This document shows, in pieces, positions 1-64,000 of a stretch of DNA of 64,000 nucleotides. The notes below the pieces were generated by a model. That model did no database searches and was not told the origin of the DNA. It saw nothing but the letters and a program-made list of their open reading frames with translations. Source of the DNA: an uncultured virus (IMG/VR IMGVR_UViG_3300025922_000012) (Duplodnaviria; Heunggongvirae; Uroviricota; Caudoviricetes); the IMG/VR virus record IMGVR_UViG_3300025922_000012; one strand, 5' to 3'. How positions within the stretch are numbered: position 1 is the first letter of the stretch; each line of letters starts with the position of its first letter. Made by a program: the position numbers and the translations under genes.

Positions 1-289
1 CGTTCTTCGTGGACACCGAAGGCGTTGCGCCGCCAGAGGAGATGTGCTCCTTGACTTCCGCTTCCGTCGTGTCAGGCGTCATCGCCAGCGCCGTCAGGAA
101 CTTGATCCGGCCCCGGTATTTGTCCACGAGGCTCCAGCCAATTGAGACAATGGCGAGCGAGGCCCCCAAGACGTACGAGGAGGCTTCGCCCTGCGTCCAG
201 ATCCCGTGGTCCACGAAGAACGTTGCGGCTCCGGCAAGGAGCCACCTGACAATGGATCCGATAGCTGCGCTTGCGAGAGGATTCTTCAT
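1..289 (-). CDS. Putative holin / 2-TM membrane protein (runs off window edge)
   Basis: Manually translated MKNPLASAAIGSIVRWLLAGAATFFVDHGIW...YVLGASLAIVSIGWSLVDKYR; ATGA overlap with upstream gene; distal end of late operon. Confidence 0.55.
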   Translation of the reverse strand, partial: MKNPLASAAIGSIVRWLLAGAATFFVDHGIWTQGEASSYVLGASLAIVSIGWSLVDKYRGRIKFLTALAMTPDTTEAEVKEHISSGGATPSVSTKN

Positions 290-522
290 CGTGTTCTCCG
301 TGGTTGTGGGGAATCGATATGACTCCCCAAGAGCCGCATCATCTCCAGCCGCGTGCCGTTGAAGTCTTCGTTCAGCGCCTTGATCTGCGCCGTCAACCCG
401 TCAATCGATGCGCGTTGAGCTTCGACCCGCTCCGTCAGCCGACCGATCTGCATCCCGAATCCAGCCGACGCCGCAATCAACGTGAGTCCGAGACTGACGA
501 TGGCGACGACTTCCTTGCTCAT
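286..522 (-). CDS. Small membrane protein, N-terminal TM plus coiled coil
   Basis: VVAIVSLGLTLIAASAGFGM followed by heptad-like segment; coupled to neighbours. Confidence 0.6.
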   Translation of the reverse strand: MSKEVVAIVSLGLTLIAASAGFGMQIGRLTERVEAQRASIDGLTAQIKALNEDFNGTRLEMMRLLGSHIDSPQPRRTR

Positions 523-710
523 TAGGTCAGATCGGTGGAGGGATCCGCGTTGGTGTCAGGATCGGCCTTGATGTTCATCCCTGACGCTCTCGCCTCTTCG
601 ATGGCTGACACCCGGAGTTCCAGCCGATTGATCCGGCGCTTCAACGCTTGGACGTTTCGGAACGTCGCATCGTTCGGATTCCGCTTCTTCTGAGCCTGCT
701 TCTTTGCCAT
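522..710 (-). CDS. Hypothetical basic coiled-coil protein
   Basis: ORF in operon with TAATG coupling. Confidence 0.55.
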   Translation of the reverse strand: MAKKQAQKKRNPNDATFRNVQALKRRINRLELRVSAIEEARASGMNIKADPDTNADPSTDLT

Positions 711-719
711 GCGCGGATT

Positions 720-1817
720 CTAGAGGATCTTGATATAGAGATCCATCCGGCCTTCTTTGTTCGATACGAAGGCGACTGTGGACTCGTCATGGGAGATGTT
801 GCCGAAGACTTGGTCATCGTAACTCCGTGGATCCTCTGGCGGATACGGGTTTACCATGCCGTGCGCGCAGATCGGTCTTAGTTGCCCATCCGAGAACAGG
901 TTGATGTTCACCGCATCGCTGACAAGGATACGATCCCCTCGCACGGCGACGTGCCCAAGGTTCCACGTCGGGAAGAGTTCTGTTCGCTGGAGCGATGGCA
1001 GATCCACGCGCACGCAGGCTCCACGCGCCCGGTCGGCCCCGATCATGTATCCACGGCCAGAATCGGAGTGGCCGAGTGCCCCGTCAGCCTTTGTGATCCA
1101 CGGCCACGGCTTTCCCGTCTCCAGATCCACGAAGAGGTTGTCATCGTCTGGACTGGATTTGATCAGGAGATAGCGGCCGTCTGCCGTGACTTGCGATTCA
1201 TCTAGGTTGTAGGTGTCAGCGGCGAAGTACTGTTGCTCGTCGTTCCTGAACGCCACCGTGCCGATGGGTGGATATGGCCCGCTCTCCACGATCTGTTGCA
1301 CCGTCGCCGAATGCGCCACCCCGTAGTCAGAGGAATGCGCTTGCCAGAGCCGACACCCTGGATGCGTCCCGGCGATGTCGAAGATGACCGTCTCTTCCGG
1401 CGAGAACGGATTGGAGGACATGAGGCGCGAGCCTTCGGGGTGAATGACGCGCCCGATAGCATTCCAATACCACCCCTCTCCTGTGCCGGCGTAGGGCAGG
1501 AGAGAGCCAAGCCTCGTCACGGTTCCGGAGGCGATGTTGACCTTGAAGAACAGCGGCCTACCAGCATCCGATCCGACGAAGGCGTATACGTCTTCATTGA
1601 GAACGAAGGCTTGGCTCCAGTAGGAATAACCCCTATTCAGGAGTACTCCGTCCTGTTCGTTCGTCACGCGGATCGGTGGTGTGGGATCTGTTGGTCCGGA
1701 TGGAATTGGAGCTGGCGTCACGGGTTCAGGTTGCGGCTCCGGAGGCGGTGGCGAGATGGGCGGATCCGCCTTGGCCTTCTGACGTGCCCGCCCTGATGAA
1801 AACCAGTTACAGGCCAC
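720..1817 (-). CDS. Beta-propeller protein (TolB/PD40-like C-terminus) with Pro-rich N-terminal linker
   Basis: C-terminal NISHDESTVAFVSNKEGRMDLYI resembles a PD40 blade; PPPPEPQPEPVTPAP linker; GTG at 1817 directly after upstream stop. Confidence 0.55.
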   Translation of the reverse strand: MACNWFSSGRARQKAKADPPISPPPPEPQPEPVTPAPIPSGPTDPTPPIRVTNEQDGVLLNRGYSYWSQAFVLNEDVYAFVGSDAGRPLFFKVNIASGTVTRLGSLLPYAGTGEGWYWNAIGRVIHPEGSRLMSSNPFSPEETVIFDIAGTHPGCRLWQAHSSDYGVAHSATVQQIVESGPYPPIGTVAFRNDEQQYFAADTYNLDESQVTADGRYLLIKSSPDDDNLFVDLETGKPWPWITKADGALGHSDSGRGYMIGADRARGACVRVDLPSLQRTELFPTWNLGHVAVRGDRILVSDAVNINLFSDGQLRPICAHGMVNPYPPEDPRSYDDQVFGNISHDESTVAFVSNKEGRMDLYIKIL

Positions 1818-1818
1818 G

Positions 1819-2016
1819 TTAGGGAGTTCGCCGCCACGGGGGGTTCGGCCCGCTGATGACATAGAACACCGCAATCGCCCCGATACAGAGCCGGATGACC
1901 GTCAGCACGTCTCCGGACAGATCGAGTCCAACGATGCGGATGAAGGGAGGAAGAATCGCCCATGCGAAGACACAGGCAACGACCGCGATCAGGATGCGCC
2001 AAACAATTCCAGACAT
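1819..2016 (-). CDS. Small 2-TM membrane protein
   Basis: Two hydrophobic helices; GGAG SD upstream. Confidence 0.7.
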   Translation of the reverse strand: MSGIVWRILIAVVACVFAWAILPPFIRIVGLDLSGDVLTVIRLCIGAIAVFYVISGPNPPWRRTP

Positions 2017-2026
2017 AAAACTGCTC

Positions 2027-2551
2027 CTATGAGCGGCTGAACAATACCGCTAGGGCCGTACCCACCGCAACAAGCATACCGATCACGGCGACGACTAAAC
2101 TGATGTTCTGACGCGACTCTTCCTTGAGAGCCGATCCACCACGACGTTCCCCGCCGATGATCCCAGCTTGCTCACGCAATGCACTAATCTTTTCTTCCAA
2201 GGCCGAGAATCGGGCTTCGGTTTCCGCCCGAGGCATCGTCGCTTTGTTCTGTTCGTCCATCTTTCGGGCGAGATCGTTGTGGGAACTGTTGTAGGCTTTC
2301 TGCGCTTCTTCGGCCTTAACGATGGCCTTCTCGCTGGCATCGAATGACGCCTTGGTCTGCTCCTTCACCGCTGCGAGGGCGGCATCGACGGCCGTCCGAC
2401 GCGCATCGTCCCGTTCCTTATAGAGTCGATCCCGCTCGTCTAGGATCTCTCGGTTGGATTCGAGTTTGGCGAGCAGGAGTTCCCGAAGGCCGTCCAGTTC
2501 GGCGGTTAGTTCATGTAGCGTAGGATCGTGTGTCCGGCCTGTATCGGTCAT
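2027..2551 (-). CDS. Coiled-coil protein with C-terminal TM anchor
   Basis: Long helical region then ISLVVAVIGMLVAVGTALAVLF. Confidence 0.7.
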   Translation of the reverse strand: MTDTGRTHDPTLHELTAELDGLRELLLAKLESNREILDERDRLYKERDDARRTAVDAALAAVKEQTKASFDASEKAIVKAEEAQKAYNSSHNDLARKMDEQNKATMPRAETEARFSALEEKISALREQAGIIGGERRGGSALKEESRQNISLVVAVIGMLVAVGTALAVLFSRS

Positions 2552-2566
2552 AGGTGTAAGACCAGA

Positions 2567-2890
2567 TCAGTCCCCATGTCGTCGCTCATCGCTGCCGGTT
2601 CTCCGCTCTTGTGGACCCGTCCGACGTTCCTGGATCTGGATCTCTAGAACGGCCAACCGTTCACTGTGATCGTTCAATCTCGTCATCACCCGATCCGCTT
2701 GGTCCGACGACTTCTGCCCCGCGTGATCCAGCCTCCGGAGGATTTCATCGAGCTTCGTATCGCGGATCTGAAGTTGCGCCGCCAATAAGGCTTCCGCCTG
2801 CTTGGCTTGCTTCCCCCAGAGAAAGACCCAGATCGTCAGCACGAGCATCAGCCCGCGCAAGGCCCAATCGATCCCCTGATCGAAGGTCAT
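2567..2890 (-). CDS. Membrane protein, N-terminal TM plus coiled coil
   Basis: ALRGLMLVLTIWVFLWG then coiled coil. Confidence 0.65.
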   Translation of the reverse strand: MTFDQGIDWALRGLMLVLTIWVFLWGKQAKQAEALLAAQLQIRDTKLDEILRRLDHAGQKSSDQADRVMTRLNDHSERLAVLEIQIQERRTGPQERRTGSDERRHGD

Positions 2891-3000
2891 CGCACATGGC
2901 GCAGTAGATCGAGCACACCGCCCATTCCTATGAGCATCAACGCCACCCGTGCGCGGAGCGTCACCATCTGTAACGTGAGGATCGGCCAGAGTGTTTTCAT
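2887..3000 (-). CDS. 37-aa hydrophobic peptide
   Basis: MKTLWPILTLQMVTLRARVALMLIGMGGVLDLLRHVR; ATGA overlaps at both ends. Confidence 0.5.
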   Translation of the reverse strand: MKTLWPILTLQMVTLRARVALMLIGMGGVLDLLRHVR

Positions 3001-4598
3001 GGGGTTGCTTCCGCCTGTTGTGGATTGTGCGTAGCGGTCAAATACGAGTCGGTGACTCGACCGATGAGGGTCAAAGCCTTGCTCGTATCGCGCGTCGTCA
3101 GTCCTTCCTGAAGCAACTTCGTCATCACGGGATTATGCGCTGCCCAGACGATCATGCCTGGGAGTAATTCCGTGACGGCCAATGTTCCGGCCGCTGCCTC
3201 AGGCCCGTACCGATAGGCCACGCCAGCCATTGAGGATAGTTCAAAGATGCGATAGACGCGATCTCCCCATTGCCCGCCCTTCGCCTTCACCCGCCCAAGG
3301 GCATCATCAATGGTCCGAAGATTGGTCAGAACATCAGCTTCGGTGCCTTTCGGGATCGTTCCGGTGGCGTCTTTGACCGCTTTCCCGTACGCGCGTGGGC
3401 CTTCTCTCTGCATCGCTGCACGAGCCGACGATACAGCCGGTAGTTTGTTGGCCTCCACGCCTTTGGCGTACAACTCTCTGAGTGGATCCCACGCCGGGTA
3501 CGCATCCGATAATCCCTTGGTCAGATCGCCTGCGAATTGACCCGTGAGCACCTTACCGCGTTCGCCGAGCACCGAGTCTCGTCCCTTTCGCCCGATCTCC
3601 AAGAGACTCGTTCGGAGATTCGTCGCCGCCTCATAACTGGTCGTGTCGGCCGTTTGCAGGATCGTTTCGAGCGCATCCAATGTGCCTGTCGGAACAGGTG
3701 CCGTTTGTCCACGCTGAATCACGCGACGCACTTTCGGCAAAATGGCTTGCACGACATCAGGGGAGGCGTGGGTGCCTGCGGAACTCACCACGAGTTGCAG
3801 TTGGCGTGTCAATTCAGGACTGAGTTTTTTGGCGTACAGATCAAGGATCTTCGGCGCGACTTCGTTGGCGAAGATGTTTGCGGCCTGCACACGATGAGGC
3901 AGCATGTCGTACGTCGGTCCAGCCGATACGACTTGATGAAGTGCGTCACCGATCTGATTCAGCGCCGCTTTGCCTTTGACGATGCCTTCCTTGGCAACCC
4001 GTTGCGTAATCTGCCGATTCAGATCCCCAATAACACGACCGGCGATACTCCGTTCGGCCATCTGTTCCACGGCCTGACCGACCATCCCTTTGCCGGTATC
4101 GTTCACCACGTCAGACGCCGACAGACGAAGACCGAGATCCTTGTTGGCTTTACCGAGCGCGACATCTGCGGCACTTGTCGGACGCATGGGTCCGCTGAGC
4201 ACTTTCCCAGCGACTTTGCCGCCGACTTCAAACGCACCTTGCTCTAACCCTGAGGTTCCCATCTCCTTGATCGCTTCAGTCTGCGTGGGTAACTGGCGAT
4301 AGCCGGTCAGCGAGTTCAGGTACTGTTCCACTCGTTTCCCGAGCATGCCGCCCGCAAACGCTCCCGGTACGCCGCCCATGAATCCACCTACGGCTCCGCC
4401 GACAAGTGGGAATTGTTCAGCGACCTTGGCCGACATCGGAACCGGACCAATGCTACTGGCTTTGCTGAGGGCTGACGCCGGATCCTCAACCGTGAGGCCA
4501 AGGCGTTCGGCTGTCTCGTCAGGATTGATCGTTGGCGCTCCGACCGTCAGGCCGAGCCGTTGGGCATCCTGATCGACAGTCGATGTCTGCGGCGGCAT
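2997..4598 (-). CDS. Putative internal virion / DNA ejection protein
   Basis: Ala/Gly-rich helical protein with glycine-zipper segment; third of three such genes after the tail genes, as in podoviruses. Confidence 0.6.
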   Translation of the reverse strand: MPPQTSTVDQDAQRLGLTVGAPTINPDETAERLGLTVEDPASALSKASSIGPVPMSAKVAEQFPLVGGAVGGFMGGVPGAFAGGMLGKRVEQYLNSLTGYRQLPTQTEAIKEMGTSGLEQGAFEVGGKVAGKVLSGPMRPTSAADVALGKANKDLGLRLSASDVVNDTGKGMVGQAVEQMAERSIAGRVIGDLNRQITQRVAKEGIVKGKAALNQIGDALHQVVSAGPTYDMLPHRVQAANIFANEVAPKILDLYAKKLSPELTRQLQLVVSSAGTHASPDVVQAILPKVRRVIQRGQTAPVPTGTLDALETILQTADTTSYEAATNLRTSLLEIGRKGRDSVLGERGKVLTGQFAGDLTKGLSDAYPAWDPLRELYAKGVEANKLPAVSSARAAMQREGPRAYGKAVKDATGTIPKGTEADVLTNLRTIDDALGRVKAKGGQWGDRVYRIFELSSMAGVAYRYGPEAAAGTLAVTELLPGMIVWAAHNPVMTKLLQEGLTTRDTSKALTLIGRVTDSYLTATHNPQQAEATP

Positions 4599-4599
4599 C

Positions 4600-6408
4600 T
4601 TACTTGGCGTCAGGATGGAGACGCTTAAATTGATCGATCTGCGTTTGCGTACCGCTGTAGGTCTTGCCGTTCAACGTGACGGACACCGTTCCGGGTGGCT
4701 TGGCTCCGCCGCCCATTTTGCCCAAGACGCGGAGTTTGGCGAGAATCGTATCCACCTTGGCCGACTTACCAGGAAGCGGTTCATTAATCCCTGCTGATTG
4801 CCACTGCTGTTCCAGCGCGGTTTCCCTTGAACCTACGATGTCCGCAAGCGTTGAGAGCACTTCATTGAATTGCGCGGGCGAGTTGGCTTTGTTTAACCGT
4901 TGCGCCCATGCTTGAATATCGGCTTCCGCTCCGACGCCGCCCCTGAATAGATTCGTGAGTTCGCTGGCGACCGGCTGCACGGCCGTGAGGAAACCTTGGA
5001 CCCGAGGATCGCCCGATTGATCCAGTGTCGTATTCGCCAACGAGTTCCAGAGTTTCGTGTCCGCATTCTTCAACGCCATCGCCTTGTCGGCGAGCGTGCT
5101 CAAATGCTGGGCGACGGTGTTCAGCGACTTAACATTCTCAGATGGCTTGCCGGTCGTCCATGCGATGCGGGCGCGTTGGCGCTCCTGATAGCGCGTGGCG
5201 TCCCAATCCGGATTGATCTTCTGAACGTACGCCATCAACTTGTTGAGGCGCGGTGAGTTCAATTGCCGGAGCGACAACGGCCGCGTGTAGTTGGCTAGTT
5301 GTTCAACTTCGGTCTTATCGGCCGGAGACAATCCCTGCAACGGATCAACCTGCGCGCCGCCAGTCGGTTGAGGCGTACCGCCGGTACCGCCAGATCCGCC
5401 GCCGATGTCGGACCCCAACATGTACCTCCGCATATCCAGAAGGCTTTGCCGGTTCGCTTCGTCCAAGTCCCGTTTGTCGCCTAGGATCTTCGCCGCTACA
5501 GGGACCGCCGCTCGATACTGTTCGTCTGTTGCTTCCGTGGGAAGAATCCCTTGACTTAGCAACGCTTCATTGACGACTTCTCCGGCCTGCCCGGTCAACC
5601 GACGTGTCGTGCCAGCCGGAGCCGCAGTTGGCATCACATAAACCTTGCCGGTGTTGTCTTGGAACTGCTGCCAGTAGGGAGACGATGTAAGGTCAACTGG
5701 ACGGCCCGAGGCGTCCACGGCGTCGGCAGGGTTGATGTCTGACCCTGCGACCGCTTTTCCGAGCGCGTGGGGCACCACAGCCCGTTCTGTTGCCATTTGG
5801 CCGGTCGCCACGTACCGCACCTTTTCGGCGGGCGTCATCTTCAGTCGATCCGCTAAGTCTTCACGCGCCTTCCGTTGACGAGCAGCCGTCTCCTCGTCCA
5901 CTACGGCCGTTCCACGGGCGATGGCCTGAGCGTGACTCACTTCCCGTGCGGTTCGTTGTTCCGGAGTCAGGAATGGGATCCCAAGCGCCCCAGTAGACGC
6001 TTGTGGGGCAGGCGTGGCCGGAGAGACAGCCGTGCTCGATGGCAAGACGCCTTCGGACGTGGCCGCTACGTCTCGCTTGACATCAGATCCTTGCGCGCCT
6101 GCTGTCGGAGCCTGAAGCGTCGGACGTGCCGCATTCAGCACGCCAGCCAGAATCTCGTTGTGGTTCGGCTGACCCTTATCTGGCTTCGCGCCGAAGTGCA
6201 GATCCGGAAAAAAGATAGGGAGTGCGACGTTGGGATCGGCTCCGTCGTCAAGCGCACGACTAAGCCCTGACAACCGCACTTGGTTCTGGAGTGTTTCTTG
6301 TCGGATCGCCTCTTCCTGATCCTTTTGTCTCTTGGACAGTAGGACATTAGCGAAGCCACGCGCGAGCCCCGATCCGAGAGCGAGTCCTTCAGCCATTGTC
6401 GTGACCAT
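4600..6408 (-). CDS. Putative internal virion / DNA ejection protein
   Basis: 602 aa helical, AEGLALGSGLARGFA N-terminus; position. Confidence 0.6.
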   Translation of the reverse strand: MVTTMAEGLALGSGLARGFANVLLSKRQKDQEEAIRQETLQNQVRLSGLSRALDDGADPNVALPIFFPDLHFGAKPDKGQPNHNEILAGVLNAARPTLQAPTAGAQGSDVKRDVAATSEGVLPSSTAVSPATPAPQASTGALGIPFLTPEQRTAREVSHAQAIARGTAVVDEETAARQRKAREDLADRLKMTPAEKVRYVATGQMATERAVVPHALGKAVAGSDINPADAVDASGRPVDLTSSPYWQQFQDNTGKVYVMPTAAPAGTTRRLTGQAGEVVNEALLSQGILPTEATDEQYRAAVPVAAKILGDKRDLDEANRQSLLDMRRYMLGSDIGGGSGGTGGTPQPTGGAQVDPLQGLSPADKTEVEQLANYTRPLSLRQLNSPRLNKLMAYVQKINPDWDATRYQERQRARIAWTTGKPSENVKSLNTVAQHLSTLADKAMALKNADTKLWNSLANTTLDQSGDPRVQGFLTAVQPVASELTNLFRGGVGAEADIQAWAQRLNKANSPAQFNEVLSTLADIVGSRETALEQQWQSAGINEPLPGKSAKVDTILAKLRVLGKMGGGAKPPGTVSVTLNGKTYSGTQTQIDQFKRLHPDAK

Positions 6409-6586
6409 CGCCGAGGATGTCGGTCAATCGCACTTGCACGATGTCCACGATCTCTTCGAGCGTGCTTTCGGCTGTAGTCCCATACATTCTTCGATGTGCA
6501 ATCGACCAACGGAGAATCTTTAACTCTTCCTTGATCTGTTCGACCCTCTCAGCCGCCAGTGAATGAATGCTCAGTTGGTTAGACAT
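6389..6586 (-). CDS. Hypothetical protein
   Basis: Fills gap between ejection genes with overlapping start/stop. Confidence 0.45.
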   Translation of the reverse strand: MSNQLSIHSLAAERVEQIKEELKILRWSIAHRRMYGTTAESTLEEIVDIVQVRLTDILGDGHDNG

Positions 6587-7362
6587 CAGTGCGACACCGT
6601 AGGCCCTGAAGGCATGGTGGGTGCCTTCGCGCCAGATCCACGAGTCAGGTACAACCCGAGCAGCGTCCCCAACCCTTCAGCCAACCCCGCCGCCAATTGC
6701 TTGTTCTGCCCGCTCTTGGCGATCTCCAGATTGCCTTCAAGGTTCTGTTGATTCAGGATGGCGTTGATGATCGTGTTCAGATCCGCCGACGCCAATTGAT
6801 CCGCCGACAGCCCCAAGGCTTTCAACTGCGTCCCCAACTGCGCCGACTGGCCGACAGCTTCATTGCGCGCCGTGGAGGTCAACGCCGACAGATCCTGCCC
6901 TTCGGTGACGTAACTGTTCGCCAGTGCTTCCGATGATCCCCCCCCCCTCGGAGCGAAGTTCGCAATCGACTTCCGTGCGGTGTCGTACTGATCGATCACC
7001 CGCCCGCGCTGCGGAGCCGTCGCCGACAGCATCGCACTCGGATCGTTCCCGAGGATCTTTTTGAAGTAGTCCAGTACCGGAGCCAAGGCTTCGGAACTCA
7101 TGCCGGACAACTGATCCGACTGCTTACCTGCGGCTGTGCTTTTCTCTTGCAGGCTTTTCAGGATCGGATCGATGGCGCTCGTATCTGCGGTATTCGGTTT
7201 GTCGCCCCCTCCGCTTGGAGAAAAGATATTCGAGAGGAACCCTGACAATCCGCCGATACCAGCGCCAGCCAACGTACCAAGTCCTGGAACAACACTGCCC
7301 CACAAGGCCCCTGTTGCTGCGCCTGTCGCTGCGCCTGTTCCGCCACCTTTCCAGTTCGGCAT
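6586..7362 (-). CDS. Putative ejection / DNA pilot protein
   Basis: N-terminal glycine zipper GAATGAATGALWGSVVPGLGTLAGAGIGG; Gln/Ala-rich. Confidence 0.65.
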   Translation of the reverse strand: MPNWKGGGTGAATGAATGALWGSVVPGLGTLAGAGIGGLSGFLSNIFSPSGGGDKPNTADTSAIDPILKSLQEKSTAAGKQSDQLSGMSSEALAPVLDYFKKILGNDPSAMLSATAPQRGRVIDQYDTARKSIANFAPRGGGSSEALANSYVTEGQDLSALTSTARNEAVGQSAQLGTQLKALGLSADQLASADLNTIINAILNQQNLEGNLEIAKSGQNKQLAAGLAEGLGTLLGLYLTRGSGAKAPTMPSGPTVSH

Positions 7363-7405
7363 GGCTTACCTCTTGACTCCGGCGAGAATCTTCTTCCAGT
7401 CCATG

Positions 7406-7810
7406 TTACGGGACCGTGCCGCTGACCGCCCCGGTAATGAATCCGCTGGCGACCAACTGGTTCAAGATACGTTTCTCAAGACTGATCGTTGACAGGTTTT
7501 GCTTGTTCAACGAGACAATCAAAGAGGCCCCTGTCGGCGTGGTGCTCGAATTGTAGGTCACGTTCAACTGTGGAGCCGTCACCACAAACGCGCCTGCGGT
7601 CCACGGTAGCACCGTTACCTGAAACGTTCCGAGCAGGACGTTGAACTCCACCCGTGCCACGCGCATGACGGTCGCGGATGGCGTGGCGACAATCGGCTCG
7701 GAGAGGGTGATGACTTCCTGCCCATAAATGAACGGCTCAAGGTGAAACCCGATCCCTATCGCGCCCAACATCAGGCCAGTCATGATGGCTATTTGAATTA
7801 GTTTTCGCAT
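7406..7810 (-). CDS. Fibre-associated protein with predicted signal peptide or N-terminal TM
   Basis: MRKLIQIAIMTGLMLGAIGIGF...IYG-Q; TAATG-coupled to fibre gene. Confidence 0.6.
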   Translation of the reverse strand: MRKLIQIAIMTGLMLGAIGIGFHLEPFIYGQEVITLSEPIVATPSATVMRVARVEFNVLLGTFQVTVLPWTAGAFVVTAPQLNVTYNSSTTPTGASLIVSLNKQNLSTISLEKRILNQLVASGFITGAVSGTVP

Positions 7811-9609
7811 TACCGTGCCTCCAGCGCGACGATACGTTCGTTGAGTTCCTGAATCGCCTTGATGATGGGGGCGGCGAGCTGCGAATAGGCGACATCATCG
7901 GGCCGGCCTTGAGCATCTAGCCCCGCATACAAAGGCAGGCCGTCGAGCCCTTTGGGGCCGTGTTCAGCCACGTCCTCCGCGAGTAGTCCACCATAGGTGC
8001 GCGTGTTCGAGGAATCCTTTGAATTAAAGGTGATGGGCGTGACATCGAGCAACCACTGCCAACCGTCCATCGGAGTGATGTTCGTCTTGTATCGCGCCGA
8101 GGATGTTGATCGTTTGAGTTTGCCGGTGGCGTCGATATAGACATTTGCAGCACTGCCATCAGTCGCGCTGTAAATAGCGTTCGACACGATCGCGCCGTCA
8201 GCCCCGGCGACCGTGAGAGCTGCATTTCCTGCTCCATCAACAATCCGCAAAAAAGAACCAGTGACGTTCCCGATGTTCAGCAGGATAAAACCGGGATTCG
8301 CGGCTTCGTTCCCGTAGGCGTAGACTTCCGCACCCCGCGTGGTGCCGTTCAATCCTCCCCCAACAATTCCCTGGAGGGAATTATCTGACCCGTCAGCCGT
8401 GCTCGCTCTAAAATAGGTATTGGTTCCACTTCCCCCAATATACGCCGTGCTTTGCACTGTCGATGACAGCACTAACGATGTGCCGGTGGCTGCGCCGATC
8501 GAGGGCGTGGTGAAACTCGGCGCACCAAGCCCAGAAGAGAAGACCGGAACGGCCGAGAACGTGGCTACTCCGGTTGATCCAAGAAGATTGATTGCAGCCG
8601 TCATTCCGTCAGATGTCAGCACCTTAAACGCGGATCCGGAGACGTTGCCTGGATAGATCCCAATACCGCCTGGAATGGTGCCGTTTTCGTTTCCGTAGGA
8701 GACAATCGCTCCGCCGCGTGACGAATCTCCGGCACCACCGCCTGCATTGATCGTGATCGATCTCGTGTCGGATCCATCCGACGTGTTCTGCTCGATCAGC
8801 GCATTGCCGGTCGTGAACGTCAGGTTGTCGGTGAACGTCGCTGCACCGCCCGTCGTCCCGCAGGAGAAACTGTTCGTGGACGCGGTGTAGTTGAGATGGT
8901 TGCCGCCCGTGTCCGTGCAATTCGTCACGGCGGTAGCGACCCATGCGGACCCTGAACTGATCAGCGTCGTATCGTCAGCCGCCGTCGTCAGTCCGGTTCC
9001 GCCGTTGCCGAACGCAATCGTCGTGGCGTTCCAGACCCCCGTAGCGATGGTCCCCAGCGTCGTCAGAGACGTCTGACCAATGTAAGTAGAGGCGATGTCG
9101 GCCACAGCCGCTTGACCAACCCCAACCGCGCCGGCTATAGAGATCCGATCCGTCGTGCCAGCCACAGAGGCCGTGTAGTTGCCGCTCGTGTACGTGCCAA
9201 GCGCCACCGTCGTACAGGTTGCCGTGCCGACTGCGGATAACGCCGTGATGACTTGGTTCGTACAGGTCTGCGATGTGAAAGCTGACGGGACGCCTGCGGT
9301 GTTGATGACCAACGCGGTTCCGAGTGCCCCGAGATTGCGTTCCGCACTCAGGGATCCGTTGGCTGCACCAACCCAGTACTCCGCATCGGAGGGAGCCCCG
9401 CCACCGCCACCGCCGTTGCCTGGAAGGAACATGCCGGAGGCGCTGTCCCACGTCGGTACTTGCGAATCGGTGTAGATCCCCGGCCCGCTCAAGCCAGCCT
9501 GACGGAACGCCGCTTGGATTTGGGCTGGACTTGGTCCCTGTCCTGAGACGGACAACGCCGTCGCCAGAATGATCCCGATGACGAGCCCTTTGACTCCGCT
9601 TCGCATCAT
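7810..9609 (-). CDS. Tail fibre with C-terminal intramolecular chaperone (peptidase S74-like) and N-terminal signal peptide
   Basis: SSARYKTNI...GLLAEDV...IIKAIQELNERIVALE chaperone motif; GNGGTG repeat; leader MMRSGVKGLVIGIILATALSVSG-Q. Confidence 0.8.
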   Translation of the reverse strand: MMRSGVKGLVIGIILATALSVSGQGPSPAQIQAAFRQAGLSGPGIYTDSQVPTWDSASGMFLPGNGGGGGGAPSDAEYWVGAANGSLSAERNLGALGTALVINTAGVPSAFTSQTCTNQVITALSAVGTATCTTVALGTYTSGNYTASVAGTTDRISIAGAVGVGQAAVADIASTYIGQTSLTTLGTIATGVWNATTIAFGNGGTGLTTAADDTTLISSGSAWVATAVTNCTDTGGNHLNYTASTNSFSCGTTGGAATFTDNLTFTTGNALIEQNTSDGSDTRSITINAGGGAGDSSRGGAIVSYGNENGTIPGGIGIYPGNVSGSAFKVLTSDGMTAAINLLGSTGVATFSAVPVFSSGLGAPSFTTPSIGAATGTSLVLSSTVQSTAYIGGSGTNTYFRASTADGSDNSLQGIVGGGLNGTTRGAEVYAYGNEAANPGFILLNIGNVTGSFLRIVDGAGNAALTVAGADGAIVSNAIYSATDGSAANVYIDATGKLKRSTSSARYKTNITPMDGWQWLLDVTPITFNSKDSSNTRTYGGLLAEDVAEHGPKGLDGLPLYAGLDAQGRPDDVAYSQLAAPIIKAIQELNERIVALEAR

Positions 9610-9615
9610 GTGCTC

Positions 9616-10080
9616 CTACGGCCGTTCCAGTTCGATAGTGGCTTGGACGACGATGTTTCCCATCGCTCCAGCGATTTTGGCTGCGACGGATCGGTTGATC
9701 AACATCGTGTGCAGCGCCGGGACAACAGAAGCGGTCGCACTGCGATCGACGTAGGGAATGTTCAACCCGTCGATGTAGTAGTAGTACTGCGCGTAGGTTC
9801 CGGAGTTGACCCGCCGCGCATCCGCCGCATTGAACCCCCACATCCCGAGGAACTGATCGACACCAAAATCGGTGTTCTGGAAGGCGCTCGATCCGAACAG
9901 CCACAGTTCCCATGACAAGTTCTGCACACTGATGATCGATAACGCCGTCACGCGCAGGGGGTTCGCCACCGCCTGCATCGTCGTCGGCAGGGCGAGATTT
10001 TCGTTCTCGCTGGCATTCTGGGCGATGGCGTCCGTGTACTGCGTGCCATCGTTCGATCGAACCAATCCGAGAACTTTCAT
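9616..10080 (-). CDS. Beta-rich structural protein
   Basis: AGGAG SD; located between fibre genes. Confidence 0.55.
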   Translation of the reverse strand: MKVLGLVRSNDGTQYTDAIAQNASENENLALPTTMQAVANPLRVTALSIISVQNLSWELWLFGSSAFQNTDFGVDQFLGMWGFNAADARRVNSGTYAQYYYYIDGLNIPYVDRSATASVVPALHTMLINRSVAAKIAGAMGNIVVQATIELERP

Positions 10081-10089
10081 CCCGCTCTC

Positions 10090-10305
10090 CTACGGTGCCT
10101 CTTGCAGCACCTGAACTTGCCGCGCCAGCGTATCCACCCGTGCCGAGAGTCGCTGAAGTTCCGCCCGTATGTCAGCCACGCCCTGCATTTGCGTCAACGC
10201 TCCCACCTTCACTTCCACCGATCTAATCGCCGCCGAGAGCCGCTTCAGGTTCTCCGTGACTTCGTAGGGCGTCTTCCCGAACGTCGTCAGGAGTTCAACG
10301 GGCAT
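10090..10305 (-). CDS. Short coiled-coil protein (needle-like?)
   Basis: Heptad pattern, 71 aa, in tail module. Confidence 0.5.
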   Translation of the reverse strand: MPVELLTTFGKTPYEVTENLKRLSAAIRSVEVKVGALTQMQGVADIRAELQRLSARVDTLARQVQVLQEAP

Positions 10306-10488
10306 TTACTTCCCTGGTGCCGGGAGTGCCCCGATCTTGGCGGCGTTCGCATTCAGGAACCCAATGACTTCGTGGAGCGCCTTGTGATCTATATAGATAT
10401 GGATCGCTATCAACCAGATGAAACCCGCTAGGGCCATCCCGAGGAAGCCTTGTACAAGAGGCGCGAAGGCCTTGAAGCGTGTCCACAT
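10306..10488 (-). CDS. Small single-TM protein
   Basis: MWTRFKAFAPLVQGFLGMALAGFIWLIAIHIY; AAGGAG SD. Confidence 0.65.
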   Translation of the reverse strand: MWTRFKAFAPLVQGFLGMALAGFIWLIAIHIYIDHKALHEVIGFLNANAAKIGALPAPGK

Positions 10489-10531
10489 AGTTTGTCGTCT
10501 CTCCTTGGCCTGAGAGTATACCCCGGCTGCC

Positions 10532-12136
10532 CTAGAAGGCCGCGCAACTTCCGGCGATGCTGTCGGCGGATCCCCATGCCGCCGCTGCGCCACTGGAGAT
10601 GGTTTGGTTCTGAAGCGTCACCGTCGTCCCAGTCGATCCCGTCTGGATCGTCCGAATGTCTGCACGATTCGCCGCTGCGGCCGTCAAGTTGACGACATTG
10701 CAGACCCATCCGGTGCCAGCCGCTGGTAATCCAATGACGCCTGATGTGGCGATGCCGCCTGTCCCGACATTGATCCGAAACGCCGCTGCCGTTCCGGCCA
10801 CGCTTGGACCGGTACCAAACCCTGAACTGATCGTTGGAGCAGTTCCAGAGAACGTCACCACCGTCGTCAGTTTGACCGTAGGTGCTTGGATGGACGTGAC
10901 CGTGGGATCCGCTGAATAGGCCGGAGCAGTCGCCGCGCCTTGCGAGATCAGGACTTGCCCAGTCGCGACCGCTGCGCGACCTCCGAGCGTCGTCCCGTTG
11001 ACGGCGTAGAGCAGATCCCCGGTCGTATAACTCGTCAGTCCAGTTCCTCCGTTCGCAATCGGCAGTGTTCCGGACACATGCGTGGTCAGACCGATCTTTC
11101 CCCATGCCGGAGCCACACCGATCCCGCCTGAGAGCAACGCATTGCCTGTGGCGATGTCGGCCAGTTTGCTCAGGGCCGTTGCGCCTGAAGCGTAGAGCAG
11201 ATCCCCGATGGTGTACGAGGTTTGTCCGGTGCCGCCTTGCGCGGCCGTCACGGCGGCATTCGTTGTCAGAATCGTCGTCGCCGCATCTGGGAAGGTATAG
11301 ACCCGTGCGACGGTTGGGCCTGCGGCCGTGAAGTAGGCGATTCCTGTTCCTCCGTTGGCTGTGGGGAGGATCCCTGAGACATCGGCGGTCAAACTTGCTG
11401 CGGCCCATGTCGGTTCCCCTCCGGCATTCCCGTGGAGGAGTTGCGTCGTCGTGCCTAATCCTGCCGCAAGGCTGTTCGGAACGACGCCAGCCCCGCCACC
11501 GACGATGAGGATGTTATCCGTGAGCGCCGCCGAACTGGCGAGTGTCCCTGCGGCCGTATAGGCGAGGATCCCACCTGACGTACCAGCCGTGAGGCCAGTC
11601 CCTCCACGTGCCACCGTCAGCGTCCCTGAGGTATCTGTCGCCAACGCTACCGTCGCGCACGTCGCCGCGCCGACAAGGCTCAGGCTTCGGACAAACTGAT
11701 TCGTGCAGGACGTGCCCGCGTAGGCGACTGGAACGCCGGTTGTCGTCGTGTTCAGGATCAACGCCGTCGCCAGTGACGACATCGCCGTTTCATTTGTCAG
11801 CGACGTTTCCGAGACGCGCGTCCAGTAACTCGCATCGATCGGATTCCCGCCAGATCCGGTGATCGTTGCCCACGTCCCGCCGCTGTTTTTGACTTGGATA
11901 TTCCCGCCATTGTCACGAAGTCCGTACCCGGTCGCATCGGAGCCGGTGCCCCAATTAATGTAGTCACTCGCCGTGATCCGCAGGCGGGTGTACGGCGTCA
12001 CCCCGGTAATCAACGCATTCACGGCGATGGCTATTTGCGTGTTCACGGTCTGCCCGCCAAGCGGACTGGCGAGAACCGCAAACCCTAGAACCGCTACACC
12101 GATCCATTTCCAGCGTCGTGTCATCATGCGTCTCAT
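10532..12136 (-). CDS. Tail fibre with GGTG repeats and N-terminal signal peptide
   Basis: GTLTVARGGTG, GILPTANGGTG, AAQGGTG, GTLPIANGGTG repeats; leader MRRMMTRRWKWIGVAVLGFAVLASPLGG-Q; ATGA overlap with upstream stop. Confidence 0.8.
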   Translation of the reverse strand: MRRMMTRRWKWIGVAVLGFAVLASPLGGQTVNTQIAIAVNALITGVTPYTRLRITASDYINWGTGSDATGYGLRDNGGNIQVKNSGGTWATITGSGGNPIDASYWTRVSETSLTNETAMSSLATALILNTTTTGVPVAYAGTSCTNQFVRSLSLVGAATCATVALATDTSGTLTVARGGTGLTAGTSGGILAYTAAGTLASSAALTDNILIVGGGAGVVPNSLAAGLGTTTQLLHGNAGGEPTWAAASLTADVSGILPTANGGTGIAYFTAAGPTVARVYTFPDAATTILTTNAAVTAAQGGTGQTSYTIGDLLYASGATALSKLADIATGNALLSGGIGVAPAWGKIGLTTHVSGTLPIANGGTGLTSYTTGDLLYAVNGTTLGGRAAVATGQVLISQGAATAPAYSADPTVTSIQAPTVKLTTVVTFSGTAPTISSGFGTGPSVAGTAAAFRINVGTGGIATSGVIGLPAAGTGWVCNVVNLTAAAANRADIRTIQTGSTGTTVTLQNQTISSGAAAAWGSADSIAGSCAAF

Positions 12137-13566
12137 TGAAGCGGAACGTAGGGTAATGCGCCGGGAGCCGATGGACCCCAATCGTCACTGCATTCGGTTG
12201 TGGCTGGCGGAGCCTCTGTCACATTGAGCGGCGCGTACGGCAATTGCCCTGGATCGGCCGGCCCCCAATCGTCCCGGCATTGAACCGTCTCCAGCCCGTT
12301 GTCATCCGTGCCGCGATTCAGGATCAAGCCCCCATCTCCAGTGATCGACGGTCCTGTCCCAATCCCAGTATCCGTAGTTCCACGATTCAAGACGAGGCCC
12401 CCGGAAGCGACGAAGGCGTGTACGACCGCCATCCCGTTGTCGTCAGTCCCGCGATTCAGTACCAACCCGCCGTACCCCACAATGGTTCCGGCCGGAGAGA
12501 CGTTCGTTCCCCCGTTGTCGTTGGTGCCTCGGTTGAGAACCACTCCACCGGAGCCGTCGATCTCGACGTTGTTGGTGCTGGCGATCCCGCCCAATGCCTC
12601 CGTCGTATGGTCAAGTTCTCTGAATCCGGCTGTGACGTACTGCACCAAGTCAGCGGAGTAACAGACGCCCTCCCAATGTACGTTCTCGGTGTCCACGGGG
12701 GACACTTCAGGCGTCCACGTCCCATCCCCGCTGGAGGTCATCACGAGGTAGCCGGTCGTGCGCGGCGTGTTGACTAGTCGCCCAACCGCAATCCATTTGA
12801 GCGGATCCAGCCCGTGCCGAATGCTGTTCCATTGCAGGCCGTTGTTGGGATCCTGCGGCGTGGTTTCAAACACCCACGCATTGTCCAAGTTCCCCGAGCA
12901 GGTCATCACTTGCTGCGTTAGTGTGCCTCCGGTACAGACCGCCGCGAACTGCCCGGAATCATCGACGGCGATGGACTTCCACGCGCGTTTATACAGAACT
13001 TCAAACCCGTGATGCCCCGTCCATGTGATCCCATCCGGCGAGGACATGATGTTGATGTCTACGGAATTATTCGCTAGGGCGACAAATTGCCCTCCGTCGA
13101 AGGTCACGCAGGAGAGTTGCGCGAGCGCATCCGGAAGGGCAGCGGAGGCGGTCCATGTGACACCATCGTTCACGGAGTACATGATCTGCCGATTGCCGAC
13201 CGCCACAAAGATCCCATTGCCATAGGCGACGGCGAACATCGCACGCGCCGCCCCATACGGCGTTGCCGGTTGCAGGGTCCAGTTGATCGCATCTGGCGAG
13301 GTAAAGACGCACTGGTTGCTTGCGGATCCTGACAGACCGACAATCACGGGGGTTGTGACAGACCCGTTCCACGCGAGACTGCGAATGTTTCGGACGTTCG
13401 CAATCGGCTGCGCCGTCCAGTTGATGCTGTCCGGCGAGGTCATCACCTTGTTCGGATTCCCGCCGCCAGCCGCCACGTACAACCCGAGTTTGGACACCCA
13501 GATCACGTCGAGCCAGCCTTGTGTGCCGGCCGAAGGTGTCGTTTCAAGCGTCCAAGTAATCGCCAT
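12133..13566 (-). CDS. Virion protein with BNR/Asp-box-like beta-propeller and C-terminal repeats
   Basis: Repeated SPDSINWT/SPDAINWT/NDGVTWT/SPDGITWT; 4x GG(L/V)(V/I)LNRGTxDxG. Confidence 0.7.
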   Translation of the reverse strand: MAITWTLETTPSAGTQGWLDVIWVSKLGLYVAAGGGNPNKVMTSPDSINWTAQPIANVRNIRSLAWNGSVTTPVIVGLSGSASNQCVFTSPDAINWTLQPATPYGAARAMFAVAYGNGIFVAVGNRQIMYSVNDGVTWTASAALPDALAQLSCVTFDGGQFVALANNSVDINIMSSPDGITWTGHHGFEVLYKRAWKSIAVDDSGQFAAVCTGGTLTQQVMTCSGNLDNAWVFETTPQDPNNGLQWNSIRHGLDPLKWIAVGRLVNTPRTTGYLVMTSSGDGTWTPEVSPVDTENVHWEGVCYSADLVQYVTAGFRELDHTTEALGGIASTNNVEIDGSGGVVLNRGTNDNGGTNVSPAGTIVGYGGLVLNRGTDDNGMAVVHAFVASGGLVLNRGTTDTGIGTGPSITGDGGLILNRGTDDNGLETVQCRDDWGPADPGQLPYAPLNVTEAPPATTECSDDWGPSAPGALPYVPLQ

Positions 13567-13572
13567 CGGTCT

Positions 13573-13980
13573 TTACGCGATCTGCTGCGCGGCGACTTGC
13601 GGAACGACTACGGCCGCATCCCCGTTGACCAACGGCGTGTAGGGCGGAGCCGCCAAGCGTTCCGCGCAGACCAACAAGCCCAAGGAATCCACGATGAAGT
13701 ATCCGTAGACGGTCCCTGGCGCATCCAAGGCCCCGGTGAACACCCACGCTTGGGCGGCGTAGACCGCAATCGTGGGGACGCCGGCCGTGATCGTCCACGA
13801 TGCCGCCGCGAGACTCTTGGACGCATATCCAGCCCCAGAGACTTCGTTGAAGTCCCCGGCGACAGATCCGACAGCCGGAGTCGCGTTATTTCCGAAGAGC
13901 TTCAACGTCCACGGCGCGTGTTCATTGATCCACGCACTGAGGTTGGTCACTTCTTGGGCGTTCGGAATGACGAGTGTCAT
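13573..13980 (-). CDS. Small tail structural protein
   Basis: LKLFGNN...GAGYASKSL...VYGYFIVD pattern of small fibre-associated proteins; GGAG SD. Confidence 0.6.
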   Translation of the reverse strand: MTLVIPNAQEVTNLSAWINEHAPWTLKLFGNNATPAVGSVAGDFNEVSGAGYASKSLAAASWTITAGVPTIAVYAAQAWVFTGALDAPGTVYGYFIVDSLGLLVCAERLAAPPYTPLVNGDAAVVVPQVAAQQIA

Positions 13981-13987
13981 AGTTCTC

Positions 13988-16900
13988 CTAAATCAAAGCT
14001 CCAACCTGCCTCGAAACGCCGCCGAAGGGCTGAGCGACCACATACCCGTTCGGCAAACCCCAGCCCTGAACCCTAACCGAACAATCACGGGCGAACACGC
14101 GGAATGGCGATCCAGACGTAAGCCTGAACCGAACCCACTTGCCCTTCGCCGCGACAAGATTCTGGTAGTAGCGAGAGTACAGGCTGTTCGTGGTCGGCAA
14201 GACGTAATCTTCGGAGTCGTTGTCATGCCACACCGTCAGGATCACCGGGCAGTCGGCCTGATAGGCGATCAGTGCATCCCGCACCGTGAGGTATCCCGGC
14301 AGATCGAACGTCGTCTCTTGGGTCTGCCATTGGGTCGCCGCTTCAGGAGCCGGTTCCCAGACCCATCGCCAATCGAGCAGGTTCCACGGGTTGCTGTCAG
14401 CTCCGATGATCCTGACGAGTTCAGCCACAAACGGCGTCCACGTTCCCGGCTGGATCGGATAGGCGTACTGCACTTCTCCGTCGTGAACAAGCGAGAGGGT
14501 TGTCCCGACGTGCCCGCCTTCGTACTGCACTTCAACCGACTTGGCGACGTTGTAGGTGTTCGCTCGAATGACGACACCTTGAACGAATTTCGCGCCAACA
14601 TACCCGAGATTTTCCCAATCCGTCGCCCGCAGCGCCACCGAAACTTGCTTGGAGAGATAGGACGGCTCCCAGAGGTAGAGGATCGGCCGAGCGGTCGTTT
14701 GGACGCCGGTCAATTGGAGTCCAAAGTTCCGCGCCCAAACCCCTTCCCCGTCCGCGATCTCGATGATCGTTGTCGTTCGGACGGCACTCGCGCCGATCAC
14801 CGTGGCCGTTGAGACAACCGATCCGTTCGCGCTGACCGGCGTCACCGTAAAGCCATCTCCAGCGACCGCATCAATGACCGCATCGCCCCATTGCTTGTCG
14901 GATCGGAGATCCCCGCCATTCGCCCACGGCGGAGACAGCGCCCAATTGATCGCCGTCCCATCGTCAGTAAACTTGGTGGCATCTGCTTGATAGATATTCC
15001 CGTTCAGGCATCCGACGACATTGGCGTAGGCCCCTTGACCCGGCTCATAGAGACGCGCCGTGATCCCTGAAGCGTAGGTATCCAGTGTCCATCGTTTATA
15101 GGCGGGTTCATAGAACAGCGTGTGGTAGGCCCCGGTCGTATCGACGTAATCGAAGTACAACCCGCTATCGACGTACGTCAGCCGCATCTTGTTCGGCTGC
15201 GAGAAGTCTGGTGGATTGATCCCGCGAATCGACTGCGAGGCTCCGCCGTCCTGCGGGAAGATCGGACTTAGATCCGGATCGGTGATTGACACCGCATCAC
15301 TGCCTGCGGCCGTCAGATAGATCCCGTCCTTTCCGACGAAGTAGACCCCTTCTGGAGCCAGCGCAAACGCCCACTTGGCCCAAAGACCTTTCGTGCAGGG
15401 GGTTTCATCGCATCGGAAGGCACTGATGGATCCAAAGGTCGGCACGATCCGCAGGAGTCGATCCGAGGAAAAGACGTAGGGTTGCCCGTCGAAGAAAAAC
15501 CCGTTCATCAACGGTTCGCTGCTGGACGTGACGACGAGCGTGTTCACATAGGCGGTTGCATCCGGATCGTTCCCATGCGTCCAATGGAGCAGGGACGGAT
15601 CGGACGGATCTCCGCACGCGAAGTTGAACCACGCATTCCCAATCGGTCCACCCCAGAGCGCCGGCAACGGCTGCGCCAGTAACCGAGGGGACGGCATCGA
15701 CCAGATAATCGTCGCTCCTTCTCCGCAGTTGTCGATCACTTCCAAGCGACTCACAGACGTGGGCTGACGATAGAGCGCCGTCGCTACACCGTTGACGATG
15801 ATCGTGGAGTCCGCGCCCCATCCGGTATTGAAGTTGTCGCCGGAGACGCGCTGTAGCGAGGTACCGGCGAGTTCCGCCACCCCTGATCGCGGGACATCGA
15901 ACGTCGGCCACGGTTGGAACAGATCCGTGCGGAGCGTTTCCCCGCCGTCGATCTCGCTATCGGATGTCGCGTCGTCAAACGAGATCCCATTCGTGTTCGC
16001 TTGCGTCCCGGCGTACTGCCAGCGGGCAAGGGCTCCCCCGAACCGGAACCAATCGATCACGTCGGTTTGCCCTGCGGCCGAAATCTCTCCCGGTGTCACC
16101 GTGACGAGGCCCCGATGGGGATGGACACCGGCCCGCATGGATGGAGAGGGATTGCTTCGTTCGCCCGTGACGGTTGAACGGAAGCGATACCGATAGACGT
16201 AAGGCGGAAGCGTCATCCCCACGTCAGGCCCATAACCGCCCGTCAGGTAGCAATCCGCATAATCCAGCGTGATCGGATCGGTTGTCCCGAGCACTTGGAC
16301 GGAGATCGCCGCAAAGCCGATGTTGCTCAACGTCCGAGTCGCATCCGTCCCAACCCGCGTCAGATCCGCCACGCGACATTGCAGGGGGATCCATTGGTTA
16401 TCCCCAAGGGAAATCTGCCTAGATGGTGTCGCTCCAGCCGTCACGAAACTGTCCGCGTAGGGCACTTCTTTCGTGAGCCGCCCTTCGCTGTCCACTTCGT
16501 ACGTCGGCGGCGAGAGTTTGTGGCTGACCGGCGATCCCGGAGGCGCGGGAGAATCCGTCGTCAGGACCGGCTGTTGCCCATACTGATCCCCGTAGAGCGA
16601 GTCGGTTTGGCCCTGCGTGACCGCTCCCGCCTGAGCATCGGCCATCGTACCGGTGGGTGCCCCTTCCGTCGCCTGGATCGCACTCAGGAGATCGTTCGCC
16701 CGCCATTCGTAGAAGTAGTAATTCTCCAGAAAGGTCTGCCCACCCGGCTTGTTCACGTCCAAGATCAGCCGGACAGACTGCACGTAGGACAAGGCACTCG
16801 CCTTGAACCCGAACCGGATGATGTCCTCTGGCTGGACCGCTTGGTCGCCTACAAGGCCCCAATTGCGTTCCACGCCGGTCATAGCCGCTTGGATACCCCC

Positions 16901-18052
16901 CACGACCGGATCGGTGTCTGTGGGCGGCGTGAGCGTGTTCTCCACGGCATCGTCCGTGGCGGCGTCACCGGCAGATCGCGTGGTTTGGAGGTACGCCCGG
17001 AATGAGGCGATCCCGTCAATGTTCTGTCCAGCCGCAAAGGTGCCAGCCGTAGAGCAGCGGAACGACTGCCGACCGTCCGGCCCAATCGCCACGGAGAGGA
17101 TCCGGACCGCTTCCGAGCTGTTCAGAAGCACAAGGCTATTGACCGGGAAATCGACCGTCCGAGACACCGTGACTCTCGGAGGCACGGGTTGATTCAGATC
17201 CTCGTACCGGCGTCGGATCTCATCCGGTAACGGTGCTTCGATCTGCCCGACTGAAAAACTGCCTGCCGGTTGGATGGTACAGAGGCCCGTCGCCCCTACG
17301 TCGTAGAGGATCCGGCCGATCGTCGTACTTGAGACAGGCGGATTGACTTCCTGAATGATCACGCTTTCCGTCGCCAGCGTGACCGTCAGGCCCGCAACGA
17401 TTCCCGCCATGTCATCCAAGGCGATCGAGGCCATTCCTGTCGTGCCGCTGTCGTAGAGCAGGTACGTGACCGTTGTATTGACGCGGCTGATGATCGGGAC
17501 GGCTCCAACCGGGGTCACATCCCCGTAACTGACCCACGCGCCCGCATTCACCGATTCCAAATATGTCGTCTGGACTTCACCCAAGGCCGCAGTCGGCGGC
17601 GTGATCGGAGTCGGAATACCAATCGAGTAATCGTTCAACCCGCTGTTGATCTTCCGCATCTGGGTTGAATCCCCGATGTAGAGATACGAACGCGGGGTAT
17701 TGGCGGGAGAGGTCGAAACCGCCGTCAAGGGATTGCCGGAGAACCCGTTGATCTCCAGCGTGTAGGCCCCTGGAACAGTTGGGCCTGAGTAGAGCGAAGC
17801 GCCGACGCCGGCAAAGCGGTAATTGGTCCCGCCGTAGACCGACGTGTCATTCAACCGAAAGAGCGAATGCACCGCCCCGCCCAAGGCTCCAGTGGATTCC
17901 TTCGTCAGCCCCCATCTCGTGCCAATAGTTCCTTCTTGATAGGACCGGACATTAGAGGCGAACGGCGATTTTCCATCGGGTTGGGCGTCTTCAGGGAGCA
18001 GGCAGACCCCTCGATAGAAGAATCGCGCAGGGAGGCGGGAATAGTCCGGCAT
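13988..18052 (-). CDS. Tail nozzle / hub protein (podovirus type)
   Basis: 1354 aa; propeller-like region, YRYRFRSTVTGERSNPSP segment, C-terminal beta-sandwich domains; follows adaptors. Confidence 0.7.
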   Translation of the reverse strand: MPDYSRLPARFFYRGVCLLPEDAQPDGKSPFASNVRSYQEGTIGTRWGLTKESTGALGGAVHSLFRLNDTSVYGGTNYRFAGVGASLYSGPTVPGAYTLEINGFSGNPLTAVSTSPANTPRSYLYIGDSTQMRKINSGLNDYSIGIPTPITPPTAALGEVQTTYLESVNAGAWVSYGDVTPVGAVPIISRVNTTVTYLLYDSGTTGMASIALDDMAGIVAGLTVTLATESVIIQEVNPPVSSTTIGRILYDVGATGLCTIQPAGSFSVGQIEAPLPDEIRRRYEDLNQPVPPRVTVSRTVDFPVNSLVLLNSSEAVRILSVAIGPDGRQSFRCSTAGTFAAGQNIDGIASFRAYLQTTRSAGDAATDDAVENTLTPPTDTDPVVGGIQAAMTGVERNWGLVGDQAVQPEDIIRFGFKASALSYVQSVRLILDVNKPGGQTFLENYYFYEWRANDLLSAIQATEGAPTGTMADAQAGAVTQGQTDSLYGDQYGQQPVLTTDSPAPPGSPVSHKLSPPTYEVDSEGRLTKEVPYADSFVTAGATPSRQISLGDNQWIPLQCRVADLTRVGTDATRTLSNIGFAAISVQVLGTTDPITLDYADCYLTGGYGPDVGMTLPPYVYRYRFRSTVTGERSNPSPSMRAGVHPHRGLVTVTPGEISAAGQTDVIDWFRFGGALARWQYAGTQANTNGISFDDATSDSEIDGGETLRTDLFQPWPTFDVPRSGVAELAGTSLQRVSGDNFNTGWGADSTIIVNGVATALYRQPTSVSRLEVIDNCGEGATIIWSMPSPRLLAQPLPALWGGPIGNAWFNFACGDPSDPSLLHWTHGNDPDATAYVNTLVVTSSSEPLMNGFFFDGQPYVFSSDRLLRIVPTFGSISAFRCDETPCTKGLWAKWAFALAPEGVYFVGKDGIYLTAAGSDAVSITDPDLSPIFPQDGGASQSIRGINPPDFSQPNKMRLTYVDSGLYFDYVDTTGAYHTLFYEPAYKRWTLDTYASGITARLYEPGQGAYANVVGCLNGNIYQADATKFTDDGTAINWALSPPWANGGDLRSDKQWGDAVIDAVAGDGFTVTPVSANGSVVSTATVIGASAVRTTTIIEIADGEGVWARNFGLQLTGVQTTARPILYLWEPSYLSKQVSVALRATDWENLGYVGAKFVQGVVIRANTYNVAKSVEVQYEGGHVGTTLSLVHDGEVQYAYPIQPGTWTPFVAELVRIIGADSNPWNLLDWRWVWEPAPEAATQWQTQETTFDLPGYLTVRDALIAYQADCPVILTVWHDNDSEDYVLPTTNSLYSRYYQNLVAAKGKWVRFRLTSGSPFRVFARDCSVRVQGWGLPNGYVVAQPFGGVSRQVGALI

Positions 18053-19387
18053 CTACTCCACCGTGACCGCTGAGAGTTCTTCTGGGACGGCCTGACGGTC
18101 CTGTTGTGTCTGTCGGAGCAAGGGCCTACGGGACGGCTGGGAGGCTTGCTGCACGTCTACGACAATCCCTGCGGCGGCTGCGGCCCGTTGGTAGAGCGAC
18201 ATCGACAACTGGAGATCCGTGGGGCCGTTCTTAAAGAGCGCGAGATGCTGGCTGTAGTCAAGGATCGAGTCGTAGACATCCTGCCCGAAGTCCAGCACGT
18301 CTCCAGCCAGAGACGGAACCGGCGCGTTCCGCACCACATCCAAGAGGATCGTGAACGGACTTCCCCCACCAGCCCGAGGCCATGTGGCGATCAGGTTCTG
18401 ACCGGCAATGACGAGTGATTCAGGTTCTCCAGGGACCAACTGCCAGAGCGGGCTGTAACTGTCGGCATCAGCGAGCGCGTTGATTGGTGCCACCACCCCG
18501 TCGATCCGACCGGCGAGGACCACCGCTTGTTTCTTGGCGATCTGGACGCCTTGCTGATAGCGCGATTCGCAATAGGCCTGCCGTGCGGGATCCAGTGCGA
18601 GCGCATCCTGTCCGAGGAGATCAGCTAAAGCTCCGAACTTGATCACCCACGCGAGATCGTCAGGAATGCCCAAGACCGTTTCGACGGTCGGATCCAGCGC
18701 CGCGCCACTGTTGACCGACACCAGATCCAAATCCCCGCTGAGGCTTGTCGGCGGGATCAACTGCAAGGTGATCGGCGGAGTCGCTGATGTGGAGTACGCC
18801 GAAGGCGGATCGGTCGATTGCGGCCATGCGGGACTGAAGGCGTTCGCCGCCCATTCATCCGTTCGCAGAACCGGCGTGAGTAATTGAGTCGCGGCCGGCT
18901 TCCATGCGACCCGCCGCACGATCAGGACCGACACCGACAGATCGATCCGGCCATCGGCAGGCGGAGCGCCGTACGTCGTCACCGCATGGCTCAGAATGCA
19001 GCCGGTGTCTCGAAGGAATTGATCCCGTCGCCGTTGGATCGCGGAGTTGATCTGCGCGAGCGTGAATTGTTCGCTCCCGGTCCACGTCCCCCCCGGAGCC
19101 GCAGGCTCCAAGAGCGCATATTCGATGTCGGCCACCAGATCCCAATTCGTCACCGTCTGCGGTCGAAGCGTCGGTAGGACCGTCGCCAGGTCGTAGAACG
19201 ACTGTCCCATGACGGTCGAGAACGACTCCTGATCCCGCCAGAACTGAGTTGTGGCGTTCCAGAACCGCATCGACTCGGAAATATAGCCAGTGATCTCGGC
19301 CGGGAGCCAGTGAATGAACCCTGGATCGTTCAGCCGGGAGGCCAGCGCCACTTGCGCGTCCGCGAGGGTCGGGCTAGTGTATGGCAT
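18053..19387 (-). CDS. Head-tail adaptor / tail ring protein
   Basis: LADAQVALASRLNDPG..W N-terminus and IPDDLAWVIKFGALADLL helix typical of adaptors; position. Confidence 0.65.
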   Translation of the reverse strand: MPYTSPTLADAQVALASRLNDPGFIHWLPAEITGYISESMRFWNATTQFWRDQESFSTVMGQSFYDLATVLPTLRPQTVTNWDLVADIEYALLEPAAPGGTWTGSEQFTLAQINSAIQRRRDQFLRDTGCILSHAVTTYGAPPADGRIDLSVSVLIVRRVAWKPAATQLLTPVLRTDEWAANAFSPAWPQSTDPPSAYSTSATPPITLQLIPPTSLSGDLDLVSVNSGAALDPTVETVLGIPDDLAWVIKFGALADLLGQDALALDPARQAYCESRYQQGVQIAKKQAVVLAGRIDGVVAPINALADADSYSPLWQLVPGEPESLVIAGQNLIATWPRAGGGSPFTILLDVVRNAPVPSLAGDVLDFGQDVYDSILDYSQHLALFKNGPTDLQLSMSLYQRAAAAAGIVVDVQQASQPSRRPLLRQTQQDRQAVPEELSAVTVE

Positions 19388-19893
19388 TACCTATGCGCCG
19401 ATATAAGAAAGCCGCCAAATACACGCGCCACGGGATGTACGGAACGCCTGAATACACAGCATGGATCGACATGTGCTACCGCTGTAGCGATGCCGATGGC
19501 AATACCGACTATCACCTGTACGGTGGCAGAGGAATCAAGGTTTGCGACAGATGGAGACGGTCGTTCCTTGACTTCTTGGCTGATATGGGTCCACGGCCAC
19601 CGAAGCACACCATTGATCGGATTGACAACAACGGAAACTACGAGCCCGGCAACTGCCGATGGGCCACGACGCATCAGCAGGCGCGCAACCGTCGTGACAA
19701 CAGCCGTTATACCTATCAAGGGCGAACGCTGTGCTTGGTCGAATGGGCAGAATCGACTGGGATTCATCCGCAGACTCTTGCCCGACGACTCTGGCGAGGA
19801 TGGCCCTTTGACAAGGCCATCACAACACCGCTTAGAAGAACGAGTCTCACTCGCCACGGCGATCCTATCCTTTCGGAACAACGACCGGAGTAG
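19381..19893 (+). CDS. HNH-family homing endonuclease, antisense to late operon
   Basis: YGGRGIKVCDRW...TIDRIDNNGNYEPGNCRWAT..QARNRR motif with C-terminal HTH. Confidence 0.85.
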   Translation: MALPMRRYKKAAKYTRHGMYGTPEYTAWIDMCYRCSDADGNTDYHLYGGRGIKVCDRWRRSFLDFLADMGPRPPKHTIDRIDNNGNYEPGNCRWATTHQQARNRRDNSRYTYQGRTLCLVEWAESTGIHPQTLARRLWRGWPFDKAITTPLRRTSLTRHGDPILSEQRPE

Positions 19894-20089
19894 TTTTCGA
19901 CGGCTTGGCCTGCGGCTGTTCAGCGGCTTGCGCCGATGGAGCGGTTTGTGGACCCGGGTTGTTCGACGGCTTCAACTTGTTCACCGTCGCCCCAAGGTTC
20001 CCCATGTTCGTCATCAGATCCACCGATCCGCCTGCGGCCTTCGTGGACGTATCGAGCTTCAGCCCGTTCACCCGTGACTTGTACGCCAT
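19865..20089 (-). CDS. Small hypothetical protein
   Basis: AAGGAG SD before MAYKSRVNG. Confidence 0.6.
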   Translation of the reverse strand: MAYKSRVNGLKLDTSTKAAGGSVDLMTNMGNLGATVNKLKPSNNPGPQTAPSAQAAEQPQAKPSKTTPVVVPKG

Positions 20090-20124
20090 TGCGAATCTCC
20101 TTCGGTACGAATCAATCCAACGCA

Positions 20125-21165
20125 TCAAAAATTCAAAAGATGGGAACTGATGTAGTTTGCGTCTACTGGGAACGGAACGCCCATGCCAGTTCCGCCTCTC
20201 AATCCGTGCCCACGCGAGAACACCGTCTGAAGCGCCATGCCGTCATCGGTCTTCTTGGTTCTCGTCAACGCTTCCGCATACTGCGCGCGTGCCGTCTGGA
20301 TCAACGCCTGCCAGTTGACGCCCTTCATAGTCGGAAAGTTGGCCGTGTTAGCTTGCGCGAAGCTATACGCGTACCACCCGTACGCCCGATTCAGGATCAG
20401 ATCGTCGTCAATGATCGACGGTTGCGCCGACTGCGGCGACGACAGATCCCATCCCTGCTGCATGAACCGCGCGTAGAAACTTCTCCCGGACGTGGGAGCC
20501 GGCCACAACTCGTAAATCGGCGATCCTTGCTCCACGTTCGGATCCGCCGTATTGCTGTTCCCGTACGGCCCTGCCGCGCGAAAGAACCCGCAGTAATAGG
20601 CATCTCCCTGCGAGGTACGCTGCGGATCCGCAACGTCGAAGTTCCCTGAGGTCCAGTTCAACTTCAACTTGAACCCGTAGGTCATATCGACGATCTGTTC
20701 CCACGCCTTGAAGTTGCTCTGCGGCGGCGTCACGTAGCAGCGGTAGCACTGGTAGGTCGAAACCGTGTTCGTCGGTTCGATCACTATCCGATCCAACGTC
20801 AGGACGAGCGCCGCTGGCACCGTCGCATCCACCGCCATGATCCGGTAAATCTGCCCAGCCGTCAGCGTGTTCGATCCCCCGAAGCGGATCTGCATCTGGG
20901 TCAGGAGGGGCGTTCCGGCAATGTAGGGCGTGAGCGCCGCAGACGCCGTGGCGTCCAACGTCACCGTCGAAGCGTACTGGACGATGGAAATGGTCCCCGA
21001 CGTGATCATGGCAGGGCAGACAATCGCCCCATCGACCATGAGGAAACTCCAGCGCCGTTCCCGCTGAATGTCGGCCCATGCCCGCAAAACGTATTTTCGA
21101 GCGAGGATCGAACTGAGGCCGGGAAGCGTCCCGCTCAATTCACCGATCATGTCGAGGAGTGCCAC
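20125..21165 (-). CDS. Head-tail adaptor protein
   Basis: YVLRAWADIQRERRWSFL and YELWPAP motifs; follows capsid genes. Confidence 0.7.
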   Translation of the reverse strand: MALLDMIGELSGTLPGLSSILARKYVLRAWADIQRERRWSFLMVDGAIVCPAMITSGTISIVQYASTVTLDATASAALTPYIAGTPLLTQMQIRFGGSNTLTAGQIYRIMAVDATVPAALVLTLDRIVIEPTNTVSTYQCYRCYVTPPQSNFKAWEQIVDMTYGFKLKLNWTSGNFDVADPQRTSQGDAYYCGFFRAAGPYGNSNTADPNVEQGSPIYELWPAPTSGRSFYARFMQQGWDLSSPQSAQPSIIDDDLILNRAYGWYAYSFAQANTANFPTMKGVNWQALIQTARAQYAEALTRTKKTDDGMALQTVFSRGHGLRGGTGMGVPFPVDANYISSHLLNF

Positions 21166-21217
21166 CGGATGCGTCTCCTGCCGCCGTGCGGCATCTGCCC
21201 CCGGTGGCGATGAGGAA

Positions 21218-21580
21218 TTAGTAGCGACCTACGGCGAACAGTCGCACCGTCTCGCCGCTCAGATCAATGGCTCCGGCTTCCACACCCGTAGAAACCACCG
21301 TCCACTTCAGTTTCCACGAGGTTGCGTGCGCGGCCTGTTTGTTCGTGGAGGGATTGCCGTCCGGAGCTACGCCCACGACCGAATAGAGGCCGCTGTCCGA
21401 GAACCCCACCGGAATCACGGCATCGAAGTACTTGATCCCGGCTTCGACCGCATTCACGGTGTCGCCACCGGCTACGGGATCCCGCGTCAGCGCCGCATAC
21501 AGGACTGGCCCCGTGTGGGCGAAAACGGTTCCACGATGACCGCCGAAAGAATCCGGGTAGTCTGCGAGCACATTACTCAT
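21218..21580 (-). CDS. Putative capsid decoration / minor structural protein
   Basis: EAGAIDLSGETVRLFAVG C-terminus; position after MCP. Confidence 0.55.
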   Translation of the reverse strand: MSNVLADYPDSFGGHRGTVFAHTGPVLYAALTRDPVAGGDTVNAVEAGIKYFDAVIPVGFSDSGLYSVVGVAPDGNPSTNKQAAHATSWKLKWTVVSTGVEAGAIDLSGETVRLFAVGRY

Positions 21581-21589
21581 CGGATCCCT

Positions 21590-22264
21590 CTACTGCCCAC
21601 GGAAGTGAACGAGCACGCCCGGTGAGTTCACGACGTTCGCCGCCGCATCGCCGACCAGCGTCACGGTCAGGAGCAGTTGCCGCAAATCCGTCTTAAACGC
21701 CAACGTCCCCGTAGCCGGCGTGAACCGCACCGAATAGAACGATCCCGCCGTCAAGGTATTGACATTGAACGTCGCCGCCGTGGGGGTAATCGTCATCGTC
21801 CCAGAATCCGCCCGAACAGGTGTCACCGTCGAAGCCGATTCTCCCGAGGCCGGCGTCGGATAGGCGATGTAACTGAACACGATGCTGGAGTTCAAGGTGC
21901 CAGAGGCGAGCACGGCCGACTGCGTGCCGAGGCCCGCCGTGGTCGGCGCATACATGAACACCGCATCCGTGATCACGATCCCGTTGCCGGTCGTGATGAT
22001 CGTGTTCGGCGGCGTGATGTTGCAAATGAACGTAAAGGTGCTGGCCCCAGCCGAGGTCTGATTCTGCACAACCGGCGTATTCGAGGCCCCGGAAACCGTC
22101 AGCCCCTGCGTCCCTGTTGGCGTGCCGGACACCGCTCGATTGCACGCGCCCGGAGGCACCCAATACACGTAGGGGTTGGTGTTGCTGTACCCCTGCGCGA
22201 ACGCGGGGAGGGCGGCACAGAGCGCCAGCCCCGTGAGCATGATGAGTCGTGACCAGAAGCGCAT
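21590..22264 (-). CDS. Beta-rich protein with Sec signal peptide among capsid decoration genes
   Basis: GAGGAG SD then MRFWSRLIMLTGLALCAALPAFA-Q; Thr/Ser-rich mature part with two Cys. Confidence 0.75.
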   Translation of the reverse strand: MRFWSRLIMLTGLALCAALPAFAQGYSNTNPYVYWVPPGACNRAVSGTPTGTQGLTVSGASNTPVVQNQTSAGASTFTFICNITPPNTIITTGNGIVITDAVFMYAPTTAGLGTQSAVLASGTLNSSIVFSYIAYPTPASGESASTVTPVRADSGTMTITPTAATFNVNTLTAGSFYSVRFTPATGTLAFKTDLRQLLLTVTLVGDAAANVVNSPGVLVHFRGQ

Positions 22265-22295
22265 GATGTTCGATCTCCTCAAAGATGCGTACGAC

Positions 22296-22943
22296 TCATC
22301 CAATCAGATTGTGGAAGCCCAGCGTCACGGGCGAGAGCGTCAACGCGGTCGGAGCCACCGCTGCGGCGATCCCGAGATACCGCGCCTGCATCAGACTCAC
22401 ATCGCCGAACTCGGCTGGATCCGCCGTGTTGAGCACGTCGGCCAACCCTTCGTCAGCCCCATCTCCAGCGCCCGCCGCGTAGACGCGCGATCCGATGGCT
22501 CCAGCGGAGGTCAGCGTGGTGCGGAACTTCACCGGCACCAACCCGGCGTCCTGGATGAAGCAGTAGTTCCCCGCCGTGGGGATCGAGATGAAGATCCCGG
22601 CGATCAGGATCGCGTTGTCCACCGACGACAGATCCTCTTCACGGGTGATCTGGAACGCCGTCTGCCAACTCGTCACCGTCGTATCCCAGAACGCGATCTG
22701 GCCGACGACTGGAGCCGGGGTATCCGCCGACCGATACCGCACGTAGCGATACCCGCCGCCGTAGAGCGTGCCCACCGACGTGTTGAAGATGATCTGCGAT
22801 GGATCCAACCAAATCTGTTTCCCGAGCTGGCCCTGCGTCGAAGAGAGCCCCGCCGTGCCGGATCCCACCGGCGTCCCGGCGACGACGGAATCGTTGACCT
22901 GATTGATCGGGCCGTTGATGCGAATGATGTCGGACGAATACAT
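22296..22943 (-). CDS. Capsid cement / decoration protein
   Basis: YRYVRY...GQIAFWD...AGNYCFIQDAG pattern; immediately after MCP; GAGGAG SD. Confidence 0.7.
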   Translation of the reverse strand: MYSSDIIRINGPINQVNDSVVAGTPVGSGTAGLSSTQGQLGKQIWLDPSQIIFNTSVGTLYGGGYRYVRYRSADTPAPVVGQIAFWDTTVTSWQTAFQITREEDLSSVDNAILIAGIFISIPTAGNYCFIQDAGLVPVKFRTTLTSAGAIGSRVYAAGAGDGADEGLADVLNTADPAEFGDVSLMQARYLGIAAAVAPTALTLSPVTLGFHNLIG

Positions 22944-22974
22944 GACTGTGCTCCTCGATCAGTTCAGGAACGGC

Positions 22975-24084
22975 CTATGACTCTTGGATCCCGTAGAACT
23001 GCTTGCTGCTCCACGGCGACAGGTTCTGCACGTTGCACATCATCTTCAACTGGCCGACGACGCGCGTATTCAACTGCGTCGGCACGAAGCCGCTGAAGCC
23101 GCCGCCGTACTGTTCGGAATCCGAGATCCTGAACAGGTAATCGAACGTGTTGTAGAAGCAGAACACGCCGCCGACCGTGACGGTCGTATTCGCCGGAAGC
23201 CCTGACTGCGTGGACGGCGATGCGCCGATGGCGATTGTTCCGGTCGCCCACGATCCGAGCACCGGATCCGTCCCGCCGTAGCGTGACGACGGGAAGTAGT
23301 CGTCCTTCAGAATCATCGCGTTATTGAACCGGAATCCAGTCACGCCCCACACCGGATCCCGCTCCTGCTGGAACCGCTGCTGCACGACCATCTGGCTCTT
23401 GATCTGCGCGATGACGCCCTTGTTGCCGACGCCAAGGTTCGGCTCCTTGTTGCCACGGCACGCATCCTGGTAGCCGAGTTCGAGGAGTGGATACGACGGA
23501 ATGCCGGGGTTGCCGGCCGCGTCACCGCACCACTGCGGGACCGAGTTGATGGCCGATCCGATCGCGCCGTTGCGCGTCAGACCACCGTAGGTCGTGTAGA
23601 TCGTGCCGTCCCACGACGGATCCACACCGTTGTTCAGGATCTCGGCGTCACCGTTGATCGCCAGCGAGCGCGTGCCCTGACCGGACTGCTGCGAGGCCAC
23701 GGCGACAATCGCATTCAGCGTGTCCACGCCGTTCTGCATGTCGGCATCGAGCACCTGAGCCACCGCAAGCTCGCCCTTGTTGATGACGTTGATTTCTTCG
23801 AGGTATTCCGGAATCGAGACGTAGACATACCGCGCGTTGAACTGCAACGCCGTCAGCGTCTGCCGCTTCGTCAGGTTGAAGTTCGATCCCGGCGCGTAGA
23901 AGCCGCCGATCATCGGCGCATACCGAATCGGCGACTGCATGAACAGCCCGCCCGTGAACGGCACGAGGCAGTGATCACGGAAGTACGCCAACTTCGGAGT
24001 TGCGAGAAAGAAGTTATCTGTCACCACCCGAGGGAAGATCTCGAAGAGGGTCACGCTGTTGAGTTCAGCGACGGCTGGATCCAC
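22975..24084 (-). CDS. Major capsid protein
   Basis: 369 aa after scaffold; TDNFFLATPKLAYFR, GFRFNNAMILKDDYFP; strong AAGGAG SD; strong codon bias. Confidence 0.85.
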   Translation of the reverse strand: MDPAVAELNSVTLFEIFPRVVTDNFFLATPKLAYFRDHCLVPFTGGLFMQSPIRYAPMIGGFYAPGSNFNLTKRQTLTALQFNARYVYVSIPEYLEEINVINKGELAVAQVLDADMQNGVDTLNAIVAVASQQSGQGTRSLAINGDAEILNNGVDPSWDGTIYTTYGGLTRNGAIGSAINSVPQWCGDAAGNPGIPSYPLLELGYQDACRGNKEPNLGVGNKGVIAQIKSQMVVQQRFQQERDPVWGVTGFRFNNAMILKDDYFPSSRYGGTDPVLGSWATGTIAIGASPSTQSGLPANTTVTVGGVFCFYNTFDYLFRISDSEQYGGGFSGFVPTQLNTRVVGQLKMMCNVQNLSPWSSKQFYGIQES

Positions 24085-24136
24085 TGTCGTTCTCCTTAAC
24101 TATTGACCGCTTCGAGAGATAAGACCGAGTGGCGCA

Positions 24137-25030
24137 CTACTTCGCCGCGCCAGCCGTCTCACGATACTTGCCGGTTGCCAACGCTTGCGCTGCTGTACGA
24201 ATCCCTGTCTCGGCGGCGGGCCGTTGCAACTTGGACTTGTGTTCTTCGCCGCCGACACCGCGAAGCACGGCTGACCGCTGACCACCAGACGGCGGGATCG
24301 GCAACGCCGCTTCACTGCGGGCGCGCTCTGCGCCGCGTGCTTCGGCCTGCGTGATTTCCAGCGCCCGCGCTTCTTGGGTCTTCGTTTCGCGGATCTTGGG
24401 GATGTCGTTCGTCTCTTCCCAGATGGCCCGTGGATCGAGGTTCGCGCCCTTGACGCCTGCGCGTTTCTGGATCTCTTGCCGGAGCGCCCGCGTGTCCAGC
24501 CGCTTGCCGGTGAGTTCCAGATGTTCGGCGGCGATCATCGGAAGTTCCAGCGAAAGGTTGAACATGTACTCGGACATCGTGCCGAATTGCTCCACGCCGA
24601 CGAACTTCGAGGTGTCGATCGGATCCACCTTGAGTTCCTCTTTCTTCGGCGGGGTCTGATCGATCCCTTCGAGGGCCTTCTGCGGATCCAACCCGGCATC
24701 GGTGGCAATTTTTGTCACCCGCTGCGTGAGGGCCAGCACCTTCTGTTCGGTGGCGTTCAGGGAGTCGCGGAGTTTCGTCGCCGCTTCCTTCTCGGAGGCC
24801 GAGAGAGACGCCCATTCGGCGGCTTCCGCGTCCAACTTCGCCGACGCATCGGTGAGCTTCTTCTGCTCCGCTTTCAGGCCATCGGCCATCTTGGAGTAGT
24901 CGGATTGGCGGAGTTGGTTCTTTTCGAGGAGGGTGAGTCGTTCCGGCGTCCCGAGAGCTTTTTCGAGGATCGCTTCCTCTTCCGGTGTCGCGCCCAGATC
25001 CTTGAGGAACTCTTTCAGTGCGAATGCCAT
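24137..25030 (-). CDS. Capsid scaffolding protein
   Basis: Charged coiled coil with LRQSDYSKM motif; directly upstream of MCP. Confidence 0.75.
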   Translation of the reverse strand: MAFALKEFLKDLGATPEEEAILEKALGTPERLTLLEKNQLRQSDYSKMADGLKAEQKKLTDASAKLDAEAAEWASLSASEKEAATKLRDSLNATEQKVLALTQRVTKIATDAGLDPQKALEGIDQTPPKKEELKVDPIDTSKFVGVEQFGTMSEYMFNLSLELPMIAAEHLELTGKRLDTRALRQEIQKRAGVKGANLDPRAIWEETNDIPKIRETKTQEARALEITQAEARGAERARSEAALPIPPSGGQRSAVLRGVGGEEHKSKLQRPAAETGIRTAAQALATGKYRETAGAAK

Positions 25031-25047
25031 TGTCTGTGCCCCTATGC

Positions 25048-25124
25048 CCTTCCCACGGTGATCGCCGTGGGGTCCAGGTTGAGAGCCTGATCATCCTTCC
25101 CACGCTGATCGGCGTGGGGTCCAG
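25048..25124. repeat. Two 30-nt direct repeats, each a hairpin with GATC in the loop and a compensatory base pair
   Basis: ccttcccacgGtgatcgCcgtggggtccag (25048-25077) vs ccttcccacgCtgatcgGcgtggggtccag (25095-25124). Confidence 0.9.
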
Positions 25125-25161
25125 AGATGCTCAGACAGTTACGGGTTGAGGTCATGCGTTC

Positions 25162-25467
25162 CTACTGAGGATTCGGACCCATTGAAGCTCCGGTGGGAAC
25201 GGCCGATCCGCTGGCCGTCGTCGTCGGAGCCTGTTGCGCCACTTTCACAATCACTTGTTTCAGCAACGCCTTGATCTGCGACACTTCCTGCGCCGCGTTC
25301 GGGAAGTCGGCGGCAATCGCGTCTACCTGCGTACCGAGATCCCGAATCTGCCCCGCTAAGGATTCGAGTTGCGCCCGAACCTCGTCAGCCCCTTGGCCCT
25401 GTCCCCCGCTCAGGAGAGTCCCGATGGCGGATGAGGGCGAAGCCGCCGACGCCAGCGGAGCCGGCAT
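25162..25467 (-). CDS. Small helical head-module protein
   Basis: Between portal and scaffold. Confidence 0.6.
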   Translation of the reverse strand: MPAPLASAASPSSAIGTLLSGGQGQGADEVRAQLESLAGQIRDLGTQVDAIAADFPNAAQEVSQIKALLKQVIVKVAQQAPTTTASGSAVPTGASMGPNPQ

Positions 25468-25599
25468 TTACCGACCCTTGGAACGTGAGGCTTTCCGACC
25501 CTTGCCCCGTCCGAAGACGGGCTTCATGGTCGAAGCCACCGAGGTCTTACCCGTGGTGGCGACATTCACGCCTGGACTGTTGCTCTTGGATTTCCGCAT
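25468..25599 (-). CDS. 43-aa basic protein
   Basis: MRKSKSNSPG...GRGKGRKASRSKGR; abuts next start. Confidence 0.55.
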   Translation of the reverse strand: MRKSKSNSPGVNVATTGKTSVASTMKPVFGRGKGRKASRSKGR

Positions 25600-25680
25600 G
25601 GGCAAGAGAGTGCGGCCAGAGTAGGTCACACCGCAATGCGCGTGGTACAGCGATTGATTGGGATTGATTGGCGCGGAAAA

Positions 25681-25881
25681 CTATTCGACTGGGATCGGAC
25701 GGGCTACGCGAATGGCCGCGCGAGGGATTCGGACTGCTCGCCCGATCCGCACAACGGCCAAGGTACCGTCTTTGAGCATCCGATAGATCGTCTTTTCGTG
25801 AAGCTGCGTCAACAGGGCAAACTGCTCAACCGTCAGCAATTCTTGCTGCTTGGCAACGTCGATCTGTTCCTTGATCGTCAT
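25681..25881 (-). CDS. Excisionase-like HTH (HTH_17) DNA-binding protein
   Basis: LLTVEQFALLTQLHEKTIYRMLKDGTLAVVRIGRAVRIP. Confidence 0.85.
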   Translation of the reverse strand: MTIKEQIDVAKQQELLTVEQFALLTQLHEKTIYRMLKDGTLAVVRIGRAVRIPRAAIRVARPIPVE

Positions 25882-26123
25882 GCCGTGAGCGCCCTGTTGA
25901 GGATGTCGTTCAGCGTGTCAATCGCATCGGAGATCCCGGTCGCCTTGAGAATCCGTTCGCTTCGGATCCGTTGCATATACCGGCGTACCTGATGCTTTGA
26001 TAATCCAGCCGACCTTAAACGAGCGCGGAACGACCACTCCTTGTAATCGGCGGCGTCCATCTCCCACCGCTCAACGGTGAAGACAGTCACATCGTAATAA
26101 TGCGGAGTGAACGTCAGGGTCAT
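25878..26123 (-). CDS. Hypothetical protein
   Basis: ATGA-coupled to portal stop and to HTH gene. Confidence 0.5.
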   Translation of the reverse strand: MTLTFTPHYYDVTVFTVERWEMDAADYKEWSFRARLRSAGLSKHQVRRYMQRIRSERILKATGISDAIDTLNDILNRALTA

Positions 26124-28174
26124 GACGTGGTAATCGTGCTCCGAGCCCCGCCGTCCTTCGACTGGATCTGGGGCGGCTTCTGGAATGAGCCGGGTCGGCC
26201 TTCGGGACCGCCACCAAGGTCCGGAGCCGCCTGAGTACCACCTGTCGCGGCCTGCATCTGTTGGGCGAGTTCCACCTGAAGTTCCATCGTCATGCGCTGC
26301 TCTGCCAACCACCGTTCAAATTCGGTATTTGTGCCCTTCGGGGGTGGGCCGTAGTTCGGCACTCTGGCGATCTTGGCGAGCGTGTAATTCGACAGCGGGA
26401 AGCCGATCTTTTTCAGTTGGACATAGAGCAGGGTTTGACTCATCCGTGCCAACTCGGAAATTCCGGACTCCGAGACTTCGTACCTGTAGTCGTCCAAGTA
26501 CGCACGCGCCTTCGCCGATCGCGCTTCCGGCGTGTCTCCAGTGGTGTACGGTACCAGTTTCTCAGGCACGTACTTAACGGCCTTCAACATCTCGGCCGCA
26601 TCAGGGTCCGCGATCCGAATCATGCGCTGGCGGGTGTAGAACTGGAAGTACATCGACTTCCGCCACTCGCCGATTTCAGTCAATGGCTTGACGAGCGCCC
26701 CTACCATGTCTTGCACAATGGGGCCGGCCATCTCCATCAACTTTTCAAGCGTGTCTGAACTTGGGATCTGACGCGCTTTGGCGACGGCGATCAGATCCTG
26801 GACGGACGTGATCTTTTCGATCCGTTCTTCTTGCTGACGAATGAATCCGCCTTCGCCGCCGATCCACTGCGGCACGTCGTAGTAGGTCGGTGGGAACGGG
26901 TATTCGATCGGCGCTCCCTGCGAGAGATCCGCCGCCGCACGAACGCCAGCCTTGCGAGGGTTGAACGCTTCAGCCCATGCTCGATCGACGCGCGCATCAT
27001 CGAAGATGGCCGGAGGATCCAGTCTCGCCGCCGCTGAATCTTCAATGCTCCGCATCAGCGTGACAACCCCGTCCTGCATCGTGACGGCATCGCCCATCTG
27101 CGAGGATCCGAGAGCTTCCCACGGGCGATCGTTGAACCGAAGACGCGAGAGTGGCGTAGCGCCGTGCCACCACGGACTTGAGCCGTCGTAGGCGATCCCC
27201 GTGCGCGAGAAGACCGTTAATCGACGGAGTGGGAACATCATGCAATCTTCAGGAGTCGCCGGCAGGGTCCATTGCGCGCCGGTTGCCGGGTTGATGATGC
27301 CTTGCGGGATCGGATCCCCGAGGGCCGGCACCGTATAGCTCCAGTTCGTACCCATCGCGCCCATCTTGACCGGCTCCGCGTGCGGATTCACGGATCCGTC
27401 GAGCGTGTAGGCTTGCCAGATGTTCACCGTGGGAGCCGAGTCATTGCCTTTTCGGCCCGGTCCTGTTCCGGACGTGCGAAGGGCTGCGCTGATGAATCCC
27501 TGAACCCGATCAAGCCCCTTCTGGATAAGGCTCATGCTGTCGCCGTCTGCGACTAAGGCGTTCGCAAACGAGGGATTCCACGCGTACATGCGCTTCGCCA
27601 GTTGCAGCGGGAGGGTTTCTCGAATCAGCACCACGTAGGCTTGCTGAATATCGTGAGTCCGTGGCATCTGCACGAACGTCACGTCGTTGGGATCAATGGC
27701 CCGCAGACGAATGTCACCGCGTCCAGCGCCCCACCGTGACTTGTCCCAATCCTGGTAGAAGTATCCGGTGCCCGTCGCAAGCGCGTACCCGAGTACGTCT
27801 CGGATCACGAGGTTGGAGAACGTCACCCGCTCCCAATGCCGATCCAGATTCGTCAACAGGTGCGCGCGATCGAAGTGCTCCTGCGCGTCGTCTTCAGTGG
27901 GAACGATCTCGCCCGCGTGTTTGAAATTGGAGAGCGTGGCGCGAATTTGGCTGTAATCGTATCTGACGAGGTTGAACCCGACGTTGCTCTGATTGACGAC
28001 GGTGTTTCCACCGCCGCCGTAGAGCGGCCCGAGCACTTCGAGCACCTTCGCCCATTCCTGCGTCGGCTTCTGCGCGCTCAGCCACGCCCTGCCCTCGGAT
28101 TCGGCGTCCAAAAACCAGCCCAATAGCCGATCTGCGGGAAGTCCGAAGGCTGGGATCTCGTAGCTCGATGCCAT
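26120..28174 (-). CDS. Portal protein
   Basis: 684 aa between terminase and scaffold; YALATGTGYF...IRLRAIDPNDV pattern of podovirus portals. Confidence 0.8.
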   Translation of the reverse strand: MASSYEIPAFGLPADRLLGWFLDAESEGRAWLSAQKPTQEWAKVLEVLGPLYGGGGNTVVNQSNVGFNLVRYDYSQIRATLSNFKHAGEIVPTEDDAQEHFDRAHLLTNLDRHWERVTFSNLVIRDVLGYALATGTGYFYQDWDKSRWGAGRGDIRLRAIDPNDVTFVQMPRTHDIQQAYVVLIRETLPLQLAKRMYAWNPSFANALVADGDSMSLIQKGLDRVQGFISAALRTSGTGPGRKGNDSAPTVNIWQAYTLDGSVNPHAEPVKMGAMGTNWSYTVPALGDPIPQGIINPATGAQWTLPATPEDCMMFPLRRLTVFSRTGIAYDGSSPWWHGATPLSRLRFNDRPWEALGSSQMGDAVTMQDGVVTLMRSIEDSAAARLDPPAIFDDARVDRAWAEAFNPRKAGVRAAADLSQGAPIEYPFPPTYYDVPQWIGGEGGFIRQQEERIEKITSVQDLIAVAKARQIPSSDTLEKLMEMAGPIVQDMVGALVKPLTEIGEWRKSMYFQFYTRQRMIRIADPDAAEMLKAVKYVPEKLVPYTTGDTPEARSAKARAYLDDYRYEVSESGISELARMSQTLLYVQLKKIGFPLSNYTLAKIARVPNYGPPPKGTNTEFERWLAEQRMTMELQVELAQQMQAATGGTQAAPDLGGGPEGRPGSFQKPPQIQSKDGGARSTITTS

Positions 28175-28178
28175 CTAA

Positions 28179-28391
28179 CTATTCCAATCCTGCGGCGCGG
28201 AGTTGCTTGCGCGGAAAGCGGTACAACTTCACAAGTTCGCTGCCCCACTCTTCCCAGATCGGACGGAAGTTATAGATCTCGGCTTCAGTCAGCGGTGGAA
28301 GGGCTCGCGCTTTCAGGATCGCATCAATGGCGTGGAGCAGTTCCGTGCCTTTGTTGACGACGATTTCCTGCTGCGCGGCCAAGGCTGTCAT
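28179..28391 (-). CDS. Hypothetical protein
   Basis: Coupled ORF. Confidence 0.5.
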   Translation of the reverse strand: MTALAAQQEIVVNKGTELLHAIDAILKARALPPLTEAEIYNFRPIWEEWGSELVKLYRFPRKQLRAAGLE

Positions 28392-29011
28392 CGGTTCCGT
28401 CCTCGGCTGTCCGCGTCTCGATTGCTCGCGTTGAAGCTGTAGGCTTCGGAGTAGAAATTTGTCGGCTTGACTGTCGGCCCACCTTTGTTGTCGTTGTTCT
28501 TCATGGCCGCTTCCATAATCGCGCGACCGCGAGGCGTCAACCGCACCGTCTTCATCCGACCCGTGGGACGGCCTTTCTCGTCTTGCTCTGGGATCTGAAA
28601 CCCCTGTTCCAAACCGCGCCGGATCTCTGATCGCCGTTCCGACTCCCCGCGCTCAAAGGCTTCCTGCTGACGTTCAACCCGCCGCCGAACCTGCGACATC
28701 TCCGCTTCGTTGAAGTGCTTCTCAAAACGTCGTACGTCGGTCCAGCCGCGAAGTTCAATGCGCGTGAATCCCTGCGAGTCGTACATGGCCGTCGAACTCG
28801 TCTCGGTGTCAGGGGGGAACCGGAACGTCCCATCGGCGGCTTGGTAGACGACCACTGGGTCAACCGATCCTGACTTCATGTAGGACGGTCGGTGGATCTG
28901 TTGCGTCGGTTTCTCGCAGATCGAACACGGCGGCGTATTCGGCCAATCAGAGTTGTGCCGATACACTTCGAGAACGTGCCCTGCTTCGCACTCGACATCA
29001 ATAAGCGGCAT
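28388..29011 (-). CDS. Zinc-ribbon (FmdB-like) N-terminal domain protein
   Basis: MPLIDVECEAGH...PCSICEKP. Confidence 0.65.
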   Translation of the reverse strand: MPLIDVECEAGHVLEVYRHNSDWPNTPPCSICEKPTQQIHRPSYMKSGSVDPVVVYQAADGTFRFPPDTETSSTAMYDSQGFTRIELRGWTDVRRFEKHFNEAEMSQVRRRVERQQEAFERGESERRSEIRRGLEQGFQIPEQDEKGRPTGRMKTVRLTPRGRAIMEAAMKNNDNKGGPTVKPTNFYSEAYSFNASNRDADSRGRNR

Positions 29012-29199
29012 CAGAGTTCTTCCGGCGTAATCGCCTGAATACCGTTTTTGGAGATGAGGTACATCAGCCGCTCGTCGTACTTGTCGGTCTTGAGTTCGGC
29101 GTTCAAGACTTTCCCGTTGCACGCCACGATGGCAGGATGACCCGTTCCTCGCACGGCTTCCTTATAGCCTCGCTCCAGTTCGCCGTAGTTGGGTTCCAT
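29011..29199 (-). CDS. Hypothetical protein
   Basis: TGATG coupling at both ends. Confidence 0.5.
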   Translation of the reverse strand: MEPNYGELERGYKEAVRGTGHPAIVACNGKVLNAELKTDKYDERLMYLISKNGIQAITPEEL

Positions 29200-29492
29200 C
29201 AGACCTTCTGCGGCCACGCAAAGGTTCGTGGGCCGGATCCGACGCAGACCGATGTCACCCAATGGAGATCATTGCCGTCCAGCATCACCTGTCCGTTGAC
29301 GGCCGTGGTGTCGTTCGGCGGATCCCCCCAGACCTTCGTGATCACCATTGGGAACACGTCACCTTCCGCGACTGGATTTCCGTGGTGGATCGGACCAGCG
29401 ATGCCTCCGCCAGCCAAGCGGCGTCTGGAGATTTCCTGCGCGTCGGTGGCGGAGATGGTGTAGTGAACGATGCGGCCGAGAGATGGGGCCAT
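29199..29492 (-). CDS. Conserved phage hypothetical protein
   Basis: PSLGRIVHY...PMVITKVW...VNGQVMLDGND..WVTS motif. Confidence 0.65.
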   Translation of the reverse strand: MAPSLGRIVHYTISATDAQEISRRRLAGGGIAGPIHHGNPVAEGDVFPMVITKVWGDPPNDTTAVNGQVMLDGNDLHWVTSVCVGSGPRTFAWPQKV

Positions 29493-29532
29493 GTCAGATC
29501 CTTTCTGGAAATGCGGTTTATCTTACGCCGAT

Positions 29533-29709
29533 CTACCGATAAATGTATCGGCCAGTGAACCGGCTGCTGTATTCCTTGCCGTGTTCCTCCAGCATGTCAG
29601 CGTGATGCCGGAGCCAGTCGGCGATGTACTTCCGGCCGCGCTTGGTCATTTCGTTTGCGCGCCGGACGGTGATGATCGCTGCGCTCTGTTCCTTGGACCG
29701 CTTAGCCAT
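29533..29709 (-). CDS. Hypothetical basic protein
   Basis: AGGAG SD; MAKRSKEQSAAIITVRRA... Confidence 0.55.
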   Translation of the reverse strand: MAKRSKEQSAAIITVRRANEMTKRGRKYIADWLRHHADMLEEHGKEYSSRFTGRYIYR

Positions 29710-29718
29710 TGTCGTCTC

Positions 29719-31959
29719 CTATTGAAAACCACGAGGCATTCGTGGATTTAACGCCCGTGCCAACTCTACCTGACCCCGCAAGCCGCCGACACGCTGTACC
29801 AGCATGAGGCTTGGCGACGGCACGTCCGAACTCTGCGCGGGATCCGCTTGAAAGATCGCGTAGTTCGGCTTCACTTCGGGATCCCCTCCGGGGACGTATT
29901 GGACCCGCTGCCGTGCAAATTGTCGATGCGGAGCCTTGCCCATGTGGAGACTGAACAGCGGGAAGCCTATCGCCATCACCCGATCATCGTAGGCGTCTGG
30001 GGCGGCTTGGGGCTTTTTCCGATCCGCTGCGCGCTCCAACGTCGTTAATTCCTGGATCAGATACGGCGACGGCAGATCAATCGCTTCTTCTGAGAGGTTA
30101 GTCAACAGCATGTCAAACATCTGCGCGCGGAAGGTGACGTTGGTGTAGACGCCGAGTTTGTTGACTTCGCCGTCCTTCCGTTGCTTCCGGTTGTCGTACG
30201 ACTTCCACGGATGGAAATTGCTCCAGCCGCGCTTCTGAAGCTCGTACTGACACGCCGCACCGTTCGCCCATGCTTCAATCGCCAGCCGACATTGGACCCT
30301 TCGGCCTGCGGACGCCTTGAACGTCGAATAGAGACAGCCTACGGCCATCACGAGGGGCCATAACTGAAACGCCGTCACGTACGCCGATGCCCACTCTGCG
30401 ACCTGACCGGGACCGCGCTGCGGGGTTGATTCTCGCATCGCCTGAATCACCGCCCGATCCTGCCCGATGCCTTCCGAGGTATCCACGCCGATCCCGTAGG
30501 AATGTCCAGCTTCCGGCCACTCCCAAATCAGGAGTTTCAGATCCCAATCGAAGTCCGCATAGCCGGTGAACAATAGGGGGATCAGTTGGTACTTCGCATC
30601 CAACTTCGGCACGACATCCCGCGTCTTGATCGTGATCGGCGGCTTGGAGTGATCCCAGAATCGACGCGGCGTGATCAACGCGGGCGGAATGTCAGGCCCG
30701 ATGATCGTGTAGGCCCCGAGCGGATTCCGCGTGCGCTCCTGATAGCCGAGCAGGATTTCCGTGTCGATGATCGGGATATTGGAAAGCTGGAACGCCTCGA
30801 AGTCATCACTGCAATACTGCGCGAGGAAAACATTGAGCGATTTTTCTTCCTTCGCCGTTTGATAGCCGCGCTCCCACCACCACATCTGCTCTTTCGGCAT
30901 CTTCCAGTCTTTGTTGCCGTGGGCGAGATGTTCAAAAAGCAGTGGGTTTGTCAGGACGTACTGCCGTGCGCGCTCCGCGTGCGCGATTGTGCGATCGTCT
31001 GGGATCCAATGCGATGGGATCGGATTTTTCCGAATGGTCGCCGGGGTCGGATAGATGTCCTGCCCGCAAAACCACGGGAGGAAGATCGGACGAATGCGGC
31101 CGGTGCCTCTCGCCCAATCGCGTTTCGTCTGCTCCCACTTGTTTTTCCACCAACCTGGACCCTGCGCCGTCGATTCCAACATGCCGAAGACGTTGGGTGT
31201 GTCGAGGATCGCCGGGAGCAATCCCATGTCCACGAGTTCTTCGGCGTTCGGCCACAGGCACAGCTCTGAGAGGTGGACCCGGTTCGGCGTGGATCCCTGC
31301 GCGACTCCGGTGAACTGGTTGCCGGCCTGAAACGTGAGACGAGAACGAATATCTGGGTACTCGACCGGGATGCCGGACTTGATCTTCGGCTCGCCCTGCG
31401 GCAACAGCCACCACGGCTGCTGATCCAAGCAGAACTTGATCATGCCCGCCATTTCCAACGTCTTCGATGGATCCGCCGACGCGACGACGCAGTTGGCGTC
31501 CATTTGGAACTGGAAACTGTGCGTGATGTTCAACTCCGCTGCGGTTGAGACACCCAAACGACGTGCCTTGAGATTTTGGTTCCAGATCGCATTCCCGGCA
31601 CGCTCATCCTCAGCCCAGAGATCGAAGATGATGTTCTGCGCCACGTTGGGGACGAAATGCGCCGGTTGCCGGTCCCAATTGATCAGCCACGCGTACCGGG
31701 GCACCCAATAATTTCGGAAGTCCAACGCGCAGATCCTGCGCTCGTTTTGGATGAAGTCAGATTCGTCCTGCGTCAACGGACGCCGCAATCGCTTCTGCTC
31801 GTGGTCGTAGAGTCCGTCTAGGTGGGTTATCGCGTGATCGATCTGCGCCTGCGAATGGTATTCAGGGATCCATTCCGGCTTGCCTTTGGCTCTGGCGTCG
31901 GTGTTGATCTTGAGGGCGACCGCCTCGATCATCCGTTGACTGATTTCGGAGGCGTACAC
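29719..31959 (-). CDS. terL: Terminase large subunit
   Basis: Walker A LKARRLGVST, Walker B HLSE, ESTA coupling motif, nuclease GVDTSEG and DDRVMA. Confidence 0.92.
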   Translation of the reverse strand: MYASEISQRMIEAVALKINTDARAKGKPEWIPEYHSQAQIDHAITHLDGLYDHEQKRLRRPLTQDESDFIQNERRICALDFRNYWVPRYAWLINWDRQPAHFVPNVAQNIIFDLWAEDERAGNAIWNQNLKARRLGVSTAAELNITHSFQFQMDANCVVASADPSKTLEMAGMIKFCLDQQPWWLLPQGEPKIKSGIPVEYPDIRSRLTFQAGNQFTGVAQGSTPNRVHLSELCLWPNAEELVDMGLLPAILDTPNVFGMLESTAQGPGWWKNKWEQTKRDWARGTGRIRPIFLPWFCGQDIYPTPATIRKNPIPSHWIPDDRTIAHAERARQYVLTNPLLFEHLAHGNKDWKMPKEQMWWWERGYQTAKEEKSLNVFLAQYCSDDFEAFQLSNIPIIDTEILLGYQERTRNPLGAYTIIGPDIPPALITPRRFWDHSKPPITIKTRDVVPKLDAKYQLIPLLFTGYADFDWDLKLLIWEWPEAGHSYGIGVDTSEGIGQDRAVIQAMRESTPQRGPGQVAEWASAYVTAFQLWPLVMAVGCLYSTFKASAGRRVQCRLAIEAWANGAACQYELQKRGWSNFHPWKSYDNRKQRKDGEVNKLGVYTNVTFRAQMFDMLLTNLSEEAIDLPSPYLIQELTTLERAADRKKPQAAPDAYDDRVMAIGFPLFSLHMGKAPHRQFARQRVQYVPGGDPEVKPNYAIFQADPAQSSDVPSPSLMLVQRVGGLRGQVELARALNPRMPRGFQ

Positions 31960-32313
31960 CTACTTGACCTGACCATTCGTAATGAACCCGTGCCATGAAC
32001 AACCTGGAGTGATGTCAATGGAGGGCTGTAACGTCAGGTTCTCAAATGAGTCTCCTGATACTGACCATCGTGACGGACCACCATTTTTAGATTGGGATCC
32101 AAGATGATCAGGGACGCCACGATCTCGGAATGTGACAATTACTAGGTGAGTACCTACGTTCCCACCATTCTTGGTAAAACACGCTGGACAGAGAAATTCG
32201 ACAGATTGTGCTTCCGCTATTGTCGGAACTCGAATGTCGTAACGCTGGAGCTTGGATCCTTCTCGGCGTTCTTCATGTCGTCTAAATGACGGCTCCAGAT
32301 CAACGAGGCGCAT
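31960..32313 (-). CDS. DUF6527-like Cys/His protein
   Basis: FLCPAC...LTLQPSI..PGCSWHGFITNG; lower GC than flanks. Confidence 0.6.
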   Translation of the reverse strand: MRLVDLEPSFRRHEERREGSKLQRYDIRVPTIAEAQSVEFLCPACFTKNGGNVGTHLVIVTFRDRGVPDHLGSQSKNGGPSRWSVSGDSFENLTLQPSIDITPGCSWHGFITNGQVK

Positions 32314-33480
32314 TCAGACCGCTTCTTCCACGTCGGCCGGCACATCGATCACGTCCAGATCCGGAGCCGCTTCCGCGATCTGCTTCTGCACTTGCGCCCG
32401 CGAATCCGCCAACGACGCAATATCGGCGGCGAACTTCGGGACCGAGGGTTCCGCTGAACTCGCCGCTGCGGCTTGGGAACTGGCACTCGCATTCGCGTGC
32501 AAGTGGATCGATGCGCCCTTGGGCACCGGGAGGAACTGTTGCCCCTGCAAGAAGAGTTTGCGATCCTCCGCGCCCTGTTCCGAATCCAGCCGCAACCCAG
32601 ACTTCCCCATCGCCGCGATCACGGCTGGATGGAACGTGGCGGCGATCAAGTTACCCGCATCTTTGGAGGCTTCGACGGCATGACCGACGACAGCGGCGAG
32701 AAGCGCGGACACTTTGACGCCCGCCGCCGCGCAGATGTCCCCGAAGTTGACGTGCTTCTGTTCTGAGGGGTGCAACTCGCAGTACACCAGCCACCACGCC
32801 CGAGCGATGGGATCGCCGTTTTGGAAGGCGAGCTTCACGTACTCCACAAACCGCGCCTTCCCCCCTGGAAGATAGCGAATCGTGAACTCCAAGGGGTTGA
32901 TGTCCGGCATCTGCGGGAGCAAGCGATCCTTGTACTTCCGAGACAGCGTGCGGCGAGCCCGTTCCTTGGGGCTGTTGATCGGAAACGGCGTCTCGTCGGC
33001 GATCCCCAAGGCGGGCGGATCGGGCAGCGTCACATCCAGATCCGCCACCGCTTTCCGCGCCGCTGCGGATTCACGTTTGCGCTTCAACGCGGCTCGCTTC
33101 CTGTAGCTGCGGAGGATCGTTCTCCGGTGGAGTTCATCCCATCGTCCGAAGTTGGTTCGGGGTCGCCCATGCTTGGGGCTGACATCTGGCCGTCTGAGCC
33201 CGCCACGCTTGATGCGGCGCTTTCTCTGACGGACTTTTCCTGTGCCGCCACGGCCTCTTCCGTCAACGGGGGACGGATCCACACGTCGCTTGCCGTCCGC
33301 TTCCGAAATGGGAGCGTTGGATCCACTGGACGCCGCTTCGCCGTCAGAGCTGGTGTCCCGCGTGTCGCCAGATGGATCTCCCGCAAGAGATCGTTCTGTT
33401 CTTCGAGCAGGATCCGAATCTGATTGAGGATGCCAAGAAGGCGCATCGGAGCCTGTACGGATCTCTTGACCGCCTTCCAC
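32314..33480 (-). CDS. Candidate terminase small subunit / DNA-binding protein (true start uncertain, likely near 33270)
   Basis: Upstream of TerL; Arg-rich segment, HTH-like FGDICAAAGVKVSALL. Confidence 0.45.
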   Translation of the reverse strand: MEGGQEIRTGSDAPSWHPQSDSDPARRTERSLAGDPSGDTRDTSSDGEAASSGSNAPISEADGKRRVDPSPVDGRGRGGTGKVRQRKRRIKRGGLRRPDVSPKHGRPRTNFGRWDELHRRTILRSYRKRAALKRKRESAAARKAVADLDVTLPDPPALGIADETPFPINSPKERARRTLSRKYKDRLLPQMPDINPLEFTIRYLPGGKARFVEYVKLAFQNGDPIARAWWLVYCELHPSEQKHVNFGDICAAAGVKVSALLAAVVGHAVEASKDAGNLIAATFHPAVIAAMGKSGLRLDSEQGAEDRKLFLQGQQFLPVPKGASIHLHANASASSQAAAASSAEPSVPKFAADIASLADSRAQVQKQIAEAAPDLDVIDVPADVEEAV

Positions 33481-33482
33481 AC
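33084..33482 (-). CDS. Hypothetical protein overlapping the TerS candidate in another frame
   Basis: Amphipathic ILNQIRILLEEQNDLLREI reads as a real protein. Confidence 0.45.
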   Translation of the reverse strand: MWKAVKRSVQAPMRLLGILNQIRILLEEQNDLLREIHLATRGTPALTAKRRPVDPTLPFRKRTASDVWIRPPLTEEAVAAQEKSVRESAASSVAGSDGQMSAPSMGDPEPTSDDGMNSTGERSSAATGSEPR

Positions 33483-33491
33483 TCGGTTGGC

Positions 33492-33758
33492 CTAGACCTT
33501 GACGGCTTCGCGCAGGCGCACGCCGGGGGGCGACGACTTCAGTTCCACCTGAAAGGCGGTTTCGTCGCCTTCGTTGGCGCGGATCACTTGCTGCGTGTTG
33601 ACTGCGCTCAGTGATGTGTGCGATTCGTTTCCCGGCATCGTGGCGATGGATTCGATGTCGCAGTTGCAGTACTCCTCCGACGAGTGGATCTGCTTCACCT
33701 TGAACGGCATCATCACCGTGTCGCCAACCTTGAGTTCACGTCCGAATGCGTCGTGCAT
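33492..33758 (-). CDS. Small SH3-like barrel protein
   Basis: MHDAFGRELKVGDTV; GGAG SD. Confidence 0.6.
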   Translation of the reverse strand: MHDAFGRELKVGDTVMMPFKVKQIHSSEEYCNCDIESIATMPGNESHTSLSAVNTQQVIRANEGDETAFQVELKSSPPGVRLREAVKV

Positions 33759-33930
33759 GTTCAACTCCATTACAAGTCGTTCAGCGAGGATTCGCCAATC
33801 ACGTTCGGGTAGAGGTCCGAGTCGGAAGTCAGAACTTATTCGGTGATTATGGCCCGGATGATCCATAAAGCAATGGATCCCTTGGCATGTACAGCACCGG
33901 CAAAATGGCTCCGGAAAACAATCCATGCTG

Positions 33931-34170
33931 TCAGTCCTCTTCGGCGGTAACTTCGATCAGGACCGGCTGAAGAGGCTGATTGAACGTCAGGAGCGTGAGA
34001 CGGATGTTCTCGCCGTGCGCGATCCGGAGGCGTTCCTCTTCCGTCAGGCTCCACTCAGTTATGACCCGCCCATCGTCGGTCTTGCGCGCTGGAAGCGGGA
34101 TGTATTCCGGCTGATCTTCCGCATAGACGACTGGACTGCCGACGCCGGTTGTTGGGGTGACTGGCGTCAT
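33931..34170 (-). CDS. Conserved phage hypothetical protein
   Basis: YAEDQPEYIPLPA...WSLTEEER...TFNQPLQP. Confidence 0.65.
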   Translation of the reverse strand: MTPVTPTTGVGSPVVYAEDQPEYIPLPARKTDDGRVITEWSLTEEERLRIAHGENIRLTLLTFNQPLQPVLIEVTAEED

Positions 34171-34379
34171 GCGCGTCCAGAGGATCGCTTGGCCGTGCGA
34201 CCCTTCCCCATGACGCGGGCCATCGCCGCCACGCGCTTGCGACCGTGGGCCAGCGCCCGTCCGTGCCGTGCCTTGTCAGCGCGCACTTCCTCAGATCGTT
34301 CGAGAGTCCGGAAGTCATCCTCTGCGCGATAGTCCATCTCGGACTTGGAGGGTTTCGACGGTGAGGCCATATCGCACAT
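34167..34379 (-). CDS. Small basic protein
   Basis: YRAEDDFRTLERSEEVRAD. Confidence 0.55.
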   Translation of the reverse strand: MCDMASPSKPSKSEMDYRAEDDFRTLERSEEVRADKARHGRALAHGRKRVAAMARVMGKGRTAKRSSGRA

Positions 34380-34383
34380 CGCC

Positions 34384-34545
34384 TTATCTCCGTGGAGATC
34401 GTTTCGGGGATCGCTTGGACTTCCGACCCTTACCGGCCTTACGGTACGAGGCGGCTATCGCTTGATCTTGCGGATGTCCCGCGCGAACCATCTCCGCAAT
34501 ATTGCTGCTGATAACCGCCTTTGACGAACCTGACCGAAGGGGCAC
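34384..34545 (-). CDS. Small basic phage protein
   Basis: [34 protein letters not shown]; recurrent phage motif. Confidence 0.65.
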
Positions 34546-34553
34546 GTCGGATC

Positions 34554-34751
34554 CTACTTGCGCTTCCGACCCGAACCGGTGTCCTCGATCGGCGCGTCGG
34601 ATGCGACCGGCACATCACCGGCAGGAACCTCGGCGGCGGCAGGCGGCAATGGATCCGGCGTCAAACCTGCGGCCTGTTCCGTTGCTGCGGCCGTCTTTTC
34701 GTTAGAGTAGCCGGTGCTCGTGTTCCGTTCTCTCGCTTCTGCTTCGCTCAT
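34554..34751 (-). CDS. Small disordered protein
   Basis: AAGGAG SD. Confidence 0.55.
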
Positions 34752-34787
34752 AATGTCACTCCTTCAGCCGGAAAGATTAGCACGGAG

Positions 34788-34931
34788 TCAACGGATGATG
34801 TCCAAGGGATCTGTTTTGGTCGCATCCACACGTTTGGCGAAGCTGTCCAGCCAGAGAATGAAACTCCCGAGCGCGACAACTCCGATCAAAAAGAGCGGCG
34901 CGACGATGATCAGCCAGCCCCACCACGGCAT
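34788..34931 (-). CDS. Small single-TM protein
   Basis: MPWWGWLIIVAPLFLIGVVALGSFILWL. Confidence 0.5.
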   Translation of the reverse strand: MPWWGWLIIVAPLFLIGVVALGSFILWLDSFAKRVDATKTDPLDIIR

Positions 34932-34943
34932 ATTTTGGATCCC

Positions 34944-34984
34944 TTAAAACGGCTGACGGCCCAACCTCCGTGAACCGTCAGCCT
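34944..34984 (-). terminator. Probable intrinsic terminator
   Basis: Minus strand GGCTGACGG-N15-CCGTCAGCC followed by GTTTT. Confidence 0.45.
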
Positions 34985-34998
34985 CCCCGTCACCGATT

Positions 34999-35113
34999 GA
35001 CCACCACTACTCAGGTCTGGCGGCGATCCACTGCATCCCGCCGTGGGCCTCCGACTCGCTTCCCCGCCTCCGACAGCCCATCACGCGGAGATCATCTGCG
35101 GGTACTGGTGGCC
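34999..35113 (-). ncRNA. Candidate multistem small RNA / cis-element
   Basis: Closing stem GGCCACCA/TGGTGGTC enclosing further stems; intergenic. Confidence 0.35.
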
Positions 35114-35125
35114 GTGCGAAGCTCG

Positions 35126-35413
35126 TTACACGTCTTTCAACGGCATGTGGTTCAGTTGCGCCCAACCGTAGTTGGATCGATCAATGTCGCACGTCGCCAC
35201 GCCGATAATCTTACCGTCCCAGAAGATCGCATCGCCTTTCTTCAGCGGCGTCAAGGCGTGCACATACCGATACATCGTGCCGTTCGCTCCAAGCACCAGC
35301 GGGGATTGATCGGGGATCATTCCCTGCGGGGTCCGGTTGACAAACTCTACGTTCGCCAGCAGTGGAGCGGCAGCGAGTCCGAGAAGACGCCCGAGAAACC
35401 CTCTGCGTTTCAT
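35126..35413 (-). CDS. Twin-arginine-leader protein with cement-like domain
   Basis: MKRRGFLGRLLGLAAAPLLA; YRYVHA...GDAIFWD...GVAT...NYGWAQ. Confidence 0.65.
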   Translation of the reverse strand: MKRRGFLGRLLGLAAAPLLANVEFVNRTPQGMIPDQSPLVLGANGTMYRYVHALTPLKKGDAIFWDGKIIGVATCDIDRSNYGWAQLNHMPLKDV

Positions 35414-35835
35414 GGTAGCGGAAACACGCGCCTCGGTCGCTTCAAACGATCCCGGATCTCTCGTTTTCGTCGCTCCGTGATCAACTCTTGGGGCTCTGGT
35501 GCGCGGAGCGGAGTCTGCGGCATAGAAGACGTACCGCTAGATGGAGTCGCAAACGCGAATTGGCCCGTCTCTCCCGGATAGTACGTCGGGTTGGGATCGA
35601 ACCCTCTCAGGTAGAGTGCGTAATGCTGAACACGCCCGCACGCGGTACACCGCAGGTTGAATTTCACCGAGGGCCAGACGCCACTCGGCGTTGAGTGCTC
35701 GTGCTGGCAATTGGCGCACTTCCACTGAATGTCGGCGGCGACAGGCGGTGTTGGATTCGTTGGTCGCTCGTCCGTTCCGACACTACCAGCGACGGCCGCG
35801 CCGACGAGTCGCCCGAAAAAGTCTCTGCGGAGCAT
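35410..35835 (-). CDS. Twin-arginine-leader protein with two CxxC
   Basis: MLRRDFFGRLVGAAVAG; CANC and CTAC. Confidence 0.6.
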   Translation of the reverse strand: MLRRDFFGRLVGAAVAGSVGTDERPTNPTPPVAADIQWKCANCQHEHSTPSGVWPSVKFNLRCTACGRVQHYALYLRGFDPNPTYYPGETGQFAFATPSSGTSSMPQTPLRAPEPQELITERRKREIRDRLKRPRRVFPLP

Positions 35836-35838
35836 GGC

Positions 35839-36024
35839 TTACTCCTCTCGCGCGAATGAACAGCCCCAACAAATCAGCAACCAAGGTCCACCGCTTCTCA
35901 CGCGCGTATGCGGTTCGGTTTCTCCGCACTTCGGACAGACGAGCAGGAGCGGTTTCACTGGATCCGTTTCGTCCAGTTCGGAAATGACGTTCATCTCCGC
36001 TTCACGTTCCTCGGTGCGCGTCAT
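35839..36024 (-). CDS. Small zinc-ribbon protein
   Basis: CPKC...CWGC. Confidence 0.5.
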   Translation of the reverse strand: MTRTEEREAEMNVISELDETDPVKPLLLVCPKCGETEPHTRVRSGGPWLLICWGCSFAREE

Positions 36025-37028
36025 CGCGTGAGCGCCGCCATGTCGGATCCTGGCGAGACGACATCGACAAACGCTTGCCGTCCGTTCGTTTCGATCAACT
36101 GCTTCCGAGGCTTGCCCAACCCGAGTTCGTCGCGGAGCGCATCCGGAGGCTGATCGCTTTCTCCGTCCGGCGTAAACTCCTGCCGCACCGCTTGAATGAT
36201 GAAGCAGACCTGATCCGCCTTCAGTTTGGCGATCTCCAGCGGTGTCCCGCCCTTCTCGCCGTCCTTCGGAGCCTTGATCTTCTGGATCACAAACCCGGCG
36301 TTGTCGTCTTCCGCGTGCCCTTCCACGATCAACTGCAACGTCATCCGAATGCGCGGGTAGACCAGCGCCATTGAGAACCGGAGATCGTTGCGGATCTGAG
36401 CCACCAAGGTATCCGCCAGCGCGTACGCCAGTTCGGCGGCTTCATCCCCTTGAAGCGGGAAGTACTGCGCGTCGTTCAGATCCGAAAACCCCCCACGGGA
36501 GATCCCGTCGAACTTGTCGCCCTTCGGTGGGGTCAGATCCGGCAACAGGCCCTTGGCCGGCGAATCCGTATTCGACGCGGCCGGCATTCGTGCGCGGTCT
36601 TCGGCGGTGAGTTCCGGCAGCACGTCTGACAACTGATCGATGTCGCCTTGCATCGGATCCAGCGCCGGAACGGGCTGACCCTGACCGGGAAGGACCGACA
36701 GATCCCGTGGGGCCTGCTCGCGTGGGGCGGTCACGTCGGAGACAGCCTTCGTTGGTTCCGTGCCGAACACGTCGTCAATTAAGGCTTGGGTTGGATCCGG
36801 TTTCGTCGCCTGCGCGTTGGCAGCGACCAGCGCGGCGGCGGTCACGCCAGTTCCGACAACGGCGACCTTGCGCTGCGGCGGCGCAAACGGCTTCAGTTCC
36901 CGCTCGTTCTGCCGTGCCCGATCCTGTTGAAACGCAATTGTTTCTGGTTGGATCGGTTGCGCGCTTTCAACCGGCGCATCGGCTGGTGGTTTCGCGCCGC
37001 CGCCCGTTATTTCGCTTTTGTTACCCAC
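36021..37028 (-). CDS. Hypothetical protein, disordered N-terminus and globular C-terminus
   Basis: AAGGAG SD; 335 aa. Confidence 0.65.
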   Translation of the reverse strand: MGNKSEITGGGAKPPADAPVESAQPIQPETIAFQQDRARQNERELKPFAPPQRKVAVVGTGVTAAALVAANAQATKPDPTQALIDDVFGTEPTKAVSDVTAPREQAPRDLSVLPGQGQPVPALDPMQGDIDQLSDVLPELTAEDRARMPAASNTDSPAKGLLPDLTPPKGDKFDGISRGGFSDLNDAQYFPLQGDEAAELAYALADTLVAQIRNDLRFSMALVYPRIRMTLQLIVEGHAEDDNAGFVIQKIKAPKDGEKGGTPLEIAKLKADQVCFIIQAVRQEFTPDGESDQPPDALRDELGLGKPRKQLIETNGRQAFVDVVSPGSDMAALTR

Positions 37029-37030
37029 GT

Positions 37031-37225
37031 TTACTCCTTCACTGTCTCTAATCCAAGGGCGGTTCTCAAATCATTGATCCATTTCTGGACCGTTGATAGA
37101 TGGATTTCTTGACCGTCCGTTTTGGCAACGTAGTCAACCACGCGCTGCATTTCTTCAACAACCGTCGCGGCATTACAGAGCGCCGTAAACGGGATCTCTC
37201 CGTGATCGTCCCAATCGCCGTGCAT
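37031..37225 (-). CDS. Hypothetical protein
   Basis: AAGGA SD. Confidence 0.5.
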   Translation of the reverse strand: MHGDWDDHGEIPFTALCNAATVVEEMQRVVDYVAKTDGQEIHLSTVQKWINDLRTALGLETVKE

Positions 37226-37227
37226 CT

Positions 37228-37698
37228 CTATTCCTTTGGATCCGTTGCAGAGGATAGCACGGTCGGCGTTTTCTCTTCGTCTTGTGGTGATCGGATCAGG
37301 AGGAGGGCAGCGTCAGGGGGAGACGGTAAGGGCATCCAGTGGGTCATCTTTTCGACCAACCGAAACATCGCGTCGTCGTTACCTTCTGATTCTTCCCACC
37401 AGCCCGGATCGAGGTTTGTGCCGTGCTCGGTGACTTGCCAGTCAGGCACGTCATCGGACATTTCCAGCGTGCCTGCCGGCCAATACGACGCCATCGCGGT
37501 TCTACGCTTCCCGTGCGAGTTCACCCACGTGACGAGCACCTTGCGGCCTTCCGGTGCCGTCTCAATGGGTTGCCACGCTCGCAGTCCTTCTTCGAGAGGA
37601 GAAAGAACGGAACGGAGACGGACCACTTCTGCTTCAGCGTCTTTGTAATGCTGGAGAAGTCCAGCATAGTCCCAGCCGCATGAAGCCTGTTCGGTCAT
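37228..37698 (-). CDS. DUF551-like protein
   Basis: WQPIETAP...THWMPLPSPP. Confidence 0.7.
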   Translation of the reverse strand: MTEQASCGWDYAGLLQHYKDAEAEVVRLRSVLSPLEEGLRAWQPIETAPEGRKVLVTWVNSHGKRRTAMASYWPAGTLEMSDDVPDWQVTEHGTNLDPGWWEESEGNDDAMFRLVEKMTHWMPLPSPPDAALLLIRSPQDEEKTPTVLSSATDPKE

Positions 37699-38459
37699 TC
37701 CGGCGCTCCTTCCCACTTCCGCTGATCGTTCGGGATCGTTCCCGTGTCGGAACTGAAAGTCGCCATGTAGCGGCTCTTGTCCCACGCACGCGCCAGTCCG
37801 TACGTGACGAAGTTACCTGGACGCCTGATCCCGCCCGCATCTACAAACCCATCATTCATCTGGGTCACGGAGTAGCCGTCTGGGGACCAAATATCGTGCG
37901 TGAGTGCGCCGCTGGACGGCGGAGGAATCGACACCGATCCGCCGCCGCCTGTGATTTCTGGGGATCGGCTGTTTAGGAGAATGACCCGATTCATCGCCTT
38001 GTCGGCGTCCGATCCGATGAACAACGGATCCGCGAGATGGAGCGTAAACTCTCCGCCAGCCTTCGCCGGAAACTGCTCGTCCTGCTTCCCTTGCATCAAG
38101 ACGACTTCGGTTTGTTTCAAATCGAGGATCGACAACGGGCTATTAGGTCCGGCGATCAGCGATCCCGTGATGGCATCCGTCGCCGTCCGCACCGTCCGAG
38201 TGAGCGAAGTCAACACGGCGCGCGTGATGTCCACGATATTGATCCCGATATTCCACGACAGTTTCCCAAGACCGCCCCTGATCGAACAGAACCGGATCCC
38301 TGGCGGATCATCTACCGTGGACACCAGCGTGATTTCGTTGGCGTGGAAGAGAACCGCTCCCCACGGCAGCTCGATGATGAAGGGGTGACCCGCCGATACC
38401 ACGACGCGCTTGACGTGCAGTTCGTCGGCGAAACAGCGTTCAAAGGATCCGTCAGGCAT
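37695..38459 (-). CDS. Hypothetical beta-rich protein
   Basis: 254 aa coupled ORF. Confidence 0.55.
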   Translation of the reverse strand: MPDGSFERCFADELHVKRVVVSAGHPFIIELPWGAVLFHANEITLVSTVDDPPGIRFCSIRGGLGKLSWNIGINIVDITRAVLTSLTRTVRTATDAITGSLIAGPNSPLSILDLKQTEVVLMQGKQDEQFPAKAGGEFTLHLADPLFIGSDADKAMNRVILLNSRSPEITGGGGSVSIPPPSSGALTHDIWSPDGYSVTQMNDGFVDAGGIRRPGNFVTYGLARAWDKSRYMATFSSDTGTIPNDQRKWEGAPE

Positions 38460-40826
38460 TTACTTTCTCGCTTTCGGATGGTAGCCGGAGACAACGCCGG
38501 TTTCTCTCGCTTCCAAGCGTTCCGAGATCGCGTTGGCAAGATCCTCAGAGTTTTGAGCGATGTGATCGAACGACATCTGACCTTTCTTGACCAATTCCAG
38601 CGCAATGCGCTCCGTGAGATTCCGACGAAAAAAGATCAGGCTTTCCGCGAGTTGTTCTTTTGTGAGCAGTTGGTCCATATGGATCCTTTACGTGGTGACG
38701 CCGGTTGGACTCATGGAGATCGGCTGCTTGCCCATCTTGACATCCGAGCGCCTCTGGGCTTCAGCCGACAATTGATCCCTTGACAACCCCATCCACCACG
38801 AAGTCAATTCCGAAGTCGGTTTCTTTTCTTTGGATCGCTCGCGCTGAGCTTCTCGTTGCGGATTGATCGTGAAGTGAGACGCCGCCTTCGGCTTTCCTGG
38901 ATTCTGCCGGCGACAGCCCTTGCACCGCTCGCAGCGTTGCTTCAGATCCGTAGGGGTCAACAGGCGCGGGCAATCCTTGCAGCGTTTAGTCGCCTTCATC
39001 TTCGCTCCAGTCGTATAGATGATCTTCGTCCTCATCATCGAAGTCGTCATCGGCAAACGCGCAATCCCAAGCGTGTTGTTCGGTGAAGAGATCGCAGCCG
39101 CAGTCGCTGCACACTGGATCCGTTTCGTCGAAGTCTTCCTCGTCCAGTTCGTCTTCGTCGAAGTCGCCTCTCATACGCCTGCGCCTTCCCGCGCTTTCCG
39201 GTAAGCCTCGGATCGATCCTTGATGAACTGCGGATGATCGAAATGCACGTTGCTCATCCCTTTCTCTCCAAGGATCGCTTCCACGGCCGCATTGAATCCA
39301 GAGTTGAATGATTCCTCATCGAACGACTGAAGGAACATCTCCGCCTTGAAGCGGCCGACTTCCGTAAATCCGTTCGGCCAATCCGGCCCATGCGGGAACA
39401 GATCCGTTTCCAGTTTGGCGGCAGCGGCGGCGATGAAGTCAGACGGGCGCGGCATCTACCGATCCTCCACCTTGAGCGTTAACGTCGCCCGCACCGGAAA
39501 GGCATGCGTCTTTTTCCATACGTCTTGCCGACAGAACGCGCGGGCTTCATGGCGCGTCTTGAACCAACAATTCCCGATAAGGCCTTCGGCGAAGGCTACA
39601 AAGGATCCCTTGCGACCGGAGTTTTTGGCGTAGCGGATTCGCACGCTCCAGCCCCGCTTGCGGATGATCGTCGGCATCTATTCTCCTCGCTGCACGGTGA
39701 CGGATCCGGCCACGATTCCGTCCTTGTGCATCAACGCATCCCCAAGCGCGTACTGACACTCCGTGATCTTCTTGCCTTCGATCCGACCACTTGGAATCGT
39801 GCGGCGCAGGGCTTCGCGGAGTAACCACTCGGAATCGATCTCCGCCGTCACGGTAAAGGTGATCCGCATCAGCCGATCCACTCCGACAGCCGCTTGGTTT
39901 CAAAATCGCGTTGCCGCTGAAAGAACACCGCCAAGCCAGTCCACCCACACGAGCACTGGTAGGGCACTGGCATGATGGATCCCTTGGCGACCGTGCAATC
40001 GAGGTAAAGCCCACAACTCGGACAGAGCGGCGTGAGTTGCTGGATCGCGTATTCGATGTAGGGCGGCATTAGGATCGATCCTTCGGCGAAGCAGTCCATT
40101 TTAACTGCGCGAGACGCACGACTTCTCGCTGTCCATCCTTAAGGCTCATTCGTCCGTTCTGAACAGCATCTCGGATATTAGAGACGGCGGCGACCAATCC
40201 TTCGGCGGGCACAACCTCACCGGCAACGGTCACGTCGATCTTCGTCGGATCCACGGTTGGCTCCACGCTCAATCCGATCCCGTGCATGTCGATCACCTCC
40301 GTAGGTTCCCCTTCGTGCGTGTGGAACGCCTGCGAATACCCCGCCGCTTCGAGCTTCGTTCGGATCTCCTCGTAGGTGGATCGGCTGACGTGCAGGATCG
40401 CGTAGGTGTAGGTCATCAGGATCGATCCTCTATAGCCTCGTAAATATCATCGATCTCATCGAGCGCCGCTTGTGCCTTTTTCAACTCACGGCGGATAGTT
40501 GCCGGAGGCGCGTCGGATCCATACGAGACGAGATTTTCGGCGGCGGTTAACAGTTCGTAGAAATGCGGCAGGGGATCGGCTTTGAGTTTGAGCGGCATCA
40601 GAACACCGGCTCCTTCGGCGGCGGATCAGTCTTCATAGGATCCCACCTCAAACAGCGTCGTCTGCAACTGCGGCACATCCTGACAGAGCTGCTTCCAAGT
40701 TTCCAGTTTGAAAATCACCACCGACTCCACGCTGGATCCCATGTTCCCGACGACCGGCGATCCGGTTTTCCGGAACGGACAGAGCATCGCCCAAATGCGG
40801 TACTTGGGCGGTTCAGGATCGCTCAC
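38460..40826 (-). other. Run of about nine small coupled hypothetical genes (38460-38678, 38688-~39000, 38986-39174, 39171-39455, 39456-39677, 39678-~39869, 39869-~40068, 40069-40416, 40416-40598, 40626-40826)
   Basis: Abutting or overlapping start/stop codons; several CxxC motifs. Confidence 0.55.
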
Positions 40827-41074
40827 GGTAGCAGGCTCCTCACCGAGCAGTTGTAGAGAACAGCCGCGTTGTAGATGTGATCGAGCAAGACCCGCGTCGG
40901 ATACGCGCCTTCGATATTCGCCAGATTTGTCCGAGACATCCCGAGTGCCAGCGCCGCTTCGAGGCCCGTCAGACCAGCCTTGTTCCGTGCGGCCTTCATC
41001 CGTCGCCCAATTTCCTTATACAAGGCGCGTTCATCGACGGCGTAGCGCCGAATCACCTTCATCTTGATGCCCAT
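40823..41074 (-). CDS. XRE-family HTH transcriptional regulator
   Basis: IGRRMKAARNKAGLTGLEAALALGMSRTNLANIEG. Confidence 0.85.
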   Translation of the reverse strand: MGIKMKVIRRYAVDERALYKEIGRRMKAARNKAGLTGLEAALALGMSRTNLANIEGAYPTRVLLDHIYNAAVLYNCSVRSLLP

Positions 41075-41742
41075 CAGAACAGATCCTCCGGCTCCACGAA
41101 CTCGTGACACGTCCCGACGCACCGATCGCACCGACCCTTGTCGTTCGCGTGGATCCGCCGCGCATGCCCGCACCTGAGCCGCCCACAGAGCATCGACAAC
41201 CACTCCTGCGATCCCACCTTCGGTTTTCCTGGCTTCAAGATGAACGGCGACCGAATCGGCTGCTTCAGATCCTCCGCAGTCGGCGGCTTCACCGGCCGCG
41301 ACAGCACTTCCGCCGTCACGTCGTTCATCTGCTGGATCGCTTCGTCCATCTCCGGAGACAACGTGCGGGGTTGCCCCAGATACTCCGACCGGCTCGTCAA
41401 CGGGAAGTCCTCGCTCGTCCCAATAGCTTCTGGAATCCCGTGCAGCGGATCCGCTGTTCGTGTAGACGCCTGCGGTTTCCCAGCGGCCCCACGGCGCGCG
41501 GCTTTCACCTGCTCCGCACCGGCCAACGCAGGCGTCTGCACCAGTAACGGATCCTCATCCCCCGGCACCGGCACGGCCCCTTCGTTTTTTTTCACGACGG
41601 ATCCCTCCGGCTTCAGTGATTCCACCACCCGCAGATACTGCGCCGTCGCCCTATCAATCAAGACCGCCAGCGTCAGCCCCGTCTCCGCCGACCGCATCTT
41701 TAGACGCTTCCACGTCTCCTCACTCACCTGAACCGTCTTCAC
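41074..41742 (-). CDS. Ribbon-helix-helix protein with C-terminal Cys/His cluster
   Basis: MKTVQVSEETWKRLKMRSAETGLTLAVLIDRA; CGH..H..C..C..C. Confidence 0.65.
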   Translation of the reverse strand: MKTVQVSEETWKRLKMRSAETGLTLAVLIDRATAQYLRVVESLKPEGSVVKKNEGAVPVPGDEDPLLVQTPALAGAEQVKAARRGAAGKPQASTRTADPLHGIPEAIGTSEDFPLTSRSEYLGQPRTLSPEMDEAIQQMNDVTAEVLSRPVKPPTAEDLKQPIRSPFILKPGKPKVGSQEWLSMLCGRLRCGHARRIHANDKGRCDRCVGTCHEFVEPEDLF

Positions 41743-41749
41743 ATCGCGC

Positions 41750-41779
41750 ACTCTACAGAACTACAAACCTACAAGTCAA
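41750..41779 (-). promoter_or_regulatory. Sigma70-like promoter overlapped by TACA repeats
   Basis: TTGACT-N18-TAGAGT, 7 nt before GTG at 41742. Confidence 0.55.
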
Positions 41780-42126
41780 CAGAAAAGTAGAACTACAAGA
41801 AAATAAAAATACAGAATTACAAACCGCCAAAAACAGATCGCTCTGACCGGATCCCGCTTACGACGCGATGCCGGCGCTTGGCCCTTAGACAACTACGGGC
41901 CTTCGCCTACCTTTCGACGTCAGATCCTTGACTGAGGTAGGCCTTTCGCCGTCGTGGGGTTGACGGTGGCCTAAGTGACTGACAGACCTGGCTTTGCCAT
42001 GTATTGTCACGCGAATGTCGCACAATGGCACGTCAACAGCCTGACAGCGGGACTAGCCTACCGTGCTGGAACATTGGGATATATGTGTATATCCTATGTG
42101 GCAATACGCTTGCTTGTTAACTCCGC

Positions 42127-42300
42127 ATGAACACACACTCTTCGCTCGAAGCCACACTAGATGCTATCGCTATCTTGGAGCGCGCGTATAGCGATCTTCT
42201 ATCCACGCCTGACTCGCATAGCGTGGTGAGACAGATTCTCTTGCGCGCGAAGGATCGTCTGTCGTCGCAAGCGCGGGCGATGCTGACTGGCGGTATCTGA
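42127..42300 (+). CDS. Early hypothetical protein
   Basis: MNTHSSLEATLDAIAILERAYSDLL..., 57 aa helical. Confidence 0.4.
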   Translation: MNTHSSLEATLDAIAILERAYSDLLSTPDSHSVVRQILLRAKDRLSSQARAMLTGGI

Positions 42301-42450
42301 TTCGCCGTAGCCTGTAGTCGGGGTGACACTTTTTGTTACCTTCGATTTTAGTCAAGTAGGTAAGAGTTACACGGTATGACCGCAACCACGCAGAGCACAA
42401 GGCGCAAGGCCTTCACTCTCACCACGTTTACTACGCTTAGGGGGGATCTG

Positions 42451-43864
42451 ATGTTGACCATACGGAACACTGCGAACGGACGCCAAACCGATTATTCCCG
42501 CCAGTCACTACAGACTGAGGCCAAACACGCCGCTAAGTTTGCGCCCGAATCAGACGGCAAGCTGCGCGCATGGTCGATCCTTGTCATTGGATCGGCAGTC
42601 GCACTGCGCGCCGATTACCTCAGCGTAACAGGTGAACCGAGGACGGTTCACGTAGCTCTGTAGGGCCATTCCGTGACACCTTACGAACCGTCCGAATATG
42701 ACCGCGTGTTCAATGACGCGCGCAAGGCGCAAGGCTTTCTGTCTCAGGCTCACTTAGACGCCTTTTTCGCCCACTACGATCACATGCGTAAGTGCAACGA
42801 TTGCAATGCGTTAGATGGATTTGTTCTGTTGGACGATGGTAAGCAACCCTATATGGGGGAATGCGCCATTGCCAAACGGCTCTATCTCGCCTATTTGGAG
42901 ATCCGCTGAATGGCATCTACTCGCAAGTTCACACCGGCCACCATGCGCCGCGCTTCGAGCCTGATCAAGTACCACAACGGCGACCTGAACGCCGCAGCGC
43001 ATGATCTCCGCATTGGGTTGCAGTCGATCCAACCCTATACGGATCGCGCGTCATCGGCCGTTCTGGACCTGATCCAATTCGTGAACGCCGGAACGCCGGA
43101 ACGTCAGGCAAGGCTCGTTGCTCAACTGCACACACTGGCGGCAACGCCGGAGGTACAACCCTAATGCTCACTTACTATCCAACAGGATCGCGCATCAGCG
43201 GAAACGGCTATTCCGCCGAAATGCTCAGGGATTCGCCCGCTGATACCGTCTACTACCGCAACCCCCATCTGTACGCCGTGCGACTGAGCTACGCGGGTCG
43301 TTCCGCCGTCGTACCGTGCGATCCGGATGGCCTGAATAGCTCCTACATCGTGGCTCAGGATCTCATGCGCGCATTCGTTGGTACGTTCCATTCCTGGAAT
43401 GTCGTACGCTCCCGCGCCGAATGGCTCGCGCGTTCACCCTTCCACGCGGTAATCGGGTAATGGCTCGCGCCTGTTGTCCGACATGCGGCCAAACCCTTAA
43501 AGCTGCCCGTTTGACCGTTCCGCGCAAACCCCAGAACGACGGACCGATCGATACGTCCGAATTGACGGACGCGCAACTGTTCGCCCACTACAAACGCACC
43601 GCGATTGCTTGGGATCTCGCGTTTTTTCTCAGGCTCGATATATCCCCAGCATTACGCGCGCACGCTGAATCCATCACCAAACCGACCGCAAAGGATATAT
43701 CCGCGCTCCGTACGCTCTGGCGGATCGAACGTCAAACGGCCGACATGGAGCGCGGGATCCCGTCGATTGGATCCCCCAGATGGGCGGAGTACCAGACCAT
43801 CCTTACATCCGCAGAGGATGATCAGGCGGTAACAGATGCGGAATACGAAGGGCTCGCCTCATGA
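42451..43864 (+). other. Five coupled early hypothetical genes (42451-42663, 42673-42909, 42910-43164, 43164-43460, 43460-43864)
   Basis: SD sequences and TAATG/ATGA coupling. Confidence 0.6.
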
Positions 43865-44247
43865 GAAGCGATCACTGGCTCGCCCTATCCGAGCACGTCT
43901 ACGCACTCGCGGCGGTACACCAGATCGCCGTGGTGGAGAAGGCGGGAACGACCGGCCGCGCATTCGGTAGGAATAGGAGCATTCGGATCGCACCGATCAA
44001 GGGTCCGGTGTCGTACGCGGTCGCGCTCCATGAACTAGGCCACCTGATCGCACCTGACGCTACCGGGCGCAAGCATTCCCGTCTACTCAAAGAGCTGCGC
44101 GCCTGGAAATGGGCCAAAGATAACGCGCGGGAATGGTCGGATCGAATGGATACCGCGATGCAAGACGCCTTGCGATCCTACCTGCACCGCGCCGAGCGTC
44201 ACCACTGGCCGATCCCACCTGAGATCTATCAATTGGTGGAAGTATGA
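43861..44247 (+). CDS. HExxH zincin-like protein
   Basis: VALHELGH followed by ELRAWKWA. Confidence 0.65.
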   Translation: MRSDHWLALSEHVYALAAVHQIAVVEKAGTTGRAFGRNRSIRIAPIKGPVSYAVALHELGHLIAPDATGRKHSRLLKELRAWKWAKDNAREWSDRMDTAMQDALRSYLHRAERHHWPIPPEIYQLVEV

Positions 44248-44333
44248 GGACATGGGATTACTGGCTCGTGTTCATTCTGGAATTGTCGGCGGGGCTGTTG
44301 ATCGCCTTGTCTATTAGCTAAAGGATTATACGA

Positions 44334-46575
44334 ATGACTAAGAACACGCCGATCTATGCTGGGGATCCCTACTCCGTTGTTGCTGGTCTGTCTCAGGCCG
44401 GCAGACTCGCGCAAGTGCTCGAAATACCTGCACCTGGATACATCACCCTTCGATGGAAAGATCAGCCGTACGGCACGATCACGCTTACGACGGATCAATT
44501 CTTCGAGATGTTCTCGCTGGAGATGGAACACAAATTCCAGCCGGGAACCGGGAAGTACCCGGCCTATCTCTATTGCGTCCAGTGTGGCGCAAGTGAAACC
44601 GATCACAGACTCTAAACGCTTATCTTGGAGGATCTAACAATGGGGTACACACGCGAACGGGACGAATTTATCGCCCGAATCTCTACCGAGGGTTTGCGCT
44701 TGGATCTGGCGCGCAAACTGTTGGCCGGCGCTACCACGCTGAACCGGATCGCGGAACTGTCATGTTCGAGCGAAGCCGCCGATCGGGATCGGGTACCGTG
44801 TCCTGGCGCAAAGTCCGGCAAGGACGAGGATTGTTGCTGCGACTACGGCGCGGCCGGGGATCCGACGATGCACCAAGACGTACCGCGTATCGACGTGCAG
44901 GAGATGAGGCTTAAGCGCCGGCTGCGCGCACTGATGCCGGACGGCTGGAAGATCCAGACGCAAGGCGATCCGCGTGGATACGTCCTGAAAGTCATTCCAC
45001 CGAGCTACAAAGAGCGGAACGCCAACCGGCCGGAGTACGACTTGGATGGGATCGGCGTGCCCAATGCGCCGTCAGGATTGCGGTTTTGAGAACACGCCGA
45101 TCACCGCGTAATCAGGATCGACTCTGGCGCGAATTGGGACAGATCCCAAAGGTCAAGCCGGTCAAACGTACGAAGTTGTGCAGCCGTGCAGAAGCACGAC
45201 GGCGCATTGTTTTCAACTGAAGGGGGATCAATGACACCACACACCAAACCGCCGTGGCGCGTTAGCGGCTGCGTCATGGAGCGCAAGGGATTCACCAACC
45301 CCATGATCGAATGCGAGGATTCACACGAACCGCTGATCGCTGAGATGTACGGGCAGGATCGATCCTTGGCAGAGAAGAAAGCAAACGCCTTGCTGATGGC
45401 GAAGGCTCCTGAACTGCTCGACACCTTGCGCTTGATCGTGCGCGAAGCGGGATATTGCCTTGAACAGACGGCGACGTTACGGGCTTTGGGGGATCGCGCT
45501 CGCGCGCTCCTTGCGGAGATTGAAGGGACGGAACCATGAACCCAACAAAAGGACCGTGGAGAGCCACGGCGTACCGTCAGCACCAATACGAGATCGAAAG
45601 CGAACAACAGACCGCGCAAGGCCCGAAGCCGATCCATGTCGCATTCGTCAGAATGACCGGCTTGGATTCGGATCCGGCAAACCTTCGCCTATTGGCCGCT
45701 GCTCCTGATCTACGTGCCGCCCTTGCACGCCTCGCGGATCGCGTGGAACAGATCGAATTACCAGATGGATCCACGCCAGACACGCTCGAAGCTCGCGCCC
45801 TACTCGCCAAGATCGACGGCGACGACGATACCGATTAATTCTTTTTTGCAGGAGCGCACACTATGAAAGTCACAACCGATCAGATCCTCACCGAAAAGAT
45901 TGACATCCACGTGGATAACTCCGGCCAGTTCTGGGCCGAGTTCAACGACATGCGGTACACCGCTGACACGCGGATGAAGCTCTTGGAGGATCTAAAGAAA
46001 GCCGTGAAAGCGGCCGAAGGCGAGAAAGCCGTACCCGTCACGCTGATCAATGTCAGCAAGAAGAAGGAATACAGCTACGGCGGATCCGCCTACTCGCAGG
46101 GGCGCGGGATCGTGCATTGCCGGGTCAGAGGCAAGCATGGGCGGGAATACAACACGTTCCTGTTCGTCACCGACGACGGCACGAAGTTCAAGCGATCCAC
46201 CCATGACGCCGGGGATCTCTGCCGGCGACTCTCCGAGTCCGAGATTGCCGAATACGAGCGTCTGACGAAGATCATCGACGCTGCGGAAGCCGACTTCAAT
46301 GGATGGCTCAAGGGCGTTACTATCTCCCCGTCCGAAGCGTTGAAACTGGACGAATGAGCGCCGAGCCTATCGACCTGGAGGATCTGATCGCCTTGCTCCG
46401 TTCATCCTGGACGGAACGCTACAGCCGGGGTCGGATCCTGCACGTGCACCGCAACGCGATCCGCACGCCGAAAGGCGGATTGATTCACTTACGGGTACTC
46501 GTCCAACAAATTGCCGAGGACGATCTTTCATTACAAGGGAGAAACGATGCCGAAGATCAAATACCAAGCGTGTAA
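44334..46575 (+). other. Early hypothetical genes (44334-44615, 44640-45089, 45231-45539, 45536-45838, 45863-46357, 46354-46575)
   Basis: SD-led ORFs; TKPPW/TKGPW..NA(L/R)L..AP(E/D)L motif in two; QGDPRGY motif in one. Confidence 0.6.
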
Positions 46576-47467
46576 CTTCCAAAAGGCCACGCTGGAGATC
46601 ATCGCCAAAGCGAACGAGATCATCGAGTCGTATCAGGATCAAGGATTCGATCTCACGCTCCGGCAGTTGTATTACCAGTTCGTCGCGCGGGACATCATCC
46701 GCAACAAGCAGAAGGAATACATGCGGCTGGCGTCGATCGTCAACGATGCGAGACTCGCCGGCCTGATCGATTGGGAAGCCATCGTAGACCGCACGCGCAA
46801 CCTTGCGGATCTCTCCCACTGGAACGATCCGAGCGACATCGTACAAGCCGTCGCCGAACAGTACCGCGTCGATCTCTGGTCAACGCAGAAGATGCGCGTG
46901 GAAGTTTGGATCGAGAAGGATGCGCTCGCCGGCATCTTGGAGTCGGTCTGCCCTGATCTCGACGTGCCGTACTTCTCCTGCCGTGGCTACACGTCGCAAT
47001 CGGAGATGTGGGGCGCGGCGATGCGGATCGTGAAGCGGGCCAAGAAGGGTCAGGCGACCACCATCCTGCATTTCGGCGATCACGATCCAAGTGGGATCGA
47101 CATGACGCGGGACATTGAGGATCGCCTCCGGCTGTTCTCGCGACATCACATCCCCGGTAAGCCGGTATTTGTGATCAAACGCCTCGCGCTGAACATGGAT
47201 CAGATCCAAGAGTACAACCCTCCCCCGAACCCGGCCAAAGTCACAGACAGCCGCTTTGAGGGCTACCAGCGGGAGCATGGCGACGAATCCTGGGAGCTTG
47301 ACGCCTTGGAGCCGTCCGTGCTGGCGGGGTTGATCTCAGAAGAGATCGAAGAACTAATCGACGCCGATGCGATGGACGAGCGCAAGGCCGAGCAGGAGCG
47401 ATCCCGCGAACGGCTACAGGCCGTGTCGGATCGGTGGGATGACGTCGTTAACTTCGTGGAAGAGTAA
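46547..47467 (+). CDS. Topo VI-A/Spo11/JetD-like winged-helix plus TOPRIM protein
   Basis: LTLRQLYYQ, VEVWIEKDAL, HFGDHDPSG, WELDAL. Confidence 0.8.
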   Translation: MPKIKYQACNFQKATLEIIAKANEIIESYQDQGFDLTLRQLYYQFVARDIIRNKQKEYMRLASIVNDARLAGLIDWEAIVDRTRNLADLSHWNDPSDIVQAVAEQYRVDLWSTQKMRVEVWIEKDALAGILESVCPDLDVPYFSCRGYTSQSEMWGAAMRIVKRAKKGQATTILHFGDHDPSGIDMTRDIEDRLRLFSRHHIPGKPVFVIKRLALNMDQIQEYNPPPNPAKVTDSRFEGYQREHGDESWELDALEPSVLAGLISEEIEELIDADAMDERKAEQERSRERLQAVSDRWDDVVNFVEE

Positions 47468-47486
47468 GCCGGGAGATAATACGCAT

Positions 47487-47792
47487 ATGGCTAGAGCCGC
47501 CGACGCCAAGACCTACCTGCTCAAAGGGATCCCAAAAGACGTCTACGAAGCCGCCCAGAAGAAAGCGGCCGAGAACCGCCCCCCGTTGTCGATGCGATGG
47601 GTGTTTATCAGCCTGTTGGAGAAATGGGTCGGGATGGCTCCACCACAAAAGGCGAGGGAGCCCAAGGCCGACACGCCCAAGGCTCCCAGAGCGCGTAAGG
47701 TAAAGCCGCCTACGGAGATCAACGACGAACAGATCCAGATCGAACAACCCCGTCAAGAAGTTGACGATCTGGATCTTACGTCAGTTTTTTGA
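47487..47792 (+). CDS. Ribbon-helix-helix-like regulator
   Basis: TYLLKGIPKDVYEAAQKKAA...SMRWVFISLLEKW. Confidence 0.6.
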   Translation: MARAADAKTYLLKGIPKDVYEAAQKKAAENRPPLSMRWVFISLLEKWVGMAPPQKAREPKADTPKAPRARKVKPPTEINDEQIQIEQPRQEVDDLDLTSVF

Positions 47793-47796
47793 CGGC

Positions 47797-48975
47797 CTAG
47801 AACGGCGCGGAGTCGTCGTCGATCAACGCGGGCTCGCTGGCTGGCGCAGGAACGACCGGGACGGCGGAAGGCTCAGACCCTTGCACCGGTTCCGGTTCGC
47901 TTGCCGTGGCCTCGCCTGACTCGCCGGCTGCGGGCTCTGCGCCTTGTGTGGGATCCGCCGCGCCGGCCGTCTCCATCGCCTTCTGGTCCTTCTCGCGCTT
48001 CTCCACGTCTGCGAACAACGGGAGATCGCTCGCATGGGTCGCTTGCCGGAGCCGGTTGGCTACCTGCTCCATGAGTTCGTCGTACTTGTCTTTCGCCGTC
48101 TTGGTGTAGCCCTTCAATTCCTCGTGCCGAGCGTGCGCCTTGAGCGCCTGATCGTTCAGCGCCGCCAGTTCCCCGAGCACCTTCTGAGATTCTTCAGGGG
48201 TCGGGAGTTCGATCTTGCCGGGATCGTAGTCCTTCAACGACGGCATCCCCTGCGAGGTGGATCCGTTGGGCTTGAACGTGGTTACGCGCGCCGCGCTCGC
48301 CGTTTCCGCTTCCTTCCGCCGAATCACGTCGCCCACGGTTTCCTTTTTCGATCCGCGCTTCTTCCTGGATCCGATGTCCGTCACGGTCGCCGCTCGCTTG
48401 CCCTTGACCGCCTTCGCCTTCTTCCCCTTGGGTTCCTTCTTCTTGCCGATGCGCCTCTTTGCCATCTGTTTCTCCTCGTCGGTTAACTCGTCCTGCCAAC
48501 TCCACGGCTCGTATCCGGGTAACTCGTTCGGGCCGTACAACAACAACGCGATGTCTTTAGGGTACCCAGCCTCGTGCCCTACGAACGCGATCCTTCCGTT
48601 CAGAAGGAGCACGCGCGCCTGCTTATCGACAAACTTCTTCCACCAATTCGATCCCGTCGCAGCCGGAACCAAGACGGCAATATCGGCTCCGTTCGTCGCT
48701 TCGTCGCAGGCTTTCGCAACCCACGGCGCAAGCCTTGAGTACGGCGGATTCAAAAAACTCCAGCCGTCGAACTTCCAACTGACCGATGGATCCAACGCAT
48801 CGTCGGCTTCGTTGTAGAAGCCTAAACAGATGGTGTTCTCGACGGATGCGGCCAGATCAAAAACAAAGTGATCGATCCCAAGTTTCCGACATGCCGCAAG
48901 GATGAACTCAGGCGGAGTTCCAACGCTCGACTCCGACAAGCCTGGACGTTGACGCGGCATTGTGCGCTTCGTCAT
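47797..48975 (-). CDS. Phage Dam-like N6-adenine methyltransferase fused to basic/coiled-coil C-terminal domain
   Basis: FDLAAS, FLNPPYS, LLNGRIAF motifs. Confidence 0.85.
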   Translation of the reverse strand: MTKRTMPRQRPGLSESSVGTPPEFILAACRKLGIDHFVFDLAASVENTICLGFYNEADDALDPSVSWKFDGWSFLNPPYSRLAPWVAKACDEATNGADIAVLVPAATGSNWWKKFVDKQARVLLLNGRIAFVGHEAGYPKDIALLLYGPNELPGYEPWSWQDELTDEEKQMAKRRIGKKKEPKGKKAKAVKGKRAATVTDIGSRKKRGSKKETVGDVIRRKEAETASAARVTTFKPNGSTSQGMPSLKDYDPGKIELPTPEESQKVLGELAALNDQALKAHARHEELKGYTKTAKDKYDELMEQVANRLRQATHASDLPLFADVEKREKDQKAMETAGAADPTQGAEPAAGESGEATASEPEPVQGSEPSAVPVVPAPASEPALIDDDSAPF

Positions 48976-49484
48976 ACGCACGCTCGCATCTTGTCCGCAA
49001 TCGCGCTCGCGCTACCGCGAACGTACTCTTTCCAGTGGATCCATTGACCCTCGTGCCAGAAACCCCACTCTCGCACCGCACGAAGGACGATAACGAGCGT
49101 CCAGCACGGCTTTCGATCTGGAAAAAGCGTCAATCGGTGAATGTGCTCGGCAGGGAACGTCCGAATCCACGGAGCGGTGAAATGGGCGATACGCAGCCCG
49201 CAGTCGTCAGGGTTTTCGCCGGCCGCAACGCAGACGCGGCATGGCGTGTATTCCAGATAGCGGCCTTTCAACCCGATGCTGATGAACCGCTTCGGATGAT
49301 CGTGGAGATCGCGGCTCCAGTCGTCCCCGACGAACTTGTGCAGGTAGATCCCGAACCCGCGCCAGAGCGCACGAGGCCAACGTGGTTGGAACAGCGTCCA
49401 CCGAAACAGATACGTCGGGCATCGCTCGCCGCCGTTGATCTCTTCGATCTTGAACAATCCAGTCAACAGTTGTTCGACTTTCAC
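48972..49484 (-). CDS. Cupin-like conserved phage protein
   Basis: YLHKF..DD..RDLHDHP...IHRL...REWGFW; AGGAG SD. Confidence 0.65.
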   Translation of the reverse strand: MKVEQLLTGLFKIEEINGGERCPTYLFRWTLFQPRWPRALWRGFGIYLHKFVGDDWSRDLHDHPKRFISIGLKGRYLEYTPCRVCVAAGENPDDCGLRIAHFTAPWIRTFPAEHIHRLTLFPDRKPCWTLVIVLRAVREWGFWHEGQWIHWKEYVRGSASAIADKMRACV

Positions 49485-49499
49485 TTTCGGCGCTCCTGT

Positions 49500-50060
49500 T
49501 CTATGTACGATCTGATCACCGTCTCAACTCCAAGGATCTGTTGCGTTGTCGCCAAGGCTCCAACGAAGAACTACGCGAATGAAAACTGCTTATCCGCCTG
49601 TTGTACTACGGGAACGTCAGGCTAATTCCTTAATCGCGTACTTCATCGGAACCGCTTGCGCGTTCCGAGTCCGAGATTTTGGCGAAGCAGCGCATCCCCG
49701 AAGGGACACCTGCAACGCCAGTCTCGTTCCGCGACGATTCCGGCCCATGTGAGGGGTGACAGCCCCACTCCATGACGCGCTAGACTTTGCCGGCCGCTGC
49801 ACGGTCGGATGCCCCGCTCTGGCGCTTCGCAGCCACGGTGCCGGGTTCGGCATTCCCCCAGATTCCCGGCTAAATATCACGACAGATCCCGCTGGTGGTT
49901 AGTTCCCGTCCAGAGCCTGCCGTGCGAAGTTTGGGATTGTCGAAGGCTGATGGTAGGATGGGTTCCGGGAAATCCCGGTTGTCCAAGCTGCTCGTCCCAG
50001 CTTCGGCGATCAACGGCTGGCCTTCGCAGGGCCGGCCGTTTCGTTTGTACGGCGTCCATC
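49500..50060 (-). ncRNA. Candidate large structured non-coding RNA
   Basis: At least eight hairpins, GNRA and UUCG tetraloops on minus strand, long-range complementarities; no convincing ORF. Confidence 0.55.
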
Positions 50061-50070
50061 TTCCGGCAAC

Positions 50071-50268
50071 TCAATCCTGAAAGTCAAATGGCGGCTGTTT
50101 CATGCGCCACGCGAAGTAGTCGGCCGACGACGGATCCGCGCCGACCCTTTCACATGCGGCCTTGAACTCTCGCCACTCAGACGAACTAATGAGGATCCGA
50201 TCCGTCCCACGGTCCCGGCTCATATTTTCGGAAACCCTCTTGAAATCATCTTCCGTGAACTTCATCAC
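50071..50268 (-). CDS. Hypothetical protein
   Basis: Coupled ORF. Confidence 0.5.
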   Translation of the reverse strand: MMKFTEDDFKRVSENMSRDRGTDRILISSSEWREFKAACERVGADPSSADYFAWRMKQPPFDFQD

Positions 50269-50516
50269 CAGATCCTATCTGGCGGCGCGTAGCAGCACAG
50301 TGCCATTAAGTGTGCCTTCCAACGCTTGATGTCGGTGACTTCGGTTTCCGACAACTCCGGCTTGGATCCCCCTGGACCGGAGACGCGCAAGCGATCCCCG
50401 TCAGGAGTCAACGCCAGATCCCGATCAAGGAGCCGATGGAATAAATTGAAAGCCTCTACAGGTACGTCGATTCCGCCGTTCGGGCCTTTGGCGAGGGAGA
50501 CGATCTCAGCGTCCAT
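50265..50516 (-). CDS. TubC-N-like small domain protein
   Basis: LALTPDGDRLRV...IKRWKAHLMAL; near primase-helicase. Confidence 0.55.
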   Translation of the reverse strand: MDAEIVSLAKGPNGGIDVPVEAFNLFHRLLDRDLALTPDGDRLRVSGPGGSKPELSETEVTDIKRWKAHLMALCCYAPPDRIW

Positions 50517-51552
50517 TTACAACATCCTCTGGAAACCATGCTTTCGCAATGTGGCGAGCGAGTGGTAGCGGGATCTTGGCGATGCGGGCTGAAGCGGCTT
50601 TGCGGGCGCTACTTCGTCCGCTCATTGACCCAATCTCGCCGCGAAACCACGCTGGCCCGCTTCCGCGCTGCTTGCACCCATCTGCGGCGTTGTTAATTGA
50701 GTTCTCCACCCCGCAATCGCGGCTCGTGAACCGCGCTCCTTTGCCGATGTCAGTGCGCCGCGTGCTGACCCAAACGGGGTTGATGCACGAACATAAATTG
50801 CACGGTTGATCGGGGTTGAAACCGTGTTCGCTCTCCGGATGCCCGCAGTCACAGATTCGATCTGTCTCCACTTTCACGGCGTCATTTGCGGCGCGCAGAT
50901 TACGTTCAGCGTGCCCATTGAACGCAAGGCCGGGACGATGCCTTGGATGATCTGGGGGATACCACCCCATGCCCATCGTCGCCACCTTAACGCCTTCATC
51001 GACCGCCTTTGAGCCACGCTCTTTGCTGTCTGCGATGGCGAACCAAGAGCCTTGAGGATGATTAGATCCATCAGGATTGAACTTCTGACGATGGCGCGGG
51101 ATCGGCATCAACGCCGGCACGTCTCCCCACAGGTAGAAGCTCCCGTAGTGCCAACGCGCACGGCCGACGTATTTCTGCGCCCCGCGCACGTTCTCCACCA
51201 CGAGCGGAATATCCCGGCCAGCCGCCTCAGATGCCTCTCGTTTGATCCGAAAGCACGCTTCAAATAAAGAGTTATCGGGGGGGGGCAAGGCTTTGGCGCG
51301 TTTCCACGGCATCGCCCGGTAACTATAGGCCTGACACGGAGGGCTGGCGACGATCAGCGCCGCGTCCCTGAGTTGTGAGCCGTGGATTGTCAGCACGTCT
51401 TGAATAACCAACTGCGCCGGATACCGTGCGTCTCCGTACGAGTGCTGTTCAATATCGAATCCGATGACGCGATAGCCTTCGGCGAGCAAGCCTTCGGTCC
51501 AGCCTCCAAGGCCGCAGAACAGATCGATCGCCAGCGGCTTAGAACTCGGCAC
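50506..51552 (-). CDS. C5-cytosine DNA methyltransferase
   Basis: IDLFCGLGGW (motif I), SPPCQ (IV), ENV (VI). Confidence 0.9.
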   Translation of the reverse strand: MPSSKPLAIDLFCGLGGWTEGLLAEGYRVIGFDIEQHSYGDARYPAQLVIQDVLTIHGSQLRDAALIVASPPCQAYSYRAMPWKRAKALPPPDNSLFEACFRIKREASEAAGRDIPLVVENVRGAQKYVGRARWHYGSFYLWGDVPALMPIPRHRQKFNPDGSNHPQGSWFAIADSKERGSKAVDEGVKVATMGMGWYPPDHPRHRPGLAFNGHAERNLRAANDAVKVETDRICDCGHPESEHGFNPDQPCNLCSCINPVWVSTRRTDIGKGARFTSRDCGVENSINNAADGCKQRGSGPAWFRGEIGSMSGRSSARKAASARIAKIPLPLARHIAKAWFPEDVVNGR

Positions 51553-53203
51553 TGTTATCGTCCGGTGTTTCCGGTGCGGGATCCGACGCGCTTGCTACTC
51601 CTACCTTGTTCCCCATGCGGATGAACTGGGATCTATGCCGCGCCAGCGTCCCCTTCACCATCGGCATTGTCGCATTCAATTCTTCGGAGATGGCTTTCAT
51701 GGTGAGCGGGCCTTGGATCAGAAGTTCCTTGATCCGATCCAAGAGCGGGAACCCGGCCGCAAGTTCCTCAACGTCCTTCAGATTGATTGCTTCAACGAGC
51801 GTGCGATCCCCTCGGAAGACCAACTTGAACCCTTTAGGTTGGAGGAGCGCCCCAACATTGGACTTCCGGTGGTACAGCCCAAACCGCAGTTCGCCGTTGG
51901 GATTCTCTGCTGCCCTGCTGATAAACCAAACAGAACGAGCCCCACATTTGAAGTAGATGCTGCCGAATATAGACGCTTCCCGGTTGTCGTCGTACTGCTT
52001 GGGGATGTGGGCGATGTTGAGGGATCCCACGCGCAACTGCCGGAGACACCTGAAGTATCCGGCCGCGCCTTCCTGGCTCTCCGCTGGCCCGTCTACGGCG
52101 AACCCAATCGAGTCGCAGATGATGTACTTGATCTTGTACTTCTGAATGATGTCGATCAGATGATCCGCTTCCTGCTTCAGTGAGTGCTCGCAGCGGATGT
52201 AATACAGGTTCTTCGGCATCGGTTGGAAGAGTTGCTTGAGTCGCTTTTTGTGCTCCGCCTGCGAGAACTCCCAATCGGCGTACAGAACTGGGATGTCTTG
52301 GTTTGCCAGCATCCCCGCGAGCCACATCGCCAACATCGACTTCCCGCTGGCGGCGTCTCCAAAAATGATCTGGGGGAGCTGTTGCAGGAGCGGGAACCCT
52401 TCGATCCGCCACGCCTCAGAATCTTCGTGCTCGTCCTCGACATCCGCCAGCACTTCAGCCGGTTTCCCTCTCCGCTCTGCGGCGATCACCGACGTGATGA
52501 AGTCTTCGAGGTTGCCGTACCAATCAAAACTCTTATCTCCGGCCCGCTCCGCTAACAACTTCGCCCGAGACGTACGCGTGGTCGTACTCGAAAAGTTCAT
52601 GTCTCCGATCTGGAGGATCCCATCTCCGAAGGTCTTAGCCTCCGCAAAGTGCCCGTTGACCCTGACGAGTAGTTCGCCGTGTAGTTCTTGGCTGGATCGC
52701 CGGAGTCGGTTGACTTCAAACACGATCCCTTCCGGCTGCAAGGTCAGGCTGTACCGTTGCTCGCCGTGCTCTTGGAAGTGACGGGGTGGAGGGGGGGCGA
52801 CTTCGATCTTCCGCGTGAGGGCTTCTGGCGGCAACGGCGCTAACAACGGCGTGGATCGAATCTTGGCTAACAGATCCTCCTTGCTGTACTCCGACAACTC
52901 CATCCCGAGTTGCACGACCCGCACGTCAATCCCGACCTTCTCCACCCCTCGACCGACCACGAACGCATGGGCGAGCGCGGCCGGTCCTGTCGCAATGACT
53001 GCCACCCGAGTGACGCGGGCATCCACGAGTTGATGCGCGAAGACCTGGACCCATCCCCCGACACCGGCAGGGCAACAGGTCGCCGGGAGGCCGAGTTTCC
53101 AGATCAGATCCGCTGAGGGGATGTCTTGCGCGAAGAGGACCGCCCGATGGATGGTGAGATCCTGAAGCCGGTAGACTTCGGGATCCACGTACTCATCGGT
53201 CAC
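51539..53203 (-). CDS. Replicative helicase (RepA/AAA_25-like) with degenerate N-terminal primase-like region
   Basis: GDAASGKS Walker A, YADWE, IICDS, IAH motifs; C-terminal HTH. Confidence 0.8.
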   Translation of the reverse strand: MTDEYVDPEVYRLQDLTIHRAVLFAQDIPSADLIWKLGLPATCCPAGVGGWVQVFAHQLVDARVTRVAVIATGPAALAHAFVVGRGVEKVGIDVRVVQLGMELSEYSKEDLLAKIRSTPLLAPLPPEALTRKIEVAPPPPRHFQEHGEQRYSLTLQPEGIVFEVNRLRRSSQELHGELLVRVNGHFAEAKTFGDGILQIGDMNFSSTTTRTSRAKLLAERAGDKSFDWYGNLEDFITSVIAAERRGKPAEVLADVEDEHEDSEAWRIEGFPLLQQLPQIIFGDAASGKSMLAMWLAGMLANQDIPVLYADWEFSQAEHKKRLKQLFQPMPKNLYYIRCEHSLKQEADHLIDIIQKYKIKYIICDSIGFAVDGPAESQEGAAGYFRCLRQLRVGSLNIAHIPKQYDDNREASIFGSIYFKCGARSVWFISRAAENPNGELRFGLYHRKSNVGALLQPKGFKLVFRGDRTLVEAINLKDVEELAAGFPLLDRIKELLIQGPLTMKAISEELNATMPMVKGTLARHRSQFIRMGNKVGVASASDPAPETPDDNSAEF

Positions 53204-53667
53204 GACCTATCCTCACGGTCAGGTTCAGGTGTTATTTGAGCGACCGCGTAATCTCCATCACTCGCATCTCCTTCAGTTCGTAGATTCCCACTGCGTCCCC
53301 GTGCTCCATTGAGTCCATCGTTTCCTCGGCCTGCAACCACGTCGATGCCTTGTCGTTCTGATCCGTCTCGCGCTTCACATAGATCCGCTTCGGGAGTGCC
53401 TTCTTTGCCATGTGTCTCTGTCTCCTGTTGGGTGCGTTGACGTTTTCGCAGGCGTCCGAGCGTGACCGCCACGGTGCCTGCACTCGTTCCTAGAATGCTC
53501 GCTATATCAATGGCCGATAGGTGTGTCTGCTCACTTAATAATCGAACGATCTCTATCTGCCCAAGGTGCTCGCGTAATTGCGCCGCCAAGAGCACGTTAG
53601 TGACCCGGATCTCATCGAGCAACCGATCAAATGGTGTCTGGTGAGTCTTCGGACCACGCTTTGCCAT
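53200..53667 (-). CDS. HTH DNA-binding protein
   Basis: LSAIDIASILGTSAGTVAVTLGRLRK; GGAG SD. Confidence 0.6.
   Translation of the reverse strand: MAKRGPKTHQTPFDRLLDEIRVTNVLLAAQLREHLGQIEIVRLLSEQTHLSAIDIASILGTSAGTVAVTLGRLRKRQRTQQETETHGKEGTPEADLCEARDGSERQGIDVVAGRGNDGLNGARGRSGNLRTEGDASDGDYAVAQITPEPDREDRS
53232..53411 (-). CDS. Small protein nested in alternative frame
   Basis: AGGAG SD then MAKKALPKRIYVKRE...VGIYELKE. Confidence 0.55.
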   Translation of the reverse strand: MAKKALPKRIYVKRETDQNDKASTWLQAEETMDSMEHGDAVGIYELKEMRVMEITRSLK

Positions 53668-53681
53668 TTAATAACTCCCAC

Positions 53682-54092
53682 TCAACTGACGTACTCGCGC
53701 TCAATCGTTCCGTCTTTCCGAAAGAGCGTGAACTTGATCCGCTTCGTCGCATCCAAGGCCGGTTCGCCGGTCAAGGGATCCGTCAACTTCAAACGGTAGC
53801 CGCCTCTGGCATCACTCAGCGCGTGCTCCCAAGCGGACATCAGCAGGCAATTTGTAGGGTCCATAGACCGTGAGGGCTCAGACCCTCTGCTTTGCACGTG
53901 GCAGACTTCGCCTCTCAGCACGTCAATCGCATGGCCCCGTTGCAGGATTGATCCACTGGCACGGCTCCGGCCTCCGTCTCGTTCCCAGATGCGATCCCGC
54001 AAGGCTCTGCGGCGTGCATGTTCTCTAGCCCGTTTCTCTTTTTTGGAGAGCCCCGTGCGCTTGGGGTGGGCTAACTGCTGCGTGTCCATCAC
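53682..54092 (-). CDS. HNH-like protein
   Basis: IWERDGG...EVCHVQSRG...NCLLMSAWEH (degenerate Zn ligands). Confidence 0.55.
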   Translation of the reverse strand: MMDTQQLAHPKRTGLSKKEKRAREHARRRALRDRIWERDGGRSRASGSILQRGHAIDVLRGEVCHVQSRGSEPSRSMDPTNCLLMSAWEHALSDARGGYRLKLTDPLTGEPALDATKRIKFTLFRKDGTIEREYVS

Positions 54093-54733
54093 GCGCCGAG
54101 TTCCGCCAGCGCGTAGTCACGAGCGCGATTCAAGTGCGCCATCTCAATATCGGATCCGCCGAGATCGGGATGATGCTTTTTGGCGGATTGCTTGTAGGCC
54201 GCATCAACTTGATCGGCGGAGGGATTGCTGTCAGCGCCGAACCCAAAGACTGCCCGCCAGTTGGCAGCGGTATCGGCAGGGAGCGCCTTGTAGCCCGACA
54301 ACGCCTGCTCAATGGTCCCCACCCCGTACCGTTCGATCCGTCGCAAGGCGTCAATGTGCGCGGCCAACGCGGCGATGTTATCGGCCACCCTGACGTAGCG
54401 GTCGCAGGCTAATACCGTTGCCTTCCCACGGAACCGGAAGTAGACGGCGGCTCCAGGATCGGACGGATCCTCCAAGCGTGAATCTGGACGCCCATCCAAT
54501 CGGAGACGGACGTTCGTTGAGAGCGTGGCTCCTTCGCCACCGATCAGTTCGATCTGTCGTTCCAATCGCTCCGTGGATTCGTTACCTGAGACAGCCTTCT
54601 GGCGTTTCAGATCCCCGATCTTGACCGTCTTGGTAAAGGATGCGCTCCGCTCACGCTTATTTGGTGGTGTGCGCTTCCAACCCAACGGCCATTCCAAAGG
54701 CCATCGGCTGACGGCTTCAGGCGCAGGATTCAT
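54089..54733 (-). CDS. J-domain (DnaJ-like) phage protein
   Basis: AYKQSAKKHHPDLGG...LNRARD; N-terminal WPLEWPLGWKRT, DPGAAVYF, ACDRY. Confidence 0.85.
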   Translation of the reverse strand: MNPAPEAVSRWPLEWPLGWKRTPPNKRERSASFTKTVKIGDLKRQKAVSGNESTERLERQIELIGGEGATLSTNVRLRLDGRPDSRLEDPSDPGAAVYFRFRGKATVLACDRYVRVADNIAALAAHIDALRRIERYGVGTIEQALSGYKALPADTAANWRAVFGFGADSNPSADQVDAAYKQSAKKHHPDLGGSDIEMAHLNRARDYALAELGA

Positions 54734-54860
54734 GACAACCCCCACGCGCTCACGCCGACGATGAGAAGGCAGAGCATCGGATGCGCTTCGGCAAATCCGG
54801 CGAGCACGCTGATCAGGGACACGACGGCGGCGAGGATACCGATGGCTTCGCGGATCATCG

Positions 54861-55148
54861 CTACTCCCACCCGTATTCGTCACTCACTGATTCCATCAGG
54901 AGCGTCAGTGTCGGTTCGGTAATCACGGCGACCGGTGCTCCATATACCCAGACTTGCTCGTGGAAAGCGTCCTCGCTGAACCACACCAGCCCGTTGAAGT
55001 TCCATCCGGCGTGGCGTCCCCAGCCTCCCTCGCGGAGATGCTGTTCAAATCCTTCCTCGATCTCATGGTCGCAGTTCGACATGCCGGTTTCGCCGGGCCA
55101 GACGCGCTCAGGGAGAAAGTCGGGCACTACTGCTGTTTGTGATGTCAT
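54861..55148 (-). CDS. Hypothetical protein
   Basis: MSNCDHEIE...HAGWNFNGLVW. Confidence 0.55.
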   Translation of the reverse strand: MTSQTAVVPDFLPERVWPGETGMSNCDHEIEEGFEQHLREGGWGRHAGWNFNGLVWFSEDAFHEQVWVYGAPVAVITEPTLTLLMESVSDEYGWE

Positions 55149-56959
55149 GCGACACTCCGCTCGCTGATGTTGGATCCCTTGTCATCGGCGAGACGACTGA
55201 GACGGTACGCGATCACACCCGGCATCTTCGGCAACGCCTGATTCGGCTCTCTCGTTCCGAGAATGAGGATCTGATCCAGTGGAGCCTTCAGCAACATGCT
55301 GGTGACGGCCTGCCGGTTGTCATGGGAAAGCATGTCGATTTCATCCACGATGGCGAAGTTGAGCCCCGACATCATAGCGATCCCCATCTGTAATGCAATC
55401 CCGATCCGATACCGTTCCGAGCGGCTGTAGGTTTCGACCGGGCGACCGTTGGCGAATGTCATCCACGGATCCACCGAGAACGTGATCGTCCAACCGAACG
55501 GCTGCACGTAGGGATTCACCGCCGCCTCGAACTTCCCCATCGCCTCGGCGAGCGCCTGGACGCGGATCCCGTTCGGCCCCAACTGTTCGACCAAACTTTC
55601 TAAGCGATCCACTTCGGCTTTCTGGATCTGCTGCCGCTTGACCGCATCGTCGTACGTTTCGACGGCGTGCCAGTAGATCCGCGCGTTCTTCAACAGTTCC
55701 TCGCCTTTGCCGATCCGAATCTGAAGCGTGGCGATCTCGGCATCCTGCGTAGCCGTTTGCGGGAGCGCGTCAAGTTCTTGACGGATCTCCTCCGCCCGCT
55801 GTTCAGCCAGATCCCGACCCTTGATCAGCATTTGCCGATTGTGTTGGTGGATCTCTAATCCGTGGATCTGATTCCGAATCGTCGTCAGGGGGCTCTCTGT
55901 GACCGTCTGGGCCGACTTCTCCGGCTTGGGGTCCAGAGCCTTCAGCTCCGCCACCATCTCCGCTAGTCGGTCGCTGAACGCCTTGGCTGGCGTTTTACAC
56001 GGGATCCCCGGATCGAACACGCACTTGTTCGAGGGCTCGTAATTCTGGAGCTGTTGGACCTTTGGCCGCAGGTAGGCCAGTTGGGCGACGGCATCCCCCT
56101 TTTTTGGAGCCTCCCCATGCTGTATCGGTACCACGGCCGCTTCCAGACTCGCCAGTTTGGCTTGGAGGCCGTCGATTTGTCCGGAGAGGTCTTCCCCCAC
56201 CGCCTGATTCAAGACGGCCTGTAGCCGCTCCTGTTCCCCCTGAAGGCTCTGCCGGCGACCGCTGACGGATCCGACCACCTTCTGCAAGGCTCCGAGATCC
56301 ATCCGCAATTTGCCCAACTGATCCTCGATTGCCTGGATCGTCGGCATCTGCCCTTGGGGTTTGTCCGGTACGACGCAGGACGCCAGTACCTTCTTGGCGG
56401 CTTTCCGATCCTCGAAGGCTTGCTTGTAGTGCATGTCCAGTTCGTCAAGGGTGTAGGTGATGATCCGCTCCGAATGTTCAGCGGTCAACGGTTCACGGAT
56501 CTCGAACTGCACCCCGAGCAGGGACAGCACCATCGCCTTGGCTTCGACGTGATTCAGATCAAGGAACGCCTCGGTCGAAAGTACCGCCCGTAGGAACTCC
56601 GGCGTGGTGTTCAACTTGTTGTAGAGGGCTTGTTGCTGGATCTGACCCGTGCCGGTCATGCCCTGCACGGAAAAGGATCCGCCGCCCTTCTCCGCATAGG
56701 CGCGACTCACTTTTCCGATCCCTTCGATCGTCACGGCGGCTTCGGCGATCTTGCCGCCTTCAGGGATCAGAACCTCAGCACCCGCCCCCCGCGCATCCGT
56801 GAGGCTAGAGCAGCCGGTTAAAACCCACGTGATCGCTTCCGCCACCGAGGTCTTGCCGGATCCGTTCAATCCAGCGAATAAGAGCCGGGGTGCGTCCAAG
56901 GGCACGGTAGTACCACGGAAGCTCCGGAAGTTCGTCAGATCCAAGTGTGTTAGTTTCAT
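55145..56959 (-). CDS. SMC/Rad50-like ATPase
   Basis: NFRSF, GLNGSGKTS, long coiled coil, YSRSE signature, IVDEID. Confidence 0.85.
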   Translation of the reverse strand: MKLTHLDLTNFRSFRGTTVPLDAPRLLFAGLNGSGKTSVAEAITWVLTGCSSLTDARGAGAEVLIPEGGKIAEAAVTIEGIGKVSRAYAEKGGGSFSVQGMTGTGQIQQQALYNKLNTTPEFLRAVLSTEAFLDLNHVEAKAMVLSLLGVQFEIREPLTAEHSERIITYTLDELDMHYKQAFEDRKAAKKVLASCVVPDKPQGQMPTIQAIEDQLGKLRMDLGALQKVVGSVSGRRQSLQGEQERLQAVLNQAVGEDLSGQIDGLQAKLASLEAAVVPIQHGEAPKKGDAVAQLAYLRPKVQQLQNYEPSNKCVFDPGIPCKTPAKAFSDRLAEMVAELKALDPKPEKSAQTVTESPLTTIRNQIHGLEIHQHNRQMLIKGRDLAEQRAEEIRQELDALPQTATQDAEIATLQIRIGKGEELLKNARIYWHAVETYDDAVKRQQIQKAEVDRLESLVEQLGPNGIRVQALAEAMGKFEAAVNPYVQPFGWTITFSVDPWMTFANGRPVETYSRSERYRIGIALQMGIAMMSGLNFAIVDEIDMLSHDNRQAVTSMLLKAPLDQILILGTREPNQALPKMPGVIAYRLSRLADDKGSNISERSVA

Positions 56960-57085
56960 CGGACTCCTTCAGCGTCCAGCCCGTCGATCGGCATCCACAA
57001 TCCGGGCAGGACAAATAGATTTCGGTGTCGGCGAAGACCGGCATCGCCGCTGCGTGTCGGTAGAGCAACGCGCAGATCCACGGGT

Positions 57086-57693
57086 TCAATGCGTCACCTC
57101 GTCAATCGGTGTGGTGTCACGGCCTTCCAGATACAGCGAGACGAGTTGTTCGATCCAGTCGGCGGCCAGTTCATCGCCCATTTCATCTAACAAGCAATTC
57201 ACGAAGACGCCGACTGCGCCGATCCACGCGATCTCTACGCCTTGCTCGTCAAACTCGGACTTCCACTGCCGGAGGGCATCTGCGAGGAGTTGCTTTGCCC
57301 GTTCGTGGGGTACTTCGAGACGTGGAGGCAACTTGCCGTTCATTTCAAACCGGCCCTATCCCGCCACGCGCGGATCTTCATCCCAGACGTGGGATTGATC
57401 GCGCCGTCGCGTTCGGCTTCGTCTGGCCGATTCCACATCCACAGGATCGAATCAAAAGCGTTCGTGAGATCCGCCGCGAGGATGTTCAGGGCCGTGAGAT
57501 GTCCCCGACCGTCACGGAGTTCTTCCGCAGGGATCGGCACGAAGCAATAGATCCCGGCATCAGATCCGACGAAGGCCGTCACCAGTAACCCCGGCATCCC
57601 ATCTCGTTCCGCTTGGGCGATGGAGAGCTTCGACAATTCCATCGTCCACGGCTTTTCTTGCTCGTCTGGAACGGGTGGTATTTCGTAGGTCAT
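57086..57693 (-). other. Two small hypothetical genes (57086-57343, 57340-57693)
   Basis: ATGA-coupled ORFs. Confidence 0.55.
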
Positions 57694-57730
57694 TTCATCT
57701 CCCGCATACAGGCGTAGATTTCGGCGAGGT

Positions 57731-58282
57731 TCATGGGAGCACCCTGTAGCCAGATACTTTAGCGCCGCGCTTCCTTAGGATTAGGCGCTTCGCAGCGCGA
57801 TCTCTTGCGCGTCGGCACGTCAGGCACACGCGCATGGGCTTAGATTGTCTCATCTGAACTCCAAGATTTGCTCCTGAAAGCGGATGCCCACGCTTGCAGT
57901 GCGTTGGATTTCGATGGCCTATTGGACGCCCTTTTCGTAATCCATCAGCGATGTTGTCTGCACATGTTCCTAAGAATAAATGGTCAGGGCGCACGCAGAT
58001 CGGGTTGTCGCAGTGATGGCATACGAAGAGGCCGTCTGGAATGGGGCCGTTATGAAGTTCCCACGACACTCTATGAGCCCGCAGTGGCGGATCAGATCCA
58101 CCTGGGGCTCCAAGCAGCCCGTACGGAAACGCCTCGTCGTGAACCGCTCCGGTCCAAAGCCAACACGCCTCAGTTTTGTTAACTTTTGCCCAGAAGCGCA
58201 CCGAAAGCGGCGTGCGCTTATGTAGGCGAGGCCCGCGTTTCTTTCCGGGTATTCTCGGATAAACACCCTTAGGCATCTTCAT
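57731..58282 (-). CDS. HNH homing endonuclease
   Basis: RFWAKV...CWLWTG...AHRVSW...VCHHCDNPICVRPDHL. Confidence 0.9.
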   Translation of the reverse strand: MKMPKGVYPRIPGKKRGPRLHKRTPLSVRFWAKVNKTEACWLWTGAVHDEAFPYGLLGAPGGSDPPLRAHRVSWELHNGPIPDGLFVCHHCDNPICVRPDHLFLGTCADNIADGLRKGRPIGHRNPTHCKRGHPLSGANLGVQMRQSKPMRVCLTCRRARDRAAKRLILRKRGAKVSGYRVLP

Positions 58283-59393
58283 CCTCTTCCCCGGCTTTTT
58301 TGGCTGTAAACCTGTAGGACTCCTTCGTTTGCTGAAATGGAATCAGGTCATCTTGGACTTTTGGGTACGCCTTGAACATCTTGGCAAGGCTGGACTGCGA
58401 GAGCGTGAGCCCGAAGTTGTCGTTGCCGAGCGCGGCAGAGTCCTTATCCACGCCGTTCTTCCGCATCGCATCTCGGACCGCATCTACCGGATAGATCCGC
58501 GACACGACCGGCCGGTTATCCCAGACCACCCCGCCGATGTCACAGGGACCATAGACCGCGCAGCCTTCCTTCATCAACTTCTTCAACTCTCGGATCTTCT
58601 TCTCGGCCGGGAGCAACCACGCCCCGAGCTTCATCCACTGTTCCGGCGTCAACCGCTTCGGCATGACGAGTTGGTTGTCTGCGACGGGACAGGCCAAGGT
58701 ACAAAATCGGCAGCTTGGCCCTGGTATCGCCGGCCATTCCCCGGTCGCCTTGGCGTGTTCGATCGTCGCAATCGCCGCTGCGATCTCCACGTCCACCGAA
58801 TCCAATTCCTCCGGCGTGTAACTGACCGTCACGCGCTTGTTGAAGCGGATCGCGTAGAGCGTGAAGTAATACCGGCTGAAGTTCGGGAATCGATCCCGTG
58901 CGTACCGGCTGTACACCCGCGCCTGAAAGTTCCCCTTGAGTTCGTCTTCGGTCAGGGGCGGATGCCATCCGGATTTGTCGTCTACGATCTCCAACCCGTT
59001 GCCCTGACACGTCTGCACAAGATCCGGCGTCCAGCGAACCCGATCGTTCGTCCCATGCACTTCGGCGGCAATGAACCGTTCCGGATCAAACTCAAATCGC
59101 TCTGCGTGGAAGTTCCACACCTGTTGCAGTTCTGGCAGCAACCGTGGGGGGCATGCCGACAGCGCCGCCCCTTCGATGAACGCAGCCTTGGCTTCTTCCG
59201 CATCCTGCGTCAGTTGTCCGGCGACCAGTCGCTCAAGGTAGCAATGCTTGATCTGGGCGAAGGCTTGCCCAAAGAGAGCCAGATCGCTGGAGTCATCCGC
59301 GAGATCGATCCAGATACTGCGGTACCTGTGCAAGCACCCGTCCGAGATCGCCTCCAGTTCGGAGCGTCGATAGACCGTGAGTTCCTGAGTCAT
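58269..59393 (-). CDS. PD-(D/E)XK exonuclease (RecB/Cas4-like)
   Basis: PDLV...IVDDKSG...QARVY; CRFC...C; adjacent to RecT. Confidence 0.8.
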   Translation of the reverse strand: MTQELTVYRRSELEAISDGCLHRYRSIWIDLADDSSDLALFGQAFAQIKHCYLERLVAGQLTQDAEEAKAAFIEGAALSACPPRLLPELQQVWNFHAERFEFDPERFIAAEVHGTNDRVRWTPDLVQTCQGNGLEIVDDKSGWHPPLTEDELKGNFQARVYSRYARDRFPNFSRYYFTLYAIRFNKRVTVSYTPEELDSVDVEIAAAIATIEHAKATGEWPAIPGPSCRFCTLACPVADNQLVMPKRLTPEQWMKLGAWLLPAEKKIRELKKLMKEGCAVYGPCDIGGVVWDNRPVVSRIYPVDAVRDAMRKNGVDKDSAALGNDNFGLTLSQSSLAKMFKAYPKVQDDLIPFQQTKESYRFTAKKAGEEDEDA

Positions 59394-59611
59394 GGCTTGA
59401 CCCACGCGCCGACAGGAGCAGTCCTGACCAGATTTCTTCCTGTACCAGCGTTCCTATGTGCGTGGTTCCAATCAATATCGATCACGATATTCTTCTCTGT
59501 GATCTTACGAACCGTGCCTGACAAATACAGATCCTCAGGACGGCCGTCCCGCAGGGACTTTCGTAGTACGTAGAACACGCGATCTCCGACTGCGAACGTA
59601 TCGCCGGTCAA
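59390..59611 (-). CDS. Hypothetical SH3-like protein
   Basis: FAVGDRVFY. Confidence 0.5.
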   Translation of the reverse strand: MTGDTFAVGDRVFYVLRKSLRDGRPEDLYLSGTVRKITEKNIVIDIDWNHAHRNAGTGRNLVRTAPVGAWVKP

Positions 59612-60639
59612 AACAGCGCATCCTCTGTCGTCTGCGCGACGGCAGGCTTGACCACTTCAGCCGGTTCCACCTTCTCCGGTTCGTTCCGATCCTTCCCCGT
59701 CCCAATGGATCCGTCGTTCGTCGCCCGCTCAATCGGCGTCTCTGGAGCCTTCTCGTCTTTCTTCTTGCCGTTGCTATCCTTCTTGACGCGGGCCTGACCT
59801 GTTTTCCGTTTTGCGTATTCGTCCTTCAGCCAATCCAGCAACAGCGCCGCCTGATCCTCCGGCACGATCCCGTCGCCGCCGAAGTACTCGTTGATCTTCG
59901 CCAGCCGTGCGCCTGGTGCGAAGTTCATCACCCCGAAGGCTTTTTCGATGTTGTCGCGGATCCCTTCCGGCAACTGATCGAACACGGTGACGGACTTCGG
60001 CTGTTCAGTGACGACCGCCGCGCCTTCGGATTGCCCGCTTCCGACGTGGATCGGTTCGGCAGGATAGTCCTGCGCCTCTTCGGCGAGGACGAGCCCCATC
60101 AGCATGTCGGACGCCGCATCGCGGAGCGCGAACCCACGGGCGCGCATCTGGAGCATCCGCTTCGGGTACGTCACCCACGGAGTTTCGCCGCCGTTGTGGC
60201 CGCGCTTGTCCCAGAGCTTTGCCTTCTTGGCATCGGCGATGGAAAACTCGCGGCGTATTTCGTCCGGCCAGCCCTTGCGCTTGATGATGCACACCGCCGT
60301 GTAGGTGTCTTCGGGGAACGTCCCCTCGAATGTTTCATGGAACCGCTCCACGACGCCAGAACTCTGCACCAGCGCGGCGGCAGCATCGCCCCAGATGGAC
60401 GGCCGACCGTTGATGACCGCGATGTTCTGAAGGGCCTGCATCGGCTTCAGCCCCAGATCCCCGCCCATCTGAATGGCGACAAGGATCATGTCCGGCTTGC
60501 CGATGTAATCCTTTGGAGCCAATCCGGAGTTGGCGATGATCGTGGCGATCTCTCTGGCTTCCCCGAGCGACTGTGGCATCAGGGAAAAACTGCGGGGAGC
60601 CTGCCGTTGAAGGCCCTGCTCCTTGTTTGTGTCACTCAT
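59608..60639 (-). CDS. RecT/Redbeta-like single-strand annealing recombinase
   Basis: LGLKPMQALQNIAVINGRPSIWGD...PWVTYPKRMLQMRARGFALRD. Confidence 0.85.
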   Translation of the reverse strand: MSDTNKEQGLQRQAPRSFSLMPQSLGEAREIATIIANSGLAPKDYIGKPDMILVAIQMGGDLGLKPMQALQNIAVINGRPSIWGDAAAALVQSSGVVERFHETFEGTFPEDTYTAVCIIKRKGWPDEIRREFSIADAKKAKLWDKRGHNGGETPWVTYPKRMLQMRARGFALRDAASDMLMGLVLAEEAQDYPAEPIHVGSGQSEGAAVVTEQPKSVTVFDQLPEGIRDNIEKAFGVMNFAPGARLAKINEYFGGDGIVPEDQAALLLDWLKDEYAKRKTGQARVKKDSNGKKKDEKAPETPIERATNDGSIGTGKDRNEPEKVEPAEVVKPAVAQTTEDALF

Positions 60640-61136
60640 GCTTCAACCTTTCGTTCATCGACGCTGACGATGGTGGCAACGCCTGTCAGCGGATGCACCA
60701 ATACTTCCAAGCGGACTTCACAACACGCGAAGAGGAACAGATCCAACGCCTGACCAGACAAGCCGATCTTCGTGCCGATCTCGTACATCTGTTCCTTGCT
60801 GGAATGGAGGTAGACGACGGCTTTCACTGGATCCATCACAGCACCCCATACAGAACGATAAGTAAGCCCACGACGATCCCGATCGAGGCTCCGGCGATCA
60901 GCGTGAGCAGAATCTTGGTCATGTCACCGCACCTTCAAAATGATGCCGTCAGGCGTCTCGTAGACCTTGACGACTTGGAGCACGAGGGTTCCAACCTTGG
61001 TGTCCTGTTCGACGCGCGCCAGCCGCCACCGCTTCATCATCTCCATGCTGTAGTCGCGCCGCTCGCGCTCGAAGAACTTGAGGATCCGTTCGTCGGCGGA
61101 GATTTGACGCTTGAGGATCTTGGTCATCTTCGCCAT
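60636..61136 (-). other. Small genes (60636-60839, a 28-aa TM peptide 60836-60922, 60924-61136)
   Basis: Coupled ORFs. Confidence 0.5.
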
Positions 61137-61783
61137 CAGAAAAGACTCGTATGAACGACGGCCGTTTCTGGGGTCTGTCCCATCCGATCCGGGCAGTCAG
61201 CCACTTGGACCGGACAGAACCGGCACGCTGATTCGCTTGGTGACGCATCCGGGCGCGGGATCGATCCCAACTTCTTCAACAGTTCAAAGAGCCGTGGGCG
61301 AAGCGCCAGCGCATCATCTGGTTTCAACAGCACCGAATGATCGGCGTAGATCACCTCTCCATCGAATTGCATGTGCGGACTTTCCCACGACATCGGAATG
61401 GCGATCATTTCCACGAGCACCTGAATGAGATCGCTGTCCCTTGGGCTTCCCGATTTCACGTCACAGATCCGAGGGCGCTTGTCGGTCTGTTGGATGATCA
61501 GATCCGACTTGCCGGTGATGATCGCCGTCTGTCCTTGCACTCGGAAGTACCGCTCAACCGAACACTTCCAACCATCAGCGCGGAACTTCTCCACGGCATC
61601 AGCAAGCTGCGCCGAATGATTCGCCCGCCACACGGACATGGACGCCTGATCCGCTGCGCCCTTCGCTAACTTGAAGTAGCCCTGCATCCATGTGCTTAGA
61701 ACGCATGGCTGATCCCCGGAGAGAGCCTTAGCGAGACTCGTTACCCAGAACTCAGGCAGACCCTTACGTGGAGTCGTTACCAT
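61136..61783 (-). CDS. PD-(D/E)XK nuclease (Cas4-like)
   Basis: GKSDL...ICDVKSG...Q; CRFCPVQVADC. Confidence 0.75.
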   Translation of the reverse strand: MVTTPRKGLPEFWVTSLAKALSGDQPCVLSTWMQGYFKLAKGAADQASMSVWRANHSAQLADAVEKFRADGWKCSVERYFRVQGQTAIITGKSDLIIQQTDKRPRICDVKSGSPRDSDLIQVLVEMIAIPMSWESPHMQFDGEVIYADHSVLLKPDDALALRPRLFELLKKLGSIPRPDASPSESACRFCPVQVADCPDRMGQTPETAVVHTSLF

Positions 61784-61784
61784 T

Positions 61785-62129
61785 CTATCGACCCTGCGCC
61801 CTGATGAACGACGTGGCCGACCGGAAGACCGGAGCGGCCATGTTCAGTTTCGTGCGGTCGTACATCCCAATCCGTTCGCAGATCCGCATCATCTGATGTG
61901 GCCGTCCCATGTGCTCCAGCATGATCAACGCCCCAGCGCAGTGTTGCGCGTTCGGCGTATTCGCATGACCGTTTCCATCGTCGTCAGTATCGGCGTAGTC
62001 CACGGTGGCGTGACACTGGAATTGTGCGCCGCTATCCACGATCTCGCGTGCCCGAGCCTTCCGCAGAAACGGTCGAATATCCGTCCTGAACGGACACTTC
62101 GGACACGGGTTCGTCATCTCGTACTTCAC
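61785..62129 (-). CDS. Cys/His-rich conserved phage protein
   Basis: PCPKCPFR...FQCH...HCAGA. Confidence 0.6.
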   Translation of the reverse strand: MKYEMTNPCPKCPFRTDIRPFLRKARAREIVDSGAQFQCHATVDYADTDDDGNGHANTPNAQHCAGALIMLEHMGRPHQMMRICERIGMYDRTKLNMAAPVFRSATSFIRAQGR

Positions 62130-62130
62130 G

Positions 62131-62568
62131 TTAGTCCTCGGTCGGTGGTTCGGTATCCCCGAGGTCACGCGGAGCGCCTTCCGATCCCGGCCCGCCGTCG
62201 TCCATGATGGGATCCGTGGGTGCATCCGTCAGGACCAACCCGCTCGTCTGCGGCTGGCCGTTCTTCCCCGCCGCCGCTTCCGTCTTCGCCCGTGTCTCCC
62301 CGCAGATCGCCATCTTGCGGTTCGGCATCGCCGGTTGGAACACCACCGGAAACTTGGCCTGCAACACGACCTGGATCGCTTGCCCGCCCTGAATCATCGG
62401 GTTGAGCGCCGGCCCCACGGACACGACTTCAAAGATCAGATCCTCTTCGTTGTGGAACAGGATCAGATGCCCCGCTTCGATCATTTTGCCGAAGCGATCC
62501 AAGGCGACCATTGGAGGCCGAGGCGGTTGCGGTTGAAACTCTCGGAACGGACTGCGCTTGTCTGCCAT
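62131..62568 (-). CDS. Hypothetical protein
   Basis: AGGAG SD. Confidence 0.6.
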   Translation of the reverse strand: MADKRSPFREFQPQPPRPPMVALDRFGKMIEAGHLILFHNEEDLIFEVVSVGPALNPMIQGGQAIQVVLQAKFPVVFQPAMPNRKMAICGETRAKTEAAAGKNGQPQTSGLVLTDAPTDPIMDDGGPGSEGAPRDLGDTEPPTED

Positions 62569-62576
62569 GCTCTCTC

Positions 62577-63095
62577 CTAGCGCACGTCATGCGCGCTGAT
62601 TTCGACTTCGACGGACTTATTGAACTCCAACCCCAGACTCCATCGCCGATTCGGAACTTGCGTCTCCCACGTTCCGCCGTAGGCGTGCATCAGTGAATGC
62701 GCTTCGTCGAGCGCCTTCTGTTCCACCGACAGTACGCCGAGCACGGTATTGCTTTGCAAGAGCACGTAGACGCGCGTTGGTAGTCCAGCGTTACGGATCG
62801 CTTCGGCTGCTGGACTATCCGAAGGCAACAGCGTGCGCGAATACCGTTCCGTGAACTCCTTCGCGCTGGCGAGAATGTCTGACGCGACCGGCATGGCGGA
62901 TCCTTTCAAGGGCAAGCGCCCCGTATAGGTATTGCACACGAGACAGCACTCGTAACAATCCCCGACGCCCGGATGTGAAAGCGCCCGGTGAAACTGGAAC
63001 GCCTCGCAGGTTTTGCAATAGAGCCAGCCGTCACCGATCCACATATTTGGGTTCGGCACGCAGCCATCGGCGAGAAGTTCAGCCTTGGTCAGCAT
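62577..63095 (-). CDS. Zinc-ribbon hypothetical protein
   Basis: CKTC...CLVC. Confidence 0.5.
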   Translation of the reverse strand: MLTKAELLADGCVPNPNMWIGDGWLYCKTCEAFQFHRALSHPGVGDCYECCLVCNTYTGRLPLKGSAMPVASDILASAKEFTERYSRTLLPSDSPAAEAIRNAGLPTRVYVLLQSNTVLGVLSVEQKALDEAHSLMHAYGGTWETQVPNRRWSLGLEFNKSVEVEISAHDVR

Positions 63096-63547
63096 CAGAA
63101 TTGACCTACAACGCCAGGGCGAAGCACCAGCGGCATCTCCGCCAGCGTCATGATCGTGAACTCCGCCCGTGGCGCTTCTTCCTGCGTCTCCACGTACGCC
63201 TTGGTGGCTCGAATCTCCACCGCTTGCGCGTCGTCCTTATACACGATCCCAGTCAAGGCGTCGGTGGCTCCTCGTATCAACTTGTCCAGATCCGGCCGCG
63301 TGATGTGAGGGATCGGTTTCTTCGGCTTCGACTTCGGCCTAGAGAGGTAGAACGCGATGGTCACAATCACCGCCTCCGTCAACAGCACGCCGTTGGCCTG
63401 CGCGCCTGCCGCCGCCGCAATCTTGGACTCCCAGCCCTTGAGGCCCTTCGTCGCCGACGTGATGATCGGGCGCGTCCAGCCCTTGGGCACAAACGCACGG
63501 GCAGAGCCCTTCGGCAACGGATCCCCGTAGACCACGAACTTGATCAC
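63095..63547 (-). CDS. rusA: RusA-family Holliday junction resolvase
   Basis: PLPKGS, RPDLDKLIRGATDALTGIVYKDDAQ. Confidence 0.9.
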   Translation of the reverse strand: MIKFVVYGDPLPKGSARAFVPKGWTRPIITSATKGLKGWESKIAAAAGAQANGVLLTEAVIVTIAFYLSRPKSKPKKPIPHITRPDLDKLIRGATDALTGIVYKDDAQAVEIRATKAYVETQEEAPRAEFTIMTLAEMPLVLRPGVVGQF

Positions 63548-63708
63548 AGCTTTCGCCCTGCCAGTGCTCTGATCCCAAGCTCTACGAGTCGGCGCACCGT
63601 ATCGGCAAGTGGCCGTTGGGCTTTATCCTTGATGCGCTCTAAATGTTCTCTCAGGTCGTCGCTCGCCCTGAAACTCACCATGTTGTCCAACCGCTTCGCT
63701 TTCGGCAT
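63544..63708 (-). CDS. Ribbon-helix-helix regulator
   Basis: MPKAKRLDNMVSFRASDDLREHLERIKDKAQRPLADTVRRLVELGI. Confidence 0.7.
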   Translation of the reverse strand: MPKAKRLDNMVSFRASDDLREHLERIKDKAQRPLADTVRRLVELGIRALAGRKL

Positions 63709-63773
63709 GACCACACCTTAATTAAATGTATTCCTTGTTGTCAAGGGAAACTTTTGTGGTAGTATTCCGGCCC
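63709..63773. promoter_or_regulatory. Divergent overlapping sigma70-like promoters
   Basis: Minus TTGACA-N18-TAAGGT; plus TTGTCA-N16-TAGTAT with TGn; AT-rich gap. Confidence 0.55.
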
Positions 63774-64000
63774 ATGCCGATACGCCCAATAGATGATGAC
63801 GATCTTCGGAAAGCCTTAGCACTACTGCCATCGCCCCACTTTAGGCAGCGGGACATCTACCGTTGCGCACAACGCCTCTATCGTGATCCGACGAAGGGGC
63901 AAGCCTTGTGGAGCAAGATGGTTCGATTCGGATGGATCGTTCCGACAAAATACCGCATCGGTAACTACCAATGCCGCTTCTACTGGACACGTTCATCGGC
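63774..64000 (+). CDS. Hypothetical protein (truncated by window)
   Basis: MPIRPIDDDDLRKALALL... open to window end. Confidence 0.45.
   Translation, partial: MPIRPIDDDDLRKALALLPSPHFRQRDIYRCAQRLYRDPTKGQALWSKMVRFGWIVPTKYRIGNYQCRFYWTRSS

What the first reader, a model, noticed from the sequence alone, without database searches (positions are those of the whole stretch)
7406..22264. Virion-operon proteins carry Sec signal peptides: possible export-and-assemble pathway for tail fibres and head decoration
Seen: four genes inside the structural operon start with a basic n-region, a hydrophobic core and a small-residue cleavage site followed by Gln. They are 21590-22264 (MRFWSRLIMLTGLALCAALPAFA/Q, between two decoration genes), fibre 10532-12136 (MRRMMTRRWKWIGVAVLGFAVLASPLGG/Q), fibre 7810-9609 (MMRSGVKGLVIGIILATALSVSG/Q) and 7406-7810 (MRKLIQIAIMTGLMLGAIGIGF..IYG/Q, weakest). 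The starts are supported by an SD or by ATGA/TAATG coupling. The MCP, portal, adaptors and nozzle have no such leader. Established: tailed phages normally assemble fibres in the cytoplasm, where the N-terminus docks to the tail, and GGTG repeats and the S74 chaperone are tail-fibre hallmarks. Inference: these parts are secreted to the periplasm, fold there, and join particles during or after inner-membrane lysis. Alternatively they act as exported receptor-blocking or decoy proteins.
Basis: partly seen in the sequence, partly recalled or inferred. Interest (0 to 1): 0.9.

Follow-up and report, generated by a model that had tools for sequence, protein, structure and literature searches.

The report
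Phage fibre proteins carrying export signals
A soil phage of the kind that infects Acidobacteria puts ordinary bacterial secretion signals on both of its tail-fibre proteins, on a small fibre partner and on a protein encoded beside the coat gene, so these parts very probably mature outside the cytoplasm, where tailed-phage particles are built.

Summary
Four minus-strand late genes (21590-22264, 10532-12136, 7810-9609, 7406-7810) begin with a basic stretch, an uncharged hydrophobic core and a small-x-small site followed by Gln. No coat, portal, adaptor or nozzle-like protein does. The leaders behave like real signal peptides in evolution. They are kept in 115 of 120, 112 of 120 and 47 of 87 relatives, they vary freely in sequence (about 26% identity against 57-60% just behind them), and they end at a conserved Gln. 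Leaderless relatives of the small 134-aa protein start exactly at the predicted cleavage site. Ordinary fibres that share the GGTG repeats have no leader (1 of 74 flagged, a false call). The mature parts carry invariant, even numbers of cysteines.

Export is therefore well supported. Whether the exported proteins then join the particle is not shown. Indirect support comes from cultured Cellulophaga phages, whose MS/MS-annotated 'structural proteins' carry such leaders, and from the nearest cultured relative, Tunturiibacter phage Tunturi_1, where five spike-like proteins do.

This scan has already found the same phenomenon on other DNA. My five literature searches found no description of it in print. 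Verdict: real, a new variant of a known kind, mechanism only partly resolved.

The parts
21590..22264 (-). 224-aa leader-bearing protein encoded after the coat gene. Leader is residues 1-23 and the mature part starts at QGYSNTNPY. The mature part is a beta-sandwich with two conserved Cys (C41, C81).
   Evidence: C41 in 39 of 39, C81 in at least 90%; AF2 pLDDT 80; only weak lectin/CBM/tailspike-C-terminus-like matches, TM about 0.3; same position after the coat gene in related IMG/VR contigs; leader in 115 of 120 relatives.
10532..12136 (-). Fibre 2, 534 aa. Leader is residues 1-28. A conserved N-domain follows, then four GGTG-type repeats. Four Cys are invariant.
   Evidence: leader in 112 of 120; C144, C160, C479, C531 in 69 of 69; Gln at the junction in 63 of 69; ATGA overlap with the upstream gene; repeat-sharing ordinary fibres lack leaders: 1 of 74 flagged.
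7810..9609 (-). Fibre 1, 599 aa. Leader is residues 1-23. It shares a Cys-pair domain with fibre 2 and has a C-terminal S74 intramolecular-chaperone domain.
   Evidence: PF13884 at 503-553; Cys 116, 132, 231, 250; 49% identity to fibre 2 over about 85 residues.
7406..7810 (-). 134-aa small partner of fibre 1. Leader is residues 1-30, and the mature part starts QEVITLSEP.
   Evidence: 47 leader forms, 39 leaderless forms that start M[APS]E at the same column; Gln before the conserved Glu in 43 of 47; AF2 pLDDT 86.7; no known fold; best Z 3.8; leader state matches that of the upstream fibre-like gene.
9616..10080 (-). 154-aa leaderless protein directly upstream of fibre 1. It is conserved next to leader-bearing fibres in a related phage.
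   Evidence: 34% identity to the 168-aa protein that precedes the first leader-bearing fibre in G001; viral family without Pfam.
12133..13566 (-). 477-aa leaderless protein whose stop overlaps the start of fibre 2.
   Evidence: (weak DUF6242 match, E 1.4e-4, below the cut-off).
13988..18052 (-). 1354-aa nozzle-like tail protein, no leader (context).
   Evidence: 27% identity over about 1400 aligned columns to Tunturi_1 gp31, annotated as a virion structural protein.
22975..24084 (-). Major capsid protein, no leader (context).
   Evidence: phrog_9953; 31% identity to the Tunturi_1/2 major head protein.
1819..2016 (-). 65-aa two-TM holin-like ORF at the end of the late operon. It is relevant to the proposed meeting of the two compartments.
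   Evidence: no family above cut-off; the role is inferred.

Best explanation
The four proteins are substrates of the host's general (Sec) export pathway. Each leader is removed by signal peptidase I just before a Gln. The mature proteins then fold, and the fibres trimerise, in the periplasm, where their paired cysteines can be oxidised. The two fibres and the small partner form an extracytoplasmic module. It most likely attaches to the cytoplasmically built head-tail particle only when the holin breaches the inner membrane at the end of infection. The 224-aa beta-sandwich protein most likely binds the finished capsid, or host surface sugar, at the same stage.

Shown here by comparison: the leaders are real, conserved in kind but not in sequence, detachable at the predicted site, and specific to this clade of fibres. 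Inferred, not shown: export itself, cleavage, disulfides, and above all the late joining to the particle.
For: 1. Leader retention: 115 of 120, 112 of 120 and 52 of 120 listed relatives of the three larger proteins. The misses are N-truncated calls or distant hits that share only repeats or the C-terminus.
2. Divergence: leader pairwise identity is 25.7% and 26.4%, against 56.9% and 59.9% in the next 60 columns.
3. Gln at the junction in 63 of 69 (fibre 2), 43 of 47 (partner leader forms) and 28 of 39 aligned rows (224-aa; most of the others show AQ a few columns on).
4. The partner family has 47 leader forms and 39 leaderless forms. The leaderless forms begin MA/MP/MS/M directly before the conserved Glu, which is exactly the predicted cleavage site.
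5. The partner's leader state equals that of the upstream fibre-like gene in 14 of 14 resolved loci: 6 leaderless pairs and 8 leader pairs including the window. Three groups could not be resolved.
6. Of 74 complete IMG/VR fibre genes that share the GGTG repeats, 1 was flagged, and it is a false call. All have classic MA.. N-termini.
7. Cysteines: four invariant in 69 of 69 (fibre 2), four in fibre 1, two conserved in the mature 224-aa protein.
8. The genes sit inside the virion module and are translationally coupled to leaderless neighbours. No promoter or terminator signal above chance was found.
9. Related phage G001 (60 kb, terminal repeats) has the same set: a leader protein after the coat gene, two leader fibres and a small leader protein.
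10. Cultured phages. Tunturi_1 gp12, 13, 14 (annotated tail spike), 16 and 17 (annotated virion structural protein) start with such leaders. Cellulophaga phi10:1 gp091-094 and phi18:3 gp085-087, annotated 'structural protein, experimental MS/MS proteomics', do too.
Against: - No signal-peptide predictor was available. All leader calls rest on my own hydrophobicity and charge rule.
- No experiment bears on this phage.
- The partner/fibre concordance comes down to about two independent changes on the tree (1 on starred branches), so it is not significant once relatedness is allowed for.
- In the 224-aa family, 23 of 95 members (one of them an artefact) have more than 15 residues, often charged or Pro-rich, between the hydrophobic core and the conserved junction. 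That fits a membrane tether better than a cleaved leader, and a tethered protein could not easily join a particle.
- MS/MS detection in Cellulophaga virion preparations is known to me only from GenBank notes. It cannot separate attached proteins from co-purifying ones, and those proteins are not relatives of the ones here.
- Leaderless tail proteins (477 aa, 1354 aa) could serve as the true receptor binders.
- The host is unknown. Acidobacteriota is inferred from 31% coat identity and eight shared core genes with Tunturi_1.
Confidence: 0.45

Rival explanations
1. The proteins are exported but never become part of the particle. They act on the infected cell's envelope from the periplasm, or after release. 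They might mask or destroy receptors, bind or cut surface polysaccharide so that progeny are not trapped on debris, or exclude superinfecting phage. In that case they are fibre-derived accessory proteins, like lambda Lom/Bor or T5 Llp but built from fibre parts.
For: - Export is as well supported as in the best explanation.
- Exported non-virion proteins encoded among tail genes are established: lambda Lom, passage seen in PMC12309495.
- Pg phage proteins that obey the Q-rule are read by their authors as modifiers of the host surface (PMC10367356, passages).
- The 224-aa protein has a lectin/CBM-like sandwich.
- Tunturi_1 gp17 combines a leader with beta-helix and chitobiase-C domains.
- Long-tether variants of the 224-aa family suit a membrane-proximal job.
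Against: - The genes are translationally coupled inside the core tail module, not at a module edge with signals of their own.
- Both fibre-like proteins of this phage and of G001 carry leaders, which leaves no classic fibre for the particle.
- Fibre 2 has a strongly conserved N-domain directly behind the leader, where fibres usually dock.
- Leader-bearing proteins are annotated as MS/MS-detected in virions of two cultured phages.
Confidence: 0.3
2. The N-terminal segments are signal anchors, not cleaved leaders. They may be SAR-like or permanent. The proteins are held on the periplasmic face of the inner membrane and are released, or act there, only when the membrane is de-energised at lysis.
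For: - The hydrophobic cores are rich in Gly, Ala, Ser and Thr (IAIMTGLMLGAIGIGF, GLVIGIILATALSVSG).
- 23 of 95 members of the 224-aa family have long spacers after the core.
- The cleavage sites of two of the four (GG|Q, YG|Q) are not the canonical AxA.
Against: - Leaderless partner forms start exactly at the predicted cleavage site.
- The junction keeps small residues at -1: A, G or S in 55 of 69 for fibre 2.
- In the 224-aa family, 62 of 95 members have a c-region of 8 residues or fewer.
Confidence: 0.15
3. The hydrophobic N-termini are not export signals at all. They might be a structural element of cytoplasmically assembled fibres, such as a buried trimer core or a membrane-piercing helix, or an artefact of start-codon choice.
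For: Tailed-phage assembly is cytoplasmic in every studied case (established knowledge). No predictor or experiment was available here.
Against: - A structural element should be conserved in sequence, yet the leaders are the least conserved part.
- Leader length varies from about 16 to 60 residues.
- Starts are backed by SD sequences or overlaps and by independent public gene calls.
- The partner family does without the segment altogether in 39 of 87 members.
Confidence: 0.05

Closest known systems
Leader-bearing 'structural proteins' of cultured Cellulophaga baltica phages: phi10:1 gp091-094 (KC821618) and phi18:3 gp085-087 (KC821620)
   Same: They are encoded in or at the end of the virion module. 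They start with M-K/R, a hydrophobic core and a small residue followed by Gln. The record annotates them as structural 'based on experimental MS/MS proteomics analysis'. In phi10:1 they are followed by a leader-bearing pectate lyase.
   Different: There is no detectable sequence relationship to the window's proteins, and the host phylum differs (Bacteroidota). I saw only the GenBank notes. The source paper (PMC3732932) is not held, so I do not know whether the leaders were noticed there or how pure the virions were.
Tunturiibacter phage Tunturi_1 (PP887698), gp12, gp13, gp14, gp16, gp17
   Same: It is the closest cultured relative of the window's phage. Coat identity is 31%, and terminase, portal, gp9, gp11, gp30, gp31 and gp35 are shared. 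It is a podovirus of Acidobacteriota (PMC11924767, passages). Five consecutive spike-like proteins begin with leaders ending before Gln or Ala.
   Different: Its leader-bearing proteins are large (149-1190 aa), at least one is a beta-helix type, and they are not homologous to the window's fibres. They sit between the gp11-like gene and the lysis genes. There is no counterpart of the 224-aa protein. The paper does not mention signal peptides or mass spectrometry (0 occurrences).
Exported accessory proteins encoded among tail genes: lambda Lom and Bor, T5 Llp
   Same: They carry a signal peptide, are encoded in or beside the tail region, and act in the envelope (Lom: PMC12309495, passage; Bor and Llp are recalled, not checked).
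   Different: They are single small outer-membrane proteins or lipoproteins, not fibre-like trimers with S74 chaperones. They are not conserved as a multi-gene set coupled to tail genes.
Filamentous (Ff) phage coat proteins pIII and pVIII
   Same: These are virion proteins made with Sec-type leaders and assembled outside the cytoplasm (established knowledge; gIII signal peptide seen in a search listing).
   Different: It is a different virus realm, with assembly by extrusion through the envelope and no preformed icosahedral head or tail.
Endosialidase-type tail fibres and spikes with a C-terminal S74 intramolecular chaperone (Pfam PF13884)
   Same: Fibre 1 has the domain at residues 503-553. 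C-terminal relatives occur in many cultured phages, annotated as tail fibre or minor tail protein.
   Different: Those relatives have no leader. The distant hits that share only the C-terminus begin, for example, MASIVRIKRSE.
Q-rule signal-peptide proteins of Porphyromonas gingivalis phages (PMC10367356) and the Bacteroidetes Q-rule (PMC5837995)
   Same: These are phage-encoded proteins whose predicted signal-peptidase-I cleavage exposes an N-terminal Gln (passages).
   Different: Those are five genes of unknown function, not fibres. The rule is described as specific to Bacteroidetes (abstract in the listing), and that paper has no mention of Acidobacteria.

Membership tests
Sec/signal-peptidase-I (SPI) signal peptide | Positively charged n-region at the extreme N-terminus | tested here: met
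   Net charge before the hydrophobic core is +2 for 7406-7810 and 7810-9609. For 21590-22264 it is +2 from the upstream TTG start that one search scored; from the accepted ATG the n-region MRFWSR also holds two Arg. For 10532-12136 it is +8 from the upstream TTG start scored; from the accepted ATG I count six basic residues in MRRMMTRRWK.
Sec/signal-peptidase-I (SPI) signal peptide | Uncharged hydrophobic h-region of about 8-20 residues | tested here: met
   Windows of 17 residues with mean Kyte-Doolittle hydropathy 1.75-1.92 in all four. AF2 models show helix 2-17 and 2-16.
Sec/signal-peptidase-I (SPI) signal peptide | c-region with small residues at -1 and -3 | tested here: met
   The sites are AFA|Q, VSG|Q, LGG|Q and IYG|Q. 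Only the first is canonical AxA. In the fibre 2 family, -1 is A, G or S in 55 of 69.
Sec/signal-peptidase-I (SPI) signal peptide | Evolutionary signature: kept in kind, free in sequence and length, sharp boundary to a conserved mature part | tested here: met
   Leaderless partner forms start at the boundary.
Sec/signal-peptidase-I (SPI) signal peptide | Score from a trained predictor (SignalP, Phobius, DeepTMHMM) | not testable with these tools
   No such predictor is on hand. My own rule was used, with controls.
Sec/signal-peptidase-I (SPI) signal peptide | Sec-dependent translocation and cleavage shown by experiment | not testable with these tools
   Needs PhoA/BlaM fusions or N-terminal mapping.
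Peptidase_S74 intramolecular chaperone (PF13884) | Match to the Pfam model at or above the gathering score | tested here: met
   Fibre 1 residues 503-553, 22.9 bits against a cut-off of 22, E 1.1e-4. This is marginal, but it is backed by tblastn matches of the C-terminus to 98 phage records.
Virion tail fibre (component of the particle) | Physical presence on the particle | not testable with these tools
   Only position in the tail module, fibre-type repeats and the S74 domain speak for it.
Virion tail fibre (component of the particle) | Leaderless N-terminal domain that docks to the tail in the cytoplasm | tested here: not met
   Both fibres start with leaders, whereas 73 of 74 repeat-sharing fibres have plain N-termini.
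Bacteroidetes Q-rule | Gln at +1 of the SPI cleavage site in most exported proteins | tested here: met
   Gln follows the site in 4 of 4 leaders in the window. At the family level it is 63 of 69 and 43 of 47. This was tested on the phage's proteins only, not on a host proteome.
Bacteroidetes Q-rule | Host belongs to Bacteroidota | tested here: inconclusive
   The only cultured relatives infect Acidobacteriota. No prophage relative turned up in 185,579 species genomes apart from one weak partial hit. The host is unknown.
Capsid decoration protein (for 21590-22264) | Fold or sequence relationship to a known decoration protein, or binding to the capsid | tested here: inconclusive
   Only the position after the coat gene is conserved. 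Fold matches are weak and of the lectin/CBM/tailspike-C-terminus type. No binding test was run.

The most novel reading that the evidence does not exclude
A whole lineage of tailed phages, with cultured members on Acidobacteriota and analogous lineages on Bacteroidota, builds its particle in two compartments. Head and tail are built in the cytoplasm. The receptor-binding fibres, their small partner and a capsid-associated sugar-binding protein are built in the periplasm, where they gain disulfides and a blocked pyroGlu N-terminus. Infectious virions are completed only in the moments after the holin opens the inner membrane.
Probability: 0.3. Interest if true: 0.9.

Novelty: new variant of a known kind. 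Interest (0 to 1): 0.72.

Why it matters
Textbook assembly of tailed phages is wholly cytoplasmic. If the host-recognition parts are routinely routed through Sec in large, abundant soil and aquatic phage groups, several things follow.

1. Assembly has a late, extracytoplasmic step that depends on how the lysis events are ordered.
2. Fibres can carry disulfides, pyroGlu ends and perhaps glycans that the cytoplasm cannot make. That would matter for stability in acid soils.
3. Annotation and host-range engineering pipelines that express such fibres in the cytoplasm would fail.
4. Signal-peptide style (for example Gln at +1) becomes a host-prediction clue for uncultured phages.

The window also gives a practical handle. 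Its closest cultured relatives (Tunturi 1/2) show the same trait, so the question can be tested at the bench.

Tried and rejected
- Complex prediction: fibre 2 N-domain (residues 29-150, three copies, 25-row alignment) with the 154-aa leaderless neighbour (2-row alignment). No verdict; score 0.00 against a mark of 0.32, and the controls were not run. This says nothing either way.
- Fold of the 224-aa protein: Foldseek against PDB and BFVD gave only weak beta-sandwich matches (TM about 0.3), so no family is named.
- Fold of the 134-aa partner: no Foldseek match at E <= 0.001 and best VIA Z of 3.8.
- Pfam and PHROGs on 21 late proteins named only the coat, the portal, S74 and weak glycine-zipper matches. 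Pfam on nine further ORFs, including the lysis region, named nothing above cut-off.
- Single-protein scan of IMG/VR with the 224-aa protein found nothing; the alignment scan found 10 loci.
- The fibre 1 scan found only 3 weak loci.
- The full partner alignment A3 was too divergent for a scan; a 21-row subset worked.
- The scan of genome contigs for prophage relatives of the 224-aa family gave one weak partial hit in an Actinomycetota MAG (E 1e-4), which I do not trust.
- The phylogenetically corrected test of partner/fibre leader concordance gave only 1-2 independent contrasts and is not significant. On the 87-tip partner tree the leader state needs 19 changes against 24-31 for the ten shuffles printed (of 200 run), but that tree is poorly resolved.
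- The upstream genes in L104, L106/L107 and L109/L111 could not be resolved and were left out of the concordance count.
- No whole genome is held for the window.
- Holmfeldt et al. 2013 is not held.
- Five literature searches and passages read in PMC5723332, PMC12309495, PMC10367356 and PMC11924767 gave no description of leader-bearing tail fibres. Subscription journals are not covered.
- Promoter and terminator scan of 6000-25500: nothing above chance.
- A lipoprotein reading of LALC in 21590-22264 was rejected. Leu at -1 is atypical for a lipobox (recalled rule), and the Cys is not conserved in relatives.

Full report
**What is there**

The window is a tailed-phage genome at about 60% GC, with its late genes on the minus strand. 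The contig that holds its proteins is 66.3 kb long, and no whole genome is held.

Profile searches name only the coat (phrog_9953), the portal (weak phrog_156) and an S74 chaperone domain. The only cultured relatives are the podoviruses Tunturi_1 and Tunturi_2 of the acidobacterium Tunturiibacter psychrotolerans, at 31% coat identity. Eight core proteins match Tunturi_1: terminase, portal, coat, gp9, gp11, gp30, gp31 and gp35. I infer an Acidobacteriota-type podovirus; the host itself is not shown.

The late gene order, in the direction of transcription, is:
- terminase 29719-31959
- portal 26120-28174
- scaffold-like 24137-25030
- coat 22975-24084
- 22296-22943
- 21590-22264 (leader)
- 21218-21580
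- 20125-21165
- 18053-19387
- nozzle-like 13988-18052
- 13573-13980
- 12133-13566
- 10532-12136 (leader, fibre 2)
- 10090-10305
- 9616-10080
- 7810-9609 (leader, fibre 1)
- 7406-7810 (leader)
- three Gly-rich or large ejection-like proteins
- small membrane proteins

**The observation**

Their starts are backed by GAGGAG or TAGGAG Shine-Dalgarno sequences or by ATGA/TAATG overlaps, and by independent public gene calls.

I had no signal-peptide predictor, so I wrote a simple rule. It asks for net positive charge, then at least 9 uncharged residues with mean hydropathy of at least 1.6-1.7, and in the strict form a small-x-small site. Among 101 greedy ORFs of the window it flagged these four, a 65-aa two-TM holin-like ORF and five doubtful others. 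It flagged none of the core virion proteins. The rule's false-positive rate was 1 of 74 on leaderless fibres. On internal-Met starts it was 0 of 184, 9 of 310 and 11 of 229.

**Are the leaders real? Comparative evidence**

*The 224-aa protein.* It has 164 relatives at E <= 0.001, and 115 of the 120 listed have a leader. Of the five without one, three are N-truncated, one has an over-long call, and P0106 may be truly leaderless. The leaders differ in length and sequence, and the conserved part begins sharply at QGYS.

*Fibre 2.* Of the best 120 relatives, 112 have a leader. The eight misses are seven distant hits that share only the repeats and one truncated call. Directly behind the leader sits a strongly conserved domain, QPFxTQIQIAINQLTTGVTPF.

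*Fibre 1.* The few close relatives keep a leader. Many distant fibre-like hits have one as well, 52 of 120 in all. Another class that shares only the C-terminus starts MASIVRIKRSE and has none.

*Divergence.* Leader columns are 25.7% and 26.4% identical pairwise, against 56.9% and 59.9% in the next 60 columns. Gln occupies the junction in 63 of 69 (fibre 2), and -1 is A, G or S in 55 of 69.

*Control.* A scan of IMG/VR with the fibre 2 alignment picked up 79 loci through the GGTG repeats. Of their 74 complete genes, only one was flagged, and it is a false call. All start with ordinary N-termini such as MALVVKDRV or MANTIRIKRR. The leader is thus a trait of one clade, which has also replaced the usual N-terminal domain. 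It is not a trait of fibres in general.

**The small partner gives the cleanest evidence**

They fall into two forms:
- 47 forms carry a leader that ends ..A|QE.VTLTTP. Gln precedes the conserved Glu in 43 of these 47.
- 39 forms lack a leader and begin MA, MP, MS or M directly before that same Glu.

So nature has made the protein with and without the segment, and the cut is exactly at the predicted cleavage site.

In IMG/VR contexts the partner's state matches that of the fibre-like gene just upstream in all 14 resolved cases:
- 6 leaderless pairs: L098, L099, L101, L102, L103, L105.
- 8 leader pairs: the window, L100, L108, L110, L112, L113, L114 and the L115-117 group.

Three groups (L104, L106/107, L109/111) could not be resolved and were dropped. 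This fits two proteins that must meet in one compartment. The caveat is that on the tree of these 17 partners the state needs only two changes, and only 1-2 independent contrasts exist, so the concordance is not statistically significant once relatedness is allowed for.

**Cysteines**

The mature exported proteins carry even numbers of conserved cysteines:
- Fibre 2 has four, invariant in 69 of 69 (C144/C160 and C479/C531).
- Fibre 1 has four (116/132 and 231/250); the first pair lies in the domain it shares with fibre 2.
- The mature 224-aa protein has two (C41 in 39 of 39, C81 in at least 90%).

This is what oxidative folding in the periplasm would favour. It is suggestive only, because leaderless virion proteins here also contain cysteines.

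**What the proteins are**

- Fibre 1 ends in an S74 intramolecular chaperone, and its C-terminus matches tail-fibre or minor-tail genes in 98 phage records.
- Fibre 2 has four GGTG-type repeats.
- The 224-aa protein models as an N-terminal helix plus a beta-sandwich (pLDDT 80). It has only weak resemblance to lectin, CBM and tailspike C-terminal domains. Its gene keeps its place right after the coat gene, or after the 215-aa gene, in related contigs.
- The partner models well (pLDDT 86.7) but matches no solved fold.

**A related phage and cultured phages**

Record G001 (60 kb, terminal repeats) carries the same set: a leader protein after the coat gene, two leader fibres with N-domains like that of fibre 2, and a small leader protein. 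A homologue of the leaderless 154-aa protein sits directly before the first fibre.

In Tunturi_1, gp12, 13, 14 (annotated tail spike), 16 and 17 (annotated virion structural protein; beta-helix and chitobiase-C domains) start with leaders. The paper on these phages does not mention signal peptides or mass spectrometry (0 occurrences).

Earlier notes of this scan pointed to Cellulophaga phages, and I checked that lead myself:
- In phi10:1 (KC821618), gp091-094 are annotated 'structural protein, experimental MS/MS proteomics' and all start with leaders ending before Gln, as does the pectate lyase gp095.
- In phi18:3 (KC821620), gp085-087 do so, while nine other MS-annotated structural proteins that I tested do not.

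I could not read the source paper.

**How it most likely works**

*Supported by comparison:* the four proteins are routed to the Sec pathway, and the leader is a separable module cut before Gln.

*Inferred:* the proteins fold and trimerise in the periplasm, form disulfides, and may cyclise their N-terminal Gln.

*Inferred with less confidence:* the fibres dock on the cytoplasmically built particle when the holin opens the inner membrane, and the 224-aa protein binds capsid or host sugar then. Late addition is mechanistically plausible, because fibres, tailspikes and decoration proteins of model phages bind finished particles in vitro (established knowledge, recalled). Nothing here shows it.

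**Points against**

About a quarter of the 224-aa family (23 of 95, one an artefact) has a long, charged or Pro-rich spacer between the hydrophobic core and the conserved junction. That looks like a membrane tether; G001's copy is of this kind. Leaderless tail proteins of 477 and 1354 aa could be the real receptor binders. The complex prediction I tried gave no verdict (see the Tried and rejected section).

**Comparison with what is known, and novelty**

Exported proteins encoded among tail genes are known (lambda Lom; passage in PMC12309495). So are phage proteins that follow the Bacteroidetes Q-rule (PMC10367356). Filamentous phages make coat proteins with leaders.

Five full-text searches found no description of tailed-phage fibres with conserved cleavable leaders. 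Subscription journals are not covered.

This scan has reported the same phenomenon on more than fifteen other windows, including soil phages of the Acidobacteria type. What this window adds:
- the on/off natural experiment in the partner family;
- the leaderless-fibre control;
- the invariant cysteine pairs;
- a cultured relative in which to test the idea.

I rate it a new variant of a known kind and well worth a bench test, with the assembly step still open.

Noticed in passing
Family of window 21590-22264 (proteins P0001-P0120): Of 95 members with a definable junction, 62 have 8 residues or fewer between the hydrophobic core and the conserved A|QG. Ten have 9-15 and 23 have more than 15 (one of these, P0102, is an artefact). 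The long spacers are charged or Pro-rich, yet the 'LLA|QG' junction stays conserved. That looks like a membrane tether, or a second processing step.
   Followed up: partly
Proteins P0080, P0091, P0097-P0099, P0108-P0120 (relatives of 21590-22264): Longer forms (about 300-390 aa) carry an extra domain between the leader and the conserved sandwich. P0106 (197 aa) seems to lack a leader altogether.
   Followed up: no
L100 439-7576: A low-GC IMG/VR contig has at least six consecutive leader-bearing genes (72 to 1252 aa) ending with a partner homologue. Here the residue after the predicted site is Ala or Asp, not Gln. The +1 residue therefore seems to follow the host lineage.
   Followed up: partly
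window 19381-19893 (+): A 170-aa ORF lies on the opposite strand in the only sizeable gap (19387-20125) of the late operon. It has no Pfam match. Tunturi_1 has HNH endonuclease genes scattered among its structural genes, so a homing-type insert is one guess.
   Followed up: partly
window 12133-13566 (-): The 477-aa leaderless protein ends with four repeats of GG(L/V)VLNRGT(D/N)DNG and two copies of DDWGP..PG.LPY.PL. There is a weak beta-propeller-like DUF6242 match below cut-off. Its stop overlaps the start of fibre 2.
   Followed up: no
window 720-2890 (-): The presumed lysis region has a 65-aa two-TM ORF (1819-2016), a 107-aa protein with an N-terminal TM segment (2567-2890), a 174-aa protein with a C-terminal hydrophobic segment, and a Pro-rich 384-aa protein. 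Pfam recognises no endolysin.
   Followed up: partly
window 7810-9609 and 10532-12136: The two fibres share one domain of about 85 residues (49% identity) that holds a conserved Cys pair (..TSxTCTNQ..G.ATC.TVAL). The same domain recurs in many metagenomic leader-bearing fibre-like proteins, after a Gly run and an A-P-x-x-A-x-Y-W motif.
   Followed up: partly
window, all four leaders; families: Gln follows the predicted cleavage site in 4 of 4 leaders and in most relatives. That is a 'Q-rule' so far described for Bacteroidetes only, whereas the phage's cultured relatives infect Acidobacteriota.
   Followed up: partly
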